Origin: Acidimicrobiia bacterium
Lineage (GTDB): Bacteria > Actinomycetota > Acidimicrobiia > Spongiisociales > UBA5794
NCBI GenBank assembly: GCA_051002015.1
Contig: JBPCMS010000034.1
Location: 1-62,013, forward strand
Length of the DNA stretch: 62,013 bases
Direction of reading: 5' to 3'
Part shown: in pieces, positions 1 to 62,013 of the stretch
Layout: the number at the start of each line of letters is the position of its first letter
How positions within the stretch are numbered: position 1 is the first letter of the stretch
Translations under genes and position numbers: made by a program
Notes under the pieces: model-generated
The model's input: the letters and a program-made list of their open reading frames with translations, nothing else
What the model was told of the DNA's origin: nothing
Database searches by the model: none

Positions 1-261
1 CCGATCACCTTCGTCGCCAGCACCTTCGTCCCGGTCGACGGGATGCCCCCCATCCTGCGCACCATCGCCACCTGGAACCCGGTGACCACCCTGTCGGATG
101 CGCTCCGGCTCCAGTTCGGCAACCCCACATCGCCGCTGGGACCCGACCCGGCCTGGCCCCAGGCGCACCCATACGCCTACACGATGCTGTGGGTGGTCGG
201 GCTGGTGGTCGTGCTCGCCCCGGTATCGGTACGGGCGTACCAGCGGTCGATCACGGACTGA
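1..261 (+). CDS. ABC-2 type transporter permease, C-terminal fragment (gene starts upstream of window)
   Basis: Frame 1 is open from base 1 to TGA 259-261. The tail PITFVASTFVPVDGMPPILRTIATWNPVTTLSDALR plus a final hydrophobic helix (YTMLWVVGLVVVLAPVSV) is the usual C-terminus of ABC-2/DrrB-like permeases. Confidence 0.6.
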   Translation, partial: PITFVASTFVPVDGMPPILRTIATWNPVTTLSDALRLQFGNPTSPLGPDPAWPQAHPYAYTMLWVVGLVVVLAPVSVRAYQRSITD

Positions 262-495
262 ATCGCCGGGGGTCGGACCAACGTTCGACGAGATGATTGG
301 TGGAGCCGGGAGAGGCAGTCGGCGCGGACCAGCACCGTCACCCATGCCTACACGACGGTTGACACCTACACCACCACCCTCGAGACGGTCGATGTGGTGT
401 CGGGGGCGAGAACCACCTTCCAGCTCACCATCACCGTCACCAACTGACGCTCCGGGCGGTCCCGCTAGTGGTCCGGTGGCGGTAGCGTTTCCCCG

Positions 496-1338
496 GTGAC
501 CCAAGAAGCCACCGGCTCCACCGTCTGCTACCGGCACCCCGATCGGGCTACCCGACTGAGCTGCGCCAACTGCGGGCGCCCCATCTGCGTGGACTGCTCG
601 ATCGACGCCGCCGTCGGCCAGAAATGCCCCGAGTGCGCCCGCCCCGAGGGGAGGAACCGGGTGGTCGACGTCCGGCGACGCTCGGCAGGGCGGAGCCGCT
701 TCGACACCGCGCCGGTGTCGATGACGGTCATCGGCATCTGCGTGGCGCTGTCGGCGATGGCATTCCTGGTGCCATCCGCCGAGAACGAGCTGCTCCGCCG
801 CTTCGCCTCGATCAACCCGTTGATCGCTCAGGGGGACTGGTGGCGGGTGCTCACCGCCGCCTTCCTCCACGGTGGGCTGATGCACCTCTTGTTCAACATG
901 TACGCCCTGTACCTGTTCGGTCCCGAGCTGGAGAGCAAGGTGGGCTCGACGCCGTTCGCCATGCTCTACCTGGCCTCGGCCGCCGGGGGCGGCGCCGCCT
1001 CCTACCTGTTCGGCCCCGACATCCAGATCGCGGTGGGGGCGTCAGGGGCGATCTTCGGGCTGTTCGGGGCCTGGCTGTTCGTGGCCTATCGGATGCGCCA
1101 GTCGGCGAGCGGCCGGTACCTGCTCAATCAGCTGGTGGTGATCCTGGCCATCAACCTCGCCCTCCCGCTGCTGATCCCCAACATCGACTGGCGGGCCCAC
1201 GTCGGCGGTCTGATCACCGGTGTCGGCATCTCGGCGCTGTGGGCGAGCCTTGCCGTCGGCCGTCGCCATGCGGTGCTGCGCCGCACGGTGATCGCCGGCG
1301 CCATGCTGGTCGGACTCATCGCCCTGGTCATCGTGTGA
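496..1338 (+). CDS. Rhomboid family intramembrane serine protease with N-terminal zinc-ribbon
   Basis: 280-aa ORF. The N-terminus has Cys pairs (CYRHP..CANCGRPICVDC..CPEC). It has multiple TM helices, a FLHGGLMHLLFNM (H/N) motif, the catalytic GASGAIFG serine motif and a downstream AHVGG histidine motif. Confidence 0.85.
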   Translation: MTQEATGSTVCYRHPDRATRLSCANCGRPICVDCSIDAAVGQKCPECARPEGRNRVVDVRRRSAGRSRFDTAPVSMTVIGICVALSAMAFLVPSAENELLRRFASINPLIAQGDWWRVLTAAFLHGGLMHLLFNMYALYLFGPELESKVGSTPFAMLYLASAAGGGAASYLFGPDIQIAVGASGAIFGLFGAWLFVAYRMRQSASGRYLLNQLVVILAINLALPLLIPNIDWRAHVGGLITGVGISALWASLAVGRRHAVLRRTVIAGAMLVGLIALVIV

Positions 1339-1350
1339 TGAACCCGGCCG

Positions 1351-2781
1351 GTGTCTGACCGGCGGTACAATCCCCGGGTGGCGGCCTCACCCATATCGTT
1401 GCAGCGGCCCGGTGAGGCCTGCGGTGTCTTCGGCGTTTTCGCACCAGGCGAGGAGACCGCCCGCCTCACCTACTTCGGGTTGTTCGCCCTCCAGCACCGC
1501 GGCCAGGAGAGCGCAGGCATCGCCGTCGCCGACGGAGAGATGGTCACCGTGTTCAAGGATCTGGGGCTGGTCGCCCAGGTGTTCGACGAACCGACCCTGG
1601 CCACCCTCGAGGGTGGGGTCGCCATCGGGCACACCCGCTACTCCACCACCGGGTCCTCGGTGTGGGAGAACTCCCAACCGGCGTACCGCCAGGTGGGCGA
1701 CAACGGGATCGCCCTGGCCCACAACGGGAACCTGACCAACACCGTTGAGCTCGCCACCGAAATCGGCAGGCTGTTCGCCACCTCCGACTCCGACCTGATG
1801 ACCGAGGCCATCGCCACCGCCATGGCCGGAGGGCTCGATCTGGAGACGGCGGTGTACGAGACCGCTCCCCGCTTCGAGGGCGCCTTCAGCCTGGCGATCA
1901 TGGACCGCTCCACCCTGGTGGCGTTGCGTGATCCCCACGGCTTCCGCCCGCTGTGCCTCGGCCGGCTGCGGGACGGCTGGGTGGTCGCATCAGAGACCGC
2001 CGCCCTCGACATCATCGGCGCCGAGCTGGTCCGCCAGATCGAGCCGGGCGAGATGCTGGTCATCGACGCCGAGGGCGTCCGCTCGTCGCGGCCCTTCCCC
2101 GCCGCCGAGCGCCGGCTGTGCCTGTTCGAGTTCGTCTACTTCGCCCGGCCCGACTCGTCGCTGGAGGGACGCAACGTCCACGCCGCTCGCTGGCAGATGG
2201 GGTACCGGCTGGCCGAGCAGGCCCCCGTGGCCGCCGACATCGTCGTCCCCGTCCCCGAGAGCGGGATCCCCGCCGCCCAGGGCTTCGCCGCCCAGAGCCG
2301 CATCCCCTACGCAGACGCCCTGGTCAAGAACCGCTATGTCGGCCGCACCTTCATCCAGCCGACGCAGTCGATGCGCGACCAGGGGATCAGGATGAAGCTC
2401 AACCCCATCCCCGAGGTGCTCGACGGGCGGCGGGTGGTGATGGTCGACGATTCGATCGTGCGCGGCTCCACCACCAGGCAGCTGGTCCAGATGGTGCGCG
2501 CCGCCGGCGCCGTCGAGGTCCATCTGCGCATCTCGTCCCCGCCCTACAAGTGGCCGTGCTTCTACGGGATGGACACCGGAGACCGGGACACGCTGCTCGC
2601 CGCCGACCGCGACGTCGACGAGATCAGCGAATTCCTCGAGGTCGATTCGCTCAGCTACCTGGAGCTGGCCTCGTTGATCGAAGCCACCGGTGTCAACGGC
2701 TTCTGCACGGCGTGTCTGACCGGCGAGTACCCGACCGAGATCCACGACGCAGGCGACAAGTACGTGCTCGAGCGGATCTGA
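1351..2781 (+). CDS. purF: Amidophosphoribosyltransferase
   Basis: Has the Ntn-Cys motif GEACGVFGVF, the PRTase loop VVMVDDSIVRGSTT and C-terminal Fe-S cysteines (CFYG.., CTACLTGEYP). The start is uncertain: GTG 1351, or TTG near 1399 giving a short propeptide. Confidence 0.93.
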   Translation: MSDRRYNPRVAASPISLQRPGEACGVFGVFAPGEETARLTYFGLFALQHRGQESAGIAVADGEMVTVFKDLGLVAQVFDEPTLATLEGGVAIGHTRYSTTGSSVWENSQPAYRQVGDNGIALAHNGNLTNTVELATEIGRLFATSDSDLMTEAIATAMAGGLDLETAVYETAPRFEGAFSLAIMDRSTLVALRDPHGFRPLCLGRLRDGWVVASETAALDIIGAELVRQIEPGEMLVIDAEGVRSSRPFPAAERRLCLFEFVYFARPDSSLEGRNVHAARWQMGYRLAEQAPVAADIVVPVPESGIPAAQGFAAQSRIPYADALVKNRYVGRTFIQPTQSMRDQGIRMKLNPIPEVLDGRRVVMVDDSIVRGSTTRQLVQMVRAAGAVEVHLRISSPPYKWPCFYGMDTGDRDTLLAADRDVDEISEFLEVDSLSYLELASLIEATGVNGFCTACLTGEYPTEIHDAGDKYVLERI

Positions 2782-3797
2782 TGGCCACCTACCGGGAGGC
2801 CGGGGTGGATCTGGCCGCCGCCGACGACGTGGTGCAGCGGATCGGAGACGCCGTCACCGCCACCTGGGGTGACTCCGTCGTCGGCGGTTTCGGCGGGTTC
2901 GCCGCCGGGCTCCGGCTCCCCACCGGGTACCGCAACCCGGTGCTGATGATGGCCACCGACGGGGTGGGCACCAAGGCCGAGGTCGCCCGCATGGCCCGGA
3001 TGCTCGACGGCCTCGGCCACGACCTTGTCGCCATGTGCATCGACGATCTGGCCGCAGCAGGCGCCACGCCGGTCGCCATGACCGACTACATCGCCGTCGG
3101 TTCCCTCGACGTCGACACCGTTGCCACCCTGGTCGGCTCCATCGCAGCCGCCTGCTCCCAGACCGGGGTGGCGCTGCTGGGTGGGGAGACCGCCGAGCAT
3201 CCCGGGATGATGGCGGACGACCGGTTCGACCTGGCGGGCGCTGCCCTCGGGATCGTCGAGGAAGGCGAGCAGATCGACGGCTCGTCGATCACCCCCGGCG
3301 ACGTCGTGGTCGGGATCCACTCGCCCAACCTCCGCTCCAATGGGTTCTCGTTGGTTCGCCGGGCGGTCCTCGACCGCCTCGACATCGACGACCCGATGCC
3401 GGGCTGCGGCGGCACCGTCGCCGAGGCGCTGCTGGCCCCATCGGTGGTCTACGCTCCATCGGTGGTCGAGCTGCTCGGTGTGGTGCGGCCCAGGGGGATG
3501 GCCCACATCACCGGGGGCGGGCTCCCCGGCAACCTCGCCCGGATCCTCCCGGCGGGATGCGGCGCCGCCATCGAGACCGGGTCGTGGACGCCGCCACCGG
3601 TGTTCGCCGCCGTCGCCGCGCTGGGGGGGATCGACCGGGCCGAGATGTTCGCCGTGTTCAACATGGGGATCGGCTTTGCCGTCGTCACCGCTCCGAGCGA
3701 CGCCTCGACCGCCATCGCCTCGCTGGAGAGATCCGGACACGGGGCGAGCGTGATCGGCTCGATCGTCCCCGGCTCCGGCGCCGTCCGTCTCGTTTGA
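2781..3797 (+). CDS. purM: Phosphoribosylformylglycinamidine cyclo-ligase (AIR synthetase)
   Basis: ATG 2781 overlaps the purF stop by 1 nt (TGATG). MATYREAGVDL.., ATDGVGTK and GGETAEHPG motifs are present. The longer ORF-track entry 1953-3797 is an upstream read-through in the same frame. Confidence 0.93.
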   Translation: MATYREAGVDLAAADDVVQRIGDAVTATWGDSVVGGFGGFAAGLRLPTGYRNPVLMMATDGVGTKAEVARMARMLDGLGHDLVAMCIDDLAAAGATPVAMTDYIAVGSLDVDTVATLVGSIAAACSQTGVALLGGETAEHPGMMADDRFDLAGAALGIVEEGEQIDGSSITPGDVVVGIHSPNLRSNGFSLVRRAVLDRLDIDDPMPGCGGTVAEALLAPSVVYAPSVVELLGVVRPRGMAHITGGGLPGNLARILPAGCGAAIETGSWTPPPVFAAVAALGGIDRAEMFAVFNMGIGFAVVTAPSDASTAIASLERSGHGASVIGSIVPGSGAVRLV

Positions 3798-3828
3798 GCG
3801 GGCCTGGCACCATCTATCGTTCGGTCCC

Positions 3829-4887
3829 ATGGACACCGTCGTCACCAGGCTGGCGGTATCGGCCAACGACCACGCCGCCGCCGCCGGGCTGATCGGCGAG
3901 TACGTGGCGTCGCTGCCGTTTGTCCTCGACTTCCAGGACGTCGACACCGAGCTGGCCGACCTCGGCGTCGAGTACGGCGGTCACCGCGGGGCGCTCTTCC
4001 TGGCCGAGCGGTCACCGGGCGAGGCGGTGGGGGTGGTCGGGGTGCGCCGCCTCGACGCTGGCCTGGCCGAGATGAAGCGCATGTACCTGCGGCCTTCCGC
4101 CCGGGGAGCGGGCGTGGGCCGGCGTCTCGCCCTCCACGCCATCGCCGCCGCCCACCGGCTGGGAGCCTCCCGGCTGGTCCTCGACACCGACACCGCCTCG
4201 ATGCCGGAGGCCAACGCCCTGTACGAGTCGCTTGGGTTCATCGACACCGAGCGCTACCGGGAGAACCCGCTGGCCTGCGCCCGGTTCCTGGGCCTCGACC
4301 TCACCGGGCGGACGGCTCCGGTGCTCGGGGTGGTGCTCGCCGGGGGGTCGAGCCAGAGGATGGGGGTCGACAAGCCGGACCTCCAGCTCGGCGGCGCCAC
4401 CATGCTCGATCACGTCCTTGCCGCCCTCGCCGCCGCCGGCGTCGATGGCGTGGCAGTCGCCGGACGACGGGTCGGCGACGTGGACTCGGTGACCGATCCA
4501 CCCGGGGTGGCCGGACCGGCCGCCGGGCTTGTCGCCGCCTTCCGGCGTTGGCCGGGACACGACGTGGTCCTGGTCGCTGCCGACCAGCCCTTCGTCGATC
4601 CCGCCACGCTGCGCCGGCTGCTCGCCATCTCCGGCGATGCCGCGGTCCCGTTCGACGGCCGCCGCCAGGCCACCTGCGCCGTCTACCGCCACACCTGCTA
4701 CCCGGTGCTGGAGCGCCTCATCGCCGCCCAGGCGGATCCGTCGCTGCAGCAGCTCCTCGACCGGGTCGACGCCACCGAGATCGACCAGCCCGCCTGGAGG
4801 GGGTGGGGCGAGGACGGGCGGTCGTGGCGCAGCATCGACACCCCCGCGGACCTGGCGGCGGCCGAGGCGGCCTGGTCGCTGACATGA
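3829..4887 (+). CDS. GNAT acetyltransferase fused to MobA-like molybdenum cofactor nucleotidyltransferase
   Basis: One uninterrupted 352-aa ORF. Residues ~1-150 carry a GNAT acetyl-CoA motif (RPSARGAGVGRRLALHAI..ALYESLGF). Residues ~165-352 carry the MobA/MocA signature VVLAGGSSQRMGVDKPDLQLGG. Confidence 0.75.
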   Translation: MDTVVTRLAVSANDHAAAAGLIGEYVASLPFVLDFQDVDTELADLGVEYGGHRGALFLAERSPGEAVGVVGVRRLDAGLAEMKRMYLRPSARGAGVGRRLALHAIAAAHRLGASRLVLDTDTASMPEANALYESLGFIDTERYRENPLACARFLGLDLTGRTAPVLGVVLAGGSSQRMGVDKPDLQLGGATMLDHVLAALAAAGVDGVAVAGRRVGDVDSVTDPPGVAGPAAGLVAAFRRWPGHDVVLVAADQPFVDPATLRRLLAISGDAAVPFDGRRQATCAVYRHTCYPVLERLIAAQADPSLQQLLDRVDATEIDQPAWRGWGEDGRSWRSIDTPADLAAAEAAWSLT

Positions 4888-5002
4888 CCGGGGACCCGCC
4901 ATCTCCGGGTCGACGAGCGGTGTGCCGGACCCCGTCCCGCCGGCGCTGTCCCATCCCCGGTGAGGATTGCGACCGGATCGCCACCGCTATGGAGGGCGCC
5001 TT

Positions 5003-5806
5003 GTGACCACCGTGGGCAACGAGCGGCGCGGCCACGTCTCCATCGTCTGGTTGGACAATCCCGATCGCCGCAACGCCATGGCGCCTCAGTTCTGGGACGA
5101 GTTCCCTGCCGTGGTCGAGGCGGTGGCCGCCGATGCGGAGACGAGGGTGATCGTGGTCGCCGCCACCGGCCCCGCCTTCACCGTCGGGCTCGACCTCACC
5201 GCCTTCGGGCCGATCCTGGCCGGTGGCGACACCGGGGTGGCGGGCCGCCGGGAGACCTACGCCATGGTCAAGCGGATGCAACACACCTTCTCGACGCTGG
5301 CCGACTGCCTCCAGCCGGTGATCGCCGCCACCCACGGTTGGTGCATCGGGGCCGGGGTTGATCTGATCACCGCATGTGACATCCGCATCGCCGCCGCCGA
5401 TACGGTGTTCTCGGTACGGGAGACCAGGCTGGCGATGGTCGCCGACGTCGGCACTCTGCAGCGGCTGCCCCGGCTGATCGGCCCGGGCCATCTCGCCGAG
5501 CTGGTGTTCACCGGGCGGGACTTCACCGCCGCCGAGGCCGAGGCGATGGGGCTGGTCAACCGGACGCTCCCCGACCGTGACGCCGCCATCGCCTCCGCCC
5601 TCGAGCTGGCCGGGGCCATCGCCGCCAACTCGCCGCTGGCGGTGCAGGGGGCGAAGGCGGTGCTGCGGGCGGGCGAAGCCAGATCGGTCGGGGAGGCGCT
5701 CGACTACGTCGCCCTCTGGAACGCCGCCTTCCTCGGTTCGGATGACCTGGGCGAGGCGATCAGGGCATTCGCCGAGCGCCGTCCACCCGAGTTCGGCGGC
5801 CACTGA
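5003..5806 (+). CDS. Enoyl-CoA hydratase/isomerase (crotonase) family protein
   Basis: Crotonase-fold sequence (VSIVWLDNPDRRNAM, ATHGWCIGAGVDLITACDIRIAA, ETRLAMVADVGTLQRLPR). GTG 5003 is preferred over the ORF-track start 4967 because GGAGGG lies 6 nt upstream. Confidence 0.85.
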   Translation: MTTVGNERRGHVSIVWLDNPDRRNAMAPQFWDEFPAVVEAVAADAETRVIVVAATGPAFTVGLDLTAFGPILAGGDTGVAGRRETYAMVKRMQHTFSTLADCLQPVIAATHGWCIGAGVDLITACDIRIAAADTVFSVRETRLAMVADVGTLQRLPRLIGPGHLAELVFTGRDFTAAEAEAMGLVNRTLPDRDAAIASALELAGAIAANSPLAVQGAKAVLRAGEARSVGEALDYVALWNAAFLGSDDLGEAIRAFAERRPPEFGGH

Positions 5807-5963
5807 CCGACCCCGCGGCCGGGCCGCCGGTGGTTCCGATGTGTCACAATGCCCGCCATGTCGAGGACTCCGCGGGTCACCAGAAGGCACCTGTTCGCTG
5901 CGCCGTAACCGGGCTTCGCCGCCCAGCCCGAACCCGTCCCTCGACGCTACAAGGAGCACATCA

Positions 5964-7235
5964 ATGCCAGAACTCCACCACCGCCACGCCGAGGTCATCG
6001 GCTCCGTCATCGACTTCGACACCACCATCGAGATCGTGGGATCCGAGGGCTCGTGGGTGACCTCCGCCGATGGCAGGCGCCTGCTCGACTTCTCCTCGGG
6101 TATCTCGGTCTCCAACCTCGGCCACCAGCCCCCTGCGGTGAAGCAGGCGATCATCGACCAGCTCGACAAGGTATGGCACTCGGGGATGGTGTTCCGCTAC
6201 GAGAGCATGGTCAACGCCGCCGAGCGGCTGCGGAACGTGACCCCCGACGGGATCGACAAGTTCATCTTCATGAACTCGGGCGCCGAGGCGGTGGAGGCTT
6301 CGGTCAAGCTGGCCCGCAAGGTCAGCGGACGCCAGGGCGTCGTCGTCTTCCGGGGCGGCTTCCACGGCCGGACCATGGGGTCGGTCTCGTACACCACCTC
6401 CAAGGCCAAGTACCGGCAGGGCTATCACCCGCTGGTGGGCTCGGTGTTCGTCACCCCCTTCCCCTGGCCGTTCCGCTGGGGGATGACCCAGGAGCAGGCG
6501 ACCGCCAGGGCCATCGAGGAGCTGCATCTGACGCTCGAGCACCAGATCGCCCCGGTCGAGGTCGCCGCCTTCCTGATCGAGCCGGTGCAAGGCGAGGGCG
6601 GCTACTACCCGGCGGGGGTCGAGTTCCTCACCGAACTGCGCAGGGTCGCCGACGAGCACGGCATCCTGCTGATCGCCGACGAGGTGCAGACCGGGTTCGG
6701 CCGTACCGGTGACTGGTTCGCCACCGCGCTCTACGGGGTTCGCCCCGACGTTGTGGCTCTGGGCAAGGCGATCGCCAACGGGCTCCCGCTGTCTGCGGTC
6801 GGCGCCTCGGAGGAGCTGATGGATGCCTGGCCCCCGGGGGCGCACGGCACCACCTTCGGGGGCAACCCGGTGTGCTGTGCCGCCTCCGTGGCCACCATCG
6901 ACGGTCTGGCCGAGGTCTTGCCCAACGTGGCCAAGCTGTCCGACCACGCCTTCGGCCGGTTCGCCACCATGAAGGACGACCTCGGCGTGATCGGCGACGT
7001 GCGCGGCCTCGGGCTGATGATCGGGGTGGATCTGGTGGGCGAGGACGGCCACAGCCCGGACCCCGGCGCCTTCGAGCATCTCAAGGCGCACTGCCTCGAG
7101 GAGGGCATGTTCCTGCTCAACTGCGGTCCTGACGGCAACGTCATCCGGTTCATCCCGCCGCTCAACGTCTCTCCCGAGGATCTCGACCTCGGGATCGACA
7201 TCATCGAGGCGGGGCTGCGCAGCTACGAGGGCTGA
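5964..7235 (+). CDS. Class-III (omega/GABA-type) PLP aminotransferase
   Basis: ATG 5964 is preceded by AAGGAG. Has SGISVSNLGHQPP, FMNSGAEAVE, LIADEVQTGFGRTG and the PLP-Lys region VVALGKAIANG. The upstream part of ORF 5577-7235 is low-complexity read-through. Confidence 0.9.
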   Translation: MPELHHRHAEVIGSVIDFDTTIEIVGSEGSWVTSADGRRLLDFSSGISVSNLGHQPPAVKQAIIDQLDKVWHSGMVFRYESMVNAAERLRNVTPDGIDKFIFMNSGAEAVEASVKLARKVSGRQGVVVFRGGFHGRTMGSVSYTTSKAKYRQGYHPLVGSVFVTPFPWPFRWGMTQEQATARAIEELHLTLEHQIAPVEVAAFLIEPVQGEGGYYPAGVEFLTELRRVADEHGILLIADEVQTGFGRTGDWFATALYGVRPDVVALGKAIANGLPLSAVGASEELMDAWPPGAHGTTFGGNPVCCAASVATIDGLAEVLPNVAKLSDHAFGRFATMKDDLGVIGDVRGLGLMIGVDLVGEDGHSPDPGAFEHLKAHCLEEGMFLLNCGPDGNVIRFIPPLNVSPEDLDLGIDIIEAGLRSYEG

Positions 7236-8734
7236 CCGCCAAGCAGCGAACGCATCGCCGCACCGGCGGGTGTCCGGTCGGGCCGTCGTCCTCCGGGGAG
7301 GACGACGGCGATCGCCGCCGCAGCCACCACCAGGATCAGCAACCAGTCGCCGTACAAGGTGTACAGGGTGGGGCCACCGATGCGCTGCCGTACCTCGCCG
7401 TAGAGCACCCTCGCCTCGAACAGCCCGGTGGTCTCGCCAACGGCGCCATCGGCGCCGATGAACACCGACTTGCCGGTTATGGCGCTGTGGACGACGTCCT
7501 GGCCGATGGCGGCCGCCCCGACCCGCACCATGTCGATGAGCTGGTCCGAGGCGGCGCCCGAGCCGAAGCTGCTCTCGTTGGTGGCGAGGACCATCACCTG
7601 GGCACCGGCGGCGGCCTGTTGGCGCAGATAGCGGGTGAAGGCCCCCTCGAACGAGATCAGCGACCCGACGATCGCCTGGTCGGTGCTGAACATCACGGGA
7701 CCGTCGCCACGGACCATGTCGCGGGGCACCCTGTCGAGTTGGGGGACGAAGCCGAACACGGACCGCAGCGGGACGAACTCGCCGAAGGGGACCGGATGCC
7801 GCTTCTCGTACTCACCCAGCAGGGAGCCGGTGGGTGCGTAGAAGAAGTTGGCGTTGCGGAACGTCGCCTCATCCACCGTCCTGGTGCCGCTCACCAGGAA
7901 GGCGGCGTGGAGGCGCCTGGCCTCGGTCATGATGGCCACGTTGACGTCGCGATTCTCCACCGGCTCGAACGGGGTTCCCAGCGAGTTCTCCGGCCACACC
8001 ACGAGATCCACCGTTCCCGGCTCGATCGACCGGGTGAGCGCCAGATGCGATTCGAAGATCAGACGGTTCTCGTCGACGCAGTGGGTGCCCGGGCACGGCG
8101 AGTTGCCCTGGACGATCGCCACCCGCATGACGTTGCCGTCCGCAGACGGTGGGAACAACCCGCCCCCCAGCACCAGGAGGAGGACGACCACCAGCGGGTC
8201 GACCAGCAACCGCCAGTGCTCGGTGTCCTCCACCACCAGGACCACTCCGGCGGCGACAGCTACGGCGAGCAGGCCCCAGCCCGAGTCCCCGATCCATTGG
8301 ACCGAGCCGAGGAACCCGGGGCTGCCGGCGGCGGCGAAGCCGAGCGAGCCCCACGGGAAGCCGCTGAACGGGAACCGCGCCCTGACGAACTCCATCAACC
8401 CGAACCCGGCGATGGTGAGGATCCACCATCGTCCGGCGGGGAGGAGGCGGAACGCCCACACCAGCATGGCGTATGCCGCGGTGTAGGCGGCGAGGACGAT
8501 GGTGAGCGGGATCCAGGCGACCACGCCGAGCACCGAGATCCACAACAGCATGGCCCCGAAGAACACGAGCCCGGTGATGGCTCCAACGGCGAGTGCGGAC
8601 CGCACCGACTCCGATTGCCGGCAGGCCCACAGCATCGGCGCCGGGGCCACGAAGGCCAGCCATCCCAGGTCGAGCGGAGGGAAACACGCCCACAGCAGGG
8701 CTCCCGAAAGCACCGCAGCGAGATAGGGGCCCAT
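7223..8734 (-). CDS. lnt: Apolipoprotein N-acyltransferase homologue (CN-hydrolase domain), atypical active site
   Basis: Polytopic N-terminus plus a nitrilase-superfamily domain (VVWPENS Glu, YEKRHPVPFGE Lys). The start is ATG 8732-8734 (MGPYLAAVLSG). The ORF-track extension to 8899 runs into the intergenic repeat array. See the finding on Ser at the expected Cys position. Confidence 0.8.
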   Translation of the reverse strand: MGPYLAAVLSGALLWACFPPLDLGWLAFVAPAPMLWACRQSESVRSALAVGAITGLVFFGAMLLWISVLGVVAWIPLTIVLAAYTAAYAMLVWAFRLLPAGRWWILTIAGFGLMEFVRARFPFSGFPWGSLGFAAAGSPGFLGSVQWIGDSGWGLLAVAVAAGVVLVVEDTEHWRLLVDPLVVVLLLVLGGGLFPPSADGNVMRVAIVQGNSPCPGTHCVDENRLIFESHLALTRSIEPGTVDLVVWPENSLGTPFEPVENRDVNVAIMTEARRLHAAFLVSGTRTVDEATFRNANFFYAPTGSLLGEYEKRHPVPFGEFVPLRSVFGFVPQLDRVPRDMVRGDGPVMFSTDQAIVGSLISFEGAFTRYLRQQAAAGAQVMVLATNESSFGSGAASDQLIDMVRVGAAAIGQDVVHSAITGKSVFIGADGAVGETTGLFEARVLYGEVRQRIGGPTLYTLYGDWLLILVVAAAAIAVVLPGGRRPDRTPAGAAMRSLLGGQPS

Positions 8735-8767
8735 GAGCCGGAAGTTAGCCGGACCCGACCACTCTCC

Positions 8768-9215
8768 CCCTTCCCCGCCCGTTCTTTTTCCCCTCCCATT
8801 GGGAGGGGTGGTGAGGCTTTGCGAGCCGGGGTGGGATACGGAGGGCGCCCCGAGGCGCGACCGAGTTGCCTTTCCCCGCCCGTTCTTTTCCCCTCCCATT
8901 GGGAGGGGTGGCGAGGCTCTGCGAGCCGGGGTGGGACGGACGCCCCGGCGCCGCGTCTGGTTGCCTTTCCCCGCCCGTTCTTTCCCCTCCCATTGGGAGG
9001 GGTGGTGAGGCTCTGCGAGCCGGGGTGGGATACGGACGCCCCGGCGTTTCCGGGATGGCCTTCCCCCGCCCCGTCTGTCCTTGCTCGCCTGCGGCGACTG
9101 GCTCAGCCACCCTCCCCCGTAGGGGGAGAGGAAACAGACTGTCGGCTCGGCTTGCGAGCGTGGGAGACCGACGCGGCGGCTCCGCTACCCGGAGGAACCC
9201 GCGTTAGGTTGGCGG
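8768..9215. repeat. Tandem 95-101 bp intergenic repeat array (3 good units plus 1 degenerate), each unit carrying an 8-bp hairpin
   Basis: Units start at 8768, 8869 and 8964, with a degenerate one at 9059. The shared core is CCTTTCCCCGCCCGTTCTTT(T)CCCCTCCCATTGGGAGGGGTGG(T/C)GAGGCT(T/C)TGCGAGCCGGGGTGGGA. Perfect hairpins CCCCTCCC-ATT-GGGAGGGG lie at 8790-8808, 8890-8908 and 8984-9002. Confidence 0.85.
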
Positions 9216-9217
9216 GA

Positions 9218-10072
9218 ATGGATGATCTAGAGGTTGCTGCCGCTGCCGCTCGGGCCGGAGCCGCCGTGGTGGCCGGGGGGTTCGGGACCGGGATCGTGCC
9301 GGAGATGAAGAGCCGGTTCGATCCGGTGACCGTCATCGATCGGGCGTCCGAGGCCGCCGTCCTCGCCGTGCTCACCGAGCACCGCCCGGACGACGGGGTG
9401 CTGGGTGAGGAGGGGACGGACACCCATGGCTCGGGCCGGCGGTGGCTGATCGACCCACTCGACGGCACCGTCAACTTTGTCCATCGGATAGATCACGTAT
9501 CGGTGTCCGTTGCGCTGTGCGAGGGCGAGCGGGTTCTGGTCGGGGTGGTGCTCGATGTGACGAGGGGCGAGCTCTTCGCCGCCGCCGCCGGTGAAGGAGC
9601 CACCCTCGGCGGCGTCCCCATCGCGGTGTCGGACACACCGGATCTGGCCGGATCGGTGGTTGCCACCGGTTTCCCATACGACCACGACCGGTACGCCGCC
9701 TCCTACATGCCGGGGCTGGGGGCGGTGCTGGCCCAGGTCACCGGGCTGCGGCGGTTCGGTTCAGCCGCCCTCGACCTGTGCTGGACCGCCGCCGGCCGGT
9801 TCGACGGCTACTTCGAGTATCAACTCAAGCCGTGGGATCTCGCCGCCGGGCTGCTCATCGTCACCGAGGCGGGCGGCATCGCCACCGATCCGTGGGGGAC
9901 GACCCTTGGCCCGTACATGCCGCACGTGGTCGTCGCCAACCAAGCCATCCACGAACCCCTCCGTCGGCTGGTCGAGCCGAATGTTCCGGCGCATCTGGGG
10001 TCCCGACCGGTGACCGGGTCAGAGGTTGAACACTCTGGCGCAACGCACGCAGAGGAATCCCTCGAGCGATAG
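9218..10072 (+). CDS. Inositol monophosphatase family protein (SuhB/ImpA/CysQ-like)
   Basis: ATG 9218 (MDDLEVAAAAARAG..). Has the metal-binding motifs GEEG...WLIDPLDGTVNF and WDLAAG. ORF-track entry 7487-10072 is an upstream read-through across the repeat array. Confidence 0.85.
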   Translation: MDDLEVAAAAARAGAAVVAGGFGTGIVPEMKSRFDPVTVIDRASEAAVLAVLTEHRPDDGVLGEEGTDTHGSGRRWLIDPLDGTVNFVHRIDHVSVSVALCEGERVLVGVVLDVTRGELFAAAAGEGATLGGVPIAVSDTPDLAGSVVATGFPYDHDRYAASYMPGLGAVLAQVTGLRRFGSAALDLCWTAAGRFDGYFEYQLKPWDLAAGLLIVTEAGGIATDPWGTTLGPYMPHVVVANQAIHEPLRRLVEPNVPAHLGSRPVTGSEVEHSGATHAEESLER

Positions 10073-10207
10073 CTGTGCCTCGTCGCCCACCGGAGCGGCG
10101 CAGTGCGAGCACTGCTGGCCCAGATATGCGTCCGCCATCGCCCCGTGGGGGCCGTCGCCGCTGAACAGATCGGCCACGAGGACCGCCTGGCTGGTGCCGT
10201 TCTTCAT
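10019..10207 (-). CDS. Small zinc-ribbon protein (hypothetical)
   Basis: 62-aa ORF with high GC3 and two CxxC pairs (CSHC ... CVRC). It overlaps the 3' end of the convergent phosphatase gene by 54 nt. No family is recognised. Confidence 0.4.
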   Translation of the reverse strand: MKNGTSQAVLVADLFSGDGPHGAMADAYLGQQCSHCAAPVGDEAQLSLEGFLCVRCARVFNL

Positions 10208-10230
10208 GCTCCCGGGAGGATACCGGTCGG

Positions 10231-10614
10231 GTGCGACATTTCCGGCTGACTACCGTGTCCGTGATGCCAGGAACCGAGCTGACCGTCATCGGGCCGGGCG
10301 GCGAGCGTCGCTGGTCGCACCGCCAGGTGGTGTCGATGGCCGAGGGTCAGGCCGTCGCCGTGGCCCGTCTCCTCGATGACCTCGGCCGGTCGACACACGC
10401 CACCTTCGAGACTGCGGACGCCGGCTACCGGGCCTCGATCCCCATCGACGTGGTGGTGGAGAAGGCCGTGATCGACCCCGGCGACGACGACGGCTCCTTC
10501 CGGTTACTGGTTCCCCAGGGCAGGACCCTGTGCTGGAACGTCAAGGGCGTGACCCGGATCCGCCTGACGATCGGGCCGGAGCCGGACTCGGTCCCGGCCG
10601 ATCCGTCGCACTGA
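10231..10614 (+). CDS. Hypothetical protein, possibly a small molybdopterin-oxidoreductase-like substrate-binding domain
   Basis: GTG 10231 with GGGAGGA 10 nt upstream. The segment ATFETADAGYRASIPID ... FRLLVPQGRTLCWNVKGVTRIRL resembles the YedY/sulfite-oxidase-fold core. This is a weak, by-eye similarity only. Confidence 0.4.
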   Translation: MRHFRLTTVSVMPGTELTVIGPGGERRWSHRQVVSMAEGQAVAVARLLDDLGRSTHATFETADAGYRASIPIDVVVEKAVIDPGDDDGSFRLLVPQGRTLCWNVKGVTRIRLTIGPEPDSVPADPSH

Positions 10615-10737
10615 CCCCATCCCCGGCAACGGAAACCGCTTGATTCCACCGTGACCCCTGCTATCGTCCCGCCCTCGTCGAACTCCCATCTTGTCAGGTG
10701 CGCCGCGGTGGCGCGCCCTGAGCAGATCGGAGACCCG

Positions 10738-11097
10738 ATGACGGTGCACCCCCTCGACCCTCACTACACCTGGCTGTACGCAGCCGAGGTGGCCGCCTGT
10801 CTGCAGGAGTCCGGCCGCTGGAGATGGTCGGACGACACCCTCGAGGCGGCGGGAGTGGCGGGGCGCCTGGCCGAGGCGGTGTACGCCGGTGAGACCGGTG
10901 CGGCGGTGGATGCGCTGGTCTTCCGTCTCGAGGCCCTTCTCGACGAGCTGACCGCTCCCTGCGCCTTCCTCGCCTCGCTGGGGGAGAGCCTCGGAACGGG
11001 CGCACCCGACCTCACCCGTCTGGTGGACAGCGCCCAGCGGGCGTTCCTCGAGCTTCGCTACCACCTCTACCACGAGGGCCGCCCCGAGCCGGCATGA
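10738..11097 (+). CDS. Hypothetical protein
   Basis: ATG 10738 preceded by GGAGA. High GC3 and helical-looking sequence, with no recognisable family. The ORF-track start 10651 is an alternative. Confidence 0.35.
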   Translation: MTVHPLDPHYTWLYAAEVAACLQESGRWRWSDDTLEAAGVAGRLAEAVYAGETGAAVDALVFRLEALLDELTAPCAFLASLGESLGTGAPDLTRLVDSAQRAFLELRYHLYHEGRPEPA

Positions 11098-11159
11098 AGC
11101 CGCCGCCGTCTCTCCGATGTCTGGCCCGGCTCGCTCCGGGGACCTCACGCCGCGCAGGT

Positions 11160-11310
11160 CTGGTCTGGCTGCCTTCCCCCGCCCCGGCCGATCTGCTCGC
11201 GCTCGGTCCGGGTCGGCCACCCGCCCCGGCAGGGCAAGGGGGAAAGGACACCGTCGACGACCTCGACGGCCAACGGCGACCCGCCCCCGCAGGGGAAGGG
11301 GGAGCAGAGG
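11160..11310. repeat. Dispersed copy or copies of the CCTTTCCCC / GGGGA-hairpin intergenic repeat family (inverted orientation)
   Basis: Shares the exact 15-mer GCCTTCCCCCGCCCC with 9057-9071. It contains CCGCCCCGGCAGGGCAAGGGGGAAAGG and CCGCCCCCGCAGGGGAAGGGGGAG, which on the other strand read CCTTTCCCCC.../CTCCCCCTTCCCC... like the 8768-9215 units. Confidence 0.45.
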
Positions 11311-11313
11311 GGA

Positions 11314-12981
11314 TCAGTCGCAGACGGCGCCGGCTTCGGCGGATCCGACCAGGCGGGCGTACTTGGCCAGGGCACCGGTGGTGTACCGCTCCGGGTAGCG
11401 GCGCCAGCCGGCGCCGCGGGCGGCCAGAGTGGCATCGTCGACGAGGAGATCGAGCCGGCGGGCGCCGATGTCGACCCTGATCCGGTCCCCTTCCTCGACC
11501 AGCCCGATGGGCCCGCCGTCCACCGCCTCGGGGGCGATGTGCCCGATGCACATCCCCGTGGTGCCCCCTGAGAACCGGCCGTCCGTGATCAGCAGGACGT
11601 CCTGGCCCAGCCCCGCCCCCTTGATGGCACCGGTGATGGCGAGCATCTCCCGCATCCCGGGCCCGCCCCGCGGCCCCTCGTTGCGAATTACCACCACGTC
11701 GCCCGGTCTGATGCCGTGGGCGAACAGCTCGGACAGGGCGTGCTGCTCGTCATCGAAGACCCGGGCGGGCCCCTCGAACACATCGAGGTCGATCCCGGCG
11801 ATCTTCACCACCGATCCGCCCGGGGCAAGCGAGCCACGGAGCACGGCGATCCCTCCTTCCCGAGCGATGGGGGCGGTGACGGGGCGGACCACCCCCTGCT
11901 CGCCGGGGGGTGCGACCTCGGCCAGGTTCTCGGCCATGGACCGACCGGTGACGGTGACGGCGTCGCCGTGGAGCAGCCCGGCGTCGAGCAACGCCCGCAG
12001 CACGGCGGGCACCCCTCCGATCCGGTCGAGATCGACCATGTGGTACCGCCCGAACGGCTTCAGGTCGCCGAGGTGGGGGGTGCGGCGGCTGATGCGGTCG
12101 AAGTCCTCGAGGGCGAGCGCGACCCGGGCCTCGTGGGCGATCGCCAGCAGATGGAGCACGGCGTTGGTCGACCCGCCCAGCGCCATGACGGCGGTGATGG
12201 CGTTCTCGAAGGCCCCACCGGTCATGATGTCCCGAGGACGGATCCCCGACTCCAGCAGCGCCATCACCGCCCGACCCGAGGCGTCGGCGTAGCCGTCGAG
12301 TCGGTCGTCTGCGGCGGGGACCGTGGCGCTGCCGGGGAGCGACATCCCCAGCGCCTCGCCGACCGAGGCCATGGTGTTGGCGGTGAACATCCCGGCGCAC
12401 GACCCGACCCCTGGGCACGCCGCCCGCTCGATGGCGAGCAGCTCGGCGTCGTCGATCCGCCCCTCGGAGAGGGCTCCGATCCCCTCGAACACATCGATGA
12501 GCGAGATGTCCCTGCCGGCGTGACGCCCCGGCAGGCTCGACCCGCCGTACAGGAACACCGACGGGAGGTTGTGGCGGGCGGCGGCCATGAGCATCCCGGG
12601 GAGCGACTTGTCGCAGCCGGCGATCGAGACCATGGCGTCGAAACGCTCGGCGTGCATCACCAGCTCCACTGAGTCGGCGATGACCTCACGGCTCACCAGA
12701 GAGGCCCGCATCCCCTCGTGACCCATCGAGATCCCATCGGAGACGGCGATCGTGGTGAAGATCAGCCCGACCCCGCCCGTATCGCCCACCCCCTGCTTGG
12801 CGAACTCGGACAGCTTGGCCCCGGTCAGGTTGCACGGGGTGACCTCGTTGCCCGCCGAGACGATCCCCACCTGCGGCTTGACCCAGTCGTCCTCGCCCAG
12901 CCCGACGGCGCGCAGCATGGCGCGGGCGCCGGCCCGGGCCGGACCGATGGTGACGTCCTGGGAGTGGATCTTGGTCGGCAT
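11314..12981 (-). CDS. ilvD: Dihydroxy-acid dehydratase
   Basis: 555 aa. Has the Fe-S cysteines in [12 protein letters not shown] and [17 protein letters not shown], and the C-terminal [12 protein letters not shown] motif. Confidence 0.95.
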
Positions 12982-13151
12982 GGATCCAGGCTACCGGCCC
13001 CGCTCACGATGCCTGGATAGCCAGGTGAGAACCAGGTCTCGTGGTGACGACCGAATCCATCGGCGTCTCACCGGCGGTGTGTGCACACGCTCGCATGAAA
13101 GGACCACACATGCCCCGACGCGGGGTGGGTGCCGGTTCGGCACAGAACGCG

Positions 13152-13185
13152 GATGAGGACCGGTGGCGTGGCACCGGTCCTCATC
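13152..13185 (-). terminator. Perfect 14-bp stem-loop downstream of the small minus-strand ORF
   Basis: GATGAGGACCGGTG-GCGTGG-CACCGGTCCTCATC sits 17 nt after the stop of 13202-13429. There is no clear U-tract, so the terminator function is only inferred. Confidence 0.4.
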
Positions 13186-13201
13186 GTTCCCTGTGGTCGG
13201 C

Positions 13202-13429
13202 TCAGGCGGCCTCCCGCCATGGATCCTCGACCGGCACCTCGGGCTGCGGCTCGGCCGCAGGGGGGTCGGGGGTGGGCGGTCGGTACGGCATCAGGGACTG
13301 GAGCCACCGCGGCAGCCCCGACCTCGGCCCCACGACGGCGCGGGCCCGGCGGGCGTGCTCGGCCTGGCGGATCCGGTCGTCCTGCATCGACTTCACCAGG
13401 GTGTAGAGCATCTCGGCGCTGGTGTACAT
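13202..13429 (-). CDS. Small hypothetical protein (75 aa)
   Basis: ATG 13427-13429 is preceded by GGGAGGA. It is divergent from the WYL regulator. The ORF-track entry 13202-13891 is an antisense extension over the regulator gene. Confidence 0.4.
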   Translation of the reverse strand: MYTSAEMLYTLVKSMQDDRIRQAEHARRARAVVGPRSGLPRWLQSLMPYRPPTPDPPAAEPQPEVPVEDPWREAA

Positions 13430-13478
13430 GACGTCCTCCCTTTGTCTGTGCTGATACCCACATAAGGTACCTAAGATT

Positions 13479-13497
13479 GCGGACAGATCCTGTCCGC
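13479..13497. promoter_or_regulatory. Candidate operator palindrome upstream of the WYL regulator
   Basis: GCGGACAG-ATC-CTGTCCGC is a perfect 8-bp inverted repeat, 23 nt upstream of ATG 13520. It lies in the 90-bp divergent intergenic region, next to a locally AT-richer stretch (CACATAAGGTACCTAAGATT). Confidence 0.35.
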
Positions 13498-13519
13498 AGT
13501 ATCCGTCAAGCTGGGATTC

Positions 13520-14470
13520 ATGGACCCGAGCGCCCGCATGTTGCGTCTGTTGTCGCTGCTCCAGGCGCGCTCCAACTGGACCGGCGACGAGCTGGCCCAC
13601 CGGCTCGGGGTGACCGCCCGCACCCTGCGTCGTGACGTCACCCGGCTGCGTGACCTCGGGTACCCGGTCGAGGCGCTCTCCGGACCCGCCGGGGGTTATC
13701 AGCTGGCGCCCGGGGGAGCGCTCCCACCCCTGCTGTTCGACAACGACGAGGCGATGGCGGTCGCCTTGGGGCTGCGTGCCGCCGCCAGCGGGGCGCTGCC
13801 CGGGTTCGAGGACGCAGCCGTAGCCGCCCTGGCCAAGATCGAACAGGTGCTGCCGGTGCGGCTGGCGGACCAGATCAACAGCGTCCACCATGCGACCGTT
13901 GGGTTGCGCACCACCATCGCAGAGTCGTCACCGGTCGCCCCCGATGTCCTGGTGACCGTCGCCCAGGCATGTCGCGGACCGGAACGACTGCGATTCGACT
14001 ACGTCGACCGGGAGGGCAACGCCACCGAGCGCCACGTCGAGCCGTACCAGCTGGTCCACACCTCCCGGCGCTGGTACCTGGTGGCCCGCGACCGGGATCG
14101 GGAGGCATGGCGCACCTTCCGCGTCGATCGGGTGACCAACCCCAAACGCACCGGCATGTGGTTCACCCACACCGACCCGCCGGACGCCGCCGCCCTGGTG
14201 CGCGAGGGGATCGCGGTGCAGGTGTACCGGTACCAGGCCCGGGTGCTGCTACATCTCGCCTACCAGCGGGCGGTGGAGCGGATCGGTCCCACCATCGGGG
14301 TGCTGGAGAAGGCGGGACGGGGAACCATGCTCCGCATCGGCGCCGAGGAGGTGACGTGGATCGCCGGCTACCTGGCGGGGCTGGGCTGCCGGTTCGAGGT
14401 CCTCGAGCCCGCGGAGCTGAAGGAGGCGGTGCGCGACCTTGCCAACCGGTTGATCGAATACTCCAACTGA
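13520..14470 (+). CDS. YafY-family transcriptional regulator (HTH + WYL domain)
   Basis: The N-terminal HTH is RMLRLLSLLQARSNWTGDELAHRLGVTARTLRRDVTRLRDLGYPV. The central segment YQLVHTSRRWYLVARD is typical of WYL domains. Confidence 0.85.
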   Translation: MDPSARMLRLLSLLQARSNWTGDELAHRLGVTARTLRRDVTRLRDLGYPVEALSGPAGGYQLAPGGALPPLLFDNDEAMAVALGLRAAASGALPGFEDAAVAALAKIEQVLPVRLADQINSVHHATVGLRTTIAESSPVAPDVLVTVAQACRGPERLRFDYVDREGNATERHVEPYQLVHTSRRWYLVARDRDREAWRTFRVDRVTNPKRTGMWFTHTDPPDAAALVREGIAVQVYRYQARVLLHLAYQRAVERIGPTIGVLEKAGRGTMLRIGAEEVTWIAGYLAGLGCRFEVLEPAELKEAVRDLANRLIEYSN

Positions 14471-14526
14471 CCGAACCGCGCGGCTTTGCCGGACCACCCG
14501 CCTCCGCCGTACCTCGTCCCGTATCC

Positions 14527-14660
14527 CTTCCCATCCAGACCATTTCCCCTTTCCGCTTTCGGGGAGAGGTGGCTGCGGAGCGGACCGGGGAGGGGGTTCG
14601 GGCGAGCGGCGCGTTGGCTTCCGTCGCCGCTGGCGGGAGGGGAGACAGGCGCGGGAAGGG
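14527..14660. repeat. Dispersed copy of the CCTTTCCCC / GGGGAG-hairpin intergenic repeat family
   Basis: CCCTTCCCATCCAGACCATTTCCCCTTTCCGCTTTCGGGGAGAGGTGGCTGCGGAGCGGACCGGGGAGGGGG aligns by eye with the 8768-9215 unit (TTCCC-N9-TTTCCCCT..CC-loop-GGGGAG.GGTGGC..GCGAGC). Confidence 0.45.
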
Positions 14661-14768
14661 TGGCTGCGCCAGCCTGGGCCACCGCCCGCAGCGGCATGGC
14701 GCCGCGCAAAGGAGTAGACATCAGGGAACCGCGGGGCGAGGATGCCGCGCTACAAGGAGGAGGCGACC

Positions 14769-16223
14769 ATGTCGCTATCCGTACTGCGCGGGGTTCGATG
14801 GGCTCTGGTTGTCCTCGCCTTGGCCCTGGTGATGGGCCTGGCGACCAGCCACGGACACGCCTGCGCCCACGACACCAGCAAGCTGTGCGTGCCTGACAGT
14901 GCCGGTGACGGCGACCTGATGGAGCTGGGCGACGTCGCCGCCGGCACCGAGCTAGACGCCACGCTCGCCGCCGCCGAATCGTTCGGGGTCGAGCTCATCG
15001 GTCACGTCGACCCGGGCGGAGGCTTCAACGCCGATGTCGTCGCCCACGAGGACAACGCCTACCTGGGGTCCTGGGGCACGTTCGGGGCGAGGCGGTGGTG
15101 CCCGTCCCAGGGTGTCCGCGTGTACGACCTGAGCGATCCATCGGCACCCACCCATGTGTCGACGTTCGCCGACCGGCGCAACGAGCCCGACGTGGAGGGG
15201 ACCTGGACCGAGAAGGTCAAGGTGGAGTCGGTGAGCACCCGTTGGTTCACCGGCGACCTCGCCGCCGTCTCCTTCCAGAACTGCGTCGCCGGTGATGATG
15301 TCTTCCGCGGGTTCGGCGTCTACGACGTCACCGACCCGGCCAACCCGCAGCGGTTGGCGCTGGTCAAGACCGACGTCAACGCCGGCGGCTCGCATGAGCT
15401 GTATCTCGACGTGCGTGGCGACCGGGTCTACGTGTACACCGCCATCATCCTGTCCGAGCTGTTCACCAGCCCCGACGGGGTGACCCCCGGTGATCCCGAC
15501 TTCCAGATCTGGGAGGTCACCCGCCCGGACCGTCCCCGTCAGGTGGGGGAGTGGGGCGCCTGGGCCGAGCTCGGCGTCCATCCCGCCGACATCGACGACG
15601 AGGGCGCCTTCCGGGTCAACTTCACCCATTCGGTGATCGCCGACGGGCAGGGCACCGCCTACCTGTCGTACTGGGACCTGGGGACGATCATCCTCGACGT
15701 GTCCGACCCGAGGAACCCGACCATGATCGGACGCACCGACTTCGCCGTCGACGAGGAGGGCAACGCCCACTCGGCGTGGACCGGGCGGGGCGGTCGCCTC
15801 CTGGTGCAGACCGACGAGGACTTCTTCCCGTTCGCCGGAGGCGGGTTCGAGGAGGCCTGGGGCTACACCCGCTTCTACGACATCGCCGACCCGGCCAACC
15901 CGGTGCCGCTGGGTACGTTCGAGATGCCGTCCACCCGGCTGCTGCCGCCCGGGATCGGCGACTTCACCGTCCATGACCCGAAGCTGGACGGCAACGATCT
16001 GTACCTGTCGTACTACTCCGAGGGTGTGGTGATCCTAGACATCACGGATGTGCGCAACCCGGTGCAGAAGGCACAGTTCGTGCCCACCCCGGCGGCGGAT
16101 CCGCGCGGCCTGTTCTTCCCCGGCGAGGAGTTCCCGTTCGTGTGGGGGGTCTGGCTGGAGGACGAATACGCCCTCGCCTCGGACATCAACTCCGGGCTGT
16201 GGGTGTTCCGGCTGGAGGACTGA
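14769..16223 (+). CDS. Secreted LVIVD-repeat beta-propeller protein
   Basis: ATG 14769 after AGGAGGAGG. Has a signal peptide (MSLSVLRGVRWALVVLALALVMGLATSHGHA). Repeated motifs are xVYDLSDPSAP, GVYDVTDPANP, IILDVSDPRNP, RFYDIADPANP and VVILDITDVRNP, with a terminal SGLWVFRL. Confidence 0.7.
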   Translation: MSLSVLRGVRWALVVLALALVMGLATSHGHACAHDTSKLCVPDSAGDGDLMELGDVAAGTELDATLAAAESFGVELIGHVDPGGGFNADVVAHEDNAYLGSWGTFGARRWCPSQGVRVYDLSDPSAPTHVSTFADRRNEPDVEGTWTEKVKVESVSTRWFTGDLAAVSFQNCVAGDDVFRGFGVYDVTDPANPQRLALVKTDVNAGGSHELYLDVRGDRVYVYTAIILSELFTSPDGVTPGDPDFQIWEVTRPDRPRQVGEWGAWAELGVHPADIDDEGAFRVNFTHSVIADGQGTAYLSYWDLGTIILDVSDPRNPTMIGRTDFAVDEEGNAHSAWTGRGGRLLVQTDEDFFPFAGGGFEEAWGYTRFYDIADPANPVPLGTFEMPSTRLLPPGIGDFTVHDPKLDGNDLYLSYYSEGVVILDITDVRNPVQKAQFVPTPAADPRGLFFPGEEFPFVWGVWLEDEYALASDINSGLWVFRLED

Positions 16224-16370
16224 GGGCCGGCCGTCAGCGACCGCACCGGGCTGGAAGTCATCCGCCTGGGGCAGACGACGACGTGCACGCCCTCAACCAC
16301 GAATCGTGAAGGTGCTGCGGGACGCCAACGTCGCAGCTGCACGCGCCCGACCTGACCCCGGCGGCGGACG

Positions 16371-17681
16371 CTACATCCGGGCGTAGGTGTCGATGTCGGT
16401 CTCGAACTCCTGCACGATGGCTTGGGTCAGCGTCGGCCGGGTGTCGGCGATGGCGCCGAGGAAGTCGTCGACGGTGGCGCGCGTTGAGCCCGGGATCAGG
16501 CTGCATTCGGTGGAGCCGTCACCGAACACCTCGCGCTCGAACGCAGCTTGCGCTGCCTTGCGCGCCGCGAAGTCAATGTCGGCGGGGGTAAACAGCTGCG
16601 TGGCCTCCACGAGACGGTCGATGTCGATATCGTCGTCGGTGATCTGGGCCACGTAGCCACGCCAGATCGCCGCACGCGCCGTCTCGTCAGGCGGCCCCAC
16701 CGGCAGCACATAGTCGAAACGCCCGGGGCGGATGAACGCCGCGTCGAGGCTGTGGATGGCGTTCGTGGCGCAGACCAGCAGGTGGCGCGGCCGCTCCCTG
16801 AAGGCCGGGATCAGCTTGAGCAACTCGTTGGTGACCGCATGGGTCACCGGCCGGCCGTCGCGGGTGGCGGCGATCTCTTCGACCTCGTCGATGAACAGCA
16901 CCACCTCGTTGACCTCGACGATGCTGGCGAAGAACTCCCGCAGTGCCGCGGCCTGCCCGCCACCGACCGCCAGGTGGCTCGGGAACAGCTCCACGAATGG
17001 CCACCGCAGCCGCGAGGCGACGCCCTTGGCGAAGGTCGTCTTGCCCGTCCCGGGCGGGCCGAACAGGATGATGGCGCGCGGTGGGCGTACCCCGTGGCGG
17101 TCCGCCTGCTCGGCGCGCGCCAGTGGGAGGATGACGCGGCGCTCGATCAGGTCTTTCTCCCGCTCCATGCCGGCCAGCCTCTCGAACAGGCCAGGCGTGA
17201 CGTACAGCCCGCCGAGACGCTCCAGGACGTCGCCGCCCCCGCCACTGCTGAGCTCACGATGGTGGTAGCTGACGCCGCCGCGACGCGTGAACTGGTGCGC
17301 ACCGAGCGCCTCGGCCCCGGCCTCGCCGTCAGGCAGCAGCACCGAGACCCGCCGGACACCGCGCGCCGCCAGCCCGTCGACCAGGGCGTCGAGCAGCGCC
17401 CCGCCGACACCCTCGCCGCGGGCGCCCGACCGCACCCCGATTCGCAGGATCCACGCGTGATCCTGTTGGAGGTGGGCGACGGCCGCCCCCGTCAGTGCCC
17501 CTTCGCGCTCGGCCACCAACGCCATGTGCTCGGCGCCCAACGCGCTCACCACGTCGGCGAGGGGGAAGACGGCGGGTTGGCGGTCGGCGGTGGCTTCGGC
17601 CCAAACCGCCACCGCCTCGTCGAGGTCACGCGGCTCGAACGGCCGGATGTGGGCGGTGGTGGCCGGCCGGGTCGAGCTCAT
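16371..17681 (-). CDS. GNAT acetyltransferase fused to classic-clade AAA+ ATPase
   Basis: The N-terminal ~150 aa are GNAT-like (RSGARGEGVGGALLDALV). The C-terminal part has Walker A ILFGPPGTGKTT, Walker B VVLFIDEVEE and the sensor/Arg-finger region AFIRPGRFDYV. The start overlaps the stop of the upstream antiporter-like gene by 4 nt. Confidence 0.8.
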   Translation of the reverse strand: MSSTRPATTAHIRPFEPRDLDEAVAVWAEATADRQPAVFPLADVVSALGAEHMALVAEREGALTGAAVAHLQQDHAWILRIGVRSGARGEGVGGALLDALVDGLAARGVRRVSVLLPDGEAGAEALGAHQFTRRGGVSYHHRELSSGGGGDVLERLGGLYVTPGLFERLAGMEREKDLIERRVILPLARAEQADRHGVRPPRAIILFGPPGTGKTTFAKGVASRLRWPFVELFPSHLAVGGGQAAALREFFASIVEVNEVVLFIDEVEEIAATRDGRPVTHAVTNELLKLIPAFRERPRHLLVCATNAIHSLDAAFIRPGRFDYVLPVGPPDETARAAIWRGYVAQITDDDIDIDRLVEATQLFTPADIDFAARKAAQAAFEREVFGDGSTECSLIPGSTRATVDDFLGAIADTRPTLTQAIVQEFETDIDTYARM

Positions 17682-19174
17682 CCGCTCGAGACCCTGATCA
17701 GGTCAAGCAGCAAACCAGGCGCCACGCCGAGCAGCAGGGTGACGGTGGCGGTCACCAGCATGGGGCCCACCACGAGAGCGCCGGGCTCCGTGACGAACGG
17801 GGAGCGCAGGAGCCCGGTGGTGTCGCCCGGGCCGCCTGCGCTCACGGCCAGCGGCGCGTCGAACAACGCGGAACGCAGGACCCGCAGGTAATAGCCGGCC
17901 GACAGCAGCGTCGAGACGGCCAGGACGACCAACACCGCCCACTGCCCGGCCTCGACGGCACCCACGAACAGGAAGTACTTGGCGATGAAGCCAATGGTCG
18001 GTGGCAGGCCGATGATCGAGAGCGCGCCGACGGCGAGTGCGCCCATCGTCCAGGGCAGCTGCCTGCCGATGCCCCGTAGCTCGCTGGCGAGGGTCCGGTG
18101 GGAGGCCAGGTACACCGAACCCACGGCGAAGAACAGCGTGATCTTGCTGAACGAATGCCCGACCAGGTGCAGGACCGCGCCGGTGCGGCCACCCGGCGAC
18201 AGCAGCGCCATCCCCAGGATCATGTAGGAGAGCTGCCCGATGGTCGAGTAGGCCAGGATGCCCTTGAGGTTGTCCAGGCGCCGCGCGTGCCAGGACGCCA
18301 CCACGATGGTGACCGAAGCCACCACCAGCGTGAGGACACCCAAGCCGAGCTCGGCGACGAGGTCGGTACCGAACACGTCGAGCACGACGCGCAGCACGCA
18401 GAACACGCCGACATTGACGACGGCGACCGCATGCAGCAGGGCACTCACCGGCACCGGCGCCACCATCGCCGCCGGCAGCCAGGAGTGCACCGGCATCAGC
18501 GCCGCCTTGGCGATGCCCAGCAGGTAGAGCCCGTAGACGATCACGAGCAGCGTGCCGCCGGCGTCGGCGTCAAGGATCCCGCCCCGGACGAAGTCGAAGG
18601 TGCCGGCCTCGATGTAGGTCAGCACGATGGCGGGCAGCAGGAAAGCGATGCCGCAGCCGAGCTGGTAGGCCAGGTAGCGCCGGCCCCCCCGTGCGGCCTC
18701 GGGAGTTCCGGTGTGAGTCACCAGGGGATACGTGATGACCGTCAAGGCCTCATAGAACAGATACATCGTGAGGAGGTTGGCGGAGAACGCAACGCCGATC
18801 GTGGCTGCCATCGTCAGACAGAAAAAGGCGTGGAAGCGGGTCAGCGCCGGGTCGGGAGCAGTCCCGAGATACCCCATGGCGTAGACCGTCGTGAGCACCC
18901 ACAAGGCGGCTGCGGTGCCGGCTAGCACGACGCCGAGGGCATCGGCGCGCAACGCGATCGGTGCCTCCGGCAAGAACGTCGACAGCGTGAAGGAGACGGT
19001 GCCGCCGTCGCCCACCGCGGGCACCATGGTCGCCACCAAACCGAGCTGGGTGATGCCGGCGACGACCCCGCACAGCTCGCGGGCAGGCGTGCGATGGCGC
19101 AGCAGCACGACCCCGGCCGCGCCGAGGACCGGCACCAGCAGCGCCAGCAGCGGGGTCAGGCCGGTGACGTCCAT
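17678..19174 (-). CDS. Proton-conducting membrane transporter, NuoN/MrpD-like antiporter-type subunit
   Basis: 498 aa, polytopic, PF00361-type core (LYLFYEALTVITYPLV.., MPVHSWLPAAMVAPVPVSALLHA, AYSTIGQLSYM). Confidence 0.85.
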   Translation of the reverse strand: MDVTGLTPLLALLVPVLGAAGVVLLRHRTPARELCGVVAGITQLGLVATMVPAVGDGGTVSFTLSTFLPEAPIALRADALGVVLAGTAAALWVLTTVYAMGYLGTAPDPALTRFHAFFCLTMAATIGVAFSANLLTMYLFYEALTVITYPLVTHTGTPEAARGGRRYLAYQLGCGIAFLLPAIVLTYIEAGTFDFVRGGILDADAGGTLLVIVYGLYLLGIAKAALMPVHSWLPAAMVAPVPVSALLHAVAVVNVGVFCVLRVVLDVFGTDLVAELGLGVLTLVVASVTIVVASWHARRLDNLKGILAYSTIGQLSYMILGMALLSPGGRTGAVLHLVGHSFSKITLFFAVGSVYLASHRTLASELRGIGRQLPWTMGALAVGALSIIGLPPTIGFIAKYFLFVGAVEAGQWAVLVVLAVSTLLSAGYYLRVLRSALFDAPLAVSAGGPGDTTGLLRSPFVTEPGALVVGPMLVTATVTLLLGVAPGLLLDLIRVSSG

Positions 19175-19186
19175 GTAGCAATCCCT

Positions 19187-20719
19187 CTAGTCGTCGGCGG
19201 CGACGGCAGTCGGTGGGTTTAGCCGGTCGACGAGGTCATCGACCGACGCGCTGGAGTAGTCGAGCAATGCTGTCGGGAAGAAGCCGAACGCCACGATGGC
19301 GACCCCGAGGATGCCAGCGGTGACGGTCTCGCGCGGTCTCAGGTCGGCGGTGGCGTCCACGATCGTGCTGCGGATACGCCCGTGGAAGGCGCGCTCGAAG
19401 AACCCGAGCACGTAGGCGGCGGCGAGGATCACGGTCGTGACCGCAATGGCCACGGGCCAGCCGTGGGCGCGGAAGGCGCCGAGCAGGATGAGGAACTCGC
19501 CGGGGAAGCCGCTGGTGCCGGGCAGCGTGGCCGCACCGAGGCAGGCGATCAGGGCGAATGTCGCCAGCGCCGGGGTGCGCTGCGCCAGGCCGCCCAGGGC
19601 GGCGAGGTCGGTGCTCCCGACGCGCTGGTGGACGAAGCCCGCTACCAGCAGCATCGCGGTCGAGACCAGGCCGAGGTTCACGAGCAGGAACAGCGCGCCC
19701 TGCAATCCCGGGGCGTTGAGGCTGGACAGCCCGAGCATGGCCAAGCCAACATGGCTGACGCTGGCGAAGCCGAGCAGGCGCCGCAGGTTGGACTGGACGA
19801 GCGCGATGAGCGCGCCGTAGAGCACGGCCGCCACGCCGAGGGCGGCGATCAGCCAACTCCATGCTGCGAACGCTTCGGGTACCAGCGGCAGAACGAAGCG
19901 CACGAACCCGAACACGCCCATCTTGAGCCCGCCGAGGAACACCGCCATGCCGATGGGGCCTTCCAGCAGGGTGGTGGGCATCCAGGCATGGAAGGGGAAC
20001 ATCGGGGCCTTCAGGGCGAAGGCGAAGGCGAGCAGGAAGAACACCGCCGTCTGCGTGCCGAGCGGCACCGGCGAGTCCATCAGCACCAGAAGATCGAACG
20101 ACAGCGCGCCCCCGGATCCGGGTGCCGAGCGGTAGCTCACACCGAGCATGATGAAGCCGGCCAGCAGCGCGGCGGATCCCAACAGCATCGACAGCACGTA
20201 GCGCAGCGCCGCCCGGCCGCGCTGCGGCCCGTCACCCCAGACCTTGATGAGCACATAGGTGGGGATCAGCATGAGCTCCCAGAACACGAAGAACAGGATC
20301 AGGTCCACGGCGACGAACACGCCGATGGCGGCGGTCTCGAAGGCCAGCACCGCCATGAGGTACGCCTTGGGCTGGTACCGCACCGCGGTCCACGACGAGA
20401 GCATGACGACGACGACCAGCAGGGCGGTCAGCGGCACGAACAGGACGCTCACGCCGTCGACCGCGAGGTGATAGCTCAACCCGATCGACTCGATCCACGG
20501 AAGCTGCTCGGCGAACTGGAAGTCGGTCGTGTCCCGTTGGAAGCCCACCGTGAGGAGCAGCGACAGGCCGAGCACGGCTACCGCACCCGCCAGTGCCACG
20601 CGGCGCAGGGCGCGGTCCTTGCGTACGAAGCCGAGCGCAACCATGGTGACGACCGGCAGGAACACCAGCGTGGACAGGATCGGGAAGCCGGCCTGCTCGG
20701 CGGCCGTGATCTCGTTCAT
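19187..20719 (-). CDS. NuoM/NdhD-like antiporter-type subunit (paralogue 3)
   Basis: 510 aa. Has LSYHLAVDGVSVLFVPLT, FFVFWELMLIPTYVLI, PFHAWMPT.. and ASVSHVGLAML. There is a 4-nt overlap with the upstream gene. Confidence 0.85.
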   Translation of the reverse strand: MNEITAAEQAGFPILSTLVFLPVVTMVALGFVRKDRALRRVALAGAVAVLGLSLLLTVGFQRDTTDFQFAEQLPWIESIGLSYHLAVDGVSVLFVPLTALLVVVVMLSSWTAVRYQPKAYLMAVLAFETAAIGVFVAVDLILFFVFWELMLIPTYVLIKVWGDGPQRGRAALRYVLSMLLGSAALLAGFIMLGVSYRSAPGSGGALSFDLLVLMDSPVPLGTQTAVFFLLAFAFALKAPMFPFHAWMPTTLLEGPIGMAVFLGGLKMGVFGFVRFVLPLVPEAFAAWSWLIAALGVAAVLYGALIALVQSNLRRLLGFASVSHVGLAMLGLSSLNAPGLQGALFLLVNLGLVSTAMLLVAGFVHQRVGSTDLAALGGLAQRTPALATFALIACLGAATLPGTSGFPGEFLILLGAFRAHGWPVAIAVTTVILAAAYVLGFFERAFHGRIRSTIVDATADLRPRETVTAGILGVAIVAFGFFPTALLDYSSASVDDLVDRLNPPTAVAADD

Positions 20720-22281
20720 CTGCCCACGACCTCCGGTCGACCCATTGTCATCGCGGAACCTGCTGCGTCCTCGACCAGCTGCTCGACAGCCATCAACGAC
20801 GGGCGCATCGTCTGGATGAAGGGGCCGGTGCCGAGACCGATCCAGAAGATGAGGGCGGCGAGGGTGAGCACTATGCCGCGCTCGCGGCCGGTGAGGTCGT
20901 AGACGCGCTCGACCACCGCGGGTCGCGCCGCACCCATAAACCCCCGCTGGAAGTACGACAGCGAGTAGGCGGCCGTAAGGAAGACACCGACACCGGCGGC
21001 GATCGCCATCGACCAGTGCTGCTCGTAGGCGCCGAGCATGACCAGGTGCTCGCCGTTGAACCCGTTGGTACCTGGCAGTCCGATGCCGGCGAGGGCGATG
21101 ATCAAGAACGTGCCGGTCAACAACGGCGCGTGGTGGACCACCCCGCCCAGTTCACCTACCTCGGGCGGGCCGACCCGGGTGAACAGGAACCCGGCGACGA
21201 AGAACAGCCCGGCGCCAACGATCCCGAGGTTGACCATCTGCAGCAGGCCCCCCTCGAAGCCATCGAGGTTGAGCGAGAACAGGCCCAGCATCACCACGCC
21301 CATATGTGACAAGCTGGCGAAGGCCAGGAGGCGACGCAGGTTCGTCTGCCCGAGCGCCAGCAACGCCCCGTACACCGTGCCCGTGACCCCGAGCATCGCC
21401 ATCAGCCAGAACCAGCCGGAGGCGGCGCCGGGCAGGAGCGGGATCACGAAGCGCAAGAGCCCGTAGGTGCCGAGCTTGACGCCGACGAGGAAGACGCTCA
21501 TGCCGACGACGGGGCCGTGCTCGAGCACCTTCGGCAGCCACGTGTGGAAGGGGAAGATCGGCGCCTTGATGGCGAAGCCGAAGAACAGCAGGAAGAATAT
21601 CAAGGTCTGGGCCTCGGCGGGCACGCCGACCTCGAGCAGTTCCAGCAGTTCGAAGCTGTAGCCGTCGCCGGTGATCCGGGCGTGGTTGCGGCCTAACAGC
21701 AGGATGCCGGCGAGCATGAGCGCCGAGCCGACGGCCATGAACACGACGTACTCGCCGGCGGCACGCCGCCGGGCGGCACCGGTGCCCCAGCGCGTGATGA
21801 GGAACCAGCTCGGCACCAGCTCAACCACGAAGAAGAACCAGAACACGACCAAGTCGAGCGAGGCGAAAGCACCGATCATGGCCGCCTCCAGCGCCAACGT
21901 GGCCACCGCATAGGAGCGTGCGTCGCCGGTGCGGCTGCTGGCGGTGGCGTGCTCGGCATAGACGATCACCAGCAGGCCGAGCAGCGCGGTCAGCGGGATG
22001 AACAGCAGGTTGACCCCGTCGACGCCGAGATGCCAGCTGACGCCGAGCACCTCGGCGGAACGCTCGACGAACTGGAGGTCGGCGACACCGGCATTGAACC
22101 GCAGCGCCAGGAAGGCGGCGAGGACAGCCTCGAGCCCTGCGCCGCCGATGGCCACGGTCGTCGCCGCCCGGTCGTTGCGGACGAACTGCAGCACCGCGCA
22201 GATGACGAGCGGCAACGCGATCAGCACCGACAGGATCGGGAAGCCCACCTGCTCGGCGGCCATGACCTCGTCGAGGTTCAT
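20716..22281 (-). CDS. NuoM/NdhD-like antiporter-type subunit (paralogue 2)
   Basis: True start is ATG 22279-22281 (MNLDEVMAAEQVGFPILS), overlapping the upstream stop as ATGA. Has VSWHLGVDGVNLLFIPLT, PFHTWLPKV and ASLSHMGVVML. The ORF-track extension to 23001 is read-through. Confidence 0.8.
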   Translation of the reverse strand: MNLDEVMAAEQVGFPILSVLIALPLVICAVLQFVRNDRAATTVAIGGAGLEAVLAAFLALRFNAGVADLQFVERSAEVLGVSWHLGVDGVNLLFIPLTALLGLLVIVYAEHATASSRTGDARSYAVATLALEAAMIGAFASLDLVVFWFFFVVELVPSWFLITRWGTGAARRRAAGEYVVFMAVGSALMLAGILLLGRNHARITGDGYSFELLELLEVGVPAEAQTLIFFLLFFGFAIKAPIFPFHTWLPKVLEHGPVVGMSVFLVGVKLGTYGLLRFVIPLLPGAASGWFWLMAMLGVTGTVYGALLALGQTNLRRLLAFASLSHMGVVMLGLFSLNLDGFEGGLLQMVNLGIVGAGLFFVAGFLFTRVGPPEVGELGGVVHHAPLLTGTFLIIALAGIGLPGTNGFNGEHLVMLGAYEQHWSMAIAAGVGVFLTAAYSLSYFQRGFMGAARPAVVERVYDLTGRERGIVLTLAALIFWIGLGTGPFIQTMRPSLMAVEQLVEDAAGSAMTMGRPEVVGR

Positions 22282-24695
22282 CGAGTGCCCACGATCAGGG
22301 CCAGGAGCGCCAGCGCCAGGATGCTGCCGATGACCATCGGATGGCCCAGACGCCGCTCGATCGCCAGCAACAGCCGTTGGGCGCTCGCACCTGCGCTCTC
22401 CAGACCGCGCTCCACTCCGCTCTGGAAGACAGCTCGCTCCACGGCGTCGGTGATCCCGGCGATGATTCCGGTCAGCTTCAAGGCGCCGGTGTCGATCGGT
22501 TGGAAGACGGCCCGCTCGATCCTCTCGGCGAGGCCCGCAAACGCGTTGGCGACCGCGCCGAACACGCCACCCGTGTCGGCCGGTCGTTGGAAGACGGCCC
22601 GCTCGATCCGCTCGACGAGGCCGGCAATCACATCGGCGACGGTGCCGAATACGCCGCCCGTGTCGGAGGCGCGCCTGGCGGTGGCGCCCATCCGCGCAAC
22701 GGCACCGCGGGGGTGGTCCTGCCCCGAGTGGACGGCGCCGGTCGCTGCCGGCAGCCAATCGAGAGGCTCGGGCGCTTCGGCGAGTGCGGTGGCCCCGGTC
22801 TGCCGGCTGCGGAGGGCGGCGAACCGCGCCTCCCAGGTTGCGGACAGGGACACGCCTGGCCCAGTTGCCGGCGCCGGCGGTGGGGCGGGGCGGTCGAGCA
22901 CCGCCATGTCGAAGCGTTCGAGGGCGCGGCCCAGCGCCGCTGTCGGAGCAACGATGGCGCGACCGTAGAAGTCGTCGAGGTAGCCGCGGTTCAGCCCCCA
23001 CCAGTACAGGCGGCGCATGGCGGCAGGGCCCGCCGAGGCCGGCAACTCCTCCCGGAAGCGGTCGAGGTAGCGCGGGCCATACCAGCCGGAGAGCAACAGC
23101 AGGGCGATGGTGCCGGTGAAGACCGCGGTGAGGAGCACGTTGCCCAACGGCACGTCGACGCTGCCTGCGGCGACCTGGCCGAGCAGGCGCTGGAACCAGG
23201 AGCCGTCGAGCCCGCCGGGCAGGACGTCGACGGCCAAGCCAAGGGCGACGAGGCCGGCGAGGACGCCAAGGGCCACAACCAGGCGAGCCGTGGGGGTGCG
23301 GCTTGGCCGGCCCGCCTGGTGGGAAGGGCGATCATCGGCGCCATGGCCGGCATCGCTGGCGTGGTCCTCGTCGCCGGTATGACCGGCGAAGGCGACCGCA
23401 GTCATGCGCCGTGTTGAGAAGACCGCGGCGAAGGCCGCCATCACCGCCAGCGCCAGCACCACCCAGAAGTTCCCGGTGAGGCCCCCGGCCGACTGGAGCA
23501 CACGGCCGACCAGAGGTGCCGACAGCAGTCCCGCCGCCGCCACCAGGGCAACTACGGCCAGCGGGCGGGCAGTGCCCGCCGGGCGGCGCACCGCGGTCGG
23601 ATCAGGGCCGCCGTGGAGGTGGTGCAGGATCGACGGCGCGGTCAGGAACAGGTAACTCTTGTAGAAGGCGTGCGCCACCAGGTGGAAGATGGCGACGGCG
23701 TACAGCCCCAGGCCGCAGAACAGGAACATCAACCCGAGCTGCGCAGTGGTCGAGGCCGCCAGCATGCCCTTGATGTCGGTCTGCACGTAGCCGACGAGCT
23801 GCCCGTACAGCGCCGTCACCGCGCCGATGATGCCGACGGCGATCAGCGCGGTCGGCGCCTGGTCGTAGATCGGTGCCGAGCGCACCACGAGATAGACACC
23901 GGCGGTCACCATCGTCGCCGCATGCATCAGCGCGCTGGACGGCGTAGGCCCTTCCATCGCCCGCGCCAACCAGGTCCCAAGCGGCAGCTGCGCCGACTTG
24001 CCGGTGGCGCCGAGGAGGAGCAGCAGGCCGACCCCCTCGACGACGCCCCGCGGTAGGGCTGACGCCTGTGTGAAGACCTCGCCGTACTGCAGCGTGCCGG
24101 TGTGGGCGACCAGGACGAACATCGCGATCAGCAGAGCGGCGTCGCCGACACGGTTCATGAGGAACGCCTTCGTCCCGGCCTGGGCCGAGGCCGGACGGTC
24201 CCGGTAGAAGCTGATGAGCAGGTAGGAGCAGACCCCGACCCCCTCCCAGCCCAGGAACATGACTAGGTAGCTGTCGGCCATGACGAGGACCAGCATGGCG
24301 AACACGAACAGGGACAAGACGGTGAAATAGCGGGTGAAGCCGTGCTCGTTGTGCATGTAGTTGACCGAGAAGCGCGTCACCAGCGCGCTGATGCCGGTCA
24401 CCACGAGCATCATGACCACGCTCAGCGGGTCAAGCAGGAACCCGAAGTCGACGCTGAGGTCGCCGCTGTGGATGAAGCGGTAGATCGTGACCTGGCGCGT
24501 GCCCGGTTGCGCCACCATCGTCGCGGCGAGATACAGGCTGGCAAAGAAGGAGGCGAACACGGTCGCGACCGCGACCCGGGCAACGGTCACGTGCCCGTAC
24601 AGGCGCTCACCGGAGAGGGCGTTCAGGCCGTTGGCCACGGCGGCGCCCAGAGGTAGCGCGAAGACGGCGACGGCAACCAGCTCGAAGGCGCTCAC
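22278..24695 (-). CDS. dabB: NuoL/NdhF/MrpA-like subunit, DabB-type partner of DabA, with long repeat-containing C-terminal extension
   Basis: GTG 24693-24695 overlaps the dabA stop (GTGA). The core is NuoL-like (FGFLLDPLSVVMMLVVTGISALV.., FLGWEGVGVCSYLLI, GKSAQLPLGTWLARAMEGPTP). The distal ~370 aa carry a NuoL lateral-helix-like segment (YLDDFYGRAIVAPT..ERFDMAVLD), three ERAVFQ repeats and a final TM helix. Confidence 0.85.
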   Translation of the reverse strand: MSAFELVAVAVFALPLGAAVANGLNALSGERLYGHVTVARVAVATVFASFFASLYLAATMVAQPGTRQVTIYRFIHSGDLSVDFGFLLDPLSVVMMLVVTGISALVTRFSVNYMHNEHGFTRYFTVLSLFVFAMLVLVMADSYLVMFLGWEGVGVCSYLLISFYRDRPASAQAGTKAFLMNRVGDAALLIAMFVLVAHTGTLQYGEVFTQASALPRGVVEGVGLLLLLGATGKSAQLPLGTWLARAMEGPTPSSALMHAATMVTAGVYLVVRSAPIYDQAPTALIAVGIIGAVTALYGQLVGYVQTDIKGMLAASTTAQLGLMFLFCGLGLYAVAIFHLVAHAFYKSYLFLTAPSILHHLHGGPDPTAVRRPAGTARPLAVVALVAAAGLLSAPLVGRVLQSAGGLTGNFWVVLALAVMAAFAAVFSTRRMTAVAFAGHTGDEDHASDAGHGADDRPSHQAGRPSRTPTARLVVALGVLAGLVALGLAVDVLPGGLDGSWFQRLLGQVAAGSVDVPLGNVLLTAVFTGTIALLLLSGWYGPRYLDRFREELPASAGPAAMRRLYWWGLNRGYLDDFYGRAIVAPTAALGRALERFDMAVLDRPAPPPAPATGPGVSLSATWEARFAALRSRQTGATALAEAPEPLDWLPAATGAVHSGQDHPRGAVARMGATARRASDTGGVFGTVADVIAGLVERIERAVFQRPADTGGVFGAVANAFAGLAERIERAVFQPIDTGALKLTGIIAGITDAVERAVFQSGVERGLESAGASAQRLLLAIERRLGHPMVIGSILALALLALIVGTR

Positions 24696-27600
24696 GACCG
24701 GGTCACCGTCCCGTCGCGCGGGCCGGTGGTCCCGATCAGGACGGGAGGCAGGAATCCCTCCTTGCCGCGGTAGTACTCGTACGAGGTCCCGACGACCGGT
24801 AGGTCGGGGACCCGCTCGTCCCAAGGCACGAAGCCCTCGCCGGCCACGAACCGGGTGAACGTGCCTGCCTGTGGGTCCATCGCCACCAGGTGCACCCACT
24901 CGTTGTCGAGCAGCTCGGCAATCGCCGGCTGGCGCGTGTAGATGTCGCCGAGCACGTCGAGCGTGGCCTCGACGATCAACAGCAGGCGCATCGGCTCGTG
25001 GATCTCGATCATCTGCCGCGGTAGCCCGGTGCGCAGATCGCTGGCCGCCCCCTCCATGACCCCGAGGAGGCCCGACACGTTGTGGGGTACCTTGGTGTCA
25101 CAACCGTAGACCCGGTTGTCGACGCTGGAGAAGTAGTACTCGAGATTGATGCCCGCCCCCACCGGGCCCATGGCGAGCAAGATGCGCTCGACGATGGCGC
25201 CCGTCGGGTCCTGGGTGGGGTCGTAGGAGATGACGAAGCCGCGACGGTCAAAGAACACCCCTTGGGTGAGGCAGCGGCGGCCGACGACGGCGAAGGCGTT
25301 CGTGCAATGGCCCCACTCGGGGCGGACCTGCGACAGGTCGCGGCTTCGACTCTCGACGTGGCGCAGGCCCACGGCCGGGGTGGGGTCCTTGGGCGCCGAC
25401 CCGAACCTCCGGCAACGCTCGCGTGCCGAGTTGGCGCGCGCCTCCTCGAGGTCGGCGCGCAACGCCTCCCACTCCGCAGCGTGGCTGGCGGGGATGTCGG
25501 TGGTGTCGAAGAACACCATCTGGTCGCTGGCGGTGTTGTGGATCGCCCCCACGAAATGCGTGTCGTCGGGGATGTCGATCCCGCGCTCTCGCAGCAGCGC
25601 CCGCACCACCGTGCGGTTGGCCAGCCCGGCGAAGGCGCGGCCGTTGGGACCACCGTGCTTACCGCCGCACGCACCGCAGTCGTGGGCCGACTCGTGGGGG
25701 TTGTTGACAGACACCGACCCGTGCCCGCAGAAGACGACGAGCCGGGCGAAATGGTGGGTCATGCCGATGTTGCGCAGCTGCGCCTCGACGCGGTCGACCT
25801 GCTGGACGGTCTCGAAGCCGCGGCCAAGGTCGTCGTGATCCAGGGTGAGCAGGGTGGGCGGCCTCGGAACGAGCCGGCGGCGCGCCATTTCGGCCAGCTC
25901 GGTCCACCGCCGGGGGGCCAACACGCGGCCGGCCAGCGGCACCGCTTGTACGAGGCCGGTCAACTGGGTGAGGAAGAACGCCGAGACGGCGTTGCGCTTG
26001 GACTCCCAGTAGGTGTTGTGGAAGACCTCCTCCCAGGCACGGAGCGCGCTACGGCGTTCGGCCACGGGGACGGCCTCGGGACGCGGGACCTCCTGGACCC
26101 GGTTCGCCGGGGTCACGTTGGCGGGGCACAGCGGTGTGACCGTGTGGTCGTCGAGTCCGCGGTAGTCCATGGCGACGCCGAAGAAGCCGCCGGCGCCGAA
26201 CGTCTCGTAGCCCGGGTCGAGCTCGTCGAACGCCCGGTGTATGGACTCCTCGCGCTCGTCGATGCAGAACACCACCTGCGCCTTGGGCCGATCCGGGCGA
26301 TCCCGCCAGCGACCGCGTCCGCGGTTGGCGGCGAGCGCGCCCAGGATCTGCTCGCGGTAGTGGCGCTCGAAGGCGGCCAGCCAGACGGGGCGGTGCGCCG
26401 ACTCGGGGAAGCCGTCGAGGACGGCGAGCAGGCGGTCGCGGACCGTCGCCGGAAGTACCCGCACGTCGGCCGCCGACCACCCCTGCAGTTGCGCCAGACG
26501 GAACAAGCGCCACGCGTGGTCATGCGCCCGGAACAGCGGGCGGGCGCCATCGAGCTGCTCGTGATAAGCCCACGCCTTGTCGGCGAGAAGGATCCAGCTT
26601 GCGTCGATCTCACCTCCGACGGGGAGCTCGTGCACGGAACGGGCCAGGAAGGAGGGCAGGGTGCCGGCTACCGCCTCGGCTCGCAGCCAGACCTCGTGCG
26701 GGCGGGCGCGCAAATGAGCGACGAGGTCGGCAGGTTCCAGGTTCCAGGTGCGGCGGGTCACATTCGTGACCAGCTGGACCTCGACGAACAGGCGGACGGC
26801 GAGGTACTGCACAAGGCTGGTGGGTTGAGCCTGTTGCCGAGGAAACTGGGGGTTCGTTCCGCGCCAGTTCATCATTCCGGCCCATCCCGGCAGACCGGTC
26901 AGGACCCGCCCGACGTAGCTGCCCCAGTGCTCCTCGCCGACGCCGAGGCGCATGAGCAGCGCGATGACGGCATCCTCGGGGGGCTCGGGCAGTGCAGCCG
27001 CCTCCTCACGCCAGCCGGGCAGCCCCTCCAGGTCCAGCGCATGGTCGTGCGGCGCGGCTCGGCGCCAACCCTCATAGAAGCCGAGCGTGCGATCCGGCAT
27101 GCGCCAGGCCGCCTGACCGAGGTCGAGAAACGCCGCACAGCGCCGGATGAGGTAGCGGTTGACCCGCTCGACGATGTCCTCGCCGACCAGGGCGTGAACG
27201 AGGTCGGCATGTGTCCGGTCGCGGCCGACGCGGTCGAGTTGGGCGCGGGCCACCGTCTCGAGGTGAGCGGCCAGCCGCCGCCGGGAGTCATGGGTCCGCA
27301 CCTCGTCGGCGAGGGATTGCAGTGCGCTGCTCGTTGCACCGTCGGGCTGGCGCGCCAGGTCGTAGAGCGCGTCGGCGCCCTGGCGCGACAGTCCGCCAGC
27401 GTCGGTGTCCGCCATGACGAACCATGCGGCGCACGCCGCCTCGCGCAGCGGGGGCTCATCGGCGGCGCCGGGCTCGTCGGCGGCGCGGCGGCGCAGGCGG
27501 TCAAGTGTCTCACCGGCGGCGACGCGGACCGACGAGCGAAGGTCGCCGGGCAGGGGCACAGCGGGCCCGCCCCAGCGCTCGATGTCGGCGAGTCCCTCGG

Positions 27601-28603
27601 CGACCCGCTCGCCGACCCCATCGGGGTCACGCGCCATCAGGGTCACGGGGTCGGTCGGCCCGTACGGGTCGGTGATGGCGAATGCGGCCAGACAGGCATG
27701 CCATAGCGAGGCGACGGCGTAGCCTTCGAGGTCGCGGGCACAATTGGCCTCGAGCGCATCGAGCGTGCCCCGGGTTCCGAAGTGGCGCCGTGCCAGGCCC
27801 CGCACGACACGGGCTTCGGCCTCGAGCCACAGCAGCCGCGTGTGCTCCTGGCCACGGCCGGTATCCCGCAGGCCATGGCAGTGCGCGTCCACCGCGGCGA
27901 GATACCCCTCCTGCCGATTGGCGGGAACGCCCAGCACGCGCAGCAGTCGCCCGACGGGCGCGCCGGTCGATGTGGCATCGGCCGCCAGGTGTGTCTCGGC
28001 GTCGCCGAGCACGGCGGCGGGCGCATCCAGGTCGAGCAACGCGCCGAGCCAGTCCACCAGCGTCCAGCCGGCCCCGATGCGTTCGAGGCTGGCGGCGAGC
28101 TCCTGTTGCGAGCGGCTGAGCAGCCGCGCCCGGGCGGCCACCGAGACGTCGGCGGCTATGCGGCGGCCGGCGTCGCCCGATGTCATGGCGTCGCGCAGCA
28201 CGGCGGGAGGGACGGCAGTCGCCCCATACAGGAGGTGCAGCTTGCGAATCTCGCCGTCGGAGATGGTGCGACCGCCAACCGTGCCGAGCACCTCGGCGGG
28301 GTCGAGCTCTGGGCGCATGGCGAACACGGCGTCCAGGTCGGCGTCGGCGATGCGGCCGGCGCGGTACCGGGCGCGTCCCAGGTCGACTGGCTCGTAGGCA
28401 CGGCCGCCGAGCAGCTGCTCGGCCTCGGCGACGGCGTGCTCGAACGGCTTGTGCTGCAGCCCGTGCAGGGTGTTGTGGTGGACGAACGTCGTCATCGGGC
28501 CTTGGCTGGGAAGCAGGTGGCCCCAGTGCTCGAGCTCGTGGGCGAGGTGTGCCCGGTGGTCCGCGAGCACCGCCGTCGACGTTCCGGGCGTGGGTGTGGT
28601 CAT
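24692..28603 (-). CDS. dabA: DUF2309 / UPF0753 protein, DabA-type (beta-carbonic-anhydrase-like subunit of DAB inorganic-carbon pumps), oversized at 1303 aa
   Basis: Family hallmarks are [19 protein letters not shown] near the N-terminus, [11 protein letters not shown] (Cys780-x-Asp782) and [26 protein letters not shown] (His961 and Cys976, 15 residues apart). Confidence 0.9.
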
Positions 28604-28613
28604 CGATGCACGG

Positions 28614-30071
28614 TCAATCGCTCAGCGCGGTCATGGCGCGAACGGTGGCGTCGATCAGGCCGAGCGCCAGGCCCGGGAGTACCCCCAGCACCACGGTCAG
28701 AATCGCCAGCGGCACCGCCGCAGCCAACTCGCGGCCGCCCAGGTCGGCCATGCCCTTCCAGCGGGCGTCGAGTTCGCCGGTGAACATCGAGGAAATGACC
28801 CGCAACGTGAACGTGGCGGTCACGAGGATGCCGAGGAGGGCGAACAGCACGAACAGGCCCCAGCGCTCGAACGCGCCGATCAGTGTCTGGAACTCGCCCA
28901 CGAACTGGGCGAGACCCGGCAAGCCCATCGACGCCAGCAGGCCCAGCACGGTGAGGCTCGTGTACACCGGCACCTGTCCGCTGAGGCCCGACAGCTGCCC
29001 GAGGTCCATCGTGTGGGTGCGGTCATAGATGATGCCGACGAGGAGGAACAGCCCGCCGGTGATGATGCCGTGGGCAAGCATCATGAACACCGCCCCGGAC
29101 ACGCCCGTCACGTTCAACGCCGCAATCCCCAGCAACACGAACCCCATGTGGCTGATCGAGGAGAAGGCGACAATCGCCTTGAGGTCGGTCTGGCGGAAGG
29201 CGAGGAAGGCACCGTAGAGGATGTTGACCAGCGCCAAGACGAACAACCAAGGCAGGAACGCCTCCAGGCCCAGCGGCAGCGTGTCGGCGACGCGCAGCAG
29301 GCCGTAGGCACCGAGCTTGAGCAGGACGCCGGACAGCATGATGCTCACCGGCGTCGGCGCCTGCACGTGGGCCAGCGGCAGCCAGCCGTGCAGGGGAAAC
29401 ACCGGGATCTTGACCGCGAAGCCGATGAAGAAGGCGAGGAACGGCGCGATCTGGAAACCGCGGGTCCACCCACCGCTGGCCGCCTCGAGCGCCGCCATGT
29501 CGAAGGTGTGCGGGTCGGCGGCGAGGTAGACCGCGAAGATGCCGAGCAGCATGAGGACCGAGCCGCCCAGGGTGTACATGAAGAACGTCAGCGTCGCCCG
29601 CGCCTTCTGCGGGCCGCCCCACATCCCGATGAGGAAGAACATGGGGACGAGGGCGATCTCCCAGAACACGTAGAACAGGAACCAGTCGCGCGCCACGAAC
29701 ACGCCGAGGATGGAGAACTCCAGCAGCATCATCCAGGCGAAGTACGCCCTGTGGTTGTGGTCCACCTTCAGCGACGCGATCAGGGCGACGACCGTGAGCA
29801 GGGTCGTGAGCAGCATCAGCGGAAAGCTCAGCCCGTCCACGCCGAGCGTGTAGGTCATGCCGAGCTCGGGGATCCAGGTCGCCTGCTCGGTGAACTGCGG
29901 ATTTGATGAGGAGCGGTCGAAGCTAGTGAGCAGGCCCCATGAGAGCACGAGGGTGCCGCCGGCGACAGCCAGGGCCACGCCCTTGGCGAGTGCAGCCTGA
30001 CCGCGGGGGAGCAGCAGGATCACGACCAGCCCGACGATGGGCAGCCAGGTGATGACGGTGAGGATTCCCAT
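28614..30071 (-). CDS. NuoM/NdhD-like antiporter-type subunit (paralogue 1)
   Basis: 485 aa. Has MTYTLGVDGLSFPLMLLT, FYVFWEIALVPMFFLIGMWGG, FPLHGWLPLAHV and SSISHMGFVLLG. The stop is 10 nt upstream of the dabA start. Confidence 0.9.
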   Translation of the reverse strand: MGILTVITWLPIVGLVVILLLPRGQAALAKGVALAVAGGTLVLSWGLLTSFDRSSSNPQFTEQATWIPELGMTYTLGVDGLSFPLMLLTTLLTVVALIASLKVDHNHRAYFAWMMLLEFSILGVFVARDWFLFYVFWEIALVPMFFLIGMWGGPQKARATLTFFMYTLGGSVLMLLGIFAVYLAADPHTFDMAALEAASGGWTRGFQIAPFLAFFIGFAVKIPVFPLHGWLPLAHVQAPTPVSIMLSGVLLKLGAYGLLRVADTLPLGLEAFLPWLFVLALVNILYGAFLAFRQTDLKAIVAFSSISHMGFVLLGIAALNVTGVSGAVFMMLAHGIITGGLFLLVGIIYDRTHTMDLGQLSGLSGQVPVYTSLTVLGLLASMGLPGLAQFVGEFQTLIGAFERWGLFVLFALLGILVTATFTLRVISSMFTGELDARWKGMADLGGRELAAAVPLAILTVVLGVLPGLALGLIDATVRAMTALSD

Positions 30072-30101
30072 GGCTGTCGCCTCGATTCCGGATCGTGGGG
30101 G

Positions 30102-31727
30102 CTAGGTCTGCGCCAGCGTCTTGGGCGCCGTCCTCGTCGCGAACTCGTGGTGGGAGTCGGCGGTCAGCCGCTCGTCGCCCACGCGCACGACCGTGCCGCC
30201 GTCGGCGGTGTAGTTGTCCTCGAAGTCATGAAGGCGCTCCATGACCGTGGGGTCGACGTAGTGGACGCCGGCGAAGTCGAGCGTGACCGTCTTGCCCGGC
30301 GGCAGGGCGTCGAGCTTGGAACGCAGCGGGATGAAGTTGTGAAACCCCAGGGCCTTGCGGAGTTGGATGGTGATCTGCTCGCCCTGCTCGGTGACGGCAA
30401 CCGCCGGCTTGAACAGGTTGCCCAACGACGTGCCTTTCACCAGTGCCCAGACCAGGCCCAGGACGATCCCGGCCGCCACCCCGATGAGCAGGTCGGTGAG
30501 CAACACGGTGAAGGCGGTGACGGTCATGAGCAGGAAGTCCACCTTGCCGACATGGAGCGCGTGGCGGAAGTCGTTGGGGTGAGCGAGCTTGAAGCCGACG
30601 ACGAGCAGGATGCCGGCCAGGGCGGCCAGGGGGATGAGCTCGAGCAGACCGGGTGCGGCGAGGACGAAAACCAACAGGAAGAGTCCGTGGAAGAAGTTCG
30701 ACCACCGCGTCCGGGCCCCGTTCAAGATGTTGGCCTTGCTCCGCACTACCTCGGCGATCATCGGGATGCCTCCCACGGCGCTGGACACCATGTTGCCGAC
30801 GCCCTTGCCGAGCAACTCGCGGTTCATGTCCGACCGGCGCTTCCAGGGATCAAGCTTGTCGACGGCCTCCGCGGTGAGCAGAGACTCGAGGCTGGCGACG
30901 AAGAGGTACAGGAAGATCCACTTGATGGCCGGGCCCGACAATACCTCCGAGAAGTTCGGCGAGATGAACCCGTCCAGAAGCCCGCCGCCCAGGTCGACGC
31001 GCGAGCTGCGCTGGTCAGCTCCCTCGCCGACCAAGATGTCGCCGGCCCCGTTGATGGCGGCGATGACAGTCCCGACGACGACCGCCACCAACGGGGCGGG
31101 CACGATCTTGCCCAGCGCTCCGGTCATGGGCCAGAGCACCATGACGAGCACGGCGGCCAGCCCGACGAGGGCGATCTCGGGAACCAGGTTCTGGAAGCTG
31201 GGTGGGATCTCGGTGAGGATGTGGAACCCGTGGGCACCAGGGTTCAGCCGGCCGAGGGCGACGTGGATCTGACCGGCCATGATGATGAGGCCGATACCGG
31301 CCAGCATCCCGTGTATAACCGACAGCGGGAAGAACCCGGTCATCTTGCCGGCCCTGGCGAAGTAGAGCAGGATCTGGAGCCCGCCCGTGACGACACCGAC
31401 GGCGAGCGCCGTCTCGTAGCCGAGCTCGGTGACGGCGCCGGCGACGATGACGATCATCCCGGCCGCGGGGCCGTTGATGGTCACATGAGAACCCGAGAGC
31501 AGGCAGGCGAGCGTCCCGGCGATGATGCCGGAGATCACGCCGGCGATCGCCGGGGCGCCGGAGGCCAGCGCGATGGCGAGGCACAGCGGCAGCGCGATCA
31601 GAAAGAGGATGAAGCCGGAGACGACATCGGTCTTGCCGTTCTCGACGAGCCCAGGCAGCCAGTCCTTCGGCGGGACAGGGCGCCCCTGCTCTGCCGGCGC
31701 GCTTGGGGTCTGTGGACCAGCGGTCAT
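30102..31727 (-). CDS. SulP-family inorganic anion transporter with C-terminal STAS domain (BicA-like candidate)
   Basis: ATG 31725-31727 (MTAGPQTP..) is preceded by AGGAGGAGG. It has a polytopic SulP core and a STAS-like tail (ITIQLRKALGFHNFIPLRSKLDALPPGKTVTLDFAGVHYVDPTVMERL). Confidence 0.9.
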   Translation of the reverse strand: MTAGPQTPSAPAEQGRPVPPKDWLPGLVENGKTDVVSGFILFLIALPLCLAIALASGAPAIAGVISGIIAGTLACLLSGSHVTINGPAAGMIVIVAGAVTELGYETALAVGVVTGGLQILLYFARAGKMTGFFPLSVIHGMLAGIGLIIMAGQIHVALGRLNPGAHGFHILTEIPPSFQNLVPEIALVGLAAVLVMVLWPMTGALGKIVPAPLVAVVVGTVIAAINGAGDILVGEGADQRSSRVDLGGGLLDGFISPNFSEVLSGPAIKWIFLYLFVASLESLLTAEAVDKLDPWKRRSDMNRELLGKGVGNMVSSAVGGIPMIAEVVRSKANILNGARTRWSNFFHGLFLLVFVLAAPGLLELIPLAALAGILLVVGFKLAHPNDFRHALHVGKVDFLLMTVTAFTVLLTDLLIGVAAGIVLGLVWALVKGTSLGNLFKPAVAVTEQGEQITIQLRKALGFHNFIPLRSKLDALPPGKTVTLDFAGVHYVDPTVMERLHDFEDNYTADGGTVVRVGDERLTADSHHEFATRTAPKTLAQT

Positions 31728-31828
31728 CGTGTTGCCTCCTCCTCGGGTGAGCGCCACGCCTCGGGGTGCGGCTGTGCTTCCTCCGCTCAGCGAAGGATGC
31801 ATGAATTCTTGATGAAAATCAAGCGGTT

Positions 31829-31846
31829 TTTCATGCTTGTTTCATG
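31829..31846. promoter_or_regulatory. Phased direct repeat TTTCATG-N4-TTTCATG in an AT-rich island of the divergent promoter region
   Basis: TTTCATG occurs at 31829-31835 and 31840-31846, an 11-bp period. The repeat lies within the only clearly AT-rich stretch near here (31795-31850, including the palindrome TTGATGAAAATCAA). It sits between SulP (minus) and the OmpR-type regulator (plus). Confidence 0.35.
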
Positions 31847-31919
31847 AGCGTCGTAGCGCCGCCGCACATGGCAGACTGTGCGTCCCAGCCTGAAGCCCCG
31901 GGACCGCAAGGAGGTGGGG

Positions 31920-32603
31920 ATGCGGGTGCTCGTCGTGGAGGACGAGGACAAGATGCGCGCCGCGCTGCAGCGCGGCTTGCGCGCAGCCGGCTACGCCGTC
32001 GACGGCGTCACCGACGGGGAAGCGGGCCTCGCCAGGGCGGTAGCGGGCGACTACGACGCCCTCGTGCTCGACATCGTGCTGCCCGGTATGGACGGCTTCG
32101 ACGTGTGCCGCGCGTTGCGTCGCGCCGAGGTCTGGACTCCGGTGCTGCTGTTGACCGCGCTCGGGGACGTCGAGGACCGCATCACCGGCCTGGACGCAGG
32201 GGCCGACGACTACCTCACCAAGCCGTTCGCCTTCGAGGAGCTGTTGTCGCGGCTGCGGGCGCTCATCCGCCGTGGCCGCCCGCCACGTCCAACCGCTCTG
32301 GCTTGCGGCCCGCTCACACTGGACCCCGCCACCCGCGTTGTGACCTGGGCGGGGGCGACCATCGACCTGTCCAGCCGTGAGTTCGCGCTGCTCGAGTACC
32401 TCATGCATCATGCCGGTGAGGTCGTCCAGCGCGCCACGATCCGCCGCCATGTCTGGGGCGCCCAGTCCGACGAGGAGTCGTCCAACATCATCGACGCCTA
32501 CGTGAAGAACCTGCGCGACAAGATCGACCGGCGCTTCGACGTCGACGTGATCGAGACGGTTAGGGGCGTCGGCTACCGGCTGCGCCACCAAACCGCCGAG
32601 TGA
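31920..32603 (+). CDS. OmpR/PhoB-family response regulator
   Basis: ATG 31920 after AAGGAGG. The receiver domain is MRVLVVEDEDKM..DALVLDIVLPGMDG..TALG. The winged-helix output is LSSREFALLEYLMHHAGEVV..VRGVGYRL. Confidence 0.9.
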   Translation: MRVLVVEDEDKMRAALQRGLRAAGYAVDGVTDGEAGLARAVAGDYDALVLDIVLPGMDGFDVCRALRRAEVWTPVLLLTALGDVEDRITGLDAGADDYLTKPFAFEELLSRLRALIRRGRPPRPTALACGPLTLDPATRVVTWAGATIDLSSREFALLEYLMHHAGEVVQRATIRRHVWGAQSDEESSNIIDAYVKNLRDKIDRRFDVDVIETVRGVGYRLRHQTAE

Positions 32604-32610
32604 GCTCGTC

Positions 32611-34020
32611 ATGAGCGCATGGCTGCGCGCACTGCCAACCAGCGTGCGCCTCGCCGCCATGACCAGCTTGGCCTTCCTCCTGCTCATGGTGCTGGTGGGC
32701 GCGGTCGTCTACCGCGAGTTCCGCGCCAGTCTGCGCGACACCATCGATCAGGGGCTGGTCGATGTCGCCGTCGTCCAGGCCAGGGCGGTCGAGGGGGCCG
32801 CCAGCGGCACCGGACTCGACGGAGACCTGCTCTCCGACCTGGAACCCGACCCCGACAGTGGCCTGACGCCGAGCGACCTGGAGGCTCAGATCCTGGCGCG
32901 GGACGGCACGGTGCTCCACGCCACGCCGGGCCTGGAGGGGATGGAGGGGCTCGTCGCCGGCGGGCGCCTGGTGCGGGTGGCTGCAGGCGTGCCCGTGTTC
33001 GGCGATGCCGACGTCAATGGCGAGCCACTACGGTTCGTCGGCACCGCGGTGGCCGACGGGTCGGGCCGCATCGTCGCCGTCACCACGCCGATCACCGCCC
33101 TGGCCGACGCCGAGCGCCTACTCCTGGCCGTGTTCGGACCGGTCGCCCTGGCCGGCAGCGCCTTCGCCGGGGTCGCCGGTGCGTGGATCAGCCGCCGCGG
33201 ACTGGCGCCGCTCGTGCGCATGGCCGCGGAGGCGGATGGCATCGGCGCCTACGACCTGTCCCAACGCCTTCCGGTGCCCGCCCGCCGCGACGAGATCCGC
33301 CGGCTCGGATCCACACTCAACCGCATGCTCGAGCGGCTTGAAGCCGCGGTGCAGCGAGAGCGAGACTTTACCTCCGAGGCCAGCCACGAGCTACGCACTC
33401 CCCTGGGCATCCTGCGCGCCGAAGTCGAGTTGGTCCGTGCCGCGGCCGGGGAGCCGGTCGCCCGGGAGGGTCTGGACAGCGCGCTGGAGGAGATCGACCG
33501 CCTAACCGCCGTGGTCGACGACCTGCTGTTGTTGGCCCGCGCCGACGCGGCCGCGGTGCTCGACCGCCGCCAGGTGGTGGACCTCGGCGCGCTGGCATCG
33601 GCGGCGGTTCAGCGGTTCGGCACCGTCGCCACGGCACGCCGCGTGACGCTGACCGCCAGCGGTACGGCCACCATCAGCGGCGACGCCCCGGCCATCGAGC
33701 GAGCGCTGGCCAATCTGCTCGACAACGCGCTGCGGCACACGCCTGCCGGCGGCGCGGTGAGCATCCTCGCCGAGCCCGGCACGCGCGGCGCCATCCTCAT
33801 CGTGCGCGACACCGGGCCGGGTGCGGAGGCGCAGACGCTGGCTACCCTGTTCGATCGCTATACGCGCGCCGCGTCGCGTCCTGGCTCGGCCGGGCTCGGG
33901 CTATCGATCGTCGCTGCCGTAGCCGCTTCCCACGGTGGCGGGGTGCGCGCCCGCAACCTGCCCGAGGGCGGCCTCGAGATAACCGTCGAGCTGGGCGGCG
34001 GCGACAGTGCCTCGGGGTAG
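32611..34020 (+). CDS. Sensor histidine kinase (two TM, HAMP, HisKA, HATPase_c)
   Basis: The H-box is FTSEASHELRTPL, the N-box is NLLDNALRHTP and the G-boxes are RDTGPG .. GSAGLGLSIV. It starts 8 nt after the regulator gene. Confidence 0.9.
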   Translation: MSAWLRALPTSVRLAAMTSLAFLLLMVLVGAVVYREFRASLRDTIDQGLVDVAVVQARAVEGAASGTGLDGDLLSDLEPDPDSGLTPSDLEAQILARDGTVLHATPGLEGMEGLVAGGRLVRVAAGVPVFGDADVNGEPLRFVGTAVADGSGRIVAVTTPITALADAERLLLAVFGPVALAGSAFAGVAGAWISRRGLAPLVRMAAEADGIGAYDLSQRLPVPARRDEIRRLGSTLNRMLERLEAAVQRERDFTSEASHELRTPLGILRAEVELVRAAAGEPVAREGLDSALEEIDRLTAVVDDLLLLARADAAAVLDRRQVVDLGALASAAVQRFGTVATARRVTLTASGTATISGDAPAIERALANLLDNALRHTPAGGAVSILAEPGTRGAILIVRDTGPGAEAQTLATLFDRYTRAASRPGSAGLGLSIVAAVAASHGGGVRARNLPEGGLEITVELGGGDSASG

Positions 34021-34143
34021 CGCCGGTGACCTCGATGGAGGGCGTCGCCGGGTCAGACGCCGAGCTTGCCGCGGGAACGCCTTGTCCATGAAGTATCGCT
34101 GGACTTCCGGGTCGGACTGGTCGCGGCGGGCACCCGTCGAGGA

Positions 34144-35613
34144 TCAGCGCACTGGATGCCTGGCCACCATCTGGTTGAACCGGGCGATGAGCCGGTCGAT
34201 GGGCTCCACCTGCGCTTGGATCGACGTCCAGTAGTCGGGGTCGTGCCATTGGGCGTTTAGCTCGGCGGCGGTCTTGCCCTGCTGCTCCACCCAGGTGTAG
34301 TACTTCAGGTTGTGGATGCGCTTGCGGTCCCAGTAGCCCAGCTCGCGGACGTGGTCGGTGGCCACTCCCAGCAGGTGGCGGTGGAAGGCGGCGGCGGCTG
34401 CCACGGTGGTGAGGGCACCCCGCTGCTCGGTCAACTCGGCCAGCCGGCTGCGGTACATCTCCACCGAGTCGGTGGCCACGGTGACCAGCACGTCACGCCC
34501 GGTCATCTCGTGGTGCTTGGACACCTTGACGGCGGCCAGCAGGTTGCCCACCGCCGAGATGCCGAGCAGGGGGAGCTGCTCCACCAACTCGGGCTTCACT
34601 CCGTGGTCGACCAGGTAGGCCCTGCCGGCGGGCTCGTTGAACACCCGCAGCAGGGACACGGTGGCCTCGTCGTCGACCCCCACGGCGATGTCGGTGTTGG
34701 CCACGTCGTGCACCCAGGGGATGTGCTTGTCGCCGATCCCCTCGATACGGTGCTCACCGTATCCGTTGTAGAGCATGGTGGGGCACTGCACGGCCTCGGC
34801 GGCGGCGATCAGTGAGGTGGGATAGCGTTGCTTGAGGTAGTCGCCGGAGGCGATGGTCCCCGCCGACCCGGTGGTCAGCGCCACTCCCCGGTATCGCTCG
34901 CCGGGGCGGAGCGCCGCCTCGATGGCCTCCTCCATGGCGGGACCGGTGACGGCGTGGTGCCACAGATAGTTCCCGAACTCGTCGAACTGGTTGAAGATCA
35001 CCAGGTCCTCGCCGGAGCGGCGTAGTTCCCAGCACTTGTCGAAGATCTCCTTGACGTTCGACTCGGTGCCGGGGGTCCTGATGATCTCCCCGGCGACCGA
35101 CTCCAGCCATTCGAACCGCTCCCGGCTCATTCCCTCGGGGAGGATGGCGATCGACTCACAGCCGAGCAGGTGGGAGTCGTAGGCGCCGCCCCGGCAGTAG
35201 TTGCCGGTGGAGGGCCACACCGCCTTCTGGGTGGCCGGGTCGAACTGCCCGGTGACCAGCCGCGGCACCAGGCACCCGAAGGCGGCCCCCACCTTGTGGG
35301 CCCCGGTGGGGAACCACTCGCCGATCAGCATCAGGATGCGGGTGGGGACCCCGGTCAGCTCCGGGGGCAACTCGAGCACGTTGACCGGTCCGAAGCCGCC
35401 CCCGTGCTCGACCGGTTCGTTGTGCCAGGTGATGCGGAACAGGTTGCGGGGGTGGAGGTCCCACAGCCCGACGTCGCCCAGCCCTGCGGCGATGTGGTCC
35501 GGCATCAGGCTCGGATCACGCATCTGGGCGAAGGTGGGGATCACGATGGACCGCTCCCGCGCCCGCTCCACCGCAGACTCCAGCGCCGCCTCGTCGATGG
35601 TGAGATCGATCAT
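34144..35613 (-). CDS. Fold-type II (TrpB/cysteine-synthase-like) PLP-dependent enzyme, unknown specificity
   Basis: True start is ATG 35611-35613 (MIDLTIDEAAL), overlapping the upstream stop as ATGA. The candidate PLP-Lys is in WFPTGAHKVGAAFG. At 489 aa it is larger than CysK/CysM. The ORF-track extension to 36090 is read-through. Confidence 0.75.
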   Translation of the reverse strand: MIDLTIDEAALESAVERARERSIVIPTFAQMRDPSLMPDHIAAGLGDVGLWDLHPRNLFRITWHNEPVEHGGGFGPVNVLELPPELTGVPTRILMLIGEWFPTGAHKVGAAFGCLVPRLVTGQFDPATQKAVWPSTGNYCRGGAYDSHLLGCESIAILPEGMSRERFEWLESVAGEIIRTPGTESNVKEIFDKCWELRRSGEDLVIFNQFDEFGNYLWHHAVTGPAMEEAIEAALRPGERYRGVALTTGSAGTIASGDYLKQRYPTSLIAAAEAVQCPTMLYNGYGEHRIEGIGDKHIPWVHDVANTDIAVGVDDEATVSLLRVFNEPAGRAYLVDHGVKPELVEQLPLLGISAVGNLLAAVKVSKHHEMTGRDVLVTVATDSVEMYRSRLAELTEQRGALTTVAAAAAFHRHLLGVATDHVRELGYWDRKRIHNLKYYTWVEQQGKTAAELNAQWHDPDYWTSIQAQVEPIDRLIARFNQMVARHPVR

Positions 35614-36875
35614 CCGTCCTCCTCCAGCGCCTGTTCGAGGGCCCCCAGGTCGGGCTCGATGACGATCGGGTGCGACCCGGCAGCGGCCACCGCGCGCCGC
35701 ACCGAGGCGATGTCCTTGAGCCCGCTGCCGGTGGACAGTACGGCCACGGTGGCGCCGGCGCCCAGCAGTCCGTCGGCAACCGCCCGCTTCACCCCGGCCC
35801 ACGCGGCGGCGGCGGCGGGCTCGGCGAACACCCCGCATCCGCGGGCCAGCACGGGGATGGCGGCGAGGATGGCGTCGTCGTCGACCCGGACGAAGGCGCC
35901 ACCGGTGGTGCGCACCGCCCGCATCGCCTTCACCCGATCGCGGGGCAGATCGGCGGAGATCGAGTCGGCGACGGTGTCCGCCGCGATCGCCTGCTTGGTG
36001 GCAACGTCCTCGCCCGACTCGAACGCCTGCACCAGGTAGTCGCTCCCCGCCGCCTGGGCTCCGAACAATCGGGGGATCCGGTCGATCCACCCCAGCCGGT
36101 CGAGCTCGACCAGCCCCTTGTGCAGCCCGCCGATGATCGATCCGTCACCGACGGCGGTGAACACGGCGTCGGGCATCGACCAGGAGAGCTGCTCGGCCAG
36201 CTCCAGCGCCGCCGTCTTCTTGCCCTCGGTGGTGTACGGGTTGATCCCGGTGTTGCGGTCGTACCAGCCGTAGTGCTCCACCGCCCGCTCGGAAAGATCG
36301 AAGGCGGCGGCGTAGTTGCCCCGCACCAGCACGACGGTGGCTCCGTAGGCGAGGAGCTGGGCCACCTTGGCCTCGGGCGCCGTCTCGGGGACGAAGATCA
36401 CGCTGCGCAGGTCCATGCTGGCGGTGACGCCGGCCAGGGCGGCGGCGGCGTTGCCGGTGCTGGCGGTGGTGATCACCTCAGCCCCGAAGCCGGCGCCGAT
36501 CACCGCCGCCATCGCCGAGGCCCGGTCCTTGAGCGAGGCGGTGGGTTGGCGGCCCTCGTCCTTCACCACCACCCTGGCGACCCCGGCCCGCTCCGCCAGC
36601 CGGGGCGCCTCGTACAGCGGGGTGCCGCCGATGGCAAGCGGTGGGAGCGCCGCTCCAGCGGCGACCGGGAGCATCCGCCGCCACCGCCACATGGTGGGGT
36701 CGGGATCGGCCGCCAGGACATGGCGACCCCACCCGTCGGTCACCCGATCCCAGTCGTACTCGACGTCGAGGGTCCCCGGCGGGCCGCAGCGGTCGCACAC
36801 GTAACGGTCGACGGCCGGCTGGTATGCGGCGGCGCACAGGACGCAGCGCAGCCCGGTGACCGCCGGCGAGATCAC
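35610..36875 (-). CDS. Threonine-synthase-like PLP-dependent enzyme with N-terminal zinc ribbon
   Basis: The zinc ribbon is CVLCAAAYQPAVDRYVCDRCG. The PLP-Lys motif is QPTASLKDRAS, followed by TASTGNAAAALAG. There is a 4-nt overlap with the carbamate kinase gene. Confidence 0.8.
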   Translation of the reverse strand: MISPAVTGLRCVLCAAAYQPAVDRYVCDRCGPPGTLDVEYDWDRVTDGWGRHVLAADPDPTMWRWRRMLPVAAGAALPPLAIGGTPLYEAPRLAERAGVARVVVKDEGRQPTASLKDRASAMAAVIGAGFGAEVITTASTGNAAAALAGVTASMDLRSVIFVPETAPEAKVAQLLAYGATVVLVRGNYAAAFDLSERAVEHYGWYDRNTGINPYTTEGKKTAALELAEQLSWSMPDAVFTAVGDGSIIGGLHKGLVELDRLGWIDRIPRLFGAQAAGSDYLVQAFESGEDVATKQAIAADTVADSISADLPRDRVKAMRAVRTTGGAFVRVDDDAILAAIPVLARGCGVFAEPAAAAAWAGVKRAVADGLLGAGATVAVLSTGSGLKDIASVRRAVAAAGSHPIVIEPDLGALEQALEEDG

Positions 36876-37810
36876 GGCACGATCCGGGTGCCGGTGTTAC
36901 CGACGACCGCCTCTCCGATGTGGCTGGGGTCGGTGATGATCACCAGCCCGCCCCCGCCCTCGAGGAACGATATCGCCGCCTCGATCTTCGGGGCCATCGA
37001 TCCTTTGGCGAAGTGGATTCCCTCGGCCAGGTATGCCCTGGCCTCCGCCAGGGAGATCTCGTCGAGGTCGATCTGCTCGGGCGTCCCGTAGTACAGCGCC
37101 ACCCTCTCGACCCCGGTGGAGATGAGCAGGAGATCGGCGCCAAGGGAGACTCCGAGCAGGGCGGCGGCGCGGTCCTTGTCGATGACGGCGGCCACCCCGC
37201 GTAGGTCGCCGTTGGGCTGGCGGACCACCGGAATCCCACCCCCGCCCACGCCGATCACGGTGGCGCCGGAGTCGAGCAGGGCGGCGATGGTTTCCAGCTC
37301 GACGATCCGCTGCGGCTCGGGCGAGGCCACCAGCCGGCGCCAGCCCCGCCCGGCGTCCTCGGCCACGTCCCATCCCTCGGTGCGCCGCTCCTCGGCCTTG
37401 GCGGCATCCATGAATGACCCGATCGGCTTGGACGGGTTCTGGAAGGCTGGATCGTCGGCGGCCACCTCGACCTGGGTGACGATGGTCACCACTCGTTTGG
37501 GCACATCCATCCGGCGCAGGTCGTTCTGCAGGTTCTGCTGCAGGGCGTAGCCGATCGCCCCCTGGGTGTCGGCTCCGCAGGCGTCGAGCGGTACTTCGTG
37601 CAGCTCGTGGGCGGCCAGCTCGGAGCGGCGCAGGATGAACCCCACCTGGGGCCCGTTGCCGTGCACGATCACGATGTCCCAGCCGTCCCGGATAAGCGGG
37701 GCGATGTGGTCGGTCGTCTCCGACGCCGCCTCGTACTGGTCCTCCACGCTCTGATGGGCCGAGTCCTTGATCAGCGAGTTGCCCCCGATGGCGACGACTG
37801 CCCTGGGCAC
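36872..37810 (-). CDS. arcC: Carbamate kinase
   Basis: 312 aa. Has MPRAVVAIGGNSL, IVHGNGPQVG, GGGGIPV and a typical C-terminal GTRIV. Confidence 0.9.
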   Translation of the reverse strand: MPRAVVAIGGNSLIKDSAHQSVEDQYEAASETTDHIAPLIRDGWDIVIVHGNGPQVGFILRRSELAAHELHEVPLDACGADTQGAIGYALQQNLQNDLRRMDVPKRVVTIVTQVEVAADDPAFQNPSKPIGSFMDAAKAEERRTEGWDVAEDAGRGWRRLVASPEPQRIVELETIAALLDSGATVIGVGGGGIPVVRQPNGDLRGVAAVIDKDRAAALLGVSLGADLLLISTGVERVALYYGTPEQIDLDEISLAEARAYLAEGIHFAKGSMAPKIEAAISFLEGGGGLVIITDPSHIGEAVVGNTGTRIVP

Positions 37811-37812
37811 GG

Positions 37813-38763
37813 CTACTCCGTCGCCCCGAGGACCAGGGCCAGCAGCGCCATCCGCATCACCACGCCGTAGTACGCCTCCTGCCAGTAGCGGGCGTGGCGG
37901 GTGGCGTCGACGTCGGGGGGTAGCTCGTCCATCCGGGGCAGCGAGTGCAGGATGATGCTGTCCCGCTTCGCCTTGGTCAGCAGCTCCCGGGTGACCCGGT
38001 AGTTGGCCGGGGTCGTCGCCCTGTCGCCGGTGTCCTCGACCCGGGACTGGGTGTAGTCGGCCTGGACCACCGGCTCCATGTAGATGATGTCGGCCTCGGC
38101 GATGACCTGGTCGACGTGCTCGGCCCGGCGGGGGTGCAGGTTGCCATCGGACAGCTCGGCGAGGAACTCGTCGGTGACCCGCATCTCGTCGGGGGAGATG
38201 AACACCAGGTCGACGTCGAACCGGGTGAGGGCGTAGCCCAACGAGTGCATGGTCCGCATCCGCCCGTCGCCGATGGCGACAAAGGTGCGGCCGTCGATCC
38301 CGCCGTGTTCCCTGGTCACCGTGTACAGGTCGGTGAGCACCTGGGTGGGGTGCTCACCCCAGCCGTCGCCGGCGTTGATCACCGGGATGCTGGCCCACTT
38401 CGCCGCCTCGTGGGGGGCACCCTGTTCGAAGTGGCGCATCACGATGACGTCGCCGTAGTACTCCAGCATGTGGACGGTGTCCTTGATCGACTCCTGGTAG
38501 AAGTCGCCTGCCCTGGTCATCTTGGGATCGGCGAACCCGAGGACGTGGCCGCCGAGCCGGTGCATCGCCGCCTCGTGCGCCAGCCGGGTGCGGGTCGAGG
38601 GCTGGTAGAAGGCGGTGAGCAGCGTCTTGTGGGCGAGCAGGTCCGTGTTGCGCCGCTCCCGGGCGATCGGCTCCAGCCGGTCGCACACCGAGAAGATGTG
38701 CTCCAACTCGGCGCGCTCGAAGTCCTTCAGCGACAGGATGTCGCGCCCGGCGAAGCTCCGCAT
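37813..38763 (-). CDS. Aspartate-carbamoyltransferase-like transcarbamylase, probably non-aspartate specificity
   Basis: ATG 38761-38763 (MRSFAGRDILSL). The carbamoyl-phosphate motifs STRTR and HPTQ and the PyrB-type HSLPR are present. The PyrB aspartate-binding motif (YMTRVQKER in E. coli) reads YMEPVVQAD here. Confidence 0.8.
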   Translation of the reverse strand: MRSFAGRDILSLKDFERAELEHIFSVCDRLEPIARERRNTDLLAHKTLLTAFYQPSTRTRLAHEAAMHRLGGHVLGFADPKMTRAGDFYQESIKDTVHMLEYYGDVIVMRHFEQGAPHEAAKWASIPVINAGDGWGEHPTQVLTDLYTVTREHGGIDGRTFVAIGDGRMRTMHSLGYALTRFDVDLVFISPDEMRVTDEFLAELSDGNLHPRRAEHVDQVIAEADIIYMEPVVQADYTQSRVEDTGDRATTPANYRVTRELLTKAKRDSIILHSLPRMDELPPDVDATRHARYWQEAYYGVVMRMALLALVLGATE

Positions 38764-38861
38764 CGAAGTCTCCTGATCGGGTCCGTTCGGGCACAGTCTG
38801 CCCACCCAGACGACGCAAGGCAGACTGTAGGTTCGTCACCCCCCGCTGCGGGCTGGACCGT

Positions 38862-40571
38862 GTGCGGCGGCGGTCGCCGATCGGGGATACTGCGTGGTCA
38901 ACTCCGCCGGTACCCTCGGGAGTGCCCTTGCCAACGACACCTGCACCGGCCGTGATCAGGGGCGCCTCCGTGCTCGACGGGACCGGGGCCGACATGGTGG
39001 TGTCCGACGTCCGGTTCGATGCCGCCGGGCTGATCACCGAGATCGAACCCTCGATCACCCCGACCGAATCCGAGACCGTGACCGACGGTCACGGCCTGGT
39101 GCTGGCCCCGGGGTTCGTCGATATGCACTCGCACTCCGACCTGTACACCATGGTGCCCGGCGACGGCGGGGCGCCCATCGGGGACGAGCCCAAGCTCCTC
39201 CAGGGATGCACCACCCAGGTGTTCGGTCAGGACGGGATCTCGGCGGCGCCGGTGCACGGCCACGACCTCGATGACTTCAGGCGGTTCCTGGCGGGGCTCG
39301 ACGGGGTGATCGACCGGGACCGGTGGACCTGGAGCAGCTTCGGCGAGTACCTGGCGGCGCTGCGGCGAGGCTCTACCACCCGGGCCGCCGGGTTGGTGGG
39401 GCACGCCACGGTGCGCCGCTACGTGATGGGGATGGCCAACCGGCCACCCACCGCAGACGAGCTGATCGAGATGCGGGCGGTGGTCGCCGACGCCCTCGAC
39501 CAGGGGGCGGCCGGGTTCTCCACCGGGCTGGTGTACGTCCCCGCCGCCTTCGCCACCACCGCCGAGGTGACCGCCCTGTGTGAGGTGGCGGCGAGCAGGG
39601 GCAAGCCGTTCTTCGTCCACGTCCGCTCCGAGTCCGAGCACGTGGTCGAGGCCACCGCCGAGGTGATCGAGGTCGCCGCCCGCTCCGGGGTCCATCTCCA
39701 CTACAGCCACATCAAGACGGCGGGGGAGCGCAACTGGGGCAAGGCGCCGGTGATGCTCGACCAGCTAGCCGCCGCCTCCTCGTCGGGGGTGCGGATCACC
39801 GCCGACATCCACCCGTACATCGCCGGGTCGTCGACGGCGATCGTGCTGCTCCCCCCGTGGCTGCAGGACGGGACCATGGCCGATATCGCCACCAGGCTGG
39901 CCGACCCGGCGGTGCGGGAGCGGGTCCGCCGTCAGATGCTCCAAGACGTCGACACCTGGGACAACTGGTACGACTTCTCCGGCGGCTGGGAGGGGCTGCG
40001 GGTGGCCGGCGCCAGCCGCGGCGAGCTGGTGGGGTCGTCCTTCGCCGACCTCATCCGGCGGGACGGGGTCGATGACACCGTGTCGCCGGCGGGCTTCGAC
40101 GTGGTGTTCGACCTGCTCGCCTCCGAGGCGTTTGGGGTGACGCTGATCTCGTTCAACAACGTCGAGGAGAACGTCTCCCGCTTCTTCGCCCAGCCGTACA
40201 CCTCGGTGGGTTCGGACGGGGTGGTCAACCCGGGAGGGCTGCCCCATCCCCGCCTGTACGGCACCTTCACTCGGGTCCTTGGCCGTCTGGTGCGCCACCA
40301 GGGTGTGGTGTCGCTCCCCGAGGCGGTGCGCAAGATGACCTCGCAGGCGGCGGACATCGTCGGGTTGGGCGATCGTCTCGGCCGGGTCGCCGTCGGTCGG
40401 GCCGCCGACCTGGTGCTGTTCGACCCGGAGCGGGTGATCGACCACGCCACATACGAGAGCCCCCGCCAACCCGGAGAGGGTGTCACTGCGGTGTGGGTGG
40501 GCGGCCGCCAGGTTGCCGCCGATGGCCGCACCCTCCCCGACATCCCCCCGGCCGAACCCGACCACGCGTGA
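38862..40571 (+). CDS. D-aminoacylase / N-acyl-D-amino-acid deacylase family amidohydrolase
   Basis: Has IRGASVLDGTG, the metal motif GFVDMHSHSD, HYSHIKTAG and a C-terminal ADLVLFDPERV. The start is uncertain: GTG 38862, or in-frame GTG 38922/38952. Confidence 0.8.
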   Translation: MRRRSPIGDTAWSTPPVPSGVPLPTTPAPAVIRGASVLDGTGADMVVSDVRFDAAGLITEIEPSITPTESETVTDGHGLVLAPGFVDMHSHSDLYTMVPGDGGAPIGDEPKLLQGCTTQVFGQDGISAAPVHGHDLDDFRRFLAGLDGVIDRDRWTWSSFGEYLAALRRGSTTRAAGLVGHATVRRYVMGMANRPPTADELIEMRAVVADALDQGAAGFSTGLVYVPAAFATTAEVTALCEVAASRGKPFFVHVRSESEHVVEATAEVIEVAARSGVHLHYSHIKTAGERNWGKAPVMLDQLAAASSSGVRITADIHPYIAGSSTAIVLLPPWLQDGTMADIATRLADPAVRERVRRQMLQDVDTWDNWYDFSGGWEGLRVAGASRGELVGSSFADLIRRDGVDDTVSPAGFDVVFDLLASEAFGVTLISFNNVEENVSRFFAQPYTSVGSDGVVNPGGLPHPRLYGTFTRVLGRLVRHQGVVSLPEAVRKMTSQAADIVGLGDRLGRVAVGRAADLVLFDPERVIDHATYESPRQPGEGVTAVWVGGRQVAADGRTLPDIPPAEPDHA

Positions 40572-40583
40572 TGAGGTGTGTCT

Positions 40584-40595
40584 GCATCATGATGC
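40584..40595. promoter_or_regulatory. 12-bp perfect palindrome upstream of vapB (candidate autoregulatory operator)
   Basis: GCATCATGATGC is nested in the inverted repeat TCTGCATC...GATGCAGA (40581-40616). It lies in a locally AT-richer segment, immediately 5' of ATG 40617. Confidence 0.4.
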
Positions 40596-40616
40596 ATGCT
40601 ACACTACGATGCAGAG

Positions 40617-40844
40617 ATGCGAACCACGATCGATCTGCCCGATGACCTCCATCGGATCGCCCGCGCCATCGCCAACGACTCGCAGCGGACCATGAGCGAG
40701 ACCGTCAGCATGCTGATGCGCCGAGGACTGGGGGAGACCGGTCCGGCGCATGTCGGCCACGATCCCGAGACCGACCTGCCGGTGGTGCATCTTGGCGCGG
40801 TCGTCACCTCCACCGACGTCGCCGCCCTGGACGATGACCGGTGA
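40617..40844 (+). CDS. vapB: Type II antitoxin, VapB-like (MRTTIDLPDDL class)
   Basis: The N-terminus is MRTTIDLPDDLHRIARAIANDSQRTMSETVSMLMRRGL. The stop overlaps the vapC start by 4 nt. Confidence 0.7.
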   Translation: MRTTIDLPDDLHRIARAIANDSQRTMSETVSMLMRRGLGETGPAHVGHDPETDLPVVHLGAVVTSTDVAALDDDR

Positions 40845-41242
40845 TGCACCTGTTGGATGGCAACGCTCTGGTCGCCCTCGTCGTCGATGATCACGTCCAC
40901 CATGGTGCGATACGATCCTGGTTCGACACCGGCCGACCATTTGCCACCTGCCCGATCACTCAGGGCACCCTGCTCCGCTTGCTGCTCCACAACCACGTCT
41001 CGGCAGGCGACTCCCGCACAGTGCTACGCCGCTTGACCGATCGCACCGACCACGATTTCTGGGCGGACGATGTCCCGTACACCGATGTCGACCTCACCGG
41101 GGTCATCGGGCACCGGCAGGTGACGGATGCGTACCTGGCGCAGTTGGCAAGGACCCGCGATGCAAGGCTTGTCACCTTCGACCGCGGATTGGCCGCGCTG
41201 CATGATGATGTCACCGACTGGCTCGACCCGACCGCCGGCTGA
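40841..41242 (+). CDS. vapC: PIN-domain toxin VapC
   Basis: 133 aa, with LLDGNALVALV at the N-terminus, acidic PIN residues and a C-terminal LVTFDRGLAAL. Confidence 0.8.
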   Translation: MMHLLDGNALVALVVDDHVHHGAIRSWFDTGRPFATCPITQGTLLRLLLHNHVSAGDSRTVLRRLTDRTDHDFWADDVPYTDVDLTGVIGHRQVTDAYLAQLARTRDARLVTFDRGLAALHDDVTDWLDPTAG

Positions 41243-41258
41243 GCCTGAGCGGATCGGC

Positions 41259-42398
41259 TCAGCCCAGATGGGAGAGCTGCTCGGCGAGGACGGCGATCCG
41301 CGAGGTGCAGGTCTCGTCCTCGGCAGGGGGCACCAGGTCGGTGAGCCGCTTGGCCACCTCGGCGATGGCGAAGGCGGCGGGCGACTCGGGGTGGGCCCTG
41401 ACCACCGGATTGCCCTCGTCGCCGCCGGCGACCACGAACGGGTCGAGCGGGACCTGCCCCAGCAGCGGCACCCCGAGGTCATCCGCCAGATCCAGACCGC
41501 CGCCGGAGCCGAACAGGTCGTAGTGCCGGCCGTCCTCGGTGGTGAACCCGGACATGTTCTCCACCACCCCCACCACCGGCATGTGCGAACGGCGGGCCAT
41601 GTCGGCCACCCGGGCCGCCACCCGCTGGGCGGCGAGCTGTGGGGTGGTGACCACCACCAGCTCGGCCTGGGGGAGCAGCCGGGCCAGCGCCATCTGGATG
41701 TCGCCGGTGCCCGGGGGCATGTCGAGGATCAGGTAGTCGAGGGTCGATGGCCAGGCGACGTCGGTGAGGAACTGCTCGAGCGCCTTGGACAGCATCAACC
41801 CGCGCCACATCAACGCCATCTGCTCGTCCTCGACGATGAGCCCGGTCGATACCACGTGGATCCCGTGTGCCTGGGTGGGAACGATGCGGCGGTCCTCACC
41901 CGCCTCGAGGCGCCTTTCGGTGACGCCCAGCATCCGGGGCACCGAGAAGCCCCAGATGTCGGCGTCGAGGAGCCCGACCGAGAACCCCTGGTCGGAGATG
42001 GCCACCGCCAGGTTGACGCTGAGCGAGGATTTGCCCACTCCGCCCTTGCCGCTGCTGACGGCGATGACCCTGGTCAGCGGGCTCACCTGGGTGGGGGTGG
42101 CGTTGTCCCTGGCGCGGCGACGGGCCCGGTCCATCAGCCGGGACCGCTCGTCCTGGCTCATGCCGGCGATGTGCACCTTCACCTGGTCGACCCCGGGCAT
42201 GGCGGTGACCTTGCGCACCACGTCGTTCTCGATCTGGTCCCGCATCGGGCAGGCGGCGATGGTGAGGGCGATGCGGATATCGACGCTCCCGCCGTCGATG
42301 TCGACGCCCTTGACCATGCCGAGCTCAACGATGTCGGCACCGAGTTCGGGGTCAATGACGCCCCGCAGCGTGGCATCGATCGAGGCTCGGTCGGGCAT
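41259..42398 (-). CDS. mrp: Mrp/ApbC/NBP35-family Fe-S cluster carrier ATPase with N-terminal DUF59 domain
   Basis: The DUF59-like N-terminus is VIDPELGADIVELGMV. It has the deviant Walker A VSSGKGGVGKSS and a CxxC-less actinobacterial type. Confidence 0.9.
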   Translation of the reverse strand: MPDRASIDATLRGVIDPELGADIVELGMVKGVDIDGGSVDIRIALTIAACPMRDQIENDVVRKVTAMPGVDQVKVHIAGMSQDERSRLMDRARRRARDNATPTQVSPLTRVIAVSSGKGGVGKSSLSVNLAVAISDQGFSVGLLDADIWGFSVPRMLGVTERRLEAGEDRRIVPTQAHGIHVVSTGLIVEDEQMALMWRGLMLSKALEQFLTDVAWPSTLDYLILDMPPGTGDIQMALARLLPQAELVVVTTPQLAAQRVAARVADMARRSHMPVVGVVENMSGFTTEDGRHYDLFGSGGGLDLADDLGVPLLGQVPLDPFVVAGGDEGNPVVRAHPESPAAFAIAEVAKRLTDLVPPAEDETCTSRIAVLAEQLSHLG

Positions 42399-42473
42399 GG
42401 GCCCATTGTAGGGGGCACCGGCTCCCCTCCCCCGCAGGTCCCCAGGTCCGGACGTCGGCCAGTCGTCGGCTCG

Positions 42474-42633
42474 AACTTCAGCGGATTGCGCATCGCCAGG
42501 GGTACGCAGAACCTTAGGTTCGGTGATCCGCCCCCAACATCAGCGGATCGCGTGTCACCACGACACGCCACGGCCTTAGGTTCAACTTCAGCGGATCGCG
42601 TGTCGTGGCGACACGTAGGAACCTCAGGTTCGG
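42474..42633. repeat. Three tandem ~50-bp intergenic repeats with internal hairpins
   Basis: Units start at 42474, 42536 and 42584. The pattern is AAC(T/A)TCAGCGGAT(T/C)GCG-hairpin-CCT(T/C)AGGTTC. Internal stems are GCGTGTC/GACACGC and CGTGTCG/CGACACG. The array lies between mrp (minus) and the VOC gene (plus). Confidence 0.7.
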
Positions 42634-42678
42634 CGAGGGACCTTGCCTGGGGCCGCTCCGGTGGGCCATGATGGAGGC

Positions 42679-43050
42679 ATGCTCGATCATCTCTCCATCC
42701 AGGTCGCCGACCTGGGCAGGGCCGCCGAGTTCTACGACGCGGTGCTCGCTCCGCTCGGCGGCCGGCGCCTCCTCGAACGCCCCGGGGTCATCGGCTACGG
42801 CGTGGACTTCCCCGACTTCTGGATCGGCATCGAGGAGACCCACGGCGACATCCGCCAGGAGGCGCACATCGCCTTCCGCGCCGCCGACCGGGCCGCCGTC
42901 AACGCCTTCCGCCAGGCCGCCGCCGCCCGGGGGATGGAGGTGCTCCACGAGCCAAGGGAGTGGCCCGAGTACCACGAGGGCTACTACGGGGCATTCGTGC
43001 GAGATCCGGACGGGAACAATGTCGAGGCCGTGTGCCACACCACCGAATGA
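42679..43050 (+). CDS. VOC/glyoxalase-family protein
   Basis: MLDHLSIQVADLGRAAEFYDAVL .. AHIAFRA .. FVRDPDGNNVEAV. ATG 42679 is preferred over TTG 42643. Confidence 0.8.
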   Translation: MLDHLSIQVADLGRAAEFYDAVLAPLGGRRLLERPGVIGYGVDFPDFWIGIEETHGDIRQEAHIAFRAADRAAVNAFRQAAAARGMEVLHEPREWPEYHEGYYGAFVRDPDGNNVEAVCHTTE

Positions 43051-43121
43051 CCGCCGCTCTCGGAATGCCGGCATGGTGTTGATGGTTTGGCCATATACTG
43101 AGGCCAGGAGGGCTTGCACAT

Positions 43122-43502
43122 ATGACCACCACCGAGCACACCGAGACCATCGAGGACGTCACCGCCGTCGCGACGCCTGCCGTCTCCCTCAGTGACGCCG
43201 CCGCCGACAAGGTGCGCGAGCTGATCGAGGCCGAGGGTGATCCCAGCCTGGCGTTGCGTCTCGCCGTGCGTCCAGGTGGATGCTCCGGGTTCTCCTACGA
43301 CATGTTCTTCGACACCCAGATCGACGACACCGACGTGGTGTCCGAGAAGGGCGGGGTCCGCCTGGCGGTGGACGCCGAGTCTGCGGCGATGCTGAGCGGC
43401 GCCGTGGTCGACTACAAGAACCAGGGTCTCCAGGGTGCGGGGTTCGCCGTCAGCAACCCCAACCAGACCCGCTCCTGCGGCTGCGGCCAGTCCTTCTGCT
43501 GA
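43122..43502 (+). CDS. HesB/IscA/ErpA-type Fe-S cluster insertion protein
   Basis: 126 aa. Has RLAVRPGGCSGFSY and the C-terminal NPNQTRSCGCGQSF motif. Confidence 0.9.
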   Translation: MTTTEHTETIEDVTAVATPAVSLSDAAADKVRELIEAEGDPSLALRLAVRPGGCSGFSYDMFFDTQIDDTDVVSEKGGVRLAVDAESAAMLSGAVVDYKNQGLQGAGFAVSNPNQTRSCGCGQSFC

Positions 43503-43565
43503 TGGCGATGGTGCCCCTCGTCCCTGGGCGGCTGTCAGGCCACGGCAGCGCCTGAGACCGTCAGT

Positions 43566-44132
43566 TCACCGCGACCCCGGCGACGGCGAGACCGAGGGCT
43601 GCTGCGGCGTGTAGGTGAGCACCACGATGCCGGTGCTGAACGTCGTATGGTCCACCAGCTTCAGGTGGGTCGTCTCGATGCCCTCGATGAGCCGCTGACC
43701 GCTTCCCGCCAGGACGGGGAACATCCAGAAGTGGTACTCGTCCACCAGCTTGTGCTCCAGCAGGGTGCGGTCGAGCTCGCCGGTACCGAACTTCAGGATG
43801 TTGTCGCCCGGCAGCTCCTTCAGGCTCGCCACCGCCTCGGCGACATCACCCTCGAGGACGGTGGCGTTCCAGGTGGGGTCTTCGAGCATGGTGGAGGCCA
43901 CGTACTTGGGAAGGCTGTTGATGCGGTCGGTGTACGGGTCCCCCGACCGGGTGGGCCACGCCTGGGCAAACCCCTCGTAGGTGGCCCGACCCAGCAGCAG
44001 GGCGTCGGCGGCGAACAGCAGCCTGCTGGCGTACTCGTTGTGCTCCTCGTTCCAGTAGGGCGGGCTCCACTTCTCCGGTGAGCCGATCACACCGTCCAGG
44101 GTCACGAACGTCGACTCGACAAGCTTGCGCAT
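43566..44132 (-). CDS. Dihydrofolate-reductase-family protein (RibD C-terminal domain)
   Basis: ATG 44130-44132 after GAGGAGA. Has MRKLVESTFVTLDGVIG, LLLGRATYEGF and KFGTGEL. Confidence 0.8.
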   Translation of the reverse strand: MRKLVESTFVTLDGVIGSPEKWSPPYWNEEHNEYASRLLFAADALLLGRATYEGFAQAWPTRSGDPYTDRINSLPKYVASTMLEDPTWNATVLEGDVAEAVASLKELPGDNILKFGTGELDRTLLEHKLVDEYHFWMFPVLAGSGQRLIEGIETTHLKLVDHTTFSTGIVVLTYTPQQPSVSPSPGSR

Positions 44133-44259
44133 GGTGGCTCTCCTCAGGTGGGGTCGGGTGCTTGCTCCGTATCTGACCACAGCCGGCGGCACAACTCATC
44201 GGGCGCCGTCGGGCCGGGAGCCGATAGCGTGTCTCCACCAGCCAGCTCCGGAGGACCGC

Positions 44260-44640
44260 TTGCCCAAGACCATCCCGTCCATACCGTCCGCCCCCACGCC
44301 GCTCGGGCCCTACTCGCCGGCGACGGAGGCCAACGGCTTCGTGTTCCTGTCCGGCCAGGTCGGGCTCGACCCGGCCACCGGGGCCCCGGTCGGCGTCGAG
44401 GTCGCCGCCCAGACCCACCAAACGATGCGCAACATAGGGGCGATGCTGGGCGACCTCGGGCTCGGCTACCAGGACATCGTGAAGACCACCATCTTCCTCG
44501 CCGACATCGCCGACTTCCCCTCGGTCAACGAGGCATACGCCGAATACGTGGAGGACAGCCGACCGGCCCGGTCGACGGTGGGGGTCGCCGCCCTCCCCGG
44601 GGGCTTCCGGGTCGAGATCGAGGTCGTCGCCGCCCGGTAG
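44260..44640 (+). CDS. ridA: RidA/YjgF-family reactive-intermediate deaminase
   Basis: TTG 44260 with GGAGGA 5 nt upstream. Has PLGPYSPATEANGFVFLSGQVGLDP and ARSTVGVAALPGGFRVEIE. Confidence 0.85.
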   Translation: MPKTIPSIPSAPTPLGPYSPATEANGFVFLSGQVGLDPATGAPVGVEVAAQTHQTMRNIGAMLGDLGLGYQDIVKTTIFLADIADFPSVNEAYAEYVEDSRPARSTVGVAALPGGFRVEIEVVAAR

Positions 44641-44673
44641 CATTGGCCCCACGGTCTCCAGGAGGTTCCGCCG

Positions 44674-46188
44674 GTGCAACGCGACGCGATTCTGTCAGCT
44701 CTCGGTCTTGCCGACGTCAACCGGGGCGCATACGCCGGCGGCTGGCTCGAGACCACGGGCGACGAGCTGGTCAGCGAGAACCCGGCCACCGGCGATCCCA
44801 TCGCCGCCGTCACCCAGGCAACCCTCGACGAGTACGACGCCGTGGTCGCCAGCTCGGTGGAGACCTTCAACCGGTGGCGGATGCTGCCGCCGCCCGAGCG
44901 GGGCGGCCACGTCCGCCGCATCGCCGATGCCCTCCGCAGCTACAAGGAGCCGCTGGGCTCCCTGGTCAGCCTGGAGATGGGCAAGATCAGGGCCGAGGGC
45001 GAGGGTGAGGTCCAGGAGATGATCGACATCGCCGACTTCTCCGTCGGCCTGTCCCGCCAACTCTACGGGCTGACCATGGCCAGCGAACGCCCCCGCCACC
45101 GCATGTACGAGCAGTGGCACCCGCTAGGCCCGGTCGGGGTGATCACCGCCTTCAACTTCCCGGTGGCGGTGTGGAGCTGGAACACCTGCATCGCCGCCGT
45201 GTGCGGCGACACCAACATCTGGAAGCCGTCGAGCCACGTCCCCCTCGCCGCCGTCGCCGTCACCAACATCTGTCACGAGGTGATGGAGGGGACCGGGTTC
45301 GAGGGGGTGTTCAACCTGGTGATCGGCCGCGGTTCCACCGTGGGCGACACCATGATCAACGACCGCCGCATCCCGCTGATCTCGGCCACCGGGTCGACCG
45401 CAATGGGCGAGAAGGTCGGGGTGGCGGTGGCCAAGCGGGTGGGCCGCTCCCTCCTCGAGCTGGGCGGGAACAACGCCATCATCGTCATGGACGACGCCGA
45501 CCTCGACCTGGTCACCAGGGGCGCCCTGTTCGCCGCCGTTGGCACCGCCGGGCAGCGCTGCACCTCGTTGCGCCGGCTGATCGTCCACCGAGGTGTCGCC
45601 GACGTCATGGCCAAGCGGCTGGTGGACGCCTACGGCCAGGTGCCGATCGGCGACCCGCTCGTGGTCGGCACCCTGATGGGTCCGCTGATCACCCCCGGCG
45701 CCGTCGATGACATGATGAAGGCGATCGACCAGGCCAAGCAGCAGGGGGGTGAGGTGCTGGTCGGCGGCAACATGCTCGACCGTCCCGGCAACTTCGTCGA
45801 GCCCACCATCATCAGGATCCCCGGCGACGCCGCCATCGTCCAGGAGGAGACCTTCGCCCCCATCCTCTACTTCATCGAGGTTGGCGGGCTGGATGAGGCG
45901 ATCGCCGTCCAGAACGGGGTGCGCCAGGGGTTGTCCTCGGCGATCTTCACCGACTCGATGAAGAGCGCCGAGCGGTTCCTGTCGGCGGAGGGCTCGGACT
46001 GCGGCATCGCCAACGTCAACATCGGGACCTCGGGTGCCGAGATCGGCGGGGCGTTCGGCGGTGAGAAGGAGACCGGCGGTGGCCGAGAGGCCGGGTCGGA
46101 CTCGTGGAAGATCTACATGCGCCGCCAGACGGTCACCATCAACTGGAGCGACGACCTCCCCCTGGCCCAGGGCATCGAGTTCGGCTGA
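44674..46188 (+). CDS. ALDH7-type aldehyde dehydrogenase (piperideine-6-carboxylate / aminoadipate-semialdehyde dehydrogenase-like)
   Basis: 504 aa. The N-terminal LGLADVNRGAYAGGW..SENPATGDPIA is typical of the ALDH7 family. The catalytic region is ELGGNNA .. GTAGQRCTS. Confidence 0.9.
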   Translation: MQRDAILSALGLADVNRGAYAGGWLETTGDELVSENPATGDPIAAVTQATLDEYDAVVASSVETFNRWRMLPPPERGGHVRRIADALRSYKEPLGSLVSLEMGKIRAEGEGEVQEMIDIADFSVGLSRQLYGLTMASERPRHRMYEQWHPLGPVGVITAFNFPVAVWSWNTCIAAVCGDTNIWKPSSHVPLAAVAVTNICHEVMEGTGFEGVFNLVIGRGSTVGDTMINDRRIPLISATGSTAMGEKVGVAVAKRVGRSLLELGGNNAIIVMDDADLDLVTRGALFAAVGTAGQRCTSLRRLIVHRGVADVMAKRLVDAYGQVPIGDPLVVGTLMGPLITPGAVDDMMKAIDQAKQQGGEVLVGGNMLDRPGNFVEPTIIRIPGDAAIVQEETFAPILYFIEVGGLDEAIAVQNGVRQGLSSAIFTDSMKSAERFLSAEGSDCGIANVNIGTSGAEIGGAFGGEKETGGGREAGSDSWKIYMRRQTVTINWSDDLPLAQGIEFG

Positions 46189-46206
46189 TCGGCAAGGCCT
46201 CCGGGA

Positions 46207-46259
46207 GCGAACTTTGAGCGTCTCACACCATCAGGCGGGGTGAGGCGCTCAAAGTTTGC
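46207..46259. repeat. 53-bp hairpin element, copy 1
   Basis: GCGAACTTTGAGCGTCTCAC-ACCATCAGGCGGG-GTGAGGCGCTCAAAGTTTGC, with 18 of 20 arm positions complementary. It lies 19 nt after the ALDH stop. Confidence 0.75.
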
Positions 46260-46298
46260 TTGAGGATCGACGATCGAACATGGGACGGCGGCCCGTGC

Positions 46299-46691
46299 TC
46301 ACGCTCCTCGTCGCCGCGAGGCGATGAGGATGCCGACGTTGGCCACCGTGAACGGCACCAGATAGGTCACCGCGGCCTTCACCCAGGTCGCCGTCGAGGC
46401 GTCGCCGCGGAGGACGATGTCGAGGTGGTTGATGGCGAACAGCACCGTGCCAACCAGGAGGGCGACCTTGGTGGTGGCCCACAGGTGGGGGCGGAAACCG
46501 ACCACATGGCGCGCTTCCCGCCAGGTCGCCCACGTCGGCGTGACCTGGTGTTCGGCGCCGGGAGGCGTTACATCCGAGCCGCGGTTGCGGCGGGTCCGAT
46601 CGTCGGCGTGGTCCACGCTTGGCAGGCTAGAGCCCGGCGGAAGACGGCGGGCCGCGCCGAGCCCCGTCAGGGGGCGCCGATCGGCGACCAC
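46299..46691 (-). CDS. NrtS-like small membrane protein (two TM)
   Basis: The C-terminal 68 aa (VVGFRPHLWATTKVALLVGTVLFAINHLDIVLRGDA..VTYLVPFTVANVGILIA) match the NrtS-type family by eye. The full ORF has coding-like GC3, but an internal GTG (46503-46505) is an alternative start that would remove the 25-nt overlap with the upstream gene. Confidence 0.5.
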   Translation of the reverse strand: MVADRRPLTGLGAARRLPPGSSLPSVDHADDRTRRNRGSDVTPPGAEHQVTPTWATWREARHVVGFRPHLWATTKVALLVGTVLFAINHLDIVLRGDASTATWVKAAVTYLVPFTVANVGILIASRRRGA

Positions 46692-48055
46692 ACCGCCGTG
46701 TCCCGGTGGAACTGGCTCCAGGCGAACCAGAATGCCTGGTGGGTCGGGAGCTCCGAGTCACCGGCCGAGGCGCGGAATCCGCCGCCGTCTCCCACCAGCT
46801 CCACGCCACCAAGCTCCACCGACCGCCCCTCGGCCAGCGCCGCCCGGGCGGCGTCGACGGGGAAGGCGAGCGCCTGACCCTGCTCGGTGACCACCCCGAC
46901 GACCTGGGCCTGGACCGGCAACCGGGGATCGACCGGCCCGATGGGGAAGATGGGACCGTCGTCGTCCCTCCCGCCGAGGGGATCGAGCGGGTAGGTGCGG
47001 AAGATGCCGCCGTCCTCGGCCACGATGAGGGTGTCGGGATGGGCGGCGCGCCACTCCGCCCAGGTGCTTGCCACCACCGTGGTCTGGGCGAGCACCACGC
47101 CGGCTTCTCGTAGCGGCCCTGACAGCGCCTCCCCGGTGAACGTGTCGAACACCGAGCGGGTCCGCAGGTCGTACATCACCTTGTTCGAGCGCGACAGCAA
47201 CCCCGACGTGCGGAGCACGGGCTGCTCGAAGCCACCGGGTACCTGGTCGGTGTAGTAGGCCTGCGCCGAGCCGCACAGGGTGCAGTACGGGATGCCGAGA
47301 CGGCGCCCCCCGAGCGTCATGTTCACCATCTCGTGCACCTCCATGATGTTCCTGGGCAGGGCGACCGCCTCATCACCTTCGACGATCCCGAACACGATGG
47401 CGTCGTCCGGGTACCAGTCCCCCTGGTCGGCCGGGGTCAACGCCGGGTCGTCGAGCGCCGGGATGCACCCGCGCAGGCACGACTCGGGATCGCCCAGTTC
47501 GCGCTCGTCGATGAGCACGCCACCCCACGACACCAGGCGCCAGTCGATGGCAGACTCGGCGTCGGCGAAGAAGGGAGCCCAATGGGGCTCGACCAGCAGG
47601 AACAGCTCGGCCTTCTGTTCCCGGTAGTCGGGTGGGGCCGGGCGATCCCATGCGATGAGGTGGTTGGTCACGCTGCGCCAGGCGCCGGAGGCGAAGTCGG
47701 GGTCGGCGGCCGGGTCGACACCGGTCAGCTCTACGAAGGCCTCCACCAGGGCGTCGGTGTCGGGGCCGGGCGGCACGAAGCGCATGGCGTCGGACACCAG
47801 CCAGGCCACCCGGGCGTCGCCGGCATCGGCGAGCCGGCTCACCGCCTCCCCATCGAGGGCACGCTCTCGCAGCGACTCGACGATGCGGGTCCAAGCCGTG
47901 GCGACGGAGGGATCCACCGAGCCGTCACCGATGGGTGGCGCCGCCGGGTACTCGTAGCCGGGCGGATCCGAGGTTGGCGTGAAGGCCGCGTCCCCCTCTC
48001 GGGCGCCGCACGCCCCGATCGCCACCATCCCCGCCACCAACAGCAGGGTCTTCAC
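46667..48055 (-). CDS. DUF3179-domain lipoprotein
   Basis: Has a lipobox signal (MKTLLLVAGMVAIGACG) and the DUF3179 hallmark IPYCTLCGSAQAY. Confidence 0.8.
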   Translation of the reverse strand: MKTLLLVAGMVAIGACGAREGDAAFTPTSDPPGYEYPAAPPIGDGSVDPSVATAWTRIVESLRERALDGEAVSRLADAGDARVAWLVSDAMRFVPPGPDTDALVEAFVELTGVDPAADPDFASGAWRSVTNHLIAWDRPAPPDYREQKAELFLLVEPHWAPFFADAESAIDWRLVSWGGVLIDERELGDPESCLRGCIPALDDPALTPADQGDWYPDDAIVFGIVEGDEAVALPRNIMEVHEMVNMTLGGRRLGIPYCTLCGSAQAYYTDQVPGGFEQPVLRTSGLLSRSNKVMYDLRTRSVFDTFTGEALSGPLREAGVVLAQTTVVASTWAEWRAAHPDTLIVAEDGGIFRTYPLDPLGGRDDDGPIFPIGPVDPRLPVQAQVVGVVTEQGQALAFPVDAARAALAEGRSVELGGVELVGDGGGFRASAGDSELPTHQAFWFAWSQFHRDTAVWSPIGAP

Positions 48056-48084
48056 CGGTTCACCCTACTCCGAGCACCGATCGA

Positions 48085-48137
48085 GCGAACTTTGAGCGTC
48101 TCACACCGTCAGGCAGGGTGAGGCGCTCAAAGTTCGT
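48085..48137. repeat. 53-bp hairpin element, copy 2
   Basis: GCGAACTTTGAGCGTCTCAC-ACCGTCAGGCAGG-GTGAGGCGCTCAAAGTTCG, in the same orientation as copy 1. Its right arm also encodes the last codons and stop (..NEL*) of the CNNM-family gene. Confidence 0.75.
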
Positions 48138-49395
48138 TTGCTTCCGGGAGGTTGCGGGTCAACCGCACCTTCTCGATGGTGGTACCGGTGACACCCAGCA
48201 CCTCGACGGTCCAGTCCCCGGCGTCGACCGCGTCGCCGGTGACGGCCATCCGGCCTAGCGCGTCGAGCACCAGCCCGGCGATGGTGGAGTAGTCACCGTC
48301 CGGCAGCGCGATGTCGGCTTCGATGAGATCGTGGATCCCGAAGGTGCCACGGACGATCAGCGAGCCGTCCGGCTGCCAGTCGAGGTCGAGCATGTCGCGG
48401 TCGAACTCGTCGTAGATCTCTCCGACCAGTTCCTCGAGCAGGTCCTCGAGGGTGACGATGCCGTCGACCCCGCCGTATTCGTCGACCACCACGGCGAGGT
48501 GCTGGCGTTCCCGCTGCATCCGACGCAGGGCGTCGAGCACCAGCACGGTGTCGGGCAGAGCCAGGATCTTGGAGGTGTGGTCGCTCACCAACCCCGTCGA
48601 CCCCACCAGGTCCTTGAGGTGGACGACGGCATGGGTCTCGTCGAGCGAACCGGTGTACACCGGGGCCCGGGAATGGGTCGAGTCGAGCAGCCGGGTCACC
48701 CCATCGGCGGCGGGAAGGTCGGCGGGGAGCCCGGTCACCCGGGTGCGGGGCACCATCACGTCGCGCACGGTCAGCGTTGCCGACTCGAAGGCGCCGACAA
48801 CGATGGTGCGTTGGTGGAGGGTGAGGGCGCGGTGGGTCGACACCAGGTACTTGACCTCCTCTTCCGAGACGTCGTCCCTGACGTGGTCGGGATCGCCCCC
48901 GAAGAGCCGGACCACGATGTTGGTGGAGATGCCGAGCAGCCAGATGACCGGGCCGGTCAGCTTGGCGAGCAGCTCGAGGGGGCGGGCCGCCACCAGGCTC
49001 CATGCCTCGGGCCGTTGCAGCGCCAGCCGCTTTGGTACCAGCTCGCCGAACACCAGGCTGAGGAAGGCGAGGCCGATGGTCACCAGCACGATGGCGGCAG
49101 GCCGGGCGAAGTCGCCCAAGGGGTCGAGCGCCTCGGCGACCGGGGTCGCCAGGGTTACGGCGGCGGTGGCGCTGGCCAGCATCCCCGCCAGGGTTATCCC
49201 TATCTGGATGGTTGCCAGCAGCCGGTTGGGCTCACCGGTGAGCCGGCCGACGGCGCGACCGGTGGCGCCCCGCTCCTCCAGCGACTCGATCTGGGCCTGA
49301 CGCAGCGAGATCATGGCGAGTTCGCTCCCGGCGAACACGCCGTTGAAGATCACCAGCACCGCCACCAGCACGAGCTGGATCCACACCGCTTCCAA
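48127..49395 (-). CDS. CNNM/HlyC/CorC-family transporter-associated protein (DUF21 + CBS pair + CorC_HlyC)
   Basis: The DUF21 N-terminus is [23 protein letters not shown], followed by a CBS pair and a C-terminal transporter-associated domain. TTG 49393-49395 (GGAGG 6 nt upstream) is preferred. ORF-track start 49479 and ATG 49470 are alternatives. Confidence 0.8.
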
Positions 49396-49507
49396 CCACG
49401 ACCTCCGAGGAGAACCTACGGACGCCAGGTTACGCCGTCCCTGGTGCAGGGTGGCACGGATGTGTTCCATCTGGTACAATCATTGACCCAGTTGGATCGG
49501 AGGAACC

Positions 49508-49957
49508 GTGTCGACCAGGACCAGAACCGGTACCGGTGCGGTCGTCGAGGTGCTCGGTGGGCTCCGAGCGCTGAAGAGGGAGATCCGGACCACCGCTGAC
49601 TTGGCCGAGGCGGTGGAGACCGGGCTCCCCCTCGCCTCGCTGGGTATCGTCGTCCGCCGGGTGGCCGGGGAGGGTCGGCAGGCGACCGAGCTCACACACC
49701 GGGTCGTGCCCAAGACGACGCTGCAGCGGCGCCACGACCGCCTCTCGCCCGACGAGAGCCAACGTCTCGAACGACTCGCTCGTCTCACCGCGCTCGCCGA
49801 GCGCGTCTGGGACGACCCCGAGCCGGCTCACGAGTTCCTGGTCAGCCCGCAGCCGCAGCTTGGCGGTGAACGGCCGGTCGACCTGATCCGCACCGATCTC
49901 GGCACCCGCCGGGTCGAAGACCTCCTCTGGTCGCTCGAGTACTCCCTCCCCGTCTGA
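49508..49957 (+). CDS. Xre/MbcA/ParS-type antitoxin (DUF2384)
   Basis: GTG 49508 after GGAGGA. The C-terminal segment HEFLVSPQPQLGGERPVDLIRTDLGTRRVEDLLWSLEY is typical of DUF2384. A TACAAT -10-like hexamer lies at 49475-49480. Confidence 0.8.
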   Translation: MSTRTRTGTGAVVEVLGGLRALKREIRTTADLAEAVETGLPLASLGIVVRRVAGEGRQATELTHRVVPKTTLQRRHDRLSPDESQRLERLARLTALAERVWDDPEPAHEFLVSPQPQLGGERPVDLIRTDLGTRRVEDLLWSLEYSLPV

Positions 49958-50409
49958 TGGCGACCGGATGGCGGATCACCAAGACCCGCCACCACCCCTT
50001 CGATGGCACCGGCGCTCGGCTGCGCGGCGCCCGCTGGAACTCGCCGGGCCGGGAGGTCGTCTACGCCGCCGACACCTATGCGGGCGCCATCCTGGAGATC
50101 CTCGCCCACGCCTTGCGACCCAGAACGCTTCCCGGCGCACAGCAGGCGGTGCGCATCGACATCCCCGACGACCTGGTGGAGACCCTCGATCCCGACCGAC
50201 TGGCTGGGTGGGACACCAGGGAATCACCGGAGGCACGGACATTCGGTGACCGCTGGCTGGATGAAGGACGTTCGGCGGTGCTGTCGGTCCCTTCGGTCCC
50301 GGCCCGCCCCATCGGTCGGATGCTTATCGTCAACCCGCTCCATCCCCAGGCCGGGGCCATCAAGCTCTCCGATCCCTTCCCCGTTCCCTGGGACGAACGC
50401 CTGTTCTGA
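49957..50409 (+). CDS. RES-domain toxin (MbcT/ParT-like NAD-targeting)
   Basis: Starts within the antitoxin stop (TGATG). Has GARWNSPGREVVYAADTYAGAILEILAH and the SVPS motif. Confidence 0.85.
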   Translation: MATGWRITKTRHHPFDGTGARLRGARWNSPGREVVYAADTYAGAILEILAHALRPRTLPGAQQAVRIDIPDDLVETLDPDRLAGWDTRESPEARTFGDRWLDEGRSAVLSVPSVPARPIGRMLIVNPLHPQAGAIKLSDPFPVPWDERLF

Positions 50410-50482
50410 CCGAGACTCGCCACAGCCTCCCCGCTGATCAAGGCTCGGCCTGGCTCAAAGGGTCGCCGTTAGGCTGCCCGCC

Positions 50483-51244
50483 ATGTTGCTCAACGGGATG
50501 TCGGCCATCGTCACCGGCGGCGCCTCCGGGCTTGGGGCCGCCACCGCCCGCCGTCTCGCCACCGACGGCGCCAAGGTGGTCCTGGTCGATCTGCAGGTGG
50601 AGGCCGGTGAGGCCACCGCCGCCGAGATCGGCGGCGTCTACGTCCACGCCGACGTCACCGACCCCGACCAGGTGCGGGCGGCGGTCGTCGCCGCCGTGGA
50701 GATGGGACCGCTGCGGGCGCTGGTCAACTGCGCCGGCATCGGCACCGCCGCCAAGACGGTCGACCGGGAGGGCAACCCCCACGACCTCGCCCAGTTCACC
50801 AGGGTGGTGTCGATCAACCTGATCGGCAGCTTCAACTGCATCAGGCTGGCGGCGGCGGCGATGACCCGCAACGAACCCGACCCCGCCGGGGAGCGGGGCG
50901 CCATCGTCAACACCGCCTCGGTGGCCGCCTTCGACGGGCAGGTGGGCCAGGCCGCCTACTCGGCGTCCAAGGGTGGGGTGGTGGCGATGACGCTGCCCAT
51001 CGCCCGCGACCTGGCGCAGAGCGGCATCAGGGTCAACACCATCGCCCCCGGGATCATGGACACCCCGATGTTGGCCGGTCTCCCCGAAGCGGCCCGGGAG
51101 TCGCTCGGACACCAGGTGCTCAACCCGCCGCGCCTGGGCACCCCCGACGAGTTCGCCGCCCTCGTTCACTTCCTGCTCACCCACGGATACATGAACGCGG
51201 AGACGGTGCGGATGGATGGCGGCATCCGCATGGCGCCCCGCTAG
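50483..51244 (+). CDS. SDR-family oxidoreductase (3-hydroxyacyl-CoA dehydrogenase type-2-like)
   Basis: Has TGGASGLG, NCAGIG and YSASKGGV (the YxxxK catalytic motif). Confidence 0.9.
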   Translation: MLLNGMSAIVTGGASGLGAATARRLATDGAKVVLVDLQVEAGEATAAEIGGVYVHADVTDPDQVRAAVVAAVEMGPLRALVNCAGIGTAAKTVDREGNPHDLAQFTRVVSINLIGSFNCIRLAAAAMTRNEPDPAGERGAIVNTASVAAFDGQVGQAAYSASKGGVVAMTLPIARDLAQSGIRVNTIAPGIMDTPMLAGLPEAARESLGHQVLNPPRLGTPDEFAALVHFLLTHGYMNAETVRMDGGIRMAPR

Positions 51245-51253
51245 CGACCCGCC

Positions 51254-52621
51254 GTGCCCAGCCTGCTCGTCCGCAACGCCACCGTGCTGGTGACGATGGA
51301 CGACGACCGGAGCGAGATCCCCGGGGGTGGGCTCTACGCCGAGGAGGGGCGCATCGTCGCCGTCGGGCCCACCGACCGGCTGCCGGTGACCGCAGACGAG
51401 GTGGTCGATCTCACCGGCCGTCTCGTGCTCCCCGGGCTAATCAACACCCACCATCACCTCTACCAGACGCTGACCAGGGCGGTGCCCGGAGCCCAGGACG
51501 CCGGGTTGTTCGACTGGCTCCGCACCCTGTACCCGATGTGGGGACGGATGCGACCCGAGCACATCACGGTGTCCGCCACCGTGGGTCTGGCCGAGCTGGC
51601 TCTGTCCGGGTGCACCACCGCCTTCGACCACCTGTACCTGTTCCCCAACGGGAGCCGGCTCGACGACGAGTTCGAGGGTGCCGAAGCGGTGGGGATCCGG
51701 CTGGTGGCCTCGCGGGGGTCGATGAGCCTGGGGGAGAGCAAGGGCGGGCTGCCCCCCGACCACCTGGTCGAGGACGAGGACGCCATCCTCGAGGACTGCC
51801 TGCGGGTGATCGACCGATTCCACGACCCTGCCCCGGGGGCGATGACCCAGGTGGTGGTGGCCCCGTGCTCGCCGTTCTCGGTCACCGTCGACCTGATGCG
51901 CTCCGCCGCCGAGCTGGCCCGAGAACGGGGCGTGCGGCTCCACACCCACCTGGCCGAGACCATGGACGAGGAGGACTTCTGTGTGGAGCGGTTCGGGCGG
52001 CGCCCGATGGAGCTGATGGCGGACGTCGGCTGGCTCGGCGACGACGTCTGGTACGCCCACGCCGTGTACGCCGACGACGCCGACATCTCCGCCATGGCGG
52101 CGAGCGGGACCGGGGTGGCCCACTGCCCCACCTCGAACATGCGGCTCGCCTCCGGGATCGCCCCCATCCGCCGTTACCTGGCGGCCGGGGTGCCGGTGGG
52201 GCTCGGGGTGGACGGGTCGGCCAGCAACGACGGGTCGCATCTGCTGGCCGAGGCCCGCCAGGCGATGCTGCTGGGCCGGCTCGCCGCCTCCCCCAGCCTC
52301 GAGGGCGGCCCGCTGCTCACCGCCCGCACCGCCCTCGAGCTGGCCACCAGGGGCGGCGCCGCCGTTCTGGGCCGGACCGACATCGGGGTGCTCGAACCGG
52401 GCCGGTGCGCCGACCTGGTCGCCATCTCGCTCGACCAGGTCGGGTTTGCCGGGGCGATGCACGACCCGGTGGCCGCCGCCGTGCTCTGCGCCCCATCCGG
52501 GGTGGATGTGTCGATCGTGGGTGGACGGGTGGTGGTCGACCAGGGCCGTCTGGTCGGGCTCGAGCTCGAACCGGTCATCGAGCGTCACAACCGCCTCGCC
52601 GCCGAGCTGGTGAACGGATGA
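51254..52621 (+). CDS. Amidohydrolase, 8-oxoguanine deaminase / SsnA-like
   Basis: GTG start. Has LPGLINTHHHLYQTLTR, HLAET, HCPTSNMRL and LGVDGSASND. Confidence 0.85.
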   Translation: MPSLLVRNATVLVTMDDDRSEIPGGGLYAEEGRIVAVGPTDRLPVTADEVVDLTGRLVLPGLINTHHHLYQTLTRAVPGAQDAGLFDWLRTLYPMWGRMRPEHITVSATVGLAELALSGCTTAFDHLYLFPNGSRLDDEFEGAEAVGIRLVASRGSMSLGESKGGLPPDHLVEDEDAILEDCLRVIDRFHDPAPGAMTQVVVAPCSPFSVTVDLMRSAAELARERGVRLHTHLAETMDEEDFCVERFGRRPMELMADVGWLGDDVWYAHAVYADDADISAMAASGTGVAHCPTSNMRLASGIAPIRRYLAAGVPVGLGVDGSASNDGSHLLAEARQAMLLGRLAASPSLEGGPLLTARTALELATRGGAAVLGRTDIGVLEPGRCADLVAISLDQVGFAGAMHDPVAAAVLCAPSGVDVSIVGGRVVVDQGRLVGLELEPVIERHNRLAAELVNG

Positions 52622-52686
52622 CCGGGGGTCATCCATTCACCAGCCCTCCAACGGCTGTCACCCCCGACCGGTAGCATCGACCACCA

Positions 52687-52887
52687 ATGGCGAGGAGCAA
52701 CGTCCAGATCGCGCTCGACCTGGCCCAGCTTGCCGCCGATCTGGTGGCCCAGCGGCACCGCCGGGAACATCCCGAGGCGAGCGACGAGGAGATCCGCGGC
52801 GTGGTCGCCGCCTGGTATGCCAGTCGGCCCCAGGCACCGTACGGCGACGCGGTGGGCATCCCTGGTACCTGGCCGCGCTCCAGATGA
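52687..52887 (+). CDS. Small hypothetical protein (66 aa), possible antitoxin-like partner of the downstream nucleotidyltransferase
   Basis: The stop overlaps the downstream start as ATGA. It looks helical and no family is recognised. Confidence 0.4.
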   Translation: MARSNVQIALDLAQLAADLVAQRHRREHPEASDEEIRGVVAAWYASRPQAPYGDAVGIPGTWPRSR

Positions 52888-53480
52888 CCGAACTGGAGGT
52901 TTCCCTTCGCCAGGTCCTCTCCGATCTGGTGGATGAGGGTCTCCGGTTCGCCCTCGTCGGCGGGCTTGCGGTGTCGGCCCGCGCCGAGCCCCGACTCACC
53001 CGGGACTGCGACTTCGCCGTCTGGGTCGATGGCGACCCCATGGCCGAACAGGTGGTGGCGCAGCTGGCGGGGCGCGGCTACCGGGCCGGTGCGGTGGTCG
53101 AGCAACGGGCGACCGGTCGCCTCGCCGCGGTCCGTCTGGGCGGTCCCGACCCGGAGGGGGCGGTCGTCGATCTCCTGTTCGCCTCGTGTGGTATCGAGCA
53201 GGAGATCGTCACCGAAGCCGAGATGGTCGAGATCCTTCCCGGGCTCGTGGTGCCCCTGGCCCGGACCGGGCACCTCATCGCCATGAAGCTGCTTGCTCGC
53301 GACGACCGTCGCCGCCCGGCCGACCACGACGACCTGCGGTCCTTGGCGTCGATTGCCACCGATGCGGACTGGGAGATGGCGGGCAGCGCCGTCGCCCTCA
53401 TCGAGCAGCGCGGCTACGGGCGCGACCGTGACCTGGGGGGCGCCCTGGTCTCCCTTCGGGCCGGATGGGCCGACTGGTGA
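52884..53480 (+). CDS. Nucleotidyltransferase-fold protein (AbiEii-like / minimal NTase)
   Basis: FALVGGLAVSARAEPRLTRDCDFAV fits the GG..-x-R.T.D.D NTase pattern. The later HLIAMKLLARDDRRRPADHDDL is typical of this group. Confidence 0.6.
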   Translation: MTELEVSLRQVLSDLVDEGLRFALVGGLAVSARAEPRLTRDCDFAVWVDGDPMAEQVVAQLAGRGYRAGAVVEQRATGRLAAVRLGGPDPEGAVVDLLFASCGIEQEIVTEAEMVEILPGLVVPLARTGHLIAMKLLARDDRRRPADHDDLRSLASIATDADWEMAGSAVALIEQRGYGRDRDLGGALVSLRAGWADW

Positions 53481-53484
53481 CCGG

Positions 53485-54138
53485 GTGGACCGGGTGACCG
53501 GCTCGGGGGTTGTGGTGGGTCTGGTGCTGGTGGCGGGGGAGTCGTCGCGGCTCGATCGGGGGGTTCCCAAACAGCTCCTCGATCTGGGCGGCCGGTCGAT
53601 GGCCCGGATCACCGTCGAGGCGGCGGTGGCGTCGACGCTCGACCGGGTGCTGGCGGTCACTGGACGCGCCGCCCAGCAGGTAGCCGCCTCGCTGGGTGAC
53701 ACCTCGGCCACCATCGTCCACAACCCGGACTACCCCAGCGGCAACGTGTCGTCGCTGCTGGCCGGGGTCGACGCCGCCGGCGGCTTCGATGCGGTGATGG
53801 TGCTGCTCGGCGACATGCCCGAGGTCGACACCGCCGTGATCGACGCCATGGCGGAGGCGTGGCGAGAGCACCGTCCGTGGGCGGCCTACGCCGTCTACGA
53901 CAACGGCGTGCCCAACCACCCGTTCGTTCTCTCGGCGGATGCGGTCGGGGTGGTTAGGGCCACCCCCGGCCCCAAGCCGTTGTGGCGGCTGCTGGTGACC
54001 GACCCGCCGCAGCCGGTGCTGGCGGTTCGCATCGCCGCTCCGGCCCCGGTAGACGTCGACACCCCCGCCGACTACGCCGAGCTGCTCGCCCGGGTCAGCG
54101 CCGATCGGGTCAGATCGGACGACGGCGCTTCGAGCTGA
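53485..54138 (+). CDS. MobA/MocA-like NTP transferase (molybdenum cofactor cytidylyl/guanylyltransferase family)
   Basis: Has LVLVAGESSRLDRGVPKQLLDLGG and LLGDMPEV. The start is GTG 53485 or 53494. Confidence 0.75.
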   Translation: MDRVTGSGVVVGLVLVAGESSRLDRGVPKQLLDLGGRSMARITVEAAVASTLDRVLAVTGRAAQQVAASLGDTSATIVHNPDYPSGNVSSLLAGVDAAGGFDAVMVLLGDMPEVDTAVIDAMAEAWREHRPWAAYAVYDNGVPNHPFVLSADAVGVVRATPGPKPLWRLLVTDPPQPVLAVRIAAPAPVDVDTPADYAELLARVSADRVRSDDGASS

Positions 54139-54598
54139 TCACCCCGGTGTCGAACCCGCCCAGGTGGAGGGCCCCGGAGAAGCGGGCGTGCTCGATCTTG
54201 AGGCAGCGGTCCTGTACCACCTGGAGCCCGGCGGCGATCGCCCTGCGGGCAGCCTCGTCGTGGCGGAGCCCGAGCTGCAGCCACACCACCTTGGCACCGA
54301 CCGCGATGGCCTCGTCCACCACCTCGGGGATGGCGTCGTGGCGGCGGAACACGTCGACGATGTCGGGCACCTCGGGCAGATCGTGCAGGCTCGGGTAGCA
54401 ACGGCGGCCCAGAACCTCGGGGTACGCCGGGTTCACCGGATAGGCGGTGAGCTCCGTCCGCACCAGGTAGCTGGCGACGAAGTTCGACGAGCGCAGCGGG
54501 CTGGCCGACACCCCCACCAGGGCGACGGTCCTGGCGTTCTGGATGATGCGGAGCCGGTCGCCGGCGGTGGCCTCGGGGACGGCGACGGCACCGGTCAC
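54110..54598 (-). CDS. CoA-binding domain protein (YccU/YneT-like)
   Basis: GTG 54596-54598 overlaps the metY stop (GTGA). Has ARTVALVGVSASPLRSSNFVASYL and DIVDVFRR. Confidence 0.8.
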   Translation of the reverse strand: MTGAVAVPEATAGDRLRIIQNARTVALVGVSASPLRSSNFVASYLVRTELTAYPVNPAYPEVLGRRCYPSLHDLPEVPDIVDVFRRHDAIPEVVDEAIAVGAKVVWLQLGLRHDEAARRAIAAGLQVVQDRCLKIEHARFSGALHLGGFDTGVISSKRRRPI

Positions 54599-55881
54599 CA
54601 CGCCGCCGTCTCCAGCGCCTGGGTCAGGTCGGCGACGATGTCGTCCACCGTCTCCAGCCCTACCGAGATGCGGATCATGTCGTCGCCGATCCCGGCCGCC
54701 TCCCGCTCGTCGGCAGGCACCTGCTGGTGGGTGGTCGACGCCGGGTGGATCACCAGGGTCTTGGCGTCGCCGACGTTGGCCAGGTGCGAGGCCAGCTCCA
54801 CCGACTCGATGAACCGCACCCCGGCCTCGAAGCCCCCATCGAGCCCGAAGGTGAAAACCGCTCCCGGCCCGTCGGGTAGGTAGCGGCGTGCCAGCGGGGT
54901 CCACGGGTTGTCGTCGAACACCGGGAAGCTGACCCAGCGCACCTCGGGGCGCTCCCGCAAGAAGCGGGCCACCACGGCGGCGTTGTCGGCGTGGCGCTGC
55001 ATCCGCAGCGGCAGCGTCTCCAACCCGAGCAGCAGCAGGAACGAGTTGAACGGCGAGGGGGCGGCTCCGATGTCGCGCAGCAGCTCGACCCTGGCCCGCA
55101 TCAGGTAGCCGTACTCGCGGAAGTTCTCCCAGAACATCAGGTCGTGGTATGCCGGCGACGGCTCGGTGAGCAGCGGGAACCGGCCGTTGTCGAACGGGAA
55201 GCGGCCCGACTCGACGATCACGCCCCCGATGACCACCCCGTGGCCGCCGATGAACTTGGTGGCGGAGTGGACCACGATGTCGGCGCCGTGCTCGATCGGC
55301 CGGCACAGGTAGGGGGTGGCGAAGGTGTTGTCGACCATCAGCGGGATGCCGTGGCCGTGGGCCAGCTCGGCGTAGGCGGCGATGTCGAGCACGTCGGCGG
55401 CCGGGTTGCCGATGGTCTCGCCGTAGAGCAGCTTGGTACGTTCGGTGATCGCCTTCTCCACCGCCCCCGGGTCGCCGAAGTCGACGAAGGTGACGTCGAC
55501 CCCCATCCGCCGCAGGGTGACGTCGAACTGGGTGAACGTCCCGCCGTACAGCGACTTCGACGCCACCACCTCATCGCCCTGCTGGGCCAGGGTGAGCACG
55601 GCGATGAGCTGCGCCGCCTGCCCCGACGCGGTGGCCACCGCCCCCAACCCGCCCTCGAGCGACGCCATCCGCTCCTCGAAGGCGGCGGTGGTGGGGTTGC
55701 CGATGCGGGTGTAGATGCTGCCGAACGTCTGCAGGGCGAACAGGTCGGCGGCGTGCTGGGCATCCTCGAACACGTACGACGTGGTGGCGTAGATCGGCAT
55801 CGCCCGAGCCCCGGTCTCGGGGTCGGGCCGCTGCCCGGCATGGATGGCCCGGGTGTCGAACCCGAACCGGCGGTCCTCCAT
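54595..55881 (-). CDS. metY: O-acetylhomoserine aminocarboxypropyltransferase (sulfhydrylase)
   Basis: ATG 55879-55881 (MEDRRFGFDTRAIHAGQ). The PLP-Lys motif is HSATKFIGGHG. The ORF-track extension to 56175 is read-through. Confidence 0.9.
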   Translation of the reverse strand: MEDRRFGFDTRAIHAGQRPDPETGARAMPIYATTSYVFEDAQHAADLFALQTFGSIYTRIGNPTTAAFEERMASLEGGLGAVATASGQAAQLIAVLTLAQQGDEVVASKSLYGGTFTQFDVTLRRMGVDVTFVDFGDPGAVEKAITERTKLLYGETIGNPAADVLDIAAYAELAHGHGIPLMVDNTFATPYLCRPIEHGADIVVHSATKFIGGHGVVIGGVIVESGRFPFDNGRFPLLTEPSPAYHDLMFWENFREYGYLMRARVELLRDIGAAPSPFNSFLLLLGLETLPLRMQRHADNAAVVARFLRERPEVRWVSFPVFDDNPWTPLARRYLPDGPGAVFTFGLDGGFEAGVRFIESVELASHLANVGDAKTLVIHPASTTHQQVPADEREAAGIGDDMIRISVGLETVDDIVADLTQALETAAW

Positions 55882-55993
55882 GGCGGAATGGTAGGTACCG
55901 TCTCGGGGCGCTCCGACCGAGCCGGCCGGACCGAGGAAACGAGGACGGAGGTCGTGCCCGCCGGCGGCATCACCGTGCGGTAGGCTCCGACCG

Positions 55994-56056
55994 ATGAACG
56001 GATGGAGGACCTTGACGTGGTGGTGGCGCACGCAGCGAGGTGCTCGCACGCCCTGA
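55994..56056 (+). CDS. trpL: trp operon leader peptide (20 aa, MNGWRTLTWWWRTQRGARTP)
   Basis: ATG 55994 to TGA 56054-56056. Four of the 20 codons are TGG, three of them consecutive (56018-56026). It lies directly upstream of trpE and is followed by a hairpin plus T-rich tail. Confidence 0.7.
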   Translation: MNGWRTLTWWWRTQRGARTP

Positions 56057-56084
56057 TCCGCTCCGACCACCCCACCTCGCCGCC

Positions 56085-56115
56085 AGACCTCCGCTTCCCG
56101 GAGGTCTTTGTCATT
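56085..56115 (+). terminator. Candidate trp attenuator terminator
   Basis: AGACCTCCG-CTTCC-CGGAGGTCT (56085-56107) is followed by TTGTCATT. An alternative 8-bp pairing, GCGAGGTG (56035-56042) with CACCTCGC (56073-56080), links the leader ORF to the region 5' of the terminator. Confidence 0.5.
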
Positions 56116-56136
56116 CCCAGAACCACTCGAGGACCC

Positions 56137-57343
56137 ATGACCCCCACCTCCGGCTGCGCGACGCGGGCAGGGCAAGCTTCCTGCTCGGGTCCGTTGAACG
56201 GGGCCGGCTGGGCCGCAACTCGTGGATCGGGGCCGGGGATCGCATCGCCACCCTCGACAAGGCCGCCGCCACCGGGCTCCCCGTGGTCGGCTACCTGGGC
56301 TACGACGCCGTCGCCGCGCTGGAGCCGACCGTGACGCTCCCCGCGGACGGGCACGGCTTCCCGGATAGCCGGGTGGTGGTCGCCGACACCCTGGTGCGGT
56401 TCGACCACGGCGCCGGGATCGCCGAGGTGCTCGCCGGCGACCCCGACGAGATCGTCGGCAGGCTCGACGGGGGTGTCCCGTGGCGCCGGGATCGCCGAGG
56501 TGTCGCCGGGCCGCTGCGCCGCCACCCGGGCCGGGAGCGTAATGAGGACATGGTGCGCCGGGTGAAGCGTCACATCGCCGCCGGCGACGTGTTCCAGTGT
56601 GTGCCGTCGCAGCGGGCGGAGCGCCCCACCTCGGCCACCCCGCTCGACATCTACCGGACGCTGCGCCGGGTGAACCCTTCGCCCTACCTCTGCCTGCTCG
56701 AGCTCGACGGGATCGCCCTGATCGGCTCGTCTCCGGAGCGGCTGGTCGCTGCCAAGGACGGAGTCGCCTCGCTGTGTCCCATCGCCGGGACCACCGACGC
56801 CTCGGACGGCGACGCGGCGCGGCTGCTCGGCTCGGAGAAGGAGCGGGCCGAGCACATCATGCTGGTCGACCTGGGACGCAACGACCTGTCCTGGGTCTGT
56901 CTCCCCGGCACCGTCACCGTCACCCGCTCGCTCGAGGTGGAGCGGTTCAGCCACGTCTCCCACCTCGTCTCCGAGGTGGTGGGCTCCATCCGCCCCGGGC
57001 TGTCGTCGCTCGACGTGCTGGGCGCCTGCTTCCCGGCCGGTACCGTCACCGGCGCCCCCAAGGTGCGGGCCATGCAGCTCATCTCGGAGCTGGAGGGGTT
57101 CCGCCGGGGCCCGTGCGCCGGGGCGGTGCTCTACCTGCTACCCGACGGGACCATGGACGCCTGCATCGCCCTGCGGACGATCGTCGTCGCCGACGGGATA
57201 GCCTACCTGCAGGCGGGGGCCGGGGTGGTGGCCGCTTCCGATCCCGCCGCCGAGCACGAGGAGTGCCTGCGCAAGCTGGCCGCCTTGGAGATGGCGATCG
57301 ACCGGGCCGAGGTCGAGTTCGCCCTGGCGGGGGCGGGTCGCTG

Positions 57344-57344
<1 letters not shown>
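56137..57344 (+). CDS. trpE: Anthranilate synthase component I (compact type), with apparent 1-nt frameshift just after the likely ATG
   Basis: The TrpE frame reads ..[30 protein letters not shown].., [29 protein letters not shown] and GAPKVRAM. This frame is open from 56040 (the ORF-track start), but that overlaps the leader and attenuator. ATG 56137 after GAGGA is one frame off. See the finding. Confidence 0.8.
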
Positions 57345-57918
<574 letters not shown>

Positions 57919-57922
<4 letters not shown>

Positions 57923-58852
57923 CCGGTTCGCCCATCGTCCTCCGGGCCATCGACACCCTGCTCGAGGGTGCCGACCTGTCGCGTGCGGAGTCCCGCAACG
58001 CCATGGACGAGGTGATGGAAAGCGCCGCCACCTCCGCCCAGATCGCCGGGTTCCTGGTGGCGCTGCGGGCGAAGGGGGAGACGGCGGACGAGATCACCGG
58101 GTTCGCCGAGGCGATGCGGGAGCGGGTGGTTGCGGTCACCCCCACCCGGGCACCGCTGATCGACGTGGTCGGCACCGGTGGCGACGGTGCCGGCACCTTC
58201 AACATCTCCACCACCGCCGCCATCTTGGCCGCCGCCGCCGGGGCCGCCGTGGCCAAGCACGGCAACCGGGCGGCCAGCTCGGACGCCATCCTGGTCGGAT
58301 CGACCCTGATGCGCGCCACCGATCCCGCCGCCGCCCTGGTCGAGCTGCTGGCCCGGCCCCTGGTCAAGGTGTGCGGGTTGACCCGACCCGAGGACGTCGC
58401 CGCCGCCGCTGCGGCCGGGGCCGATCTTGCCGGCTTCGTCCTCGTCCCCGACAGCCCCCGGGCCGCCGCCGTCGTGCTCCCGGTGCCCGAGGGGATGCTG
58501 TCGGTGGCGGTGTGGGTGGGGGAGCCGGGCACGAGCCCGGCCGATCTCGACCAGGTCCACGACCGGCGGGCGGGCGCGGTGCGAGGACCACGGGCCGACC
58601 TGCTCCGTGCCGGTCGCACCGTGGCCACCTTCGTCGACCGGGCCTGGGGTGCCGGTGGGAACGACCATTGGGCGGAGGCCGCAGCCACCGAGGGCAGAGT
58701 GGTGCTCGCCGGTGGACTCGGGCCCGACAACGTCGCCGACGCCATCGCCGCCGTCAACCCATGGGCGGTGGACGCCTCGTGGTCGCTGGAGCAGCCCCGG
58801 GGTGAAGGACCACGACCGGATCCGGGCATTCGTCGAGGCGGTGCGGCGATGA
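57919..58852 (+). pseudogene. Chimeric remnant: trpD N-terminal ~121 aa fused in frame to the last ~25 aa of trpC and a trpF-like domain (frameshifted near its end)
   Basis: TrpD motifs are present up to [29 protein letters not shown]. At 58282 the sequence switches to [19 protein letters not shown] (TrpC tail). It then reads [33 protein letters not shown] (TrpF). The TrpF end [19 protein letters not shown] is in another frame (stop 58850-58852). Confidence 0.75.
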
Positions 58853-59927
58853 GCCTCACCGAGACCTTCGGTCCCTATGGGGGGCGCTACGTCCCCGAAA
58901 CGCTGATCCCGGCGCTCGACGAGCTGGCCGATGCCTGGGCGTCCGCCCGAACCGACCCGGCGTACCTGGCCCAGCTCGACCACCTGGGCGCCACCTACGT
59001 GGGGAGGCCCTCCCCGCTGACTGCGGCGGATCGGTTCGCCCCCGACCGGCGTCTCTACCTGAAGCGGGAGGACCTGAACCACACCGGCGCCCACAAGATC
59101 AACAACGCCCTTGGCCAGGTGGTCCTGGCGGGGCGGCTGGGCAAGCGGCGGATCATCGCCGAGACCGGGGCCGGGCAGCACGGGGTGGCAACGGCTACCG
59201 CCTGTACCCGGTTCGGGCTCGATTGCGTGGTGTACATGGGGTCCGAGGACATGCGACGCCAGCGCCCCAACGTGGAGCGGATGGAGCTGCTCGGGGCAAC
59301 CGTGGTGCCGGTGGAGATGGGGACCCGCACCCTGAAGGAGGCCACCAGCGAGGCGATTCGCGACTGGATCACCAACGTCGAGAGCACCCATTACGTGATC
59401 GGGTCGTGCGTCGGTCCCTCACCCTATCCGGAGATGGTGGCGAGCTGCAGGCGGTGATCGGCCGGGAATCCCGTCGACAGATACTCGAGGCGTACGGATG
59501 GGAGCGGTTCGACGCCGACGCTCGCGCCGCCGGAGCCACCGGGTTCATCCTCGCCGACGTTCCCGCCGGGGTCCGCCCCGAGTTCCGCCGCATCCAGCTC
59601 GTCGCCCCCACCTCCACCGACGAGCGGATCGCCCTCGCCGCCGCCGACACCGATGGCTGGCTGTACCTGGTGACGGTCGCCGGCACCACCGGGGCCAGGG
59701 AGGCGCCGTCGCCGGCCCTCGCCGGTCTGGCTCGGCGGGTTCGATCGCTCACCTCGGTGCCGCTCTACGCCGGTTTCGGGATCTCCACTCCCGACCAGGC
59801 GGCCGCCGCCGCCTCGCTCACCGACGGGGTGGTGGTCGGATCCGCCGCCGTCACCGTCGCCGCAGAGGGCCCGGGGGCGCTCGCCGGGTTGGTGCGCTCG
59901 CTCCGCACCGCCATCGACGCCGGCTGA
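58849..59927 (+). pseudogene. Chimeric remnant: trpB N-terminal ~215 aa (frameshifted) fused to the C-terminal ~140 aa of trpA
   Basis: TrpB reads [43 protein letters not shown], then a stop in frame. The next frame continues [19 protein letters not shown]. At ~59499 it jumps to TrpA sequence (ERFDADARAAGATGFILADVP..LVAPTSTDERI..GWLYLVTVAGTTG..PLYAGFGIS..DGVVVGSA). Confidence 0.75.
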
Positions 59928-60119
59928 CACGCGATACCGGCGTCGCGCATCGTCAAGGGACGTCCATGCTCCACGTGATCGGCCCACTGTCGGCGCAAGT
60001 GGAGCCGGATCCATATACGAAGCCAAGCCCTGCCCAACAGCACAGGCGGTCTTCAGACCCTCGCCTCGAGACACCGGCGGGAGCAGCCACAGCCCACCAA
60101 GCGGTCCCGGTTTCGGATG

Positions 60120-60731
60120 TCACCCCCGGGGTTCCGGGAGGTCGTCCACGGCGGTGGTCTCGCCGATGAGCAGCAGGTAGCCGTCCTCGATCGTGGGCTC
60201 GATGGTGGTGGCGCCGTGGGGGGCGCCACCGATGTGGCGGTAGTGGCCGTCGCCGGTTCGCCACACCACCCGGGCCTGCGGATCGCGATGGCCAGCGACC
60301 CAAACCTGACCAGCGGCCGCTTCGACGAGCCGGCGCGGGGTGCCACCGAACACCACCCGTCCATGATCCAACACCAGTACCTGCTTGCACAGCGTGGCGA
60401 TGTCGTCGGTCTGGTGGCTGGACAGGAGCACGGTGCGGTCCTCGGCGAGCCGGGAGATGGTGTCACGGAACCGGAGCCGCTGCTCGGGATCGAGGCCGGC
60501 GGTGGGCTCGTCGAGGACGAGCAGCTGGGGATCGCCGATCAATGCCTGGGCGAGGGCGACCCGACGCCGCATACCCCCCGAGAGCGCCCAACTTTGCGTA
60601 GGTTGAGAACGGCGTCCCACACCAAGTTGGTCGGGCTCGGTTGCCAGCGCTGCCGGTCGGATCGCTCCCGCGATGCATACCGGGCCGTCCGCTTCGAGCG
60701 CATCCGCCGGCGCGACGTTGTATGAGTCCAA
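60120..60731 (-). pseudogene. ABC transporter ATP-binding protein remnant lacking the Walker A region
   Basis: Contains the signature LSGGMRRRVALAQAL, Walker B LLVLDEPTAGLD and an H-loop SSHQ plus a C-terminal domain. No GxxGxGKT/S is present in the ~45 residues preceding the signature. Confidence 0.65.
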
Positions 60732-60859
60732 GGGCGCAGCACCGCCCCAAGATTACGTGTAGTGTTCGTGCAGGTGGGTAGCTGCGGAAGAACAGCAGCC
60801 CTCAGCTCTCTTGCCAGCGAGCTGGTGGGCGGCGTCCAAGGTCAACCAGGGGGGTTGCG

Positions 60860-62013
60860 GTGGACAAGGGGTACGAGGTCTTCTGTCTTGTCGACCCGCT
60901 CTTCTACGACTCGCCCACTCTCCCCCGCGGTGACGACGTCGACTTCGAGATCGCTCGTGGTCCCGTTCCTGAGGGATGGGACCGCTCCCAGCTCGACGAC
61001 TGGCTGGTGTACCGGCCCGAAGGCCTCCCGTTCCCCTCCCAGGGATGGAAGATCCACGTGTCGGCCTGTCTGGACAACGCCGAGGCGGTCCTCGCCGTGG
61101 TGCACCAGTACTGCGTCCGGGCGCGGATCCCGTTCAAGTTCGTACGCAGCCGCCGGCTCCTGCTCCTCTGCAACGCCAAGTACGCGGATCGGGCGTCGAG
61201 CGGCAAGTTCATCGCCATCTACCCCGCCGACGACGCCGAGCTGAAGCTCGTGCTGACCGAGCTGGGCGAGCGGCTGGAGGGCCAGGCGGGGCCCTACATC
61301 CTGAGCGACCTGCGGTGGGGCGAGGGCCCGCTCTACGTCCGCTACGGCGGGTTCGCCGAGCGGTACTGCGTCGGCGCCAACGGGGAGATCGAGCCGGCCA
61401 TCGAGGATCCGACCGGGGCCCTGGTCCCCGACCAGCGTGGGCCCACGTTCAGCCCGCCGCCCTGGGTCCCGCTCCCGGACTTCCTCGCACCGCACCGAGC
61501 GGCGCGCGACCGCGCCACGTTCCAAGAGGTGCCGTACCGCATCGACGCCGCCCTGCATTTCTCCAACGGCGGCGGCCTGTACGCAGGCGTGGACCTGCGG
61601 ACCGGCGAACAGGTCGTGCTCAAGGAGGCACGCCCGTATGCCGGGCTGGCCACCGACGGGACGGATGCGGTGGTACGCCTGGCCAACGAGCGCGAGATAC
61701 TCGAGCGCCTGGCCGGACTCGACGTCGTGCCCGCCCTGCGCGACGACTTCGTCCTCGGGGAGCACCACTTCCTCGTGCAGGACCTCGTCGACGGTACGTC
61801 ACTGAGCGATCTCCTGGCCGACCGGTATCCTCTGGCGCTTCCGGAGGTTGACGGCGCCGCCCTCACCGAGTACACCGAGTGGGCCCTCGACGTCTGCGAC
61901 CGGGTGGAGCGGGCGGTCGCCGCCGTCCACGACCGGGGCGTGGTCATCGGCGACCTCCACCCGTCAAACGTGCTGGTCCGCCCCGACGGCGGCATCGTGC
62001 TGATCGACTTCGA
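60860..62013 (+). CDS. Class III/IV lanthipeptide synthetase (LanKC/LanL-type), N-terminal lyase and kinase domains; continues beyond window end
   Basis: Not in the ORF track because no stop lies inside the window. GTG 60860 after AGGGGGG. My translation is VDKGYEVFCLVDPLFYDSP..GWKIHVSA..ARIPFKF..SGKFIAIYP (lyase domain), then GGGLYAGVDLRTGEQVVLKEARP..HDRGVVIGDLHPSNVLV..LIDF (Ser/Thr-kinase-like). It is open to base 62013. Confidence 0.85.
   Translation, partial: MDKGYEVFCLVDPLFYDSPTLPRGDDVDFEIARGPVPEGWDRSQLDDWLVYRPEGLPFPSQGWKIHVSACLDNAEAVLAVVHQYCVRARIPFKFVRSRRLLLLCNAKYADRASSGKFIAIYPADDAELKLVLTELGERLEGQAGPYILSDLRWGEGPLYVRYGGFAERYCVGANGEIEPAIEDPTGALVPDQRGPTFSPPPWVPLPDFLAPHRAARDRATFQEVPYRIDAALHFSNGGGLYAGVDLRTGEQVVLKEARPYAGLATDGTDAVVRLANEREILERLAGLDVVPALRDDFVLGEHHFLVQDLVDGTSLSDLLADRYPLALPEVDGAALTEYTEWALDVCDRVERAVAAVHDRGVVIGDLHPSNVLVRPDGGIVLIDF

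Follow-up and report, generated by a model that had tools for sequence, protein, structure and literature searches.

The question raised by this locus is what kind of machine is encoded when a single DabA is embedded among five antiporter-like membrane subunits. It lies in a 62,013-nt contig of an Acidimicrobiia bacterium (JBPCMS010000034.1), analysed whole and here called the window, in which eight minus-strand genes occupy positions 16371-31727 in the order SulP, Ant1 (NuoM-like), DabA, AntL (NuoL-like), Ant3, Ant4, Ant5 and GNAT-AAA+. They are separated by 30, 10, -4, -4, -4, 12 and -4 nt, with start-stop overlaps of the GTGA type at 24692-24695 and of the ATGA type at 22278-22281, 20716-20719 and 17678-17681. 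The gaps, overlaps and gene order given by the first-pass annotation were reproduced exactly when ORFs and junctions were rechecked, and the same eight proteins, with equal lengths, were called independently on identical JGI metagenome contigs. Its domain calls were borne out by Pfam search, which found PF10070, PF00361 in five proteins (E 4e-47 to 2e-70), PF00916 with a weak STAS, and PF00583 with PF00004. Neither small Mrp-type genes nor other complex I genes were found among 20 flanking proteins scanned or in the operon, where gaps of at most 30 nt leave no room for them. A consensus scan returned no sigma-70-type promoter-like sites. Terminator-like sites were not above chance (5 found vs 5.7 expected from shuffles), which, with genes that are coupled or no more than 30 nt apart, argues for a single complex. 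The eight genes are confirmed as a real, tightly coupled single operon that combines one DabA and a SulP carrier with five PF00361 paralogues, and it is neither Mrp nor Nuo, as had been claimed.

The claim that no such system had been described fared less evenly. No functional or structural study of an operon of this type was found in the literature, but the gene neighbourhood has been known, in passing, since 2017, when Klimchuk et al. (COGNAT, PMC5700660) delineated a clade C among YbcC/DUF2309 operons in which additional genes for NuoM (COG1008) and SulP (COG0659) are present, and suggested that these operons encode a multi-ion complex. That proposal predates knowledge of DAB function. With a confidence slightly better than even, we consider that the operon products form a single membrane complex, a vectorial carbonic anhydrase of DAB type driven by the proton-motive force; judged from sequence, this would most likely be a multi-subunit version of the bacterial DAB CO2 pump.

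The DAB-type character is indicated by DabA (24692-28603, minus strand; 1303 aa; PF10070, E 1e-248), a beta-CA-like catalytic subunit that matches DabA2 (9rd0_A, E 4.5e-77). Its residues C780, D782, H961 and C976 align with the beta-CA zinc ligands C351, D353, H524 and C539 of DabA2 and were invariant in 84 aligned DabA sequences, bar one gapped sequence. This invariance argues for a DAB-type enzyme, as do the finger helices predicted at H842-869 and H872-895 (pLDDT 79-92) in an AF2 model of overall pLDDT 78.8. A point against is that the equivalent of the essential finger Glu444 is ambiguously placed, falling on Q880 by phmmer and on P889 by MAFFT; 14 of 16 class-I sequences have Q or D at the phmmer-aligned position. 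The N-terminal domain carries a clade-specific helical insertion of ~370 aa (residues 100-470 being modelled as all-alpha, mostly at pLDDT 77-95), for which only 28 relatives were found among 1.84 billion representatives, nearly all of which are either long DabAs or short fragments that align with this N-terminal region.

The putative partner of DabA is AntL (22278-24695, minus strand; 805 aa), a NuoL-type subunit equivalent to DabB that carries PF00662 besides PF00361 and has a long lateral element at its C-terminus, with a TM anchor at the very end. It retains E151, R182, D185, K233, H258, H338, H342 and K346, with a gap at NuoL K399/D400; E151, D185 and K233 were invariant in 58 of 58 AntL sequences, and R182 was placed by the NuoL alignment only. 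Like DabB and DabB2, AntL thus lacks the TM12 Lys/Asp of NuoL, and the fact that the DabA finger fills this site in DabB2 (PMC13144422) again favours a DAB-type reading. Like NuoL, and unlike stand-alone DabB2, it keeps the TM5 Glu, which in stand-alone DabB2 is replaced by Ile and, when restored, halves the activity (PMC13144422). In complex I, the TM5 Glu/Arg pair has been proposed to lie near the subunit interface and to modulate lateral proton transfer (PMC13144422). The C-terminal element was predicted with low confidence (pLDDT <50) and contains an 87-bp tandem repeat (22499-22666, minus strand; TRF period 87, 1.9 copies, 86% matches) encoding amphipathic repeats of ~29 aa, GGVFGxVAxxxAGLxERIERAVFQ. 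By eye, copy number ranges from ~2 to 4 in orthologues whose loci uniformly contain five antiporter genes, and repeat number does not follow subunit number, which like the low confidence tells against the single-complex reading. The long AntL C-terminus and the DabA insert co-occur in the same loci, which supports a single complex, and in the four-antiporter proteobacterial class AntL appears short and devoid of TM12-15 (two sequences, by eye).

The four remaining antiporter-like subunits, all on the minus strand, comprise three NuoM-type proteins that match TIGR01972 NDH_I_M (cut-off 264 bits), namely Ant1 (28614-30071; 485 aa; 518 bits), Ant3 (20716-22281; 521 aa; 403 bits) and Ant4 (19187-20719; 510 aa; 449 bits), and the MrpD/MbhH-type Ant5 (17678-19174; 498 aa), which matches the NCBIfam family 'putative monovalent cation/H+ antiporter subunit D' at E 1e-158, below cut-off, and has 6u8y_H and 6cfw_H as best PDB matches. 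Their Glu/Lys/Lys(His)/Glu(Lys) sets are kept across orthologues, in the case of Ant3 across the long-DabA class. For example, E138, K221, K252, H334 and E393 of Ant1 were kept in all or all but one of 60 aligned sequences, the window included, E148, K237, K266 and E408 of Ant4 were conserved, and E142, K223, H248, H340, K344 and K399 of Ant5 were invariant in 11 of 11 sequences. In Ant3 the TM5 Glu is displaced by two positions, and K239, K269 and E411, conserved within the long-DabA class, have degenerated to R and A/V in proteobacterial loci of the four-antiporter class. Together with the TM5 Glu kept in AntL, these channel residues point to a multi-channel arm, although the extra subunits need not all conduct protons. 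A NuoM-like neighbour is structurally precedented, since in DAB1 the small DabC holds the NuoM position beside DabB (10.64898/2026.05.01.722082).

Of the 42 related loci whose flanks were long enough, 31 keep the core order Ant1-DabA-AntL-Ant3-Ant4; they belong to several phyla, ranging from Actinomycetota to Beta- and Gammaproteobacteria, and this conserved interleaving is further evidence for a single complex. Co-conservation with DUF2309 holds for this core, with its two additional NuoM-like genes, and not for Ant5 or the AAA+ gene. Seven loci, from Actinomycetota/Rubrobacter MAGs and the genomes of Rubrivivax and Roseovarius autotrophicus, have the full form with SulP, five antiporter genes, a ~1300-aa DabA and a ~800-aa AntL. 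Ant5 is lineage-restricted and confined to a subclade. The antiporter-like genes number four in most relatives, and Ant5 is missing from four loci (L012, L014, L015 and L073) despite a long DabA or AntL there.

The SulP/SLC26-family anion carrier (30102-31727, minus strand; 541 aa) was recognized by PF00916 (E 1e-57) and a weak C-terminal STAS, and its ATG start is preceded by GGAGGAGG. Its closest solved relative is 6ki1_A (E 3e-31), which we take to be the membrane domain of BicA, a Na+-dependent protein. With 148 bits against an NCBIfam cut-off of 880 it is therefore not a BicA equivalog; on similarity it is a candidate bicarbonate transporter. Each of the seven complete five-antiporter loci has it upstream of Ant1. 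That SulP has such a relative, that it co-occurs with the MrpD/MbhH-type Ant5 in the same subclade and that Na+ use has been argued for MpsAB homologues (PMC13144422) could all be accommodated by two co-expressed machines, DabA-AntL acting as an ordinary two-subunit DAB and Ant1, Ant3, Ant4 and Ant5 as an Mrp-like antiporter balancing Na+ and pH for Na+-coupled bicarbonate uptake by SulP. This division seems unlikely, given that Ant1 precedes dabA and the remaining Ant genes follow antL, with 4-nt overlaps joining dabA, antL, ant3 and ant4, that AntL keeps the interface-proximal TM5 Glu lost in stand-alone DabB2, and that the four-antiporter class usually lacks an adjacent SulP. The genes for MrpB, C, E, F and G are also absent, and we know of no antiporter-like subunits that function without them.

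Similarity to complex I raises a further alternative, in which DabA and the NuoL/NuoM-like subunits would dock on a complex I core encoded elsewhere, as in cyanobacterial NDH-1MS; since NdhF3/NdhD3/CupA there replace NdhF1/NdhD1, electron transfer and not the proton-motive force would drive CO2 hydration. AntL, Ant1, Ant3 and Ant4 score above the NuoL/NuoM subfamily cut-offs of NCBIfam (AntL with 453 bits vs 407.5 for TIGR01974 NDH_I_L), the best PDB match of AntL is mycobacterial NuoL (8e9g_L, E 8e-87, vs only 1e-37 for DabB2), its AF2 model matches NuoL chains (E 7e-24), and the full NuoL ion-pair set plus H258/K346 is kept. However, the comparison with NDH-1 CO2-hydration modules made by the first-pass annotation is no more than an analogy: by score AntL and Ant1 are generic NuoL/NuoM proteins and not NdhF3/NdhD3, AntL reaching 194 bits for NdhF3 vs 465 for NuoL. 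Docking is quite improbable, as NuoA, H, J, K, N and peripheral-arm genes are absent from cluster and window, the cluster has its own complete chain including the terminal MrpD-like subunit, and the catalytic head is a DAB-type beta-CA whose finger would replace AntL TM12b, a PMF-coupled design.

Hardly any credence can be given to an energy-conserving reverse mode, first proposed in the COGNAT paper as an exergonic reaction at the soluble subunit driving export of several ions through the multiple membrane subunits (PMC5700660), here with hydration of metabolic CO2 and bicarbonate leaving via SulP, for although no autotrophy genes adjoin the cluster in the window or the other loci viewed and a CO2-releasing carbamate kinase/OTCase operon adjoins the HK gene, characterized DABs consume proton-motive force with CCCP-sensitive uptake, DAB2 is inactive without membrane potential, and near-equilibrium CO2 hydration would by our estimate yield a few kJ/mol, too little for several protons.

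In the preferred multi-subunit DAB, whose assembly, direction, stoichiometry and substrate we infer, cytoplasmic DabA with its zinc beta-CA site would dock through its helix-loop-helix finger on AntL, which would be flanked by the four full-length modules to form a complex-I-like membrane arm without a redox module. Inward proton flow through AntL and laterally, electrostatically coupled neighbour channels might then gate the buried active site, so that CO2 would be hydrated one-way to cytoplasmic bicarbonate, with the co-transcribed SulP possibly providing a second, bicarbonate-type route. Counting against this reading, no RuBisCO or carboxysome genes occur in the window, and by our own estimate about one H+ is already energetically enough for a ~1000-fold disequilibrium, so that it is not obvious what would be gained from five channels. 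If more than one H+ were used per turnover, the complex could gain driving force or function at low proton-motive force or very low CO2.

Control of the operon can be assigned with some support to the two-component system that faces it (31920-34020, plus strand). This comprises an OmpR-family response regulator (31920-32603; 227 aa; NCBIfam cztR/silR/copR subfamily, E 2e-67, below the curated cut-off) and a sensor histidine kinase (32611-34020; 469 aa; cztS/silS/copS subfamily, E 3e-66, below cut-off) with two hydrophobic segments around a ~135-aa outside loop by hydropathy and a HAMP-HisKA-HATPase architecture (Pfam, identical contig). The direct-repeat box TTCAT-N6-TTCAT has just two occurrences in the 62 kb, and both fall within the divergent promoter region: TTCATCAAGAATTCAT (31801-31816, minus strand) lies ~75 nt ahead of the SulP start and has the orientation of the dab operon, and TTCATGCTTGTTTCAT (31830-31845, plus strand) has that of the RR/HK genes, a position that suggests autoregulation of the pair. 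Only 0.03 matches were expected in the window, and none of 100 shuffles reached two. The same box heads the orthologous operons in L002, L004, L008 and L011; an orthologous RR+HK pair holds the same position in the first three, with the HK seen in L011 and a weaker pair in L013. The proposed tie between the two-component system and the operon is thereby strengthened, and the confinement and recurrence of the boxes count in favour of the preferred reading, in which the OmpR/HK pair would act on both divergent promoters.

The last gene encodes a GNAT-AAA+ fusion (16371-17681, minus strand; 436 aa; PF00583 and PF00004) that is translationally coupled to Ant5. Its AAA domain belongs with those of Cdc48/VAT/PAN (5vc7_A, E 8e-61) and not with CbbX, and by eye it has Walker A, Walker B and an Arg finger and lacks the pore-loop aromatic. 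A general co-conservation of the AAA+ gene with DUF2309 did not hold: of the 42 loci with sufficient flank, 2 had it nearby, and it was linked only in the lineage of the window and a few Actinomycetota/Rubrobacter loci (L002, L008 and L011, and putatively six close relatives). The protein, a member of a broad actinobacterial family, is a lineage-specific extra and not a core part. It may have been recruited to the regulon in the lineage of the window, possibly for assembly, quality control or regulation; the TTCAT-N6-TTCAT box also precedes relocated copies of the gene in L008 and L011. The family is widespread in Streptomyces, Mycobacterium and Rhodococcus, and its context was unrelated in one Streptomyces locus examined.

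The packed minus-strand operon of eight genes that the first-pass annotation had placed from 31727 down to 16371 was recovered with all ORFs, gaps and overlaps exactly as described. The intergenic gaps along SulP, Ant1, DabA, AntL, Ant3, Ant4, Ant5 and GNAT-AAA were 30, 10, -4, -4, -4, 12 and -4 nt, with start/stop overlaps of the GTGA type at 24692-24695, where the antL start sits within the dabA stop codon, and of the ATGA type at 22278-22281, 20716-20719 and 17678-17681, while a GGAGGAGG ribosome-binding site precedes the SulP start at 31727. Every domain call made from the sequence was confirmed by Pfam in the HMM check: the 1303-aa DabA matched PF10070 (E 1e-248), the five antiporter-like proteins matched PF00361, the 805-aa AntL among them also carrying the NuoL N-terminal domain PF00662, the SulP protein encoded by the first gene presented PF00916 and a weak STAS domain (STAS_2), and the product of the last gene combined GNAT and AAA domains, all on the minus strand. 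On the plus strand, NCBIfam assigned the divergent pair to an OmpR-type regulator (RR, 31920-32603) and a CopS-like kinase (HK, 32611-34020). Independent gene calls on identical contigs from three JGI metagenomes gave the same lengths as the window genes. An exact database look-up of the window DabA returned no record, and the AntL and AAA proteins were matched at 100% identity. Terminator-like hairpins within the cluster were no commoner than in shuffled sequence, and promoter and terminator consensus scans gave no information on this DNA of 70% GC.

The operon is real and conserved. A protein search with DabA returned about 60 near-full-length relatives of 1250-1340 aa, from MAGs labelled Actinomycetota, Chloroflexota and Gemmatimonadaceae, and the order SulP-Ant1-DabA-AntL-Ant3-Ant4-Ant5, with RR-HK divergent, was kept in the examined contigs at 54-79% DabA identity. 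A proteobacterial-type locus with a 1096-aa DabA of 42% identity carried SulP-Ant1-DabA-AntL together with three further PF00361 genes and an NtrC-type regulator pair. Moreover, a scan of one genome per species gave at least 600 pattern matches, 594 of them confirmed, from which the best 80 were kept and their ORFs classified against the window proteins. Among the 42 loci whose flanks were long enough on either side, taken from these best 80 of at least 594 confirmed matches, Ant1-DabA-AntL with two further NuoM-like genes was present in 31, the five-antiporter form in seven, with SulP in every case, and a two-component system near 20, the rest being mostly smaller DabA-AntL(-Ant) forms, chiefly of Myxococcota. 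This survey therefore bore out the proposed synteny with DUF2309 for the core genes, within class I also for SulP, and, in those 20 loci, for a nearby two-component system; the synteny failed for Ant5 and the AAA+ gene as general features.

Within the best 80 matches, class I was composed of loci with a DabA of ~1300 aa and an AntL of ~700-840 aa, with or without Ant5, carried by Actinomycetota and Rubrobacter MAGs, by genomes of Rubrivivax, Polyangium and Roseovarius autotrophicus, and by single MAGs labelled Acidobacteria, Candidatus Nitrotoga and Pseudomonadales. Class II, in the same best 80 matches, presented a DabA of ~1100 aa, an AntL of ~520 aa and four antiporter-like genes, and was found in Nitrosomonas, Methylococcaceae, Accumulibacter, Thiothrix and Magnetococcales; class III gathered the small DabA-AntL(-Ant) forms. 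Operons that encode four or five complete antiporter-like subunits are widely distributed: cultured Nitrosomonas, Methylomonas, Methylobacter, Methylomicrobium and Roseovarius autotrophicus carry them, as do Actinomycetota and Rubrobacter MAGs. Among cultured strains, Roseovarius autotrophicus SHN287 (L016) has the five-antiporter form, and Nitrosomonas marina Nm71 and Methylomonas methanica have the four-antiporter one.

The catalytic subunit presented the hallmark of a DAB, a PF10070 protein with the beta-CA ligands Cys, Asp, His and Cys. The window DabA matched the solved DabA2 (9rd0_A, E 4.5e-77), and its C780, D782, H961 and C976 aligned with the zinc ligands C351, D353, H524 and C539, D782 sitting in a CxDxR motif; these ligands were invariant across 84 aligned DabA sequences, one gapped sequence excepted. 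AF2 modelling of residues 1-1200 (pLDDT 78.8) placed long helices, 842-869 and 872-895, at the position of the membrane-inserting finger of DabA2. The equivalent of the essential finger residue Glu444 of DabA2 was Q880 by phmmer and P889 by MAFFT, so that the methods disagreed; at the phmmer position, 14 of the 16 class I DabA sequences had Q or D. A fold search of the same model against the PDB gave no match at E <= 0.001, nor was any DabA chain among its matches. Residues 100-470 were modelled as a confident all-helical domain, for which a search of 1.84 billion representatives found 28 relatives, nearly all of them long DabAs or short fragments of the N-terminal region; this insert of ~370 aa is therefore a clade-specific elaboration. 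Compared with class II DabA, the window protein was ~200 residues longer between 185 and 423, and compared with compact DabAs it carried several further inserts.

The other hallmark, a PF00361 NuoL-like partner adjoining dabA, was provided by AntL (PF00662 and PF00361), which scored above the NCBIfam NuoL subfamily cut-off (453-465 bits with NuoL models) and was much nearer to mycobacterial NuoL (E 8e-87) than to DabB2 (E 1e-37). In DabB2, the DabA finger takes the place of NuoL K399/D400, and the NuoL TM5 Glu is replaced by Ile (Ile151), a loss that frees the subunit from a 'closed' ion-pair state, the restored Glu halving activity (PMC13144422). In complex I, Glu/Arg-Lys/Asp ion pairs lie near the subunit interface and were proposed to modulate lateral proton transfer (PMC13144422). 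The window AntL presented an alignment gap where NuoL has K399/D400 in TM12, and the mapped residues E151, R182, D185, K233, H258, H338, H342 and K346 were all present, R182 being seen in one alignment only and standing outside the orthologue residue table. E151, within GWEG, was invariant in 58 of 58 AntL sequences, and the DAB feature of a lost TM5 Glu is therefore absent. Consequently, AntL is a hybrid, DabB-like at TM12 and retaining the ion pairs.

In class II AntL, Tyr and Arg replaced H258 and K346. By eye, in two such sequences of ~526 aa (from the class II loci L020 and L048), TM11 appeared to be followed at once by the motif that starts the lateral helix, then by a single amphipathic unit and the terminal TM; on these two sequences class II AntL would appear to lack TM12-15. 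In the window AntL, a His/Asp-rich loop and two TM segments come after TM14. The conserved lateral-helix start of NuoL (556-600) and a linker rich in Pro and Ala then lead on to three amphipathic repeats of ~29 aa and a terminal TM anchor. The repeats coincided with an 87-bp tandem repeat at 22499-22666 (residues ~677-732; 1.9 copies, 86% matches), which encodes near-identical 29-aa amphipathic units, GGVFGxVAxxxAGLxERIERAVFQ. In the AF2 model, the AntL core had pLDDT of 80-95 and matched NuoL chains (E 7e-24), with the C-terminal element below 50. Counted by eye, the five-antiporter orthologues had about 2 to 4 units and the four-subunit class one, which suggests that the element evolves by tandem duplication; therefore, no simple rule of one repeat per subunit holds. 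The candidate assignment of one ~29-aa repeat to each extra subunit was accordingly left unsupported, since the count varied at a constant five subunits and the AF2 confidence was <50. As a separate observation, the His/Asp-rich loop (residues ~440-470, window 23286-23376) reads GHTGDEDHASDAGHGADDRPSH. Most class I orthologues inspected had a His-rich stretch there too, its sequence differing from one orthologue to the next; the loop may bind metal or act as a proton antenna.

Of the remaining membrane subunits, Ant1, Ant3 and Ant4 scored above the NCBIfam NuoM subfamily cut-off; Ant1 and Ant4 preserved Glu(TM5), Lys(TM7), Lys(TM8) and Glu(TM12), and Ant3 the same set with the Glu displaced by two positions. 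Ant5 was MrpD-like, with a Glu, Lys, His, Lys set, and its best solved relatives were 6u8y_H and 6cfw_H, H-chain antiporter-like subunits of what we take to be the MBS and MBH complexes. The tabulated channel residues of the membrane subunits were conserved across class I orthologues, and the Ant3 of class II was degenerate (K->R, E->A/V).

On its genes alone, with five PF00361 genes and SulP in one operon, the locus exceeds the two-subunit or DabABC 1:1 plan. Nor is it a member of the NDH-1 CO2-hydrating modules: no Cup domain (CupA/CupB) was found in any operon protein, AntL scored 194 bits against the NdhF3 model (cut-off 589), and AntL and Ant1 had no special affinity to NdhF3 or NdhD. The likeness drawn in the first-pass annotation 'by analogy only' was rightly kept at that, as NDH-1MS and NDH-1MS' (NdhF3/NdhD3/CupA/CupS; NdhF4/NdhD4/CupB) share with the present reading a CO2-hydrating head on NuoL/NuoM-type subunits acting as a vectorial carbonic anhydrase, whereas the Cup proteins are unrelated to DabA and NDH-1MS is redox-driven within a complete NDH-1 core. 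Similarly, the operon resembles the Mrp (MrpA-G) antiporters and the MBH/MBS membrane arms in being a chain of MrpA/MrpD-type modules, but it differs from them in lacking any counterpart of MrpB, C, E, F or G, as well as a hydrogenase or redox module. The view that the locus is neither a canonical Mrp nor Nuo thus held: the antiporter-like proteins of the operon were all of PF00361 type, its gaps of <=30 nt leave no space for small Mrp genes, and NuoA/H/J/K/N and the peripheral redox arm were absent from the cluster and from the 20 flanking window proteins scanned.

Among the nearest characterized systems was DAB2 (DabA2/DabB2 of Halothiobacillus neapolitanus; PDB 9rd0; PMC13144422), with which the window shares a PF10070 subunit with the same Cys-Asp-His-Cys zinc site, a helix-loop-helix finger predicted by AF2, and an adjacent-gene PF00361 partner devoid of the NuoL TM12 Lys/Asp. 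Unlike DAB2, a 1:1 heterodimer of an 827-aa DabA and a 551-aa DabB, the window combines a longer DabA bearing its clade-specific insertion with a partner nearer to NuoL than to DabB2, which keeps the TM5 Glu where DabB2 has Ile, and adds four antiporter-like genes and a SulP gene. In DAB1 (DabA/DabB/DabC; Thermocrinis albus and H. neapolitanus), DabC stands beside DabB at the position of NuoM beside NuoL, although it reaches only half the size of NuoM, falls outside PF00361 and has hydrophobic residues instead of the proton-path ones (10.64898/2026.05.01.722082). DAB1 is therefore a precedent for a neighbour at the DabB interface, the window neighbours being instead full-length NuoM/MrpD-type subunits with intact charged residues.

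The SulP carrier was a generic SLC26/SulP protein whose closest solved relative was 6ki1_A (E 3e-31), presumably the BicA membrane domain, and its 148 bits against the NCBIfam BicA equivalog fell short of the cut-off of 880. The motif TTCAT-N6-TTCAT had two matches in the 62-kb window, where 0.03 would be expected, and both copies were placed in the 192-bp RR-SulP spacer (31801-31816, minus; 31830-31845, plus), one per operon direction; their 11-bp spacing fits OmpR/PhoB-type direct-repeat sites. It was present in only 9 of 90 loci, namely the copies of the window's own locus (L088-L090) and L002/L003, L004/L005, L008 and L011. The latter six reduce to four distinct loci, all of class I and OmpR-type, in each of which a box heads the SulP gene. 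In L008 (2986-3001) and L011, the sole other copy was upstream of a relocated GNAT-AAA gene, the L011 region (3023-3270) consisting of the box and a 77-aa ORF (3037-3270), followed by GNAT-AAA. The sharing of this motif by the SulP head and the relocated GNAT-AAA links regulator, operon and AAA+ gene as one putative regulon.

The emphasis initially given to the AAA+ gene needs moderating. GNAT-AAA is a lineage-specific recruit from a family broad in actinomycetes. It directly follows Ant5 in the window and in L002, is found on the far side of the HK gene in L008 and L011, was apparently linked to DAB genes in six close relatives, where the two lie on contigs of equal length, and was absent from five other related loci (L001, L004, L013, L016 and L084). 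GNAT-AAA fusions of ~53% identity were common in Streptomyces, Kitasatospora, Rhodococcus and Mycobacterium, and the single Streptomyces locus examined had an unrelated context. By eye, Walker A, Walker B and the Arg finger were intact and the pore-loop aromatic was absent. A role as the Rubisco-activase-like CbbX/CbbQ of a CCM was ruled out, since the AAA+ domain was of the Cdc48/VAT/PAN type, not CbbX, and members of its family are frequent in Streptomyces and other actinomycetes.

The operon most plausibly encodes a DAB-type vectorial carbonic anhydrase of several subunits, a reading newly supported by the link to the regulator and by the mixed NuoL/DabB nature of AntL. We lean towards the extra subunits belonging to one complex. 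One alternative is a lone DabAB pair with the other subunits as bystanders; the hybrid residues of AntL and the DabC of DAB1 at the NuoM position lead us to favour, from the sequences, a chain that would be laterally coupled. More tentatively, and at somewhat less than even weight, this laterally coupled chain could be a redox-independent complex-I-like arm of 4-5 proton channels with the carbonic anhydrase as its sole head, working at an H+/CO2 ratio well above 1 and tuned to atmospheric or lower CO2 or to a weak proton-motive force. Long-range coupling in complex I is a long-standing open question; if this reading is true, a multi-channel vectorial carbonic anhydrase would be a natural minimal system for sideways energy transfer without quinone chemistry.

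The expanded form was only partly anticipated in the literature. The 'clade C' YbcC/DUF2309 operons described by Klimchuk et al. in 2017 with COGNAT have ybcC upstream of a nuoL homologue with extra COG1008 (NuoM) and COG0659 (SulP) genes, and were proposed to encode a complex moving several ions, by ion export (PMC5700660). This note (PMC5700660) addressed the neighbourhood only, predated the DAB function, contained no residue analysis, proposed a direction opposite to the present reading, and mentioned neither the MrpD-like fifth subunit nor the long DabA and AntL, the regulator boxes or GNAT-AAA. The claim that no described system has this composition must therefore yield to that partial precedent, and it stands for later functional or structural work on a multi-antiporter DAB, none of which was found in searchable full text, subscription-only papers being outside this scope. 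The 2026 papers on DAB1 and DAB2 treat DAB as a two- or three-subunit complex (10.64898/2026.05.01.722082; PMC13144422), and structures and assays are confined to such forms. The expanded form raises the questions of what CO2 capture costs its carriers in protons, how great the concentrating power of that capture is, and how complex-I-type modules are laterally coupled without a redox engine. Since cultured hosts and a carbonic-anhydrase-free E. coli assay exist, the expanded DAB is directly testable. Nearly all named AntL orthologues bore the annotation 'NADH-quinone oxidoreductase subunit L' and a few that of 'hypothetical protein', and DAB-associated paralogues annotated as subunits L/M may inflate complex I counts in genome surveys.

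The window flanks consisted of housekeeping genes, and no autotrophy genes (RuBisCO, carboxysome) were found among the 20 flanking window proteins; the related locus L002 came from an Antarctic cryptoendolithic (rock-dwelling) metagenome. Adjoining the HK gene, 34144-38805 on the minus strand carried a PALP enzyme, a carbamate-kinase-like gene (AA_kinase) and an ornithine/aspartate carbamoyltransferase, enzymes of carbamoyl phosphate and CO2 handling. The PALP gene also adjoined the HK gene on the identical contigs L088-L090, and the rest of the set was not seen in more distant loci. On the other side, convergent with GNAT-AAA, a 493-aa ORF of high GC3 with no Pfam match occupied 14742-16223 of the plus strand; at the equivalent position the identical JGI contigs had a 484-aa protein, also with no Pfam match, and then a Peptidase_C14/Y4kD_C protein.

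Some related loci departed from the common layout. In L017, L042 and L044, from Nitrospirota/Nitrospira MAGs, the classification found no antiporter-like gene adjacent to the DabA-homologous frames of 1346-1466 codons, which may be fusions or have a different architecture. In L001 (GCA_030447585.1, 7495-9990), SulP and Ant1 were called as one 831-aa protein (PF00916 and PF00361), which may be a genuine fusion or reflect a frameshift or an error of gene calling. The Methylomicrobium lacus chromosome (L023) carried a compact DabA (898-codon ORF) and a DabB-like gene on the opposite strand, adjoining the four-antiporter cluster, and a Thiothrix MAG (L036) had two DabA-AntL pairs in tandem; this coexistence of small and expanded forms in one genome hints at non-redundant roles.

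Follow-up and report, generated by a model that had tools for sequence, protein, structure and literature searches.

A reductive, oxygen-independent pathway for the degradation of uric acid and 2,8-dioxopurine was described in gut bacteria in 2025 (PMC12507026; bioRxiv 10.1101/2025.04.24.650524). According to published biochemistry, YgeW and YqeA yield ATP from 2,3-diureidopropionate, and two published studies differ on which ureido group YgeW removes. In C. difficile, YgeW is replaced by UacY, a PF07969 D-aminoacylase homologue (PMC12507026). Separately, a transcarbamylase family was flagged in 2013 as "pseudo-ATCase" (PMC4016543), with one member known and no substrate proposed, and the pseudo-ATCase gene encoding A1SH59 lies beside a ygeW homologue, xdhABC, and hyuA (Barba et al., PMC4016543). 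The operon analyzed here probably encodes the final module, in which energy is conserved, of a variant form of this reductive purine pathway. Judged from its genes, it is most likely an environmental variant in which an ATCase look-alike, a D-aminoacylase-type hydrolase, and two PLP enzymes replace the known enzymes. The sequence-only reading had found no known pathway to which the genes could be assigned; genomic context now permits such an assignment.

The window, a stretch of 62,013 nucleotides from an Acidimicrobiia genome, contains all five open reading frames where they had been placed before. Four translationally coupled genes lie on the minus strand, encoding the pseudo-ATCase-type carbamoyltransferase TCA (37813-38763), a carbamate kinase, CK (36872-37810; 312 aa), a ThrC-like PALP enzyme, PLPt (35610-36875; 421 aa), and a CysK/CBS-like PALP enzyme, PLPc (34144-35613; 489 aa), while the gene for the D-aminoacylase-family amidohydrolase Amh3 (38862-40571, plus strand; Amidohydro_3, PF07969; up to 569 aa) is divergent and faces them. 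Read directly, the PLPc/PLPt overlap at 35613-35610 is the ATGA claimed for it, the PLPt/CK overlap at 36875-36872 is GTGA instead of ATGA (a minor correction), and the 2-nt gap at 37812-37811 reads TAG-cc-GTG, placing the CK start 2 nt past the TCA stop. The TCA frame is open to GTG 38805, but its start is almost certainly ATG 38763 (Met15 of the frame), with a GGAGA ribosome-binding site 6 nt upstream, giving a protein of 316 aa, and all relatives have 316 to 317 aa. The arrangement is repeated in dozens of species and is therefore no chance grouping; the possibility that the neighborhood might not be conserved is contradicted by its strong conservation across related loci. A DAB-type CO2 pump and a SulP carrier also adjoin the operon in the window.

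TCA has OTCace_N and OTCace domains and P. abyssi ATCase (1ml4) as its nearest PDB match. It scores 256 bits against TIGR00670 (cut-off, 236.95), and its relatives are named "aspartate carbamoyltransferase" in public records, both of which would fit a second, divergent aspartate carbamoyltransferase. Its residues make that reading scarcely credible. TCA shares with PyrB the fold and the carbamoyl-phosphate site (S52, T53, R54, T55, R105, H134, Q137, and L267), keeps R167, and contains the expected STRTR, HPTQ, and HSLPR motifs, but both the PDB alignment and the alignment with E. coli PyrB place YMEPVVQAD where ATCases have YMTRVQKER, with R229 and Q231 missing and 8 residues inserted after position 231. 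Compared with PyrB, TCA has 2 extra residues in the 80s loop, and Lys84 is missing from it. Across 80 members of the family, E50Q, S80R, K84Y, R229P, Q231V, P266S, and the 8-aa insert are fixed, with no variation in the carbamoyl-phosphate ligands or R167, which bears out the earlier view that aspartate is an unlikely substrate. Moreover, the genome has a separate bona fide pyrB (contig C55; 314 bits) that adjoins a dihydroorotase (pyrC) homologue, TCA has no pyrI, pyrC, or carAB context, and its gene is coupled to that for carbamate kinase, which adjoins it in 66 of 80 related loci. Another transcarbamylase of the genome, on contig C117, groups in a tree with E. coli ArgI (support, 100/96). 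By its sequence, then, TCA is a paralogue rather than PyrB, and it falls in the pseudo-ATCase group of Barba et al. 2013, carrying the signature of Nocardioides A1SH59 (PMC4016543 supplement); the family occurs in at least 583 GTDB species genomes. Because TCA retains the α-carboxylate ligand R167 and has lost the β-carboxylate ligands, a 2-ureido (N-α-carbamoyl) target is favored, although the published disagreement over YgeW leaves this regiochemistry uncertain.

CK scores 382 bits against NF009007 (cut-off, 266) and 348 bits against TIGR00746 and is 48% identical to E. coli YqeA. The earlier proposal that the pairing of a transcarbamylase with such a kinase signals catabolism of a ureido amino acid with a yield of ATP is supported, and the surroundings of TCA in other genomes point to which route this may be. 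We compared 80 related TCA loci from Acidimicrobiia, Nitriliruptoria, Anaerolineae, and other groups. A second transcarbamylase of the YgeW clade, TCB, is encoded in 69 of them; it is 33 to 38% identical to E. coli YgeW, has the YgeW active-site residues, and joins it in the tree with support of 99/96. At least one purine gene is present in 55 loci, drawn from XDH/XdhD, SsnA, YgfK (TIGR03315, 896 bits), 8-oxoguanine deaminase (NF006055, 673 bits), adenine deaminase, and HyuA, and nucleoside ABC importers and GntR/UTRA regulators are also found as neighbors across phyla. An 8-oxoguanine deaminase (NF006055) homologue lies beside TCA in 23 of the 80 loci, and the product of 51245-52621 (plus strand) in the window, 11 kb from the operon, is 67% identical to it; this amidohydrolase is a likely feeder enzyme, with only tentative membership in the module.

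The rest of the host genome fits such a route. Contig C18 encodes an XdhD-like molybdoenzyme and an SsnA-like amidohydrolase, together with a further XDH and a Bmp-type ABC transporter, and a HyuA-like hydantoinase gene lies on contig C45 beside an aldehyde dehydrogenase gene, a context that could equally mean pyrimidine catabolism. No YgeX, YgeY, YgeW, or YgfK was found by tblastn in this genome. The module might instead degrade another carbamoyl or ureido amino acid, either imported or derived from hydantoin or pyrimidine breakdown, independently of purine catabolism in this organism, with N-carbamoyl-D-amino acids, plant albizziin, or a citrulline analogue as candidates. The operon and the SsnA/XdhD genes are indeed on different contigs, the HyuA-like gene sits in a pyrimidine-like context, the sole conserved local partner is of the D-aminoacylase type, whose family is known to act on N-acyl- and N-carbamoyl-D-amino acids, and a genome of the same family (G133) has the PLP pair and a CN_hydrolase without TCA or CK. 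We nevertheless consider this alternative unlikely, as purine-specific genes adjoin the module in the majority of related loci, SsnA-like genes accompany every sampled TCA and PLPc genome (see below), and the operon in the window lacks a coupled transporter dedicated to amino acids.

Returning to the reductive urate pathway, we infer the substrates, the order and stereochemistry of the steps, and the division of work between PLPt and PLPc from these associations, and 2,3-diureidopropionate or its mono-ureido product is the most likely ureido substrate. The XdhD-like, SsnA-like, and HyuA-like proteins and the 8-oxoguanine deaminase homologue would together convert purines to 2,3-diureidopropionate. 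Amh3 would then remove one ureido group by hydrolysis, like UacY in C. difficile, and TCA, acting on 2,3-diureidopropionate or mono-ureido-diaminopropionate, would remove the other with phosphate, leaving 2,3-diaminopropionate and carbamoyl phosphate. CK would use the latter (carbamoyl phosphate + ADP to ATP + NH3 + CO2), and PLPt and PLPc might jointly do the job of YgeX, converting diaminopropionate to pyruvate and 2 NH3.

The distribution of the two PLP enzymes speaks to this last step. PLPt scores 222 bits against PALP and 163 bits against TIGR00260, under its cut-off of 167, and a genuine thrC is present on contig C38 of the same genome. Its PLP lysine K116 and STGN loop are invariant in a 19-sequence alignment (A2) and in a 49-sequence family alignment. 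The zinc ribbon seen earlier in this protein is partial, as only three Cys of its N-terminal cluster (C11, C14, and C27) are invariant. PLPc matches PALP with 49 bits and CysK/CBS weakly; its AlphaFold model (pLDDT, 85) has helical N- and C-terminal extensions, and the best Foldseek matches to the model are CBS/CysK cores (target TM, ~0.8; ~20% identity). In PLPc, K107 and the STGN and GSAGT loops are invariant in a 19-sequence alignment (A1) and in a 42-sequence family alignment. PLPt is encoded in 52 and PLPc in 43 of the 80 related loci, and in Nitriliruptorales clusters YgeX occupies, in L023 and L028, the exact slot that PLPc-PLPt has in the syntenic L024, L034, and L081. YgeX was present in 34 of the 301 genomes sampled from the phylum, PLPc was present in 18, and PLPt-like proteins were present in 7, and no genome with YgeX had either of the others; every TCA genome had PLPc or YgeX, never both, counts that overstate independence since the sampled genomes are related. 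An SsnA-like match (E <= 1e-60) was present in 18/18 PLPc genomes and 7/7 TCA genomes. PLPt-like proteins or PLPc are also found singly, with the partner absent, in L061, L070, L084, L087, and f30 genomes. We propose from these complementary distributions that the pair may replace the diaminopropionate ammonia-lyase YgeX, although YgeX does this step as a single enzyme.

Such complementarity with a catabolic lyase also weighs against a biosynthetic cluster, in which carbamoyl phosphate would come from CK and diaminopropionate from the PLP enzymes, by SbnA/CysK-like chemistry. TCA would then carbamoylate the diaminopropionate to a ureido amino acid (albizziin, for example) destined for a secondary metabolite or serving as an osmolyte. 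Transcarbamylase equilibria favor carbamoylation, siderophore and antibiotic pathways use CysK-family enzymes to make diaminopropionate precursors, P0001 has a weak SbnA-family match (E, 1e-6), and the CO2 pump and SulP carrier stand next to the operon. The DAB adjacency is absent in the related loci compared, however, there are no associated NRPS, ligase, or export genes, and the genes nearby in different phyla encode purine catabolism enzymes, nucleoside ABC importers, and GntR/UTRA regulators, so that synthesis, left open by the sequence-only reading, appears very unlikely.

Placing the amidohydrolase and the PLP enzymes in one route was likewise supported, with the amidohydrolase conserved only in the window and in its closest relatives, L008 and L075. 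The best PDB matches of Amh3, whose start is uncertain, are D-aminoacylase 1m7j (218 bits) and N-acyl-D-Glu deacylase 3gip (197 bits), and it keeps the equivalents of HxH, H220, H250-x-K, and Asp366, with Asp in place of Cys96. Amh3 lies outside the widespread core of the module: it is upstream of TCA only in these three loci, all without the YgeW-type TCB, and being closely related they amount to effectively one evolutionary event. In five of the six TCB-less loci with enough flank, the gene immediately upstream of TCA encodes either Amh3 (L008 and L075) or YgeY (L051, L057, and L082). Since L079 and L083 encode YgeY in addition to both TCA and TCB, two ureido-cleaving enzymes per cluster is no strict rule. 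We propose that Amh3, likened to UacY by family, may act on the other ureido group. The intergenic region between TCA and Amh3 (38764-38861; no strand assigned), which was read directly, carries the TCA ribosome-binding site and the right arm of a perfect 10-bp inverted repeat with arms at 38793-38802 and 38819-38828. Of the two arms, the one closer to the TCA start, GGCAGACTG, is kept in L008 and L075, but the regions upstream of TCA in the wider family did not contain it.

The known systems share some features with this locus and differ in others. Rxyl_2847 of Rubrobacter xylanophilus (PMC4016543) is, like TCA, an ATCase-derived catabolic transcarbamylase of purine degradation, encoded beside carbamate kinase; its substrate is a small acid with two ureido groups, of which it cleaves one. 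As the only pseudo-ATCase with measured activity cleaves allantoate (PMC4016543), TCA might similarly be a ureidoglycine carbamoyltransferase acting on allantoate and phosphate in an oxidative (uricase/allantoinase) route, with the PLP enzymes working on glycine- or serine-type products. But Rxyl_2847 falls in a separate pseudo-ATCase subgroup, its motifs differ, and its genomic context is one of allantoinase and uricase, the 94%-complete host genome yielded no uricase, OHCU decarboxylase, or above-cut-off allantoinase, and TCA neighborhoods contain SsnA, YgfK, and XdhD, with no uricase or allantoinase; we regard this route as improbable. The arginine and agmatine deiminase pathways, with catabolic OTCase or PTCase and carbamate kinase, follow a like energy logic of ureido phosphorolysis and then substrate-level phosphorylation, but the window has another transcarbamylase clade, substrate, and companion enzymes and no deiminase or antiporter. 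A1SH59 of Nocardioides sp. JS614 ("subgroup 2," PMC4016543) has QPSTRTR, GDGWGEHPTQVLTDLYT, IYMEPVVQADYT, and HSLPRMDEL in common with TCA, and its context, with a ygeW homologue next to it together with xdh genes and hyuA, matches that of most TCA relatives, whereas the window lacks the ygeW homologue and has the D-aminoacylase homologue.

With the lower modules of E. coli (YgeW, YqeA, YgeY, and YgeX) and C. difficile (UacY, YgeY, and YgeX) (PMC12507026; bioRxiv 10.1101/2025.04.24.650524), the window has in common a carbamoyltransferase with carbamate kinase, a second ureido-cleaving enzyme, and a final fold-type II PLP step, and the upstream XdhD/XDH, YgfK, SsnA, and HyuA of the reductive urate pathway also occur in loci related to the window. 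Its carbamoyltransferase is ATCase-like, in contrast to the YgeW type of E. coli, and in place of the M20 peptidase YgeY and the ammonia-lyase YgeX it has two unrelated PALP enzymes. Unlike known urate clusters, the host carries its upstream genes on other contigs, with no YgfK found. Most TCA relatives carry two transcarbamylases, making two ATP per urate possible, while the window has one. A D-aminoacylase-family hydrolase is common to the window and C. difficile, and the exchange of YgeW for UacY there is paralleled here by Amh3, present where the YgeW-type TCB is missing.

The five genes lie where the sequence-only reading had placed them, as ORF calls and family scans confirm, in DNA of about 70% G+C. 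Four are on the minus strand: PLPc (P0001, 34144-35613), a PALP protein with weak CysK/CBS similarity; PLPt (P0002, 35610-36875), a PALP protein nearest to threonine synthases; CK (P0003, 36872-37810), a carbamate kinase; and TCA (P0004, 37813-38805), an aspartate transcarbamylase (ATCase)-like protein with both transcarbamylase domains. The divergent gene on the plus strand, Amh3 (P0005, 38862-40571), encodes an Amidohydro_3 protein whose top solved relatives are D-aminoacylases. At the junctions, direct reading bore out an ATGA overlap between PLPc and PLPt (35613-35610) and a 2-nt gap between CK and TCA (TAG-cc-GTG, 37815-37808), but the overlap between PLPt and CK at 36875-36872 is GTGA and not the ATGA that had been claimed. 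The real start of TCA is almost certainly ATG 38763, judging by a GGAGA 6 nt upstream and by the resulting length of 316-317 aa, which matches all relatives. CK scores 382 bits against NF009007 (cut-off 266) and 348 bits against TIGR00746, slightly below the cut-off of 358. Amh3 has the PF07969/D-aminoacylase fold (1m7j, 218 bits; 3gip/3giq, 197 bits) and keeps the equivalents of HxH, His220, His250-x-Lys, and Asp366, with Asp at the Cys96 equivalent; their roles as metal and carboxylate ligands are assumed here from the D-aminoacylase literature. In one related locus (L075:7027-8683), the alignment to the Amh3 homologue is split into two overlapping pieces that lie in different frames, owing perhaps to a frameshift or to a long-read indel error in the MAG.

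Judged by its residues, TCA is not PyrB. Refuting the earlier non-aspartate reading of TCA would have required, among other things, that the genome have no other pyrB; in this 2.35-Mb, 94% complete assembly, a separate copy is present on contig C55 (314 bits, with a dihydroorotase homologue directly after it). Our tree puts the genome's third transcarbamylase, on C117, together with E. coli ArgI (support 100/96). In an alignment of 80 TCA relatives to E. coli PyrB, whose numbering we use, the carbamoyl-phosphate ligands S52, T53, R54, T55, R105, H134, Q137, L267, P268, and R269 are invariant (80/80), as are R167/T168 and the STRT, R105, HPxQ, and HxLP motifs, the last reading HSLP instead of HPLP. 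R229, Q231, and Lys84, which on the strength of the established ATCase literature we take to be the aspartate ligands, are replaced in this alignment, in keeping with the aspartate motif having been read as missing. Fixed changes are E50Q, S80R, R229P (80/80), and P266S, with Q231V in 76 of the 80; the 80s loop is longer by two residues with a Tyr aligned to Lys84, and the family carries an eight-residue insert, QADYTxSR, after position 231. The nearest solved structure is the P. abyssi ATCase 1ml4. Public records name TCA relatives "aspartate carbamoyltransferase (catalytic subunit)," a systematic misannotation that annotation pipelines will go on producing because the PyrB "equivalog" model TIGR00670 scores TCA above its curated cut-off (256 versus 237 bits).

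In 2013, Barba et al. described "pseudo-ATCases" that branch at the base of the ATC II clade; one subgroup is represented by Rubrobacter Rxyl_2847, which cleaves allantoate with phosphate, and another had a single member, A1SH59 of Nocardioides sp. JS614, without an assigned function (PMC4016543). The A1SH59 row of their supplementary alignment and the window TCA share QPSTRTR, GDGWGEHPTQVLTDLYT, IYMEPVVQADYT, and HSLPRMDEL, and TCA shows the A1SH59-type pattern of STRT, HPTQ, and HSLP with the RxQ motif lost. Since these signature blocks are shared, we assign TCA on sequence to the A1SH59 pseudo-ATCase family, for which the literature searched contained no later characterization. Our own small transcarbamylase tree, whose set included one wrong-frame ORF (B_L011), does not resolve TCA relative to two PyrBs, so that the placement of TCA rests on the tree of Barba et al. 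(PMC4016543). The small tree does put TCB, a second transcarbamylase found in related loci, in a clade with E. coli YgeW (support 99/96); TCB is 33 to 38% identical to YgeW and has in common with it the second-substrate-site residues Q80, H84, S167, V168, S/A229, W230, and G231.

TCA is widely distributed, being present in at least 583 GTDB species genomes of Acidimicrobiia, Nitriliruptoria, and Anaerolineae/Chloroflexota and also in some Verrucomicrobiota, Acidobacteriota, Spirochaetota, and others. Identity to the window TCA is 76 to 91% among the best 120 protein clusters, and TCA is 72 to 79% identical across phyla. Within the window's own phylum, it was found in 7 of 301 sampled genomes, and none of these belongs to the window's family, order, or class. 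This high conservation between phyla, together with a patchy presence within its own phylum, suggests that the whole module has spread recently by horizontal transfer.

Onto the 80 best loci we mapped three sets of proteins: those of the window, the uricolytic ones of E. coli, and representatives of conserved neighbors. The gene neighborhood proposed earlier is indeed conserved, with CK beside TCA in 66 of the 80 related loci, PLPt in 52, and PLPc in 43; TCB is the most frequent neighbor (69/80), and a GntR/UTRA regulator is found in 49/80. The other neighbors are an XDH-family Mo subunit (31/80), 8-oxoguanine deaminase (23/80; NF006055, 673 bits), a Bmp-type ABC binding protein (16/80), an SsnA-like protein (15/80), adenine deaminase (13/80), YgfK (12/80; TIGR03315, 896 bits), and HyuA (2/80), and at least one purine gene occurs in 55/80. 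The neighbors of TCA across loci are genes of the reductive uric-acid pathway. A class I/II aminotransferase (11/80) and a 2-hydroxyacid dehydrogenase of the glyoxylate/hydroxypyruvate-reductase type (8/80) also lie beside the module, upstream of TCB in L022, L033, L040, L047, L053, L055, L062, and other loci, and hint at a further fate of the C3 product.

In the published pathway, XdhD converts urate to 2,8-dioxopurine, YgfK and SsnA convert this to ureidomethylhydantoin, and HyuA opens the hydantoin to give 2,3-diureidopropionate; YgeW or UacY and then YgeY take both ureido groups off to leave 2,3-diaminopropionate, which YgeX converts to pyruvate, and YgeW together with YqeA yields ATP (PMC12507026; bioRxiv 10.1101/2025.04.24.650524). 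Li et al. reported SsnA in Actinomycetota and Chloroflexota and colored its neighborhoods by Pfam PF00185 and PF00291 only, which does not tell TCA-, PLPt-, and PLPc-type enzymes apart. Here the carbamoyltransferase and CK are linked to SsnA, XdhD, and YgfK by synteny in related loci and by co-occurrence at the genome level. An SsnA-like match at E <= 1e-60, which in no case reaches the curated SsnA cut-off, is present in all seven sampled TCA genomes, and lies within about 10 kb of TCA in six of them.

In the window's own genome, a contig (C18) encodes an XdhD-like Fe-S/Mo protein adjoining a short SsnA-like amidohydrolase (the two at about 25.3-29.0 kb; L088:11365-14966), together with adenosine deaminase, a Bmp-type ABC system, and a second XDH. 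The short SsnA-like gene matches only positions of about 55 to 340 of the 441-position SsnA model, and this form recurs as ORFs of about 340 aa in 15 related loci and in about 16 of the 301 sampled genomes. In this assembly, the long ORFs of the XdhD-like and SsnA-like genes share several hundred bases, read in different frames. On C45, a HyuA-like hydantoinase (40% identity to E. coli HyuA) stands in an ambiguous context of aldehyde dehydrogenase, FMN reductase, and an MFS transporter. The window itself carries an 8-oxoguanine-deaminase homologue with a short-chain dehydrogenase (SDR) directly upstream (50438-52621, plus strand), and it is possible that the SDR stands in for the missing YgfK-type reductase; an SDR also lies divergently beside PLPc in L096. 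Searches of this genome with tblastn found no YgeX, YgeY, YgeW/TCB, or YgfK, and NF006058 likewise found no YgeX. Uricase, OHCU decarboxylase, and a true allantoinase were also not found in the genome, which argues against an allantoate route.

One exchange of enzymes between loci concerns the YgeX step. In two Nitriliruptorales loci (L023 and L028), YgeX lies between the 8-oxoguanine deaminase and XDH genes, and in the otherwise syntenic L024, L034, and L081, PLPc-PLPt occupies exactly that position. Among the 301 sampled genomes, 34 have YgeX, 18 have PLPc, and 7 have a PLPt-like gene, the last including one unpublished genome that was set aside; none has YgeX together with PLPc or a PLPt-like gene. 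Because the sampled genomes are interrelated, these counts describe a pattern and do not amount to a statistical test. Two unpublished genomes, G120 and G088, came up in these scans and support none of the claims made here. An SsnA-like match at E <= 1e-60 is present in all 18 PLPc genomes, compared with about 45 of the 301 overall, and the seven TCA genomes divide into five with PLPc and two with YgeX. Two genomes with a full-scoring SsnA and no YgeX (G028 and G207) have a PLPt-like gene, which in G028 adjoins an SsnA paralogue. By slot and by exclusive distribution, the PLP pair is proposed to be a functional stand-in for YgeX, and it is not YgeX by sequence: against NF006058, P0002 scores 50 bits (cut-off 276) and P0001 has no match.

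PLPt is also not an ordinary threonine synthase. It reaches 163 to 164 bits against TIGR00260, under the cut-off of 167.1, and is not the sole ThrC-type copy in the genome, since a true thrC (215 bits) lies on C38; moreover, the Arg of the ThrC NPxR(I/L)EGQKT block, which we take to bind the substrate phosphate, is Thr in PLPt (NPYTTEGKKT). Both PLPt and PLPc are presumably catalytic, because the PLP lysine and the carboxylate- and phosphate-binding loops are retained in alignments of each. A model of PLPc (pLDDT 85) has a CBS/CysK-type core with additional helices at both ends; a fold search with it returned CBS/CysK cores only, with no informative match to the N- and C-terminal helical extensions, and the ESM Atlas placed PLPc in generic "PLP-dependent enzyme" clusters only. 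A complex prediction from 19-sequence alignments of PLPc and PLPt scored zero in both runs, a "no answer" verdict that counts neither for nor against a complex.

PLPc relatives that lack TCA likewise have a second PALP gene adjoining PLPc in three of the four whose flanks were examined (L096, L098, and L099), the partner in L096 and L099 being barely similar to P0002; in L097 the adjacent genes lay outside the scan, and L100 had no callable genes. The genome that holds L098 (G133, of the same family as the window's) keeps PLPt-PLPc (60% and 71% identity) and is missing TCA. Near its PLP pair are a carbon-nitrogen hydrolase of the N-carbamoyl-amino-acid amidohydrolase family, a third PALP gene, and a Bmp-type ABC gene, and the locus looks like an all-hydrolytic form of the module.

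As for the TCA substrate, R167, presumably the alpha-carboxylate ligand as in ATCase, is kept, the beta-carboxylate ligands are replaced, and conserved acidic residues are gained nearby (E228 and the D of QAD). These changes favor an N-alpha-carbamoyl (2-ureido) substrate, which would carry a neutral or positively charged beta substituent. We propose that Amh3 would hydrolyze one ureido group off 2,3-diureidopropionate, TCA would take the other by phosphorolysis, CK would use the carbamoyl phosphate to make ATP, and PLPt with PLPc would convert diaminopropionate to pyruvate and two ammonia. According to Li et al., UacY-type enzymes also take the 2-ureido group, which conflicts with a 2-ureido choice for TCA, and the two published pathway studies disagree on the regiochemistry (PMC12507026; bioRxiv 10.1101/2025.04.24.650524). 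Most relatives, with TCA, TCB, and CK, could gain ATP from both ureido groups, and the window from one only.

Around the genes, a promoter and terminator scan over 33900-40800 found none. A perfect 10-bp inverted repeat (ACAGTCTGCC / GGCAGACTGT, 16-nt spacer) has its left arm (38793-38802) ahead of the likely TCA start, ATG 38763, yet just inside the ORF at its upstream end when the call begins at GTG 38805, and its right arm (38819-38828) in the TCA/Amh3 intergenic region. We considered a conserved operator upstream of TCA and rejected it: the arm nearer TCA, GGCAGACTG, is kept only in the two closest relatives, L008 and L075, and not in the wider TCA family, and is more likely to be a lineage-specific promoter element. 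The genes for an OmpR-type response regulator and a HAMP histidine kinase (31857-34020, plus strand) stop 124 bp short of the PLPc 3' end. L004 and L005 (77% TCA identity) also have a response regulator downstream of their PLPc homologue, followed in L005 by a histidine kinase. This two-component system may regulate the module instead of, or besides, the neighboring DAB-like locus. A functional tie to the adjoining DAB-type CO2 pump and SulP locus, with carbamate formed from CO2 and NH3, was rejected because the module and that locus are not neighbors in the 80 related loci.

Taken together, our results are compatible with a joint reading that we offer tentatively and hold to be nearly, though not quite, as probable as not: the pseudo-ATCase would be a new catabolic 2,3-diaminopropionate N-carbamoyltransferase acting on mono- or diureidopropionate, the always-paired PLPt and PLPc a new two-enzyme route for 2,3-diaminopropionate or ureido-alanine that is mechanistically apart from YgeX, and the two together a horizontally spread, environmental branch of reductive purine degradation that conserves more energy. 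Possible forms of the two-enzyme route are a D/L-specific division of labor or a beta-replacement followed by deamination. The reductive urate pathway was worked out as recently as 2025, and for gut bacteria only; our findings suggest that Actinomycetota, Chloroflexota, and others in soil, sediment, and groundwater have a version with different end enzymes. They also provide a candidate function for the orphan 2013 pseudo-ATCase family, still called aspartate carbamoyltransferase in databases, and point to two large PLP families as replacements for diaminopropionate ammonia-lyase. The ATCase-type and YgeW-type enzymes often adjoin, and knowing what each accepts could show which of the two ureido groups goes first, while alternative ATP-yielding or irreversible enzymes are of interest for engineering uricolytic probiotics.

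The window itself contributes a variant in which Amh3 takes the place of TCB, the mutual exclusion of the PLP enzymes and YgeX at genome level, and the second PALP gene beside PLPc in the relatives examined. A1SH59 has a ygeW homologue, xdhABC, and hyuA as neighbors (PMC4016543), whereas in the window neither a ygeW homologue nor xdh genes adjoin TCA; TCB has no tblastn match in the genome, and its XDH genes are on C18. TCB is missing from 11 of the 80 loci, 5 of which have too little sequence on the relevant side for a call. Of the other 6, L008 and L075 have Amh3, three (L051, L057, and L082) have YgeY directly upstream of TCA, and L061 has neither one. The 69 loci with TCB include none with Amh3 and 2 with YgeY. 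The exchange of TCB for Amh3 was probably one event, because the three loci concerned (the window, L008, and L075) are mutual closest relatives (86 to 91% TCA identity). It resembles the situation in C. difficile, in which the D-aminoacylase homologue UacY (Q181U6) takes over from YgeW and YqeA.

Follow-up and report, generated by a model that had tools for sequence, protein, structure and literature searches.

The stretch of DNA analysed here, which we call the window, comprises 62,013 nucleotides from an Acidimicrobiia bacterium (GCA_051002015.1, JBPCMS010000034.1:1-62013) and carries genes for tryptophan biosynthesis whose reading frames are fused and incomplete. The question raised by this locus is whether its trp operon has truly decayed in the organism, whether it encodes enzymes of a new kind, or whether its frames were corrupted during assembly. 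A sequence-only reading of the window had favoured decay through two large deletions and local frameshifts, with assembly collapse as the alternative.

Layout of the trp locus

The locus has a G+C content of ~72%. Its first structural ORF is TrpE-like (434 aa, 56040-57344) and, in the databases, starts at a GTG that lies upstream of the native ATG, within the leader region. A chimeric ORF of 512 aa (57919-59457) contains, according to Pfam and NCBIfam profiles, positions 2-113 of 330 of TrpD, the end of TrpC, N- and C-terminal parts of TrpF and positions 2-198 of 385 of TrpB. The last ORF (157 aa, stop at 59927) begins with a GTGA overlap and holds TrpA profile positions 101-236 of 256. In an exact look-up, the 434-aa TrpE ORF and the 512-aa chimera were matched in GCA_965610425.1 only. 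When the ORFs are resolved into their ancestral genes, the following segments are obtained:

56145..57344, + strand: trpE remnant, codons 16-414 (tblastn, aa 16-414 at 56145-57341)
57344..57922, + strand: trpG, intact, 192 aa (full-length GATase match; tblastn, aa 1-192 at 57344-57919)
57919..58282, + strand: trpD', codons 1-121 of 343 (TIGR01245; tblastn, aa 1-121 at 57919-58281)
58283..58852, + strand: 'trpCF, the TrpF domain preceded by the final ~25 residues of TrpC (alignment; tblastn, aa 194-370 at 58273-58803 and, in another frame, aa 367-386 at 58790-58849)
58849..59490, + strand: trpB', codons 1-197, then codons 198-214 frame-shifted (TIGR00263, alignment; tblastn, aa 1-197 at 58849-59439 and, in another frame, aa 198-217 at 59439-59498)
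59491..59927, + strand: 'trpA, codons ~88-235 with the native stop (TIGR00262; tblastn, aa 86-233 at 59478-59921)

The remnants are homologous to the Trp enzyme families and lie in canonical order at a syntenic locus, and trpG, which the sequence-only reading had described as intact, is the sole undamaged structural gene of the operon. At the curated family cut-offs, full-length domains are lacking for TrpD, TrpB and TrpA. The TrpD piece scores 132.6 bits against a TIGR01245 cut-off of 199 (396 for the intact sister protein described below), the TrpB piece 296 bits against a TIGR00263 cut-off of 392 (intact sister, 559) and the TrpA piece 81 bits against a TIGR00262 cut-off of 102 (intact sister, 163). 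For TrpE, both the intact protein (398 bits) and that of the window (371 bits) fall below the TIGR00564 cut-off of 518. The profile alignments are patchy in the way that had been anticipated, and the DNA alignment described below places the junctions near the predicted positions 58282 and 59499.

The intact sister allele

A protein search retrieved intact TrpB proteins of 375 aa that are 98% identical to the TrpB part of the chimera. The corresponding contigs, from ENA and JGI metagenomes (L004-L013), carry a complete operon in the order trpE-G-D-CF-B-A, with products of 414 (trpE), 192 (trpG), 343 (trpD), 386 (trpC-trpF fusion), 375 (trpB) and 235 aa (trpA). BLASTN aligns the window to these contigs in four collinear blocks at 96.4-97.6% identity, and the genes upstream of the operon are the same in both: RES, adh_short, amidohydrolase, Rv0078B, AbiEii, IspD, CoA-binding and a Cys/Met PLP enzyme. 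Thus, a lineage ~97% identical to that of the window, with the same flanking genes, has kept the operon whole. The ancestral operon, of about 5.8 kb, consisted of trpE-G-D-CF-B-A preceded by a leader peptide and an attenuator.

When a collection of genome contigs was scanned with the intact TrpB, the nearest representatives were Gaiellales/Gaiellaceae MAGs with TrpB proteins 75-82% identical; nothing above 82% was found in that collection, where the species itself is absent. A scan of metagenome contigs with TrpG gave nothing closer than 71% identity among the matches listed, which reflect a generic motif. The Gaiellales MAGs also have a short TrpE, a 386-aa TrpC-TrpF fusion and the same gene order. 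This comparison removes two candidate lesions, the short TrpE and the short TrpF, as both are traits of the order. In the sequence-only reading, the frame after TrpD was said to continue into the end of TrpC and a shortened TrpF. The alignment bears out the join to TrpC; the shortening of TrpF, on the other hand, is a trait of the lineage rather than damage, because the Gaiellales relatives share the 386-aa fusion.

Homology to the intact allele L004 ends just past the trpA stop (break at 59922), which was considered as a further lesion and rejected. The intact lineage carries at this point the C-terminus of an IS630-like transposase, where all its contigs end, and this element, together with a one-codon indel immediately ahead of the 'trpA stop, explains the break. 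In the decayed form, an ABC remnant and a lanthipeptide synthetase gene follow instead. A second candidate was also discarded, namely that the top protein matches (P0001-P0030), which resemble natural TrpC-TrpF-TrpB fusions or similar chimeras, represent a fusion family; we regard them as frameshifted ORFs from error-prone assemblies. P0004 is out of frame across the C-terminal half of TrpF, and L100, a related contig, is broken up along its whole length.

Five deletions in the operon

Lesions were defined against the intact allele L004 by global DNA alignment and inspection of the junctions. Within the operon, the window differs from L004 by five deletions, of 37, 1256, 2, 1 and 749 nt, and by no insertion at all. 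Four of the five shift the frame, while the 1256-nt deletion joins trpD to trpCF in frame. The three larger ones are located as follows:

56134..56146, + strand: native trpE ATG (56134) and the 37-nt deletion (56142/3; L004 6000-6036) (alignment)
58280..58282, + strand: J1, the 1256-nt deletion (L004 8177-9432), with CGG microhomology (alignment)
59484..59490, + strand: J2, the 749-nt deletion, with CTCGAGG microhomology (alignment)

The 37-nt deletion is flanked by a short direct repeat, C[C/T]ACC, and takes out trpE codons ~5-16 (...ISTDLLTPLGAY...), so that the native ATG is now out of frame. At J1, codon 121 of trpD is joined to codon ~197 of trpCF; TrpD had been read as truncated near 58281, which agrees with this junction and with the retention of its residues 1-121. 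The 2-nt deletion lies in the tail of trpF between 58791 and 58792 (GAG-AC-CAG) and places the last 20 trpCF codons (58790-58852) in another frame, with the ORF continuing into trpB. A frameshift of the TrpF tail had indeed been predicted, although in a C4/G4 run, and the true site is 3 nt upstream of it. In trpB, 1 nt is missing between 59438 and 59439 (GGT-C-GGCG), where a 1-nt correction after ~197 intact residues had been called for. Finally, J2 (sequence across it, GTCGNCAGATACTCGAGGCGTACGG) removes TrpB residues ~215-375 and TrpA residues 1 to ~87, which is the predicted jump from TrpB into the second half of TrpA. In sum, the lesions listed by the sequence-only reading were all recovered within a few bases, but the 37-nt deletion in trpE had escaped it.

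The three larger deletions sit between direct microrepeats of 3-7 nt. In contrast to the operon, the genes of the upstream flank (5.7 kb) show no more than two 3-nt indels relative to the sister lineage; thus, the clustering of disruptive lesions within the operon, noted from the window alone, is real. The alignments show all the structural genes other than trpG to be inactivated, as far as coding capacity can be judged from them.

The ancestral trpE-G-D-CF-B-A operon was thus hit by deletions of 37, 1256, 2, 1 and 749 nt, which would stem from slipped-strand events or illegitimate recombination. The 512-aa frame arose in two steps. In one, the 1256-nt deletion (≡2 mod 3) joined trpD by chance to the trpCF frame, and in the other, the 2-nt deletion brought the TrpF tail, again by chance, into the frame of trpB. 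As stop codons are rare at 72% G+C, the 512-aa and 157-aa frames are probably accidents rather than new enzymes. Bacterial pseudogenes reportedly decay with a deletional bias, a view associated with Mira, Ochman and Moran in 2001. The pattern seen here matches it, since all five lesions are deletions and the larger ones lie at short repeats, and there is nothing unusual in it.

Recurrence in independent assemblies

If these junctions were collapses or chimeric joins, compounded by sequencing errors, they would not be expected to recur. The deletions of 37, 1256, 1 and 749 nt are each present in at least two haplotypes or data sets from NCBI, JGI, ENA and Logan; the 2-nt deletion is seen in the window and in the near-identical L001 only. 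The latter (GCA_965610425.1) has all the lesions and aligns gap-free to window positions 47344-62013 with 23 mismatches, being identical from 54156 on. Two further contigs, L002 (JGI 3300012045) and L003 (ENA ERZ27252449), align without gaps across J1 and have five SNPs in common, which defines a second decayed haplotype. Four Logan run-level assemblies (L015-L018) match the window at 100% identity from 59079 to 60621, an interval that takes in J2 and the 1-nt deletion as well as the downstream flank. The third haplotype, L183 (GCA_020064125.1), covers 58800-60053 with six mismatches and has both the 1-nt deletion and J2, while L184 (ENA ERZ27252449) spans 55741-56547 and has the 37-nt deletion. 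Each of these last two carries an additional change (L183, -1 nt at 59498; L184, +1 nt at 56502/3) that, in a single short contig, could be an error.

There are reasons to take an artefact seriously: the data derive from metagenomes, both alleles occur in ERZ27252449, where assemblers can mis-join, and related long-read assemblies (P0004, L100) do have frameshifted trp ORFs. Nevertheless, identical junctions appear in at least six other assemblies, produced by different assemblers and belonging to three SNP haplotypes. The microhomology at the junctions, of only 3-7 nt, is far under k-mer size, which makes assembly collapse not credible, and the ~3% difference between decayed and intact haplotypes runs throughout, so that the decayed contigs cannot be patchworks built from the intact allele. 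An artefact is consequently extremely improbable, and the alternative that had been left beside gene decay can be dropped. Decay itself, by contrast, fits both the same junctions on different SNP backgrounds and the intact operon of the sister lineage.

The decayed and intact forms have both been assembled from ERZ27252449 (L003 and L184, decayed; L012, intact). This could mean that one genome holds two copies through a large segmental duplication, instead of the two being alleles of two strains. Most samples, however, yielded contigs of just one form. The two forms also share at least 6 kb of flank, up to the end of the DNA compared, with identical gene order at 97% identity, and their downstream flanks are unlike, with the IS630-like transposase on one side and the ABC remnant and lanthipeptide synthetase gene on the other, which makes a duplication very improbable. 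As both alleles were assembled from ERZ27252449, that sample would also contain a prototrophic sister strain. Taking these comparisons together, we estimate at about 90% the probability that the trp operon has been genuinely pseudogenised within one sublineage of an actinobacterium that is uncultured and related to the Gaiellales.

Selection on the remnants

Pairwise dN/dS, computed against the intact allele L004, gave the following values:

Seven flanking genes: 0.15-0.36
trpE: 0.52
trpG: 0.12
trpD': 1.56
'trpCF: 0.39
trpB': 0.07
'trpA: 0.41

Purifying selection is relaxed on the remnants, with a signal that comes mainly from trpE and trpD', where it is stronger and possibly also older, and that is faint or lacking in trpB' and trpG. 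Nonsynonymous and synonymous differences (Nd:Sd) number 35:20 in trpE and trpD' combined versus 37:65 in the flanking genes (p=0.0014), and the comparison of the same pair with trpG gives p=0.003. With five Gaiellales outgroups, TrpE replacements at conserved sites amount to 11 on the decayed branch versus 4 on the intact one, and at outgroup-invariant sites the derived changes include E30G (in the LLES motif), E219K, R265W, Y339C and D379A. On the same decayed branch, TrpG has no replacement at conserved sites. It also shows no substitution among decayed haplotypes, the protein being identical in four decayed-allele assemblies.

Towards the 3' end, the dN/dS of 0.07 in trpB' and the flank-like values of 'trpCF and 'trpA indicate that decay of this half is recent. 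On the decayed branch (outgroup L101), the 3' remnants have accumulated about 3 nonsynonymous and 8 synonymous changes. Two replacements in TrpB', A120T and T179S, are found in the window and not in L183, which already has J2; both are therefore later than the deletion. All such branch arguments are indicative only, because the lineages recombine, as seen from the spread of dS between neighbouring genes (0.008 to 0.125) and from the intact TrpA of L009/P0126, which has 'decayed-type' C-terminal residues. Within the decayed clade, substitutions in the trp remnants are 11 N : 4 S, a ratio near neutrality, versus 8 N : 15 S in the flanks (p=0.045). Together with the additional frameshifts in L183 and L184, this pattern shows that the remnants have drifted since an inactivation that is fairly recent.

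The substitutions also bear on whether the remnants could be functional novelties maintained by selection, such as a half-barrel TrpA or a fusion of TrpD', TrpF and TrpB'. In favour of this reading, a long open frame persists after each of the two large deletions (512 and 157 aa). Yet the catalytic halves are gone: TrpB is without residues 215-375, TrpA without four of its eight beta/alpha units and TrpD without most of its alpha/beta domain. Continuity of the frames, moreover, rests on out-of-frame read-through at 72% G+C, and L183 disrupts the 157-aa ORF by its extra 1-nt deletion. With the near-neutral polymorphism added, selected novelty has hardly any probability, and pseudogenisation is the reading retained below.

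Leader and attenuator

The regulatory region upstream of trpE contains two elements:

55994..56056, + strand: trp leader peptide ORF, MNGWRTLTWWWRTQRGARTP followed by a stop, with three tandem Trp codons (translation)
56085..56117, + strand: predicted attenuator terminator, a 9-bp stem AGACCTCCG/CGGAGGTCT with a loop, then TTTGTCATT (terminator search, fold)

In the intact allele, the leader peptide is MNGSSTLVWWWRPQRGERTP, and a W-rich leader ORF occurs at the same place in the intact allele and in five Gaiellales relatives (6/6 examined). A -10-like hexamer, TAGGCT, is found at 55981-55986, ~8 nt ahead of the leader ATG; this spacing suggests a near-leaderless transcript. The hairpin at 56085-56107 is followed by a T tract, and the terminator as a whole lies 17 nt upstream of the native trpE ATG; no other terminator-like site was detected in 55850-60200. 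In a fold of the alignment, the terminator hairpin is conserved in relatives, and so is an upstream helix, with 6 compensatory pairs; the z-score of the single-sequence fold is -0.8. No Rfam family matches within 55500-60500. The claim that the leader and attenuator had been kept is thus well founded, as both the WWW leader ORF and the terminator are found and are conserved in relatives.

Attenuation by a trp leader peptide is known from trpL of E. coli and from the trpE leaders of Streptomyces and Corynebacterium. As in trpL-type attenuators, tandem Trp codons occur here in a short ORF, and an intrinsic terminator comes after it, just ahead of trpE. In contrast to them, the predicted attenuator of the decayed window now precedes only pseudogenes and trpG. 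The sequence-only reading was right to call the leader and attenuator a fossil regulatory region, which still lies ahead of an intact trpG.

Consequences for tryptophan supply

A lineage with this operon would likely rely on external tryptophan, that is, be an auxotroph. Decay without auxotrophy would be conceivable if a working trp set, acquired or duplicated, existed elsewhere in the genome, since the decay of redundant gene copies is a common route to pseudogenes. Such a set is improbable. Only one trp operon is seen in the sister lineage and in Gaiellales relatives, and the decayed locus is its syntenic orthologue; a tblastn search with the intact sister-lineage proteins found no trp paralogue in the 62-kb contig, and the protein search gave no near-identical TrpB of the lineage besides the allelic intact form. 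The persistence of trpG may be due to chance or to a second role.

A more specific scenario, which is tentative and somewhat unlikely as a whole, is that a single free-living species of Gaiellales-like bacteria comprises natural auxotrophs and prototrophs, ~97% identical and co-occurring, with an ordered decay and with trpG still constrained. In this scenario, trpE and trpD/C may have been lost first, and purifying selection may have gone on acting on trpB (and trpA) until a short time ago, perhaps to allow indole salvage. trpG might double as the PabA amidotransferase of folate synthesis.

Known parallels and significance

Loss of trp genes has parallels in ocular strains of Chlamydia trachomatis, with frameshifts and deletions in trpA/trpB, and in some Buchnera lineages, with trpEG pseudogenes. 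As in these bacteria, trp genes are disrupted here in some lineages and intact in close relatives, and the remnants are still recognisable. The present bacterium differs from them in being uncultured, apparently free-living, high in G+C and known from metagenomes; in having 6 of 7 enzyme functions hit by five separate deletions; and in having a prototrophic sister lineage in the same sample. Biosynthetic genes lost adaptively or neutrally, in combination with cross-feeding, are reportedly the subject of Morris et al. (2012), who put forward the 'Black Queen' idea, and of D'Souza et al. (2014). The trp locus resembles such cases in that a costly amino-acid pathway was lost in one lineage and kept by a close relative, the two having been found together in one sample. 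A literature search on tryptophan auxotrophy in Gaiellales and on the sample and assembly accessions found no paper, and a general search gave no close precedent. The phenomenon of gene decay is itself already known, and the present case is textbook-like, with no new mechanism.

For annotation, the deposited 512-aa 'TrpD/PRAI/TrpB' and 157-aa 'TrpA' are to be regarded as pseudogene read-throughs and not as multifunctional enzymes. For the biology of the group, the locus offers a clean, datable case of the recent loss of a costly pathway in an uncultured lineage of soil actinobacteria. The paired alleles could serve as a marker for auxotroph and prototroph strains, and for tests of cross-feeding in metagenome time series or across sites.

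Leader and attenuator of the trp operon

A Trp leader-peptide attenuator is kept across Gaiellales MAGs, being found at 55990-56117 of the window, at 5846-5974 of L004, the reference intact allele from the sister lineage, and upstream of trpE in the trp loci L021-L026. The conserved elements are a W-rich leader ORF, a helix with compensatory changes, and a terminator, and a TANNNT-like hexamer lies just ~8 nt 5′ of the leader ATG. In Rfam, no family matching this attenuator region was found. The leader ORF differs between the two lineages at 7 of its 63 nt, well over the ~3% background. Upstream of it, in the divergent intergenic region (window 55911-55943; L004 5746-5799), the lineages are separated by two 1-nt indels and one 20-nt indel.

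Genes surrounding the operon

The following features flank the operon in the window:

49508-50409 and 52687-53480, upstream of the operon, one toxin-antitoxin-like pair each
60120-60731, minus strand, truncated ABC-transporter ATPase (ABC_tran profile positions 105-137 of 137)
60860-62013, plus strand, a gene running off the contig end that encodes a RamC_N domain and then a protein-kinase domain

One of the upstream pairs joins an Xre-like/MbcA-ParS protein to a RES-domain protein, the other Rv0078B to an AbiEii-like protein, and the intact sister lineage carries both pairs as well. Downstream, the ABC ATPase is probably a second gene remnant adjoining the trp operon; the retained part holds the signature and Walker B, and no Walker A was found in any upstream frame. 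The product of the last gene resembles a class III lanthipeptide synthetase (LanKC/RamC). The G+C is lower (0.64-0.67) in the patch that contains this gene, and the near-identical contig L001 extends only 14 nt past the window end.

The intact lineage has an ORF on the minus strand (L004 11896-12003), also found at the ends of L005-L011, that terminates 64 nt past trpA with ...HQDLVSKIMRYIDRHNDTAKPFAWTYTGQPLKIAS*. We take it to resemble the C-terminus of an IS630-family transposase. All intact-allele contigs are broken within this ORF. The decayed lineage has unrelated sequence in its place.

Apparent triple fusions

Among the top matches to the 512-aa chimeric ORF (P0001-P0030) are many ENA-only proteins of 550-830 aa with IGPS, PRAI and TrpB domains (57-68% identity). 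At least P0004 is out of frame through TrpF, and the related contig L100 is fragmented along its whole length, which suggests assemblies rich in indels and not genuine triple fusions.

Divergence between the lineages

Across window 50165-59927, synonymous divergence from L004 varies ~15-fold between adjacent genes, with values of 0.008 for the CoA-binding gene, 0.125 for the amidohydrolase and 0.12 for trpG. The 23 differences between L001 and the window all fall within 47858-54155. The unevenness and the clustering each suggest recombination between co-occurring strains.

Follow-up and report, generated by a model that had tools for sequence, protein, structure and literature searches.

The edge of an Acidimicrobiia-like contig carries the 5' part of a lanthipeptide synthetase gene of class III that probably heads a ramCSAB-like operon

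The window analysed here, a stretch of DNA of 62,013 nucleotides, ends inside a gene. We propose, with a probability of about 0.9, that positions 60860 to 62013 of its forward strand are the 5' part of an intact and selectively maintained class III lanthipeptide synthetase gene (lanKC, of the ramC/amfT type), the first gene of a ramCSAB/amfTSBA-like operon, and that the gene was cut at a branch of the assembly graph. The fragment holds codons 1 to 384 of 877; 44% of lanKC thus comes from the window and the remainder from other samples of the same population.

A reading made from the letters of the window only (the sequence-only reading) had placed a synthetase gene here, and direct reading of the DNA agreed with its description of the frame. 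An in-frame TAG occupies positions 60779 to 60781 of the forward strand, and the frame is free of stops from there through 62013. As no ATG, GTG or TTG is found within 60782-60859, the GTG at 60860 is the earliest possible start of the lanKC frame. It is preceded by the ribosome-binding site AGGGGGG at 60848-60854 (forward strand), with a spacer of 5 nt (TTGCG), and this site is invariant in the window and in three related metagenome contigs, L037, L038 and L039. Positions 60860 to 62011 make up the announced 384 codons, with two leftover bases to 62013. Homologues from other actinobacteria match query residues 1-384, beginning at the same residue, which supports the GTG start. The GC content at the three codon positions of the fragment is 0.76/0.44/0.90 in surrounding DNA of 70% GC, a pattern which is that of a real gene. 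The gene is indeed missing from the list of open reading frames, because the listing leaves out frames running off the end of a sequence. Similarity between the window and L037 or L039 begins at 60732, and the sequence further upstream differs; the segment 60732-60859 of the forward strand may accordingly act as promoter and 5' untranslated region of the lanKC module. A scan upstream of lanKC for sigma-70 consensus promoters and terminators found nothing.

Matches to Pfam, NCBIfam and solved structures corroborated the domain order that had been proposed, an N-terminal phospho-Ser/Thr lyase of the OspF/SpvC type (RamC_N) followed by the N-terminal part of a Ser/Thr-kinase-like domain, and every motif quoted in its favour was found in the translation (YEVFCLVDPLFYD, GWKIHVSA, IPFKF, SGKFIAIYP, VVLKEARP, GDLHPSNVLV and LIDF). 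The lyase domain (residues 29-218, positions 60944-61513, forward strand) matches Pfam RamC_N with E=1e-81 over model positions 2-190 of 191 and is contained in the window as a whole. Of the kinase domain, the N-terminal part (residues 223-384, positions 61526-62011, forward strand) was delimited by its match to the CurKC structure 7WJ6 and by residue mapping onto ThurKC; its Pfam protein kinase match breaks off at model position 142 of 263, where the window ends. Among solved structures, the best matches were the CurKC kinase domain (7WJ6; PMC9828337), TherKC, SalKC, ThurKC and PneKC-type entries, 7WJ6 aligning to residues 223-473 of the rebuilt protein with E=2e-90. The region corresponding to the leader-recognition domain defined in PMC9828337 spans approximately residues 222-309, within the window.

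Catalytic residues were assigned by alignment to ThurKC, for which Hernandez Garcia and Nair reported mutagenesis data (PMC10604976). The lyase residues K64, H66, K93, K107, K116, D150, R161 and R193 are all conserved in this alignment, the residues mutated in ThurKC being K65, H67, K94, K108, K117, D152, R163 and R191 (PMC10604976); K93 is the lysine of IPFKF and K116 lies within SGKF. The kinase residues K255 (in VVLKEARP), R273, E277, D365 and N370 (in GDLHPSN) and D383-F384-E385 (in LIDFE) are conserved as well, with K257, E279 and D382-F383-E384 as ThurKC equivalents (PMC10604976). The window stops two residues into the DFE motif, E385 and the C-lobe being encoded in the rebuilt continuation.

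A near-identical genome was sought in the genome collection and none was found, the best match being 62% identical. The best genome relatives (55-62% identity) belong to Actinomadura, Sphaerisporangium, metagenome-assembled genomes (MAGs) of Egibacteraceae and Solirubrobacteraceae, and Streptomyces, and full-length LanKC homologues in the compared loci measure 850-902 aa; the shorter lengths in another set of hits, none above 670 aa, were set aside as evidence. The closest homologues are called as two genes, and naturally split LanKCs were considered and rejected: in one of them, L040, the split comes from a 1-nt shift within a G-run, where the conserved TGGLN motif is encoded, and is most likely due to homopolymer error. 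Metagenome contigs were scanned with exact patterns, and the scan returned L037, L038 and L039. L038 is 99.6% identical to window positions 59800-62013 and stops at the same base as the window, as does L039. L037 is 95.7% identical over 60732-62013, runs on for 7.8 kb and encodes an 877-aa LanKC. Furthermore, 97-100% of the 31-mers of the window are present in four soil or sediment sequencing runs (100% in runs X1 and X2), and unitigs of these runs are identical to window positions 57367-62013. The same unitigs tile the downstream region of L037 at approximately 97-98% identity, without any indel in the remaining 1.5 kb of lanKC.

We rebuilt the lanKC of the window population by applying the substitutions of the unitigs to the L037 continuation. 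Extended and translated in this way, the gene is an uninterrupted frame of 877 codons with no stop and no indel; it does not close just past the window. Between it and the L037 allele there are 37 synonymous and 21 non-synonymous codon differences, corresponding to a rough dN/dS of about 0.2. These mostly synonymous differences suggest that lanKC is under purifying selection.

The sequence-only reading had held that classes III and IV could not be told apart within the window. On this point it was too cautious, since the fragment alone scores 571.9 bits with the NCBIfam class III LanKC model NF038151 and 299.5 bits with the class IV LanL model NF038150. The class III match (E=3e-171) is an unbroken alignment of residues 5-384 to model positions 1-380 of 833, and with 46% of the model the fragment comes within 3 bits of the curated whole-protein cut-off of 575 bits. 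The rebuilt 877-aa protein reaches 1105 bits with the class III model (positions 1-831 of 833). A class IV enzyme, with a zinc-dependent cyclase forming ordinary lanthionine rings as in venezuelin-type peptides, would account for the fact that the class IV model also matches, but its full-length score of 417 bits is far under both the class IV cut-off of 650 and the class III score. Besides, Ala730, Phe774 and Tyr775, read from the rebuilt continuation and L037, align to the positions of the NisC zinc ligands Cys284, Cys330 and His331, which are Ser726, Phe770 and Asp771 in ThurKC (PMC10604976). The ligands are absent, and the cyclase domain, which gives a weak match to Pfam LANC_like, is therefore predicted to be of the zinc-independent class III type. 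The RamS/AmfS-family precursor described below also argues against class IV, which we rejected on the model scores and ligand positions and consider practically negligible. By these sequence comparisons the synthetase is a class III LanKC.

The suggestion that a ribosomally synthesised and post-translationally modified peptide locus continues beyond the window proved correct: besides the cyclase domain, L037 and the exact-sequence unitigs contain a precursor gene with an S-x-x-S-x-x-x-C motif and two ABC exporter genes. The scan of small open reading frames for this motif yielded one precursor, starting 4 nt past the lanKC stop in L037 and in the unitigs. It is 29-33 aa long and has the form MAILDLQGIEL…SRLSLILC; an SxxSxxxC core and a hydrophobic LxxLxxL-type leader motif are defined in PMC9828337. 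In L037 the 30-aa peptide MAILDLQGIELERAPALHRRRRSRLSLTLC is encoded behind GAAAGGAGG. Runs X1-X3 contain variant A, MAILDLQGIELERAPALHRRRSRLSLILC, and variant B, MAILDLQGIELGSTPAASHHKRHSRLSLILCGR, and run X4 contains MAILDLQGIELERAPALHRRRSRLSLILCGR. The four natural variants are related by in-frame indels (-3, +3 and +6 nt) and by substitutions in the linker, with a constant leader and a constant SRLSL(I/T)LC. Such in-frame variation around a constant leader and ring motif is good evidence of a coding frame. The precursor scored 31.4 with the NCBIfam SapB/AmfS model NF033212 (cut-off 25), and the precursors scored 27.7-31.2 with Pfam RamS PF19402 (cut-off 24.3), covering positions 1-33 of the 44-position model; of both family models, roughly three quarters are covered.

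All four variants carry a single Ser-x-x-Ser-x-x-x-Cys motif, where SapB/AmfS has two rings, and a basic linker. In all relatives examined, the small gene after the synthetase encodes a leader of the (A/I)LDLQ or LFELQ type and two Ser-x-x-Ser-x-x-(x)-Cys motifs; RamS itself is encoded in the Streptomyces loci among them. This includes L040, the closest relative with readable DNA, whose precursor is MAILDLQGLEVEQGTAARGSRRSRRCGASRLSLLLC. Judging from this comparison, the window-type precursor looks like a derivative that lost the Ser and Cys of the first ring and kept the basic character and the C-terminal hydrophobic ring. We also considered that the poly-Arg linker might have arisen from an ancestral poly-Gly linker by a double frameshift (GGC repeats read as CGG). 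This was rejected, as L040 already has an Arg-rich first ring in frame (GSRRSRRCGA), and in variant B the other frame lacks a Gly run and the third contains stops.

In 10 relatives, among them the Streptomyces loci with a true RamS, the genes follow the same order of lanKC, precursor, ABC and ABC. A 23-bp hairpin lies 3' of the precursor gene (-56 kcal/mol, z = -7). The two ABC permease/ATPase genes follow the hairpin in L037, and each is 47-65% identical to the ABC gene at the same position in the 10 loci, true ram loci included. The ramC-ramS pair and two transporter genes make and export SapB (PMC4255298). No regulator of the ramR/amfR type was detected in approximately 6 kb upstream in the window nor in the L037 stretch, and a TetR gene is present beyond the ABC genes; ramR has been reported from streptomycetes only (PMC4255298). 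No leader protease was found near the operon. At the RNA level, one contig of 151 nt (a single read length) was obtained in each of three soil RNA-seq runs.

The position of the contig end can be related to a second form of the locus. In this form positions 60855-61886 of the forward strand, a segment of 1032 nt containing the start codon, the lyase domain and the N-lobe of the kinase, are replaced by 17-19 other letters (…GTCGGGGGTGGAGATGGCT…). A junction unitig links 60854/60855 to 61887 and was seen in five runs, which come from three studies. In run X1 the intact form had a depth of 9.1 and the deleted form one of 6.5; the corresponding values were 31.3 and 23.9 in X2, 84 and 92.3 in X3, 20.3 and 21.2 in X4, and 14.2 and 15.1 in X5. 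In every run the depth is twice as high from 61887 up to a point about 445 nt inside the first ABC gene. Within this double-depth segment the precursor forms a two-allele bubble: in X1, X2 and X3, variant A (depths 8.6, 33.4 and 61) tracks the intact form and variant B (7.3, 25.8 and 88.2) tracks the deleted one, the assignment being made by depth alone. The two forms may be separate loci in a single genome or belong to two strains that occur together; sequence flanking the second copy was found neither in the window nor in the compared loci. The window, L038 and L039 all stop 126 nt past 61887. We attribute the contig end to the branch of the graph at 61887, where the intact and 5'-deleted forms converge, and a stop at 126 nt past it would correspond to the behaviour of a k=127 assembler at an unresolved branch.

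Most genes of the window match their families end to end, but the 3 kb directly upstream of lanKC do not. There, trpE and trpG are complete; the single open frame after trpG joins residues 1-122 of TrpD to the greater part of TrpF and to the first half of TrpB, and no TrpC is encoded among these trp genes. The C-terminal half of TrpA comes next, followed by a 5'-truncated ABC ATPase gene (60120-60731, reverse strand) which adjoins the lanKC module and has an LSGG signature and a Walker B motif but no Walker A; its Pfam ABC_tran match covers model positions 105-137 of 137 only, and its NCBIfam matches cover C-terminal halves only. A chimeric assembly of these fragments was rejected, as unitigs of four runs from two studies reproduce positions 57367-61916 with zero differences and even depth. 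The start of the similarity to L037 and L039 at 60732 indicates that the lanKC module resides in different neighbourhoods in related genomes. As to the host, the IlvD encoded in the window is 80-82% identical to proteins of MAGs from Acidimicrobiia, the only class named among the best matches. On the strength of this one gene, and with moderate confidence, we regard the host as probably an actinobacterium from soil that is uncultured and Acidimicrobiia-like, and probably neither a streptomycete nor a member of any mycelial genus.

These surroundings raise the question of whether lanKC could be a decaying remnant in a rearrangement-prone region, in an organism which makes no mature peptide. The fragmentary trp (57919-59927) and ABC ATPase genes directly upstream, a deleted form that equals the intact one in depth in five runs, the end of the double-depth segment inside the first ABC gene and the lack of a detected regulator near the operon would all fit with decay. 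However, the 877-codon frame is uninterrupted and keeps all catalytic residues in the window copy and its continuation, its differences from L037 are mostly synonymous, the precursor variants preserve frame, leader and ring, and single-depth unitigs span both complete ABC genes. We therefore regard decay of the locus as very unlikely. The equal abundance of the 5'-deleted form and the decayed upstream genes nevertheless indicate that loss of function is real, affecting either some members of the population or one copy out of two.

For an intact and maintained operon, a mechanism can be proposed from characterised homologues and families. The leader-recognition region of the kinase domain would bind the ILDLQGI motif of the precursor, and the kinase domain would phosphorylate both serines of the single C-terminal S-R-L-S-L-I-L-C. 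The N-terminal lyase domain would then eliminate the phosphates to give dehydroalanines, and the zinc-independent cyclase would add the Cys thiol, producing either one lanthionine and a free dehydroalanine or one labionin. Each half of SapB consists of one lanthionine and a free dehydroalanine. The two ABC half-transporters would export the peptide, and its leader would be removed by a protease encoded elsewhere. The predicted product is a small amphiphilic peptide whose tail is basic, being rich in Arg, His and Lys, and whose ring is hydrophobic; by analogy it is most likely surface-active like SapB or AmfS.

The operon could also be functional with a product that serves as an antimicrobial, as a signal or as some other bioactive peptide with labionin, rather than as a SapB-like surfactant or morphogen. 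The probable Acidimicrobiia-type host points in this direction, for the group is not, to our knowledge, known for aerial hyphae, as do the missing first ring and the Arg/His/Lys-rich linker. Class III peptides have varied reported activities, but antibacterial activity is weak or absent for most of them (PMC8341899). Moreover, both curated RamS/AmfS models accept the precursor, and the ring that is left, SRLSLILC, is very similar to the hydrophobic rings seen in relatives of the SapB/AmfS type, hydrophobicity being the property tied to morphogen activity (PMC13380574). We thus see a product of this other kind as possible but rather unlikely. A bolder idea, which we hold quite improbable, is that a probably non-mycelial host maintains a minimal half of SapB, having lost one ring and gained a polybasic tail, in a non-aerial role and in two stable forms of the locus. 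If so, the peptide might serve for example as a cationic surfactant, an antimicrobial or a signal, and the deleted form with its diverged precursor (…GSTPAASHHKRHSRLSLILCGR) might provide a further substrate gene that is served in trans, or represent a cheater genotype that produces nothing itself and exploits a secreted public good.

Reading the locus as a SapB/AmfS-like class III operon, we note that ramC/amfT-type operons are already well known and that current understanding is unchallenged. The moderately unusual traits are the single-ring, basic precursor of the RamS family, the probable non-mycelial host and the co-existing 5'-deleted form. The analysis illustrates that a window edge can hide a real biosynthetic gene missed by lists of open reading frames, whose class and whole operon are recoverable from public metagenomes, and it adds what is probably an uncultured Acidimicrobiia-like lineage from soil to the range of class III loci of the ramC/ramS (SapB/AmfS) type. 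The precursor, a naturally occurring basic form with one ring that comes in several in-frame variants, offers together with its enzyme a compact pair for studying the choice of LanKC between lanthionine and labionin, and the equal-depth intact and 5'-deleted forms may interest the population biology of secreted peptides.

Among known systems, the RamC/AmfT-RamS/AmfS-RamAB/AmfAB loci of Streptomyces share the order of synthetase, precursor and two ABC exporter genes (PMC4255298). The synthetase is 54% identical to those of two loci with a true RamS (L013 and L022), and the precursor passes the RamS and SapB/AmfS cut-offs with a leader of the (A/I)LDLQ type. The locus differs from them by a precursor of 29-33 aa with one S-x-x-S-x-x-x-C instead of two and a basic linker, by the lack of a ramR/amfR-type regulator in the DNA examined, and by a host that is probably non-mycelial. 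The best structural relative is CurKC, through its kinase domain 7WJ6, the synthetase of curvopeptin from Thermomonospora curvata (class III-d, Zhang et al. 2026), whose cluster likewise has one precursor and two ABC transporters in addition to the synthetase. The CurA leader motif MLDLQGM, which binds the leader-recognition domain of CurKC (PMC9828337), resembles the ILDLQGI found here. Substrates of III-d enzymes carry SxxSxxxC-type motifs, as both precursors do, and in the 2026 sub-classification our enzyme sits with CurKC in III-d (PMC13504147); however, the core sequences differ, and the curvopeptin cluster has its own regulator, CurR, whereas none was found here. ThurKC from Bacillus thuringiensis (8SAM/8SAO/8SAP) and TherKC (9WOP) have the same three domains with a cyclase devoid of zinc ligands, and every lyase and kinase residue mutagenised in ThurKC is conserved. 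Yet their cyclase domains are only distantly similar (54-98 bits), the proposed cyclase base Asp771 of ThurKC is Tyr775 here, and their substrates are rich in Ser and Thr with an STxSNxC motif (PMC13504147). Class IV LanL enzymes such as VenL have homologous lyase and kinase domains and a leader-recognition region (PMC9828337), but their cyclase binds zinc through Cys, Cys and His, in contrast to the Ala, Phe and Tyr of this protein, whose class IV score is under the cut-off.

Two independent metagenome contigs (L038 and L039) that match the region of the class III lanthipeptide synthetase gene, lanKC, stop at the same terminal base as the window, 126 nt past a branch in the assembly graph at 61887. 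This shared end at 62013 fits an assembly break at k=127 and not a biological end. An alternative form of the locus was also found, in which window positions 60855-61886, corresponding to the first 1032 nt of lanKC with its start codon (GTG 60860), are replaced by 17-19 nt (…GTCGGGGGTGGAGATGGCT…), so that the junction joins 60854/60855 to 61887. The depth of this 5'-deleted form was approximately that of the intact form in five runs from three studies. The deleted form seems to be linked to a diverged version of the RamS/AmfS-family precursor (…GSTPAASHHKRHSRLSLILCGR), and the two forms may either sit together in a single genome as separate copies or belong to different strains.

The closest LanKC homologues, encoded by L040 and by the contig of P0001, are annotated as two genes, one for the lyase-kinase part and one for the cyclase. 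In L040, the gene break (about 7571-7575) falls at the conserved TGGLN motif, where the frame shifts by 1 nt within a run of G, and is probably a homopolymer sequencing error rather than a split enzyme. As for expression, a single 151-nt contig in each of three soil 'RNA-Seq' runs matched lanKC with 98-100% identity (window 61272-61948), a faint hint of transcription that could instead reflect DNA carry-over.

Comparison of the window with the 95.7%-identical metagenome contigs L037 and L039 revealed that similarity breaks off sharply at 60732, 128 nt upstream of lanKC. Where the window has trp and ABC remnants, L037 (9110-10929) carries an unrelated ORF of 216 aa, along with a gene of the PNPOx family. 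The neighbourhood of the lanKC module therefore differs between close relatives. The window remnant nearest to lanKC is a 5'-truncated ABC ATPase gene (60120-60731, minus strand), which keeps the LSGG signature and Walker B and is missing Walker A; its ABC similarity begins at about 60594, coinciding with a doubling of read depth (60592-60749). Further upstream, trpE (56040-57344) and trpG (about 57350-57922) appear complete, and the distal trp operon (57919-59927) is made up of consecutive gene fragments from which TrpC is absent. One open frame (57919-59457) combines residues 1-122 of TrpD with most of TrpF and no more than positions 2-198 of the 385 in the TrpB model, while the following ORF (59223-59927) covers only positions 101-236 of 256 in the TrpA model. 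Unitigs from four runs matched this fragmented arrangement exactly.

Elsewhere in the window (17678-30071, minus strand), four Proton_antipo_M genes (NuoL/M/N or Mrp-type) are clustered around a very long DabA-family gene of 1303 aa. The 747-position Pfam model is stretched over aa 26-1237 of the latter, indicating large insertions. This arrangement suggests a DAB-type inorganic-carbon uptake system.
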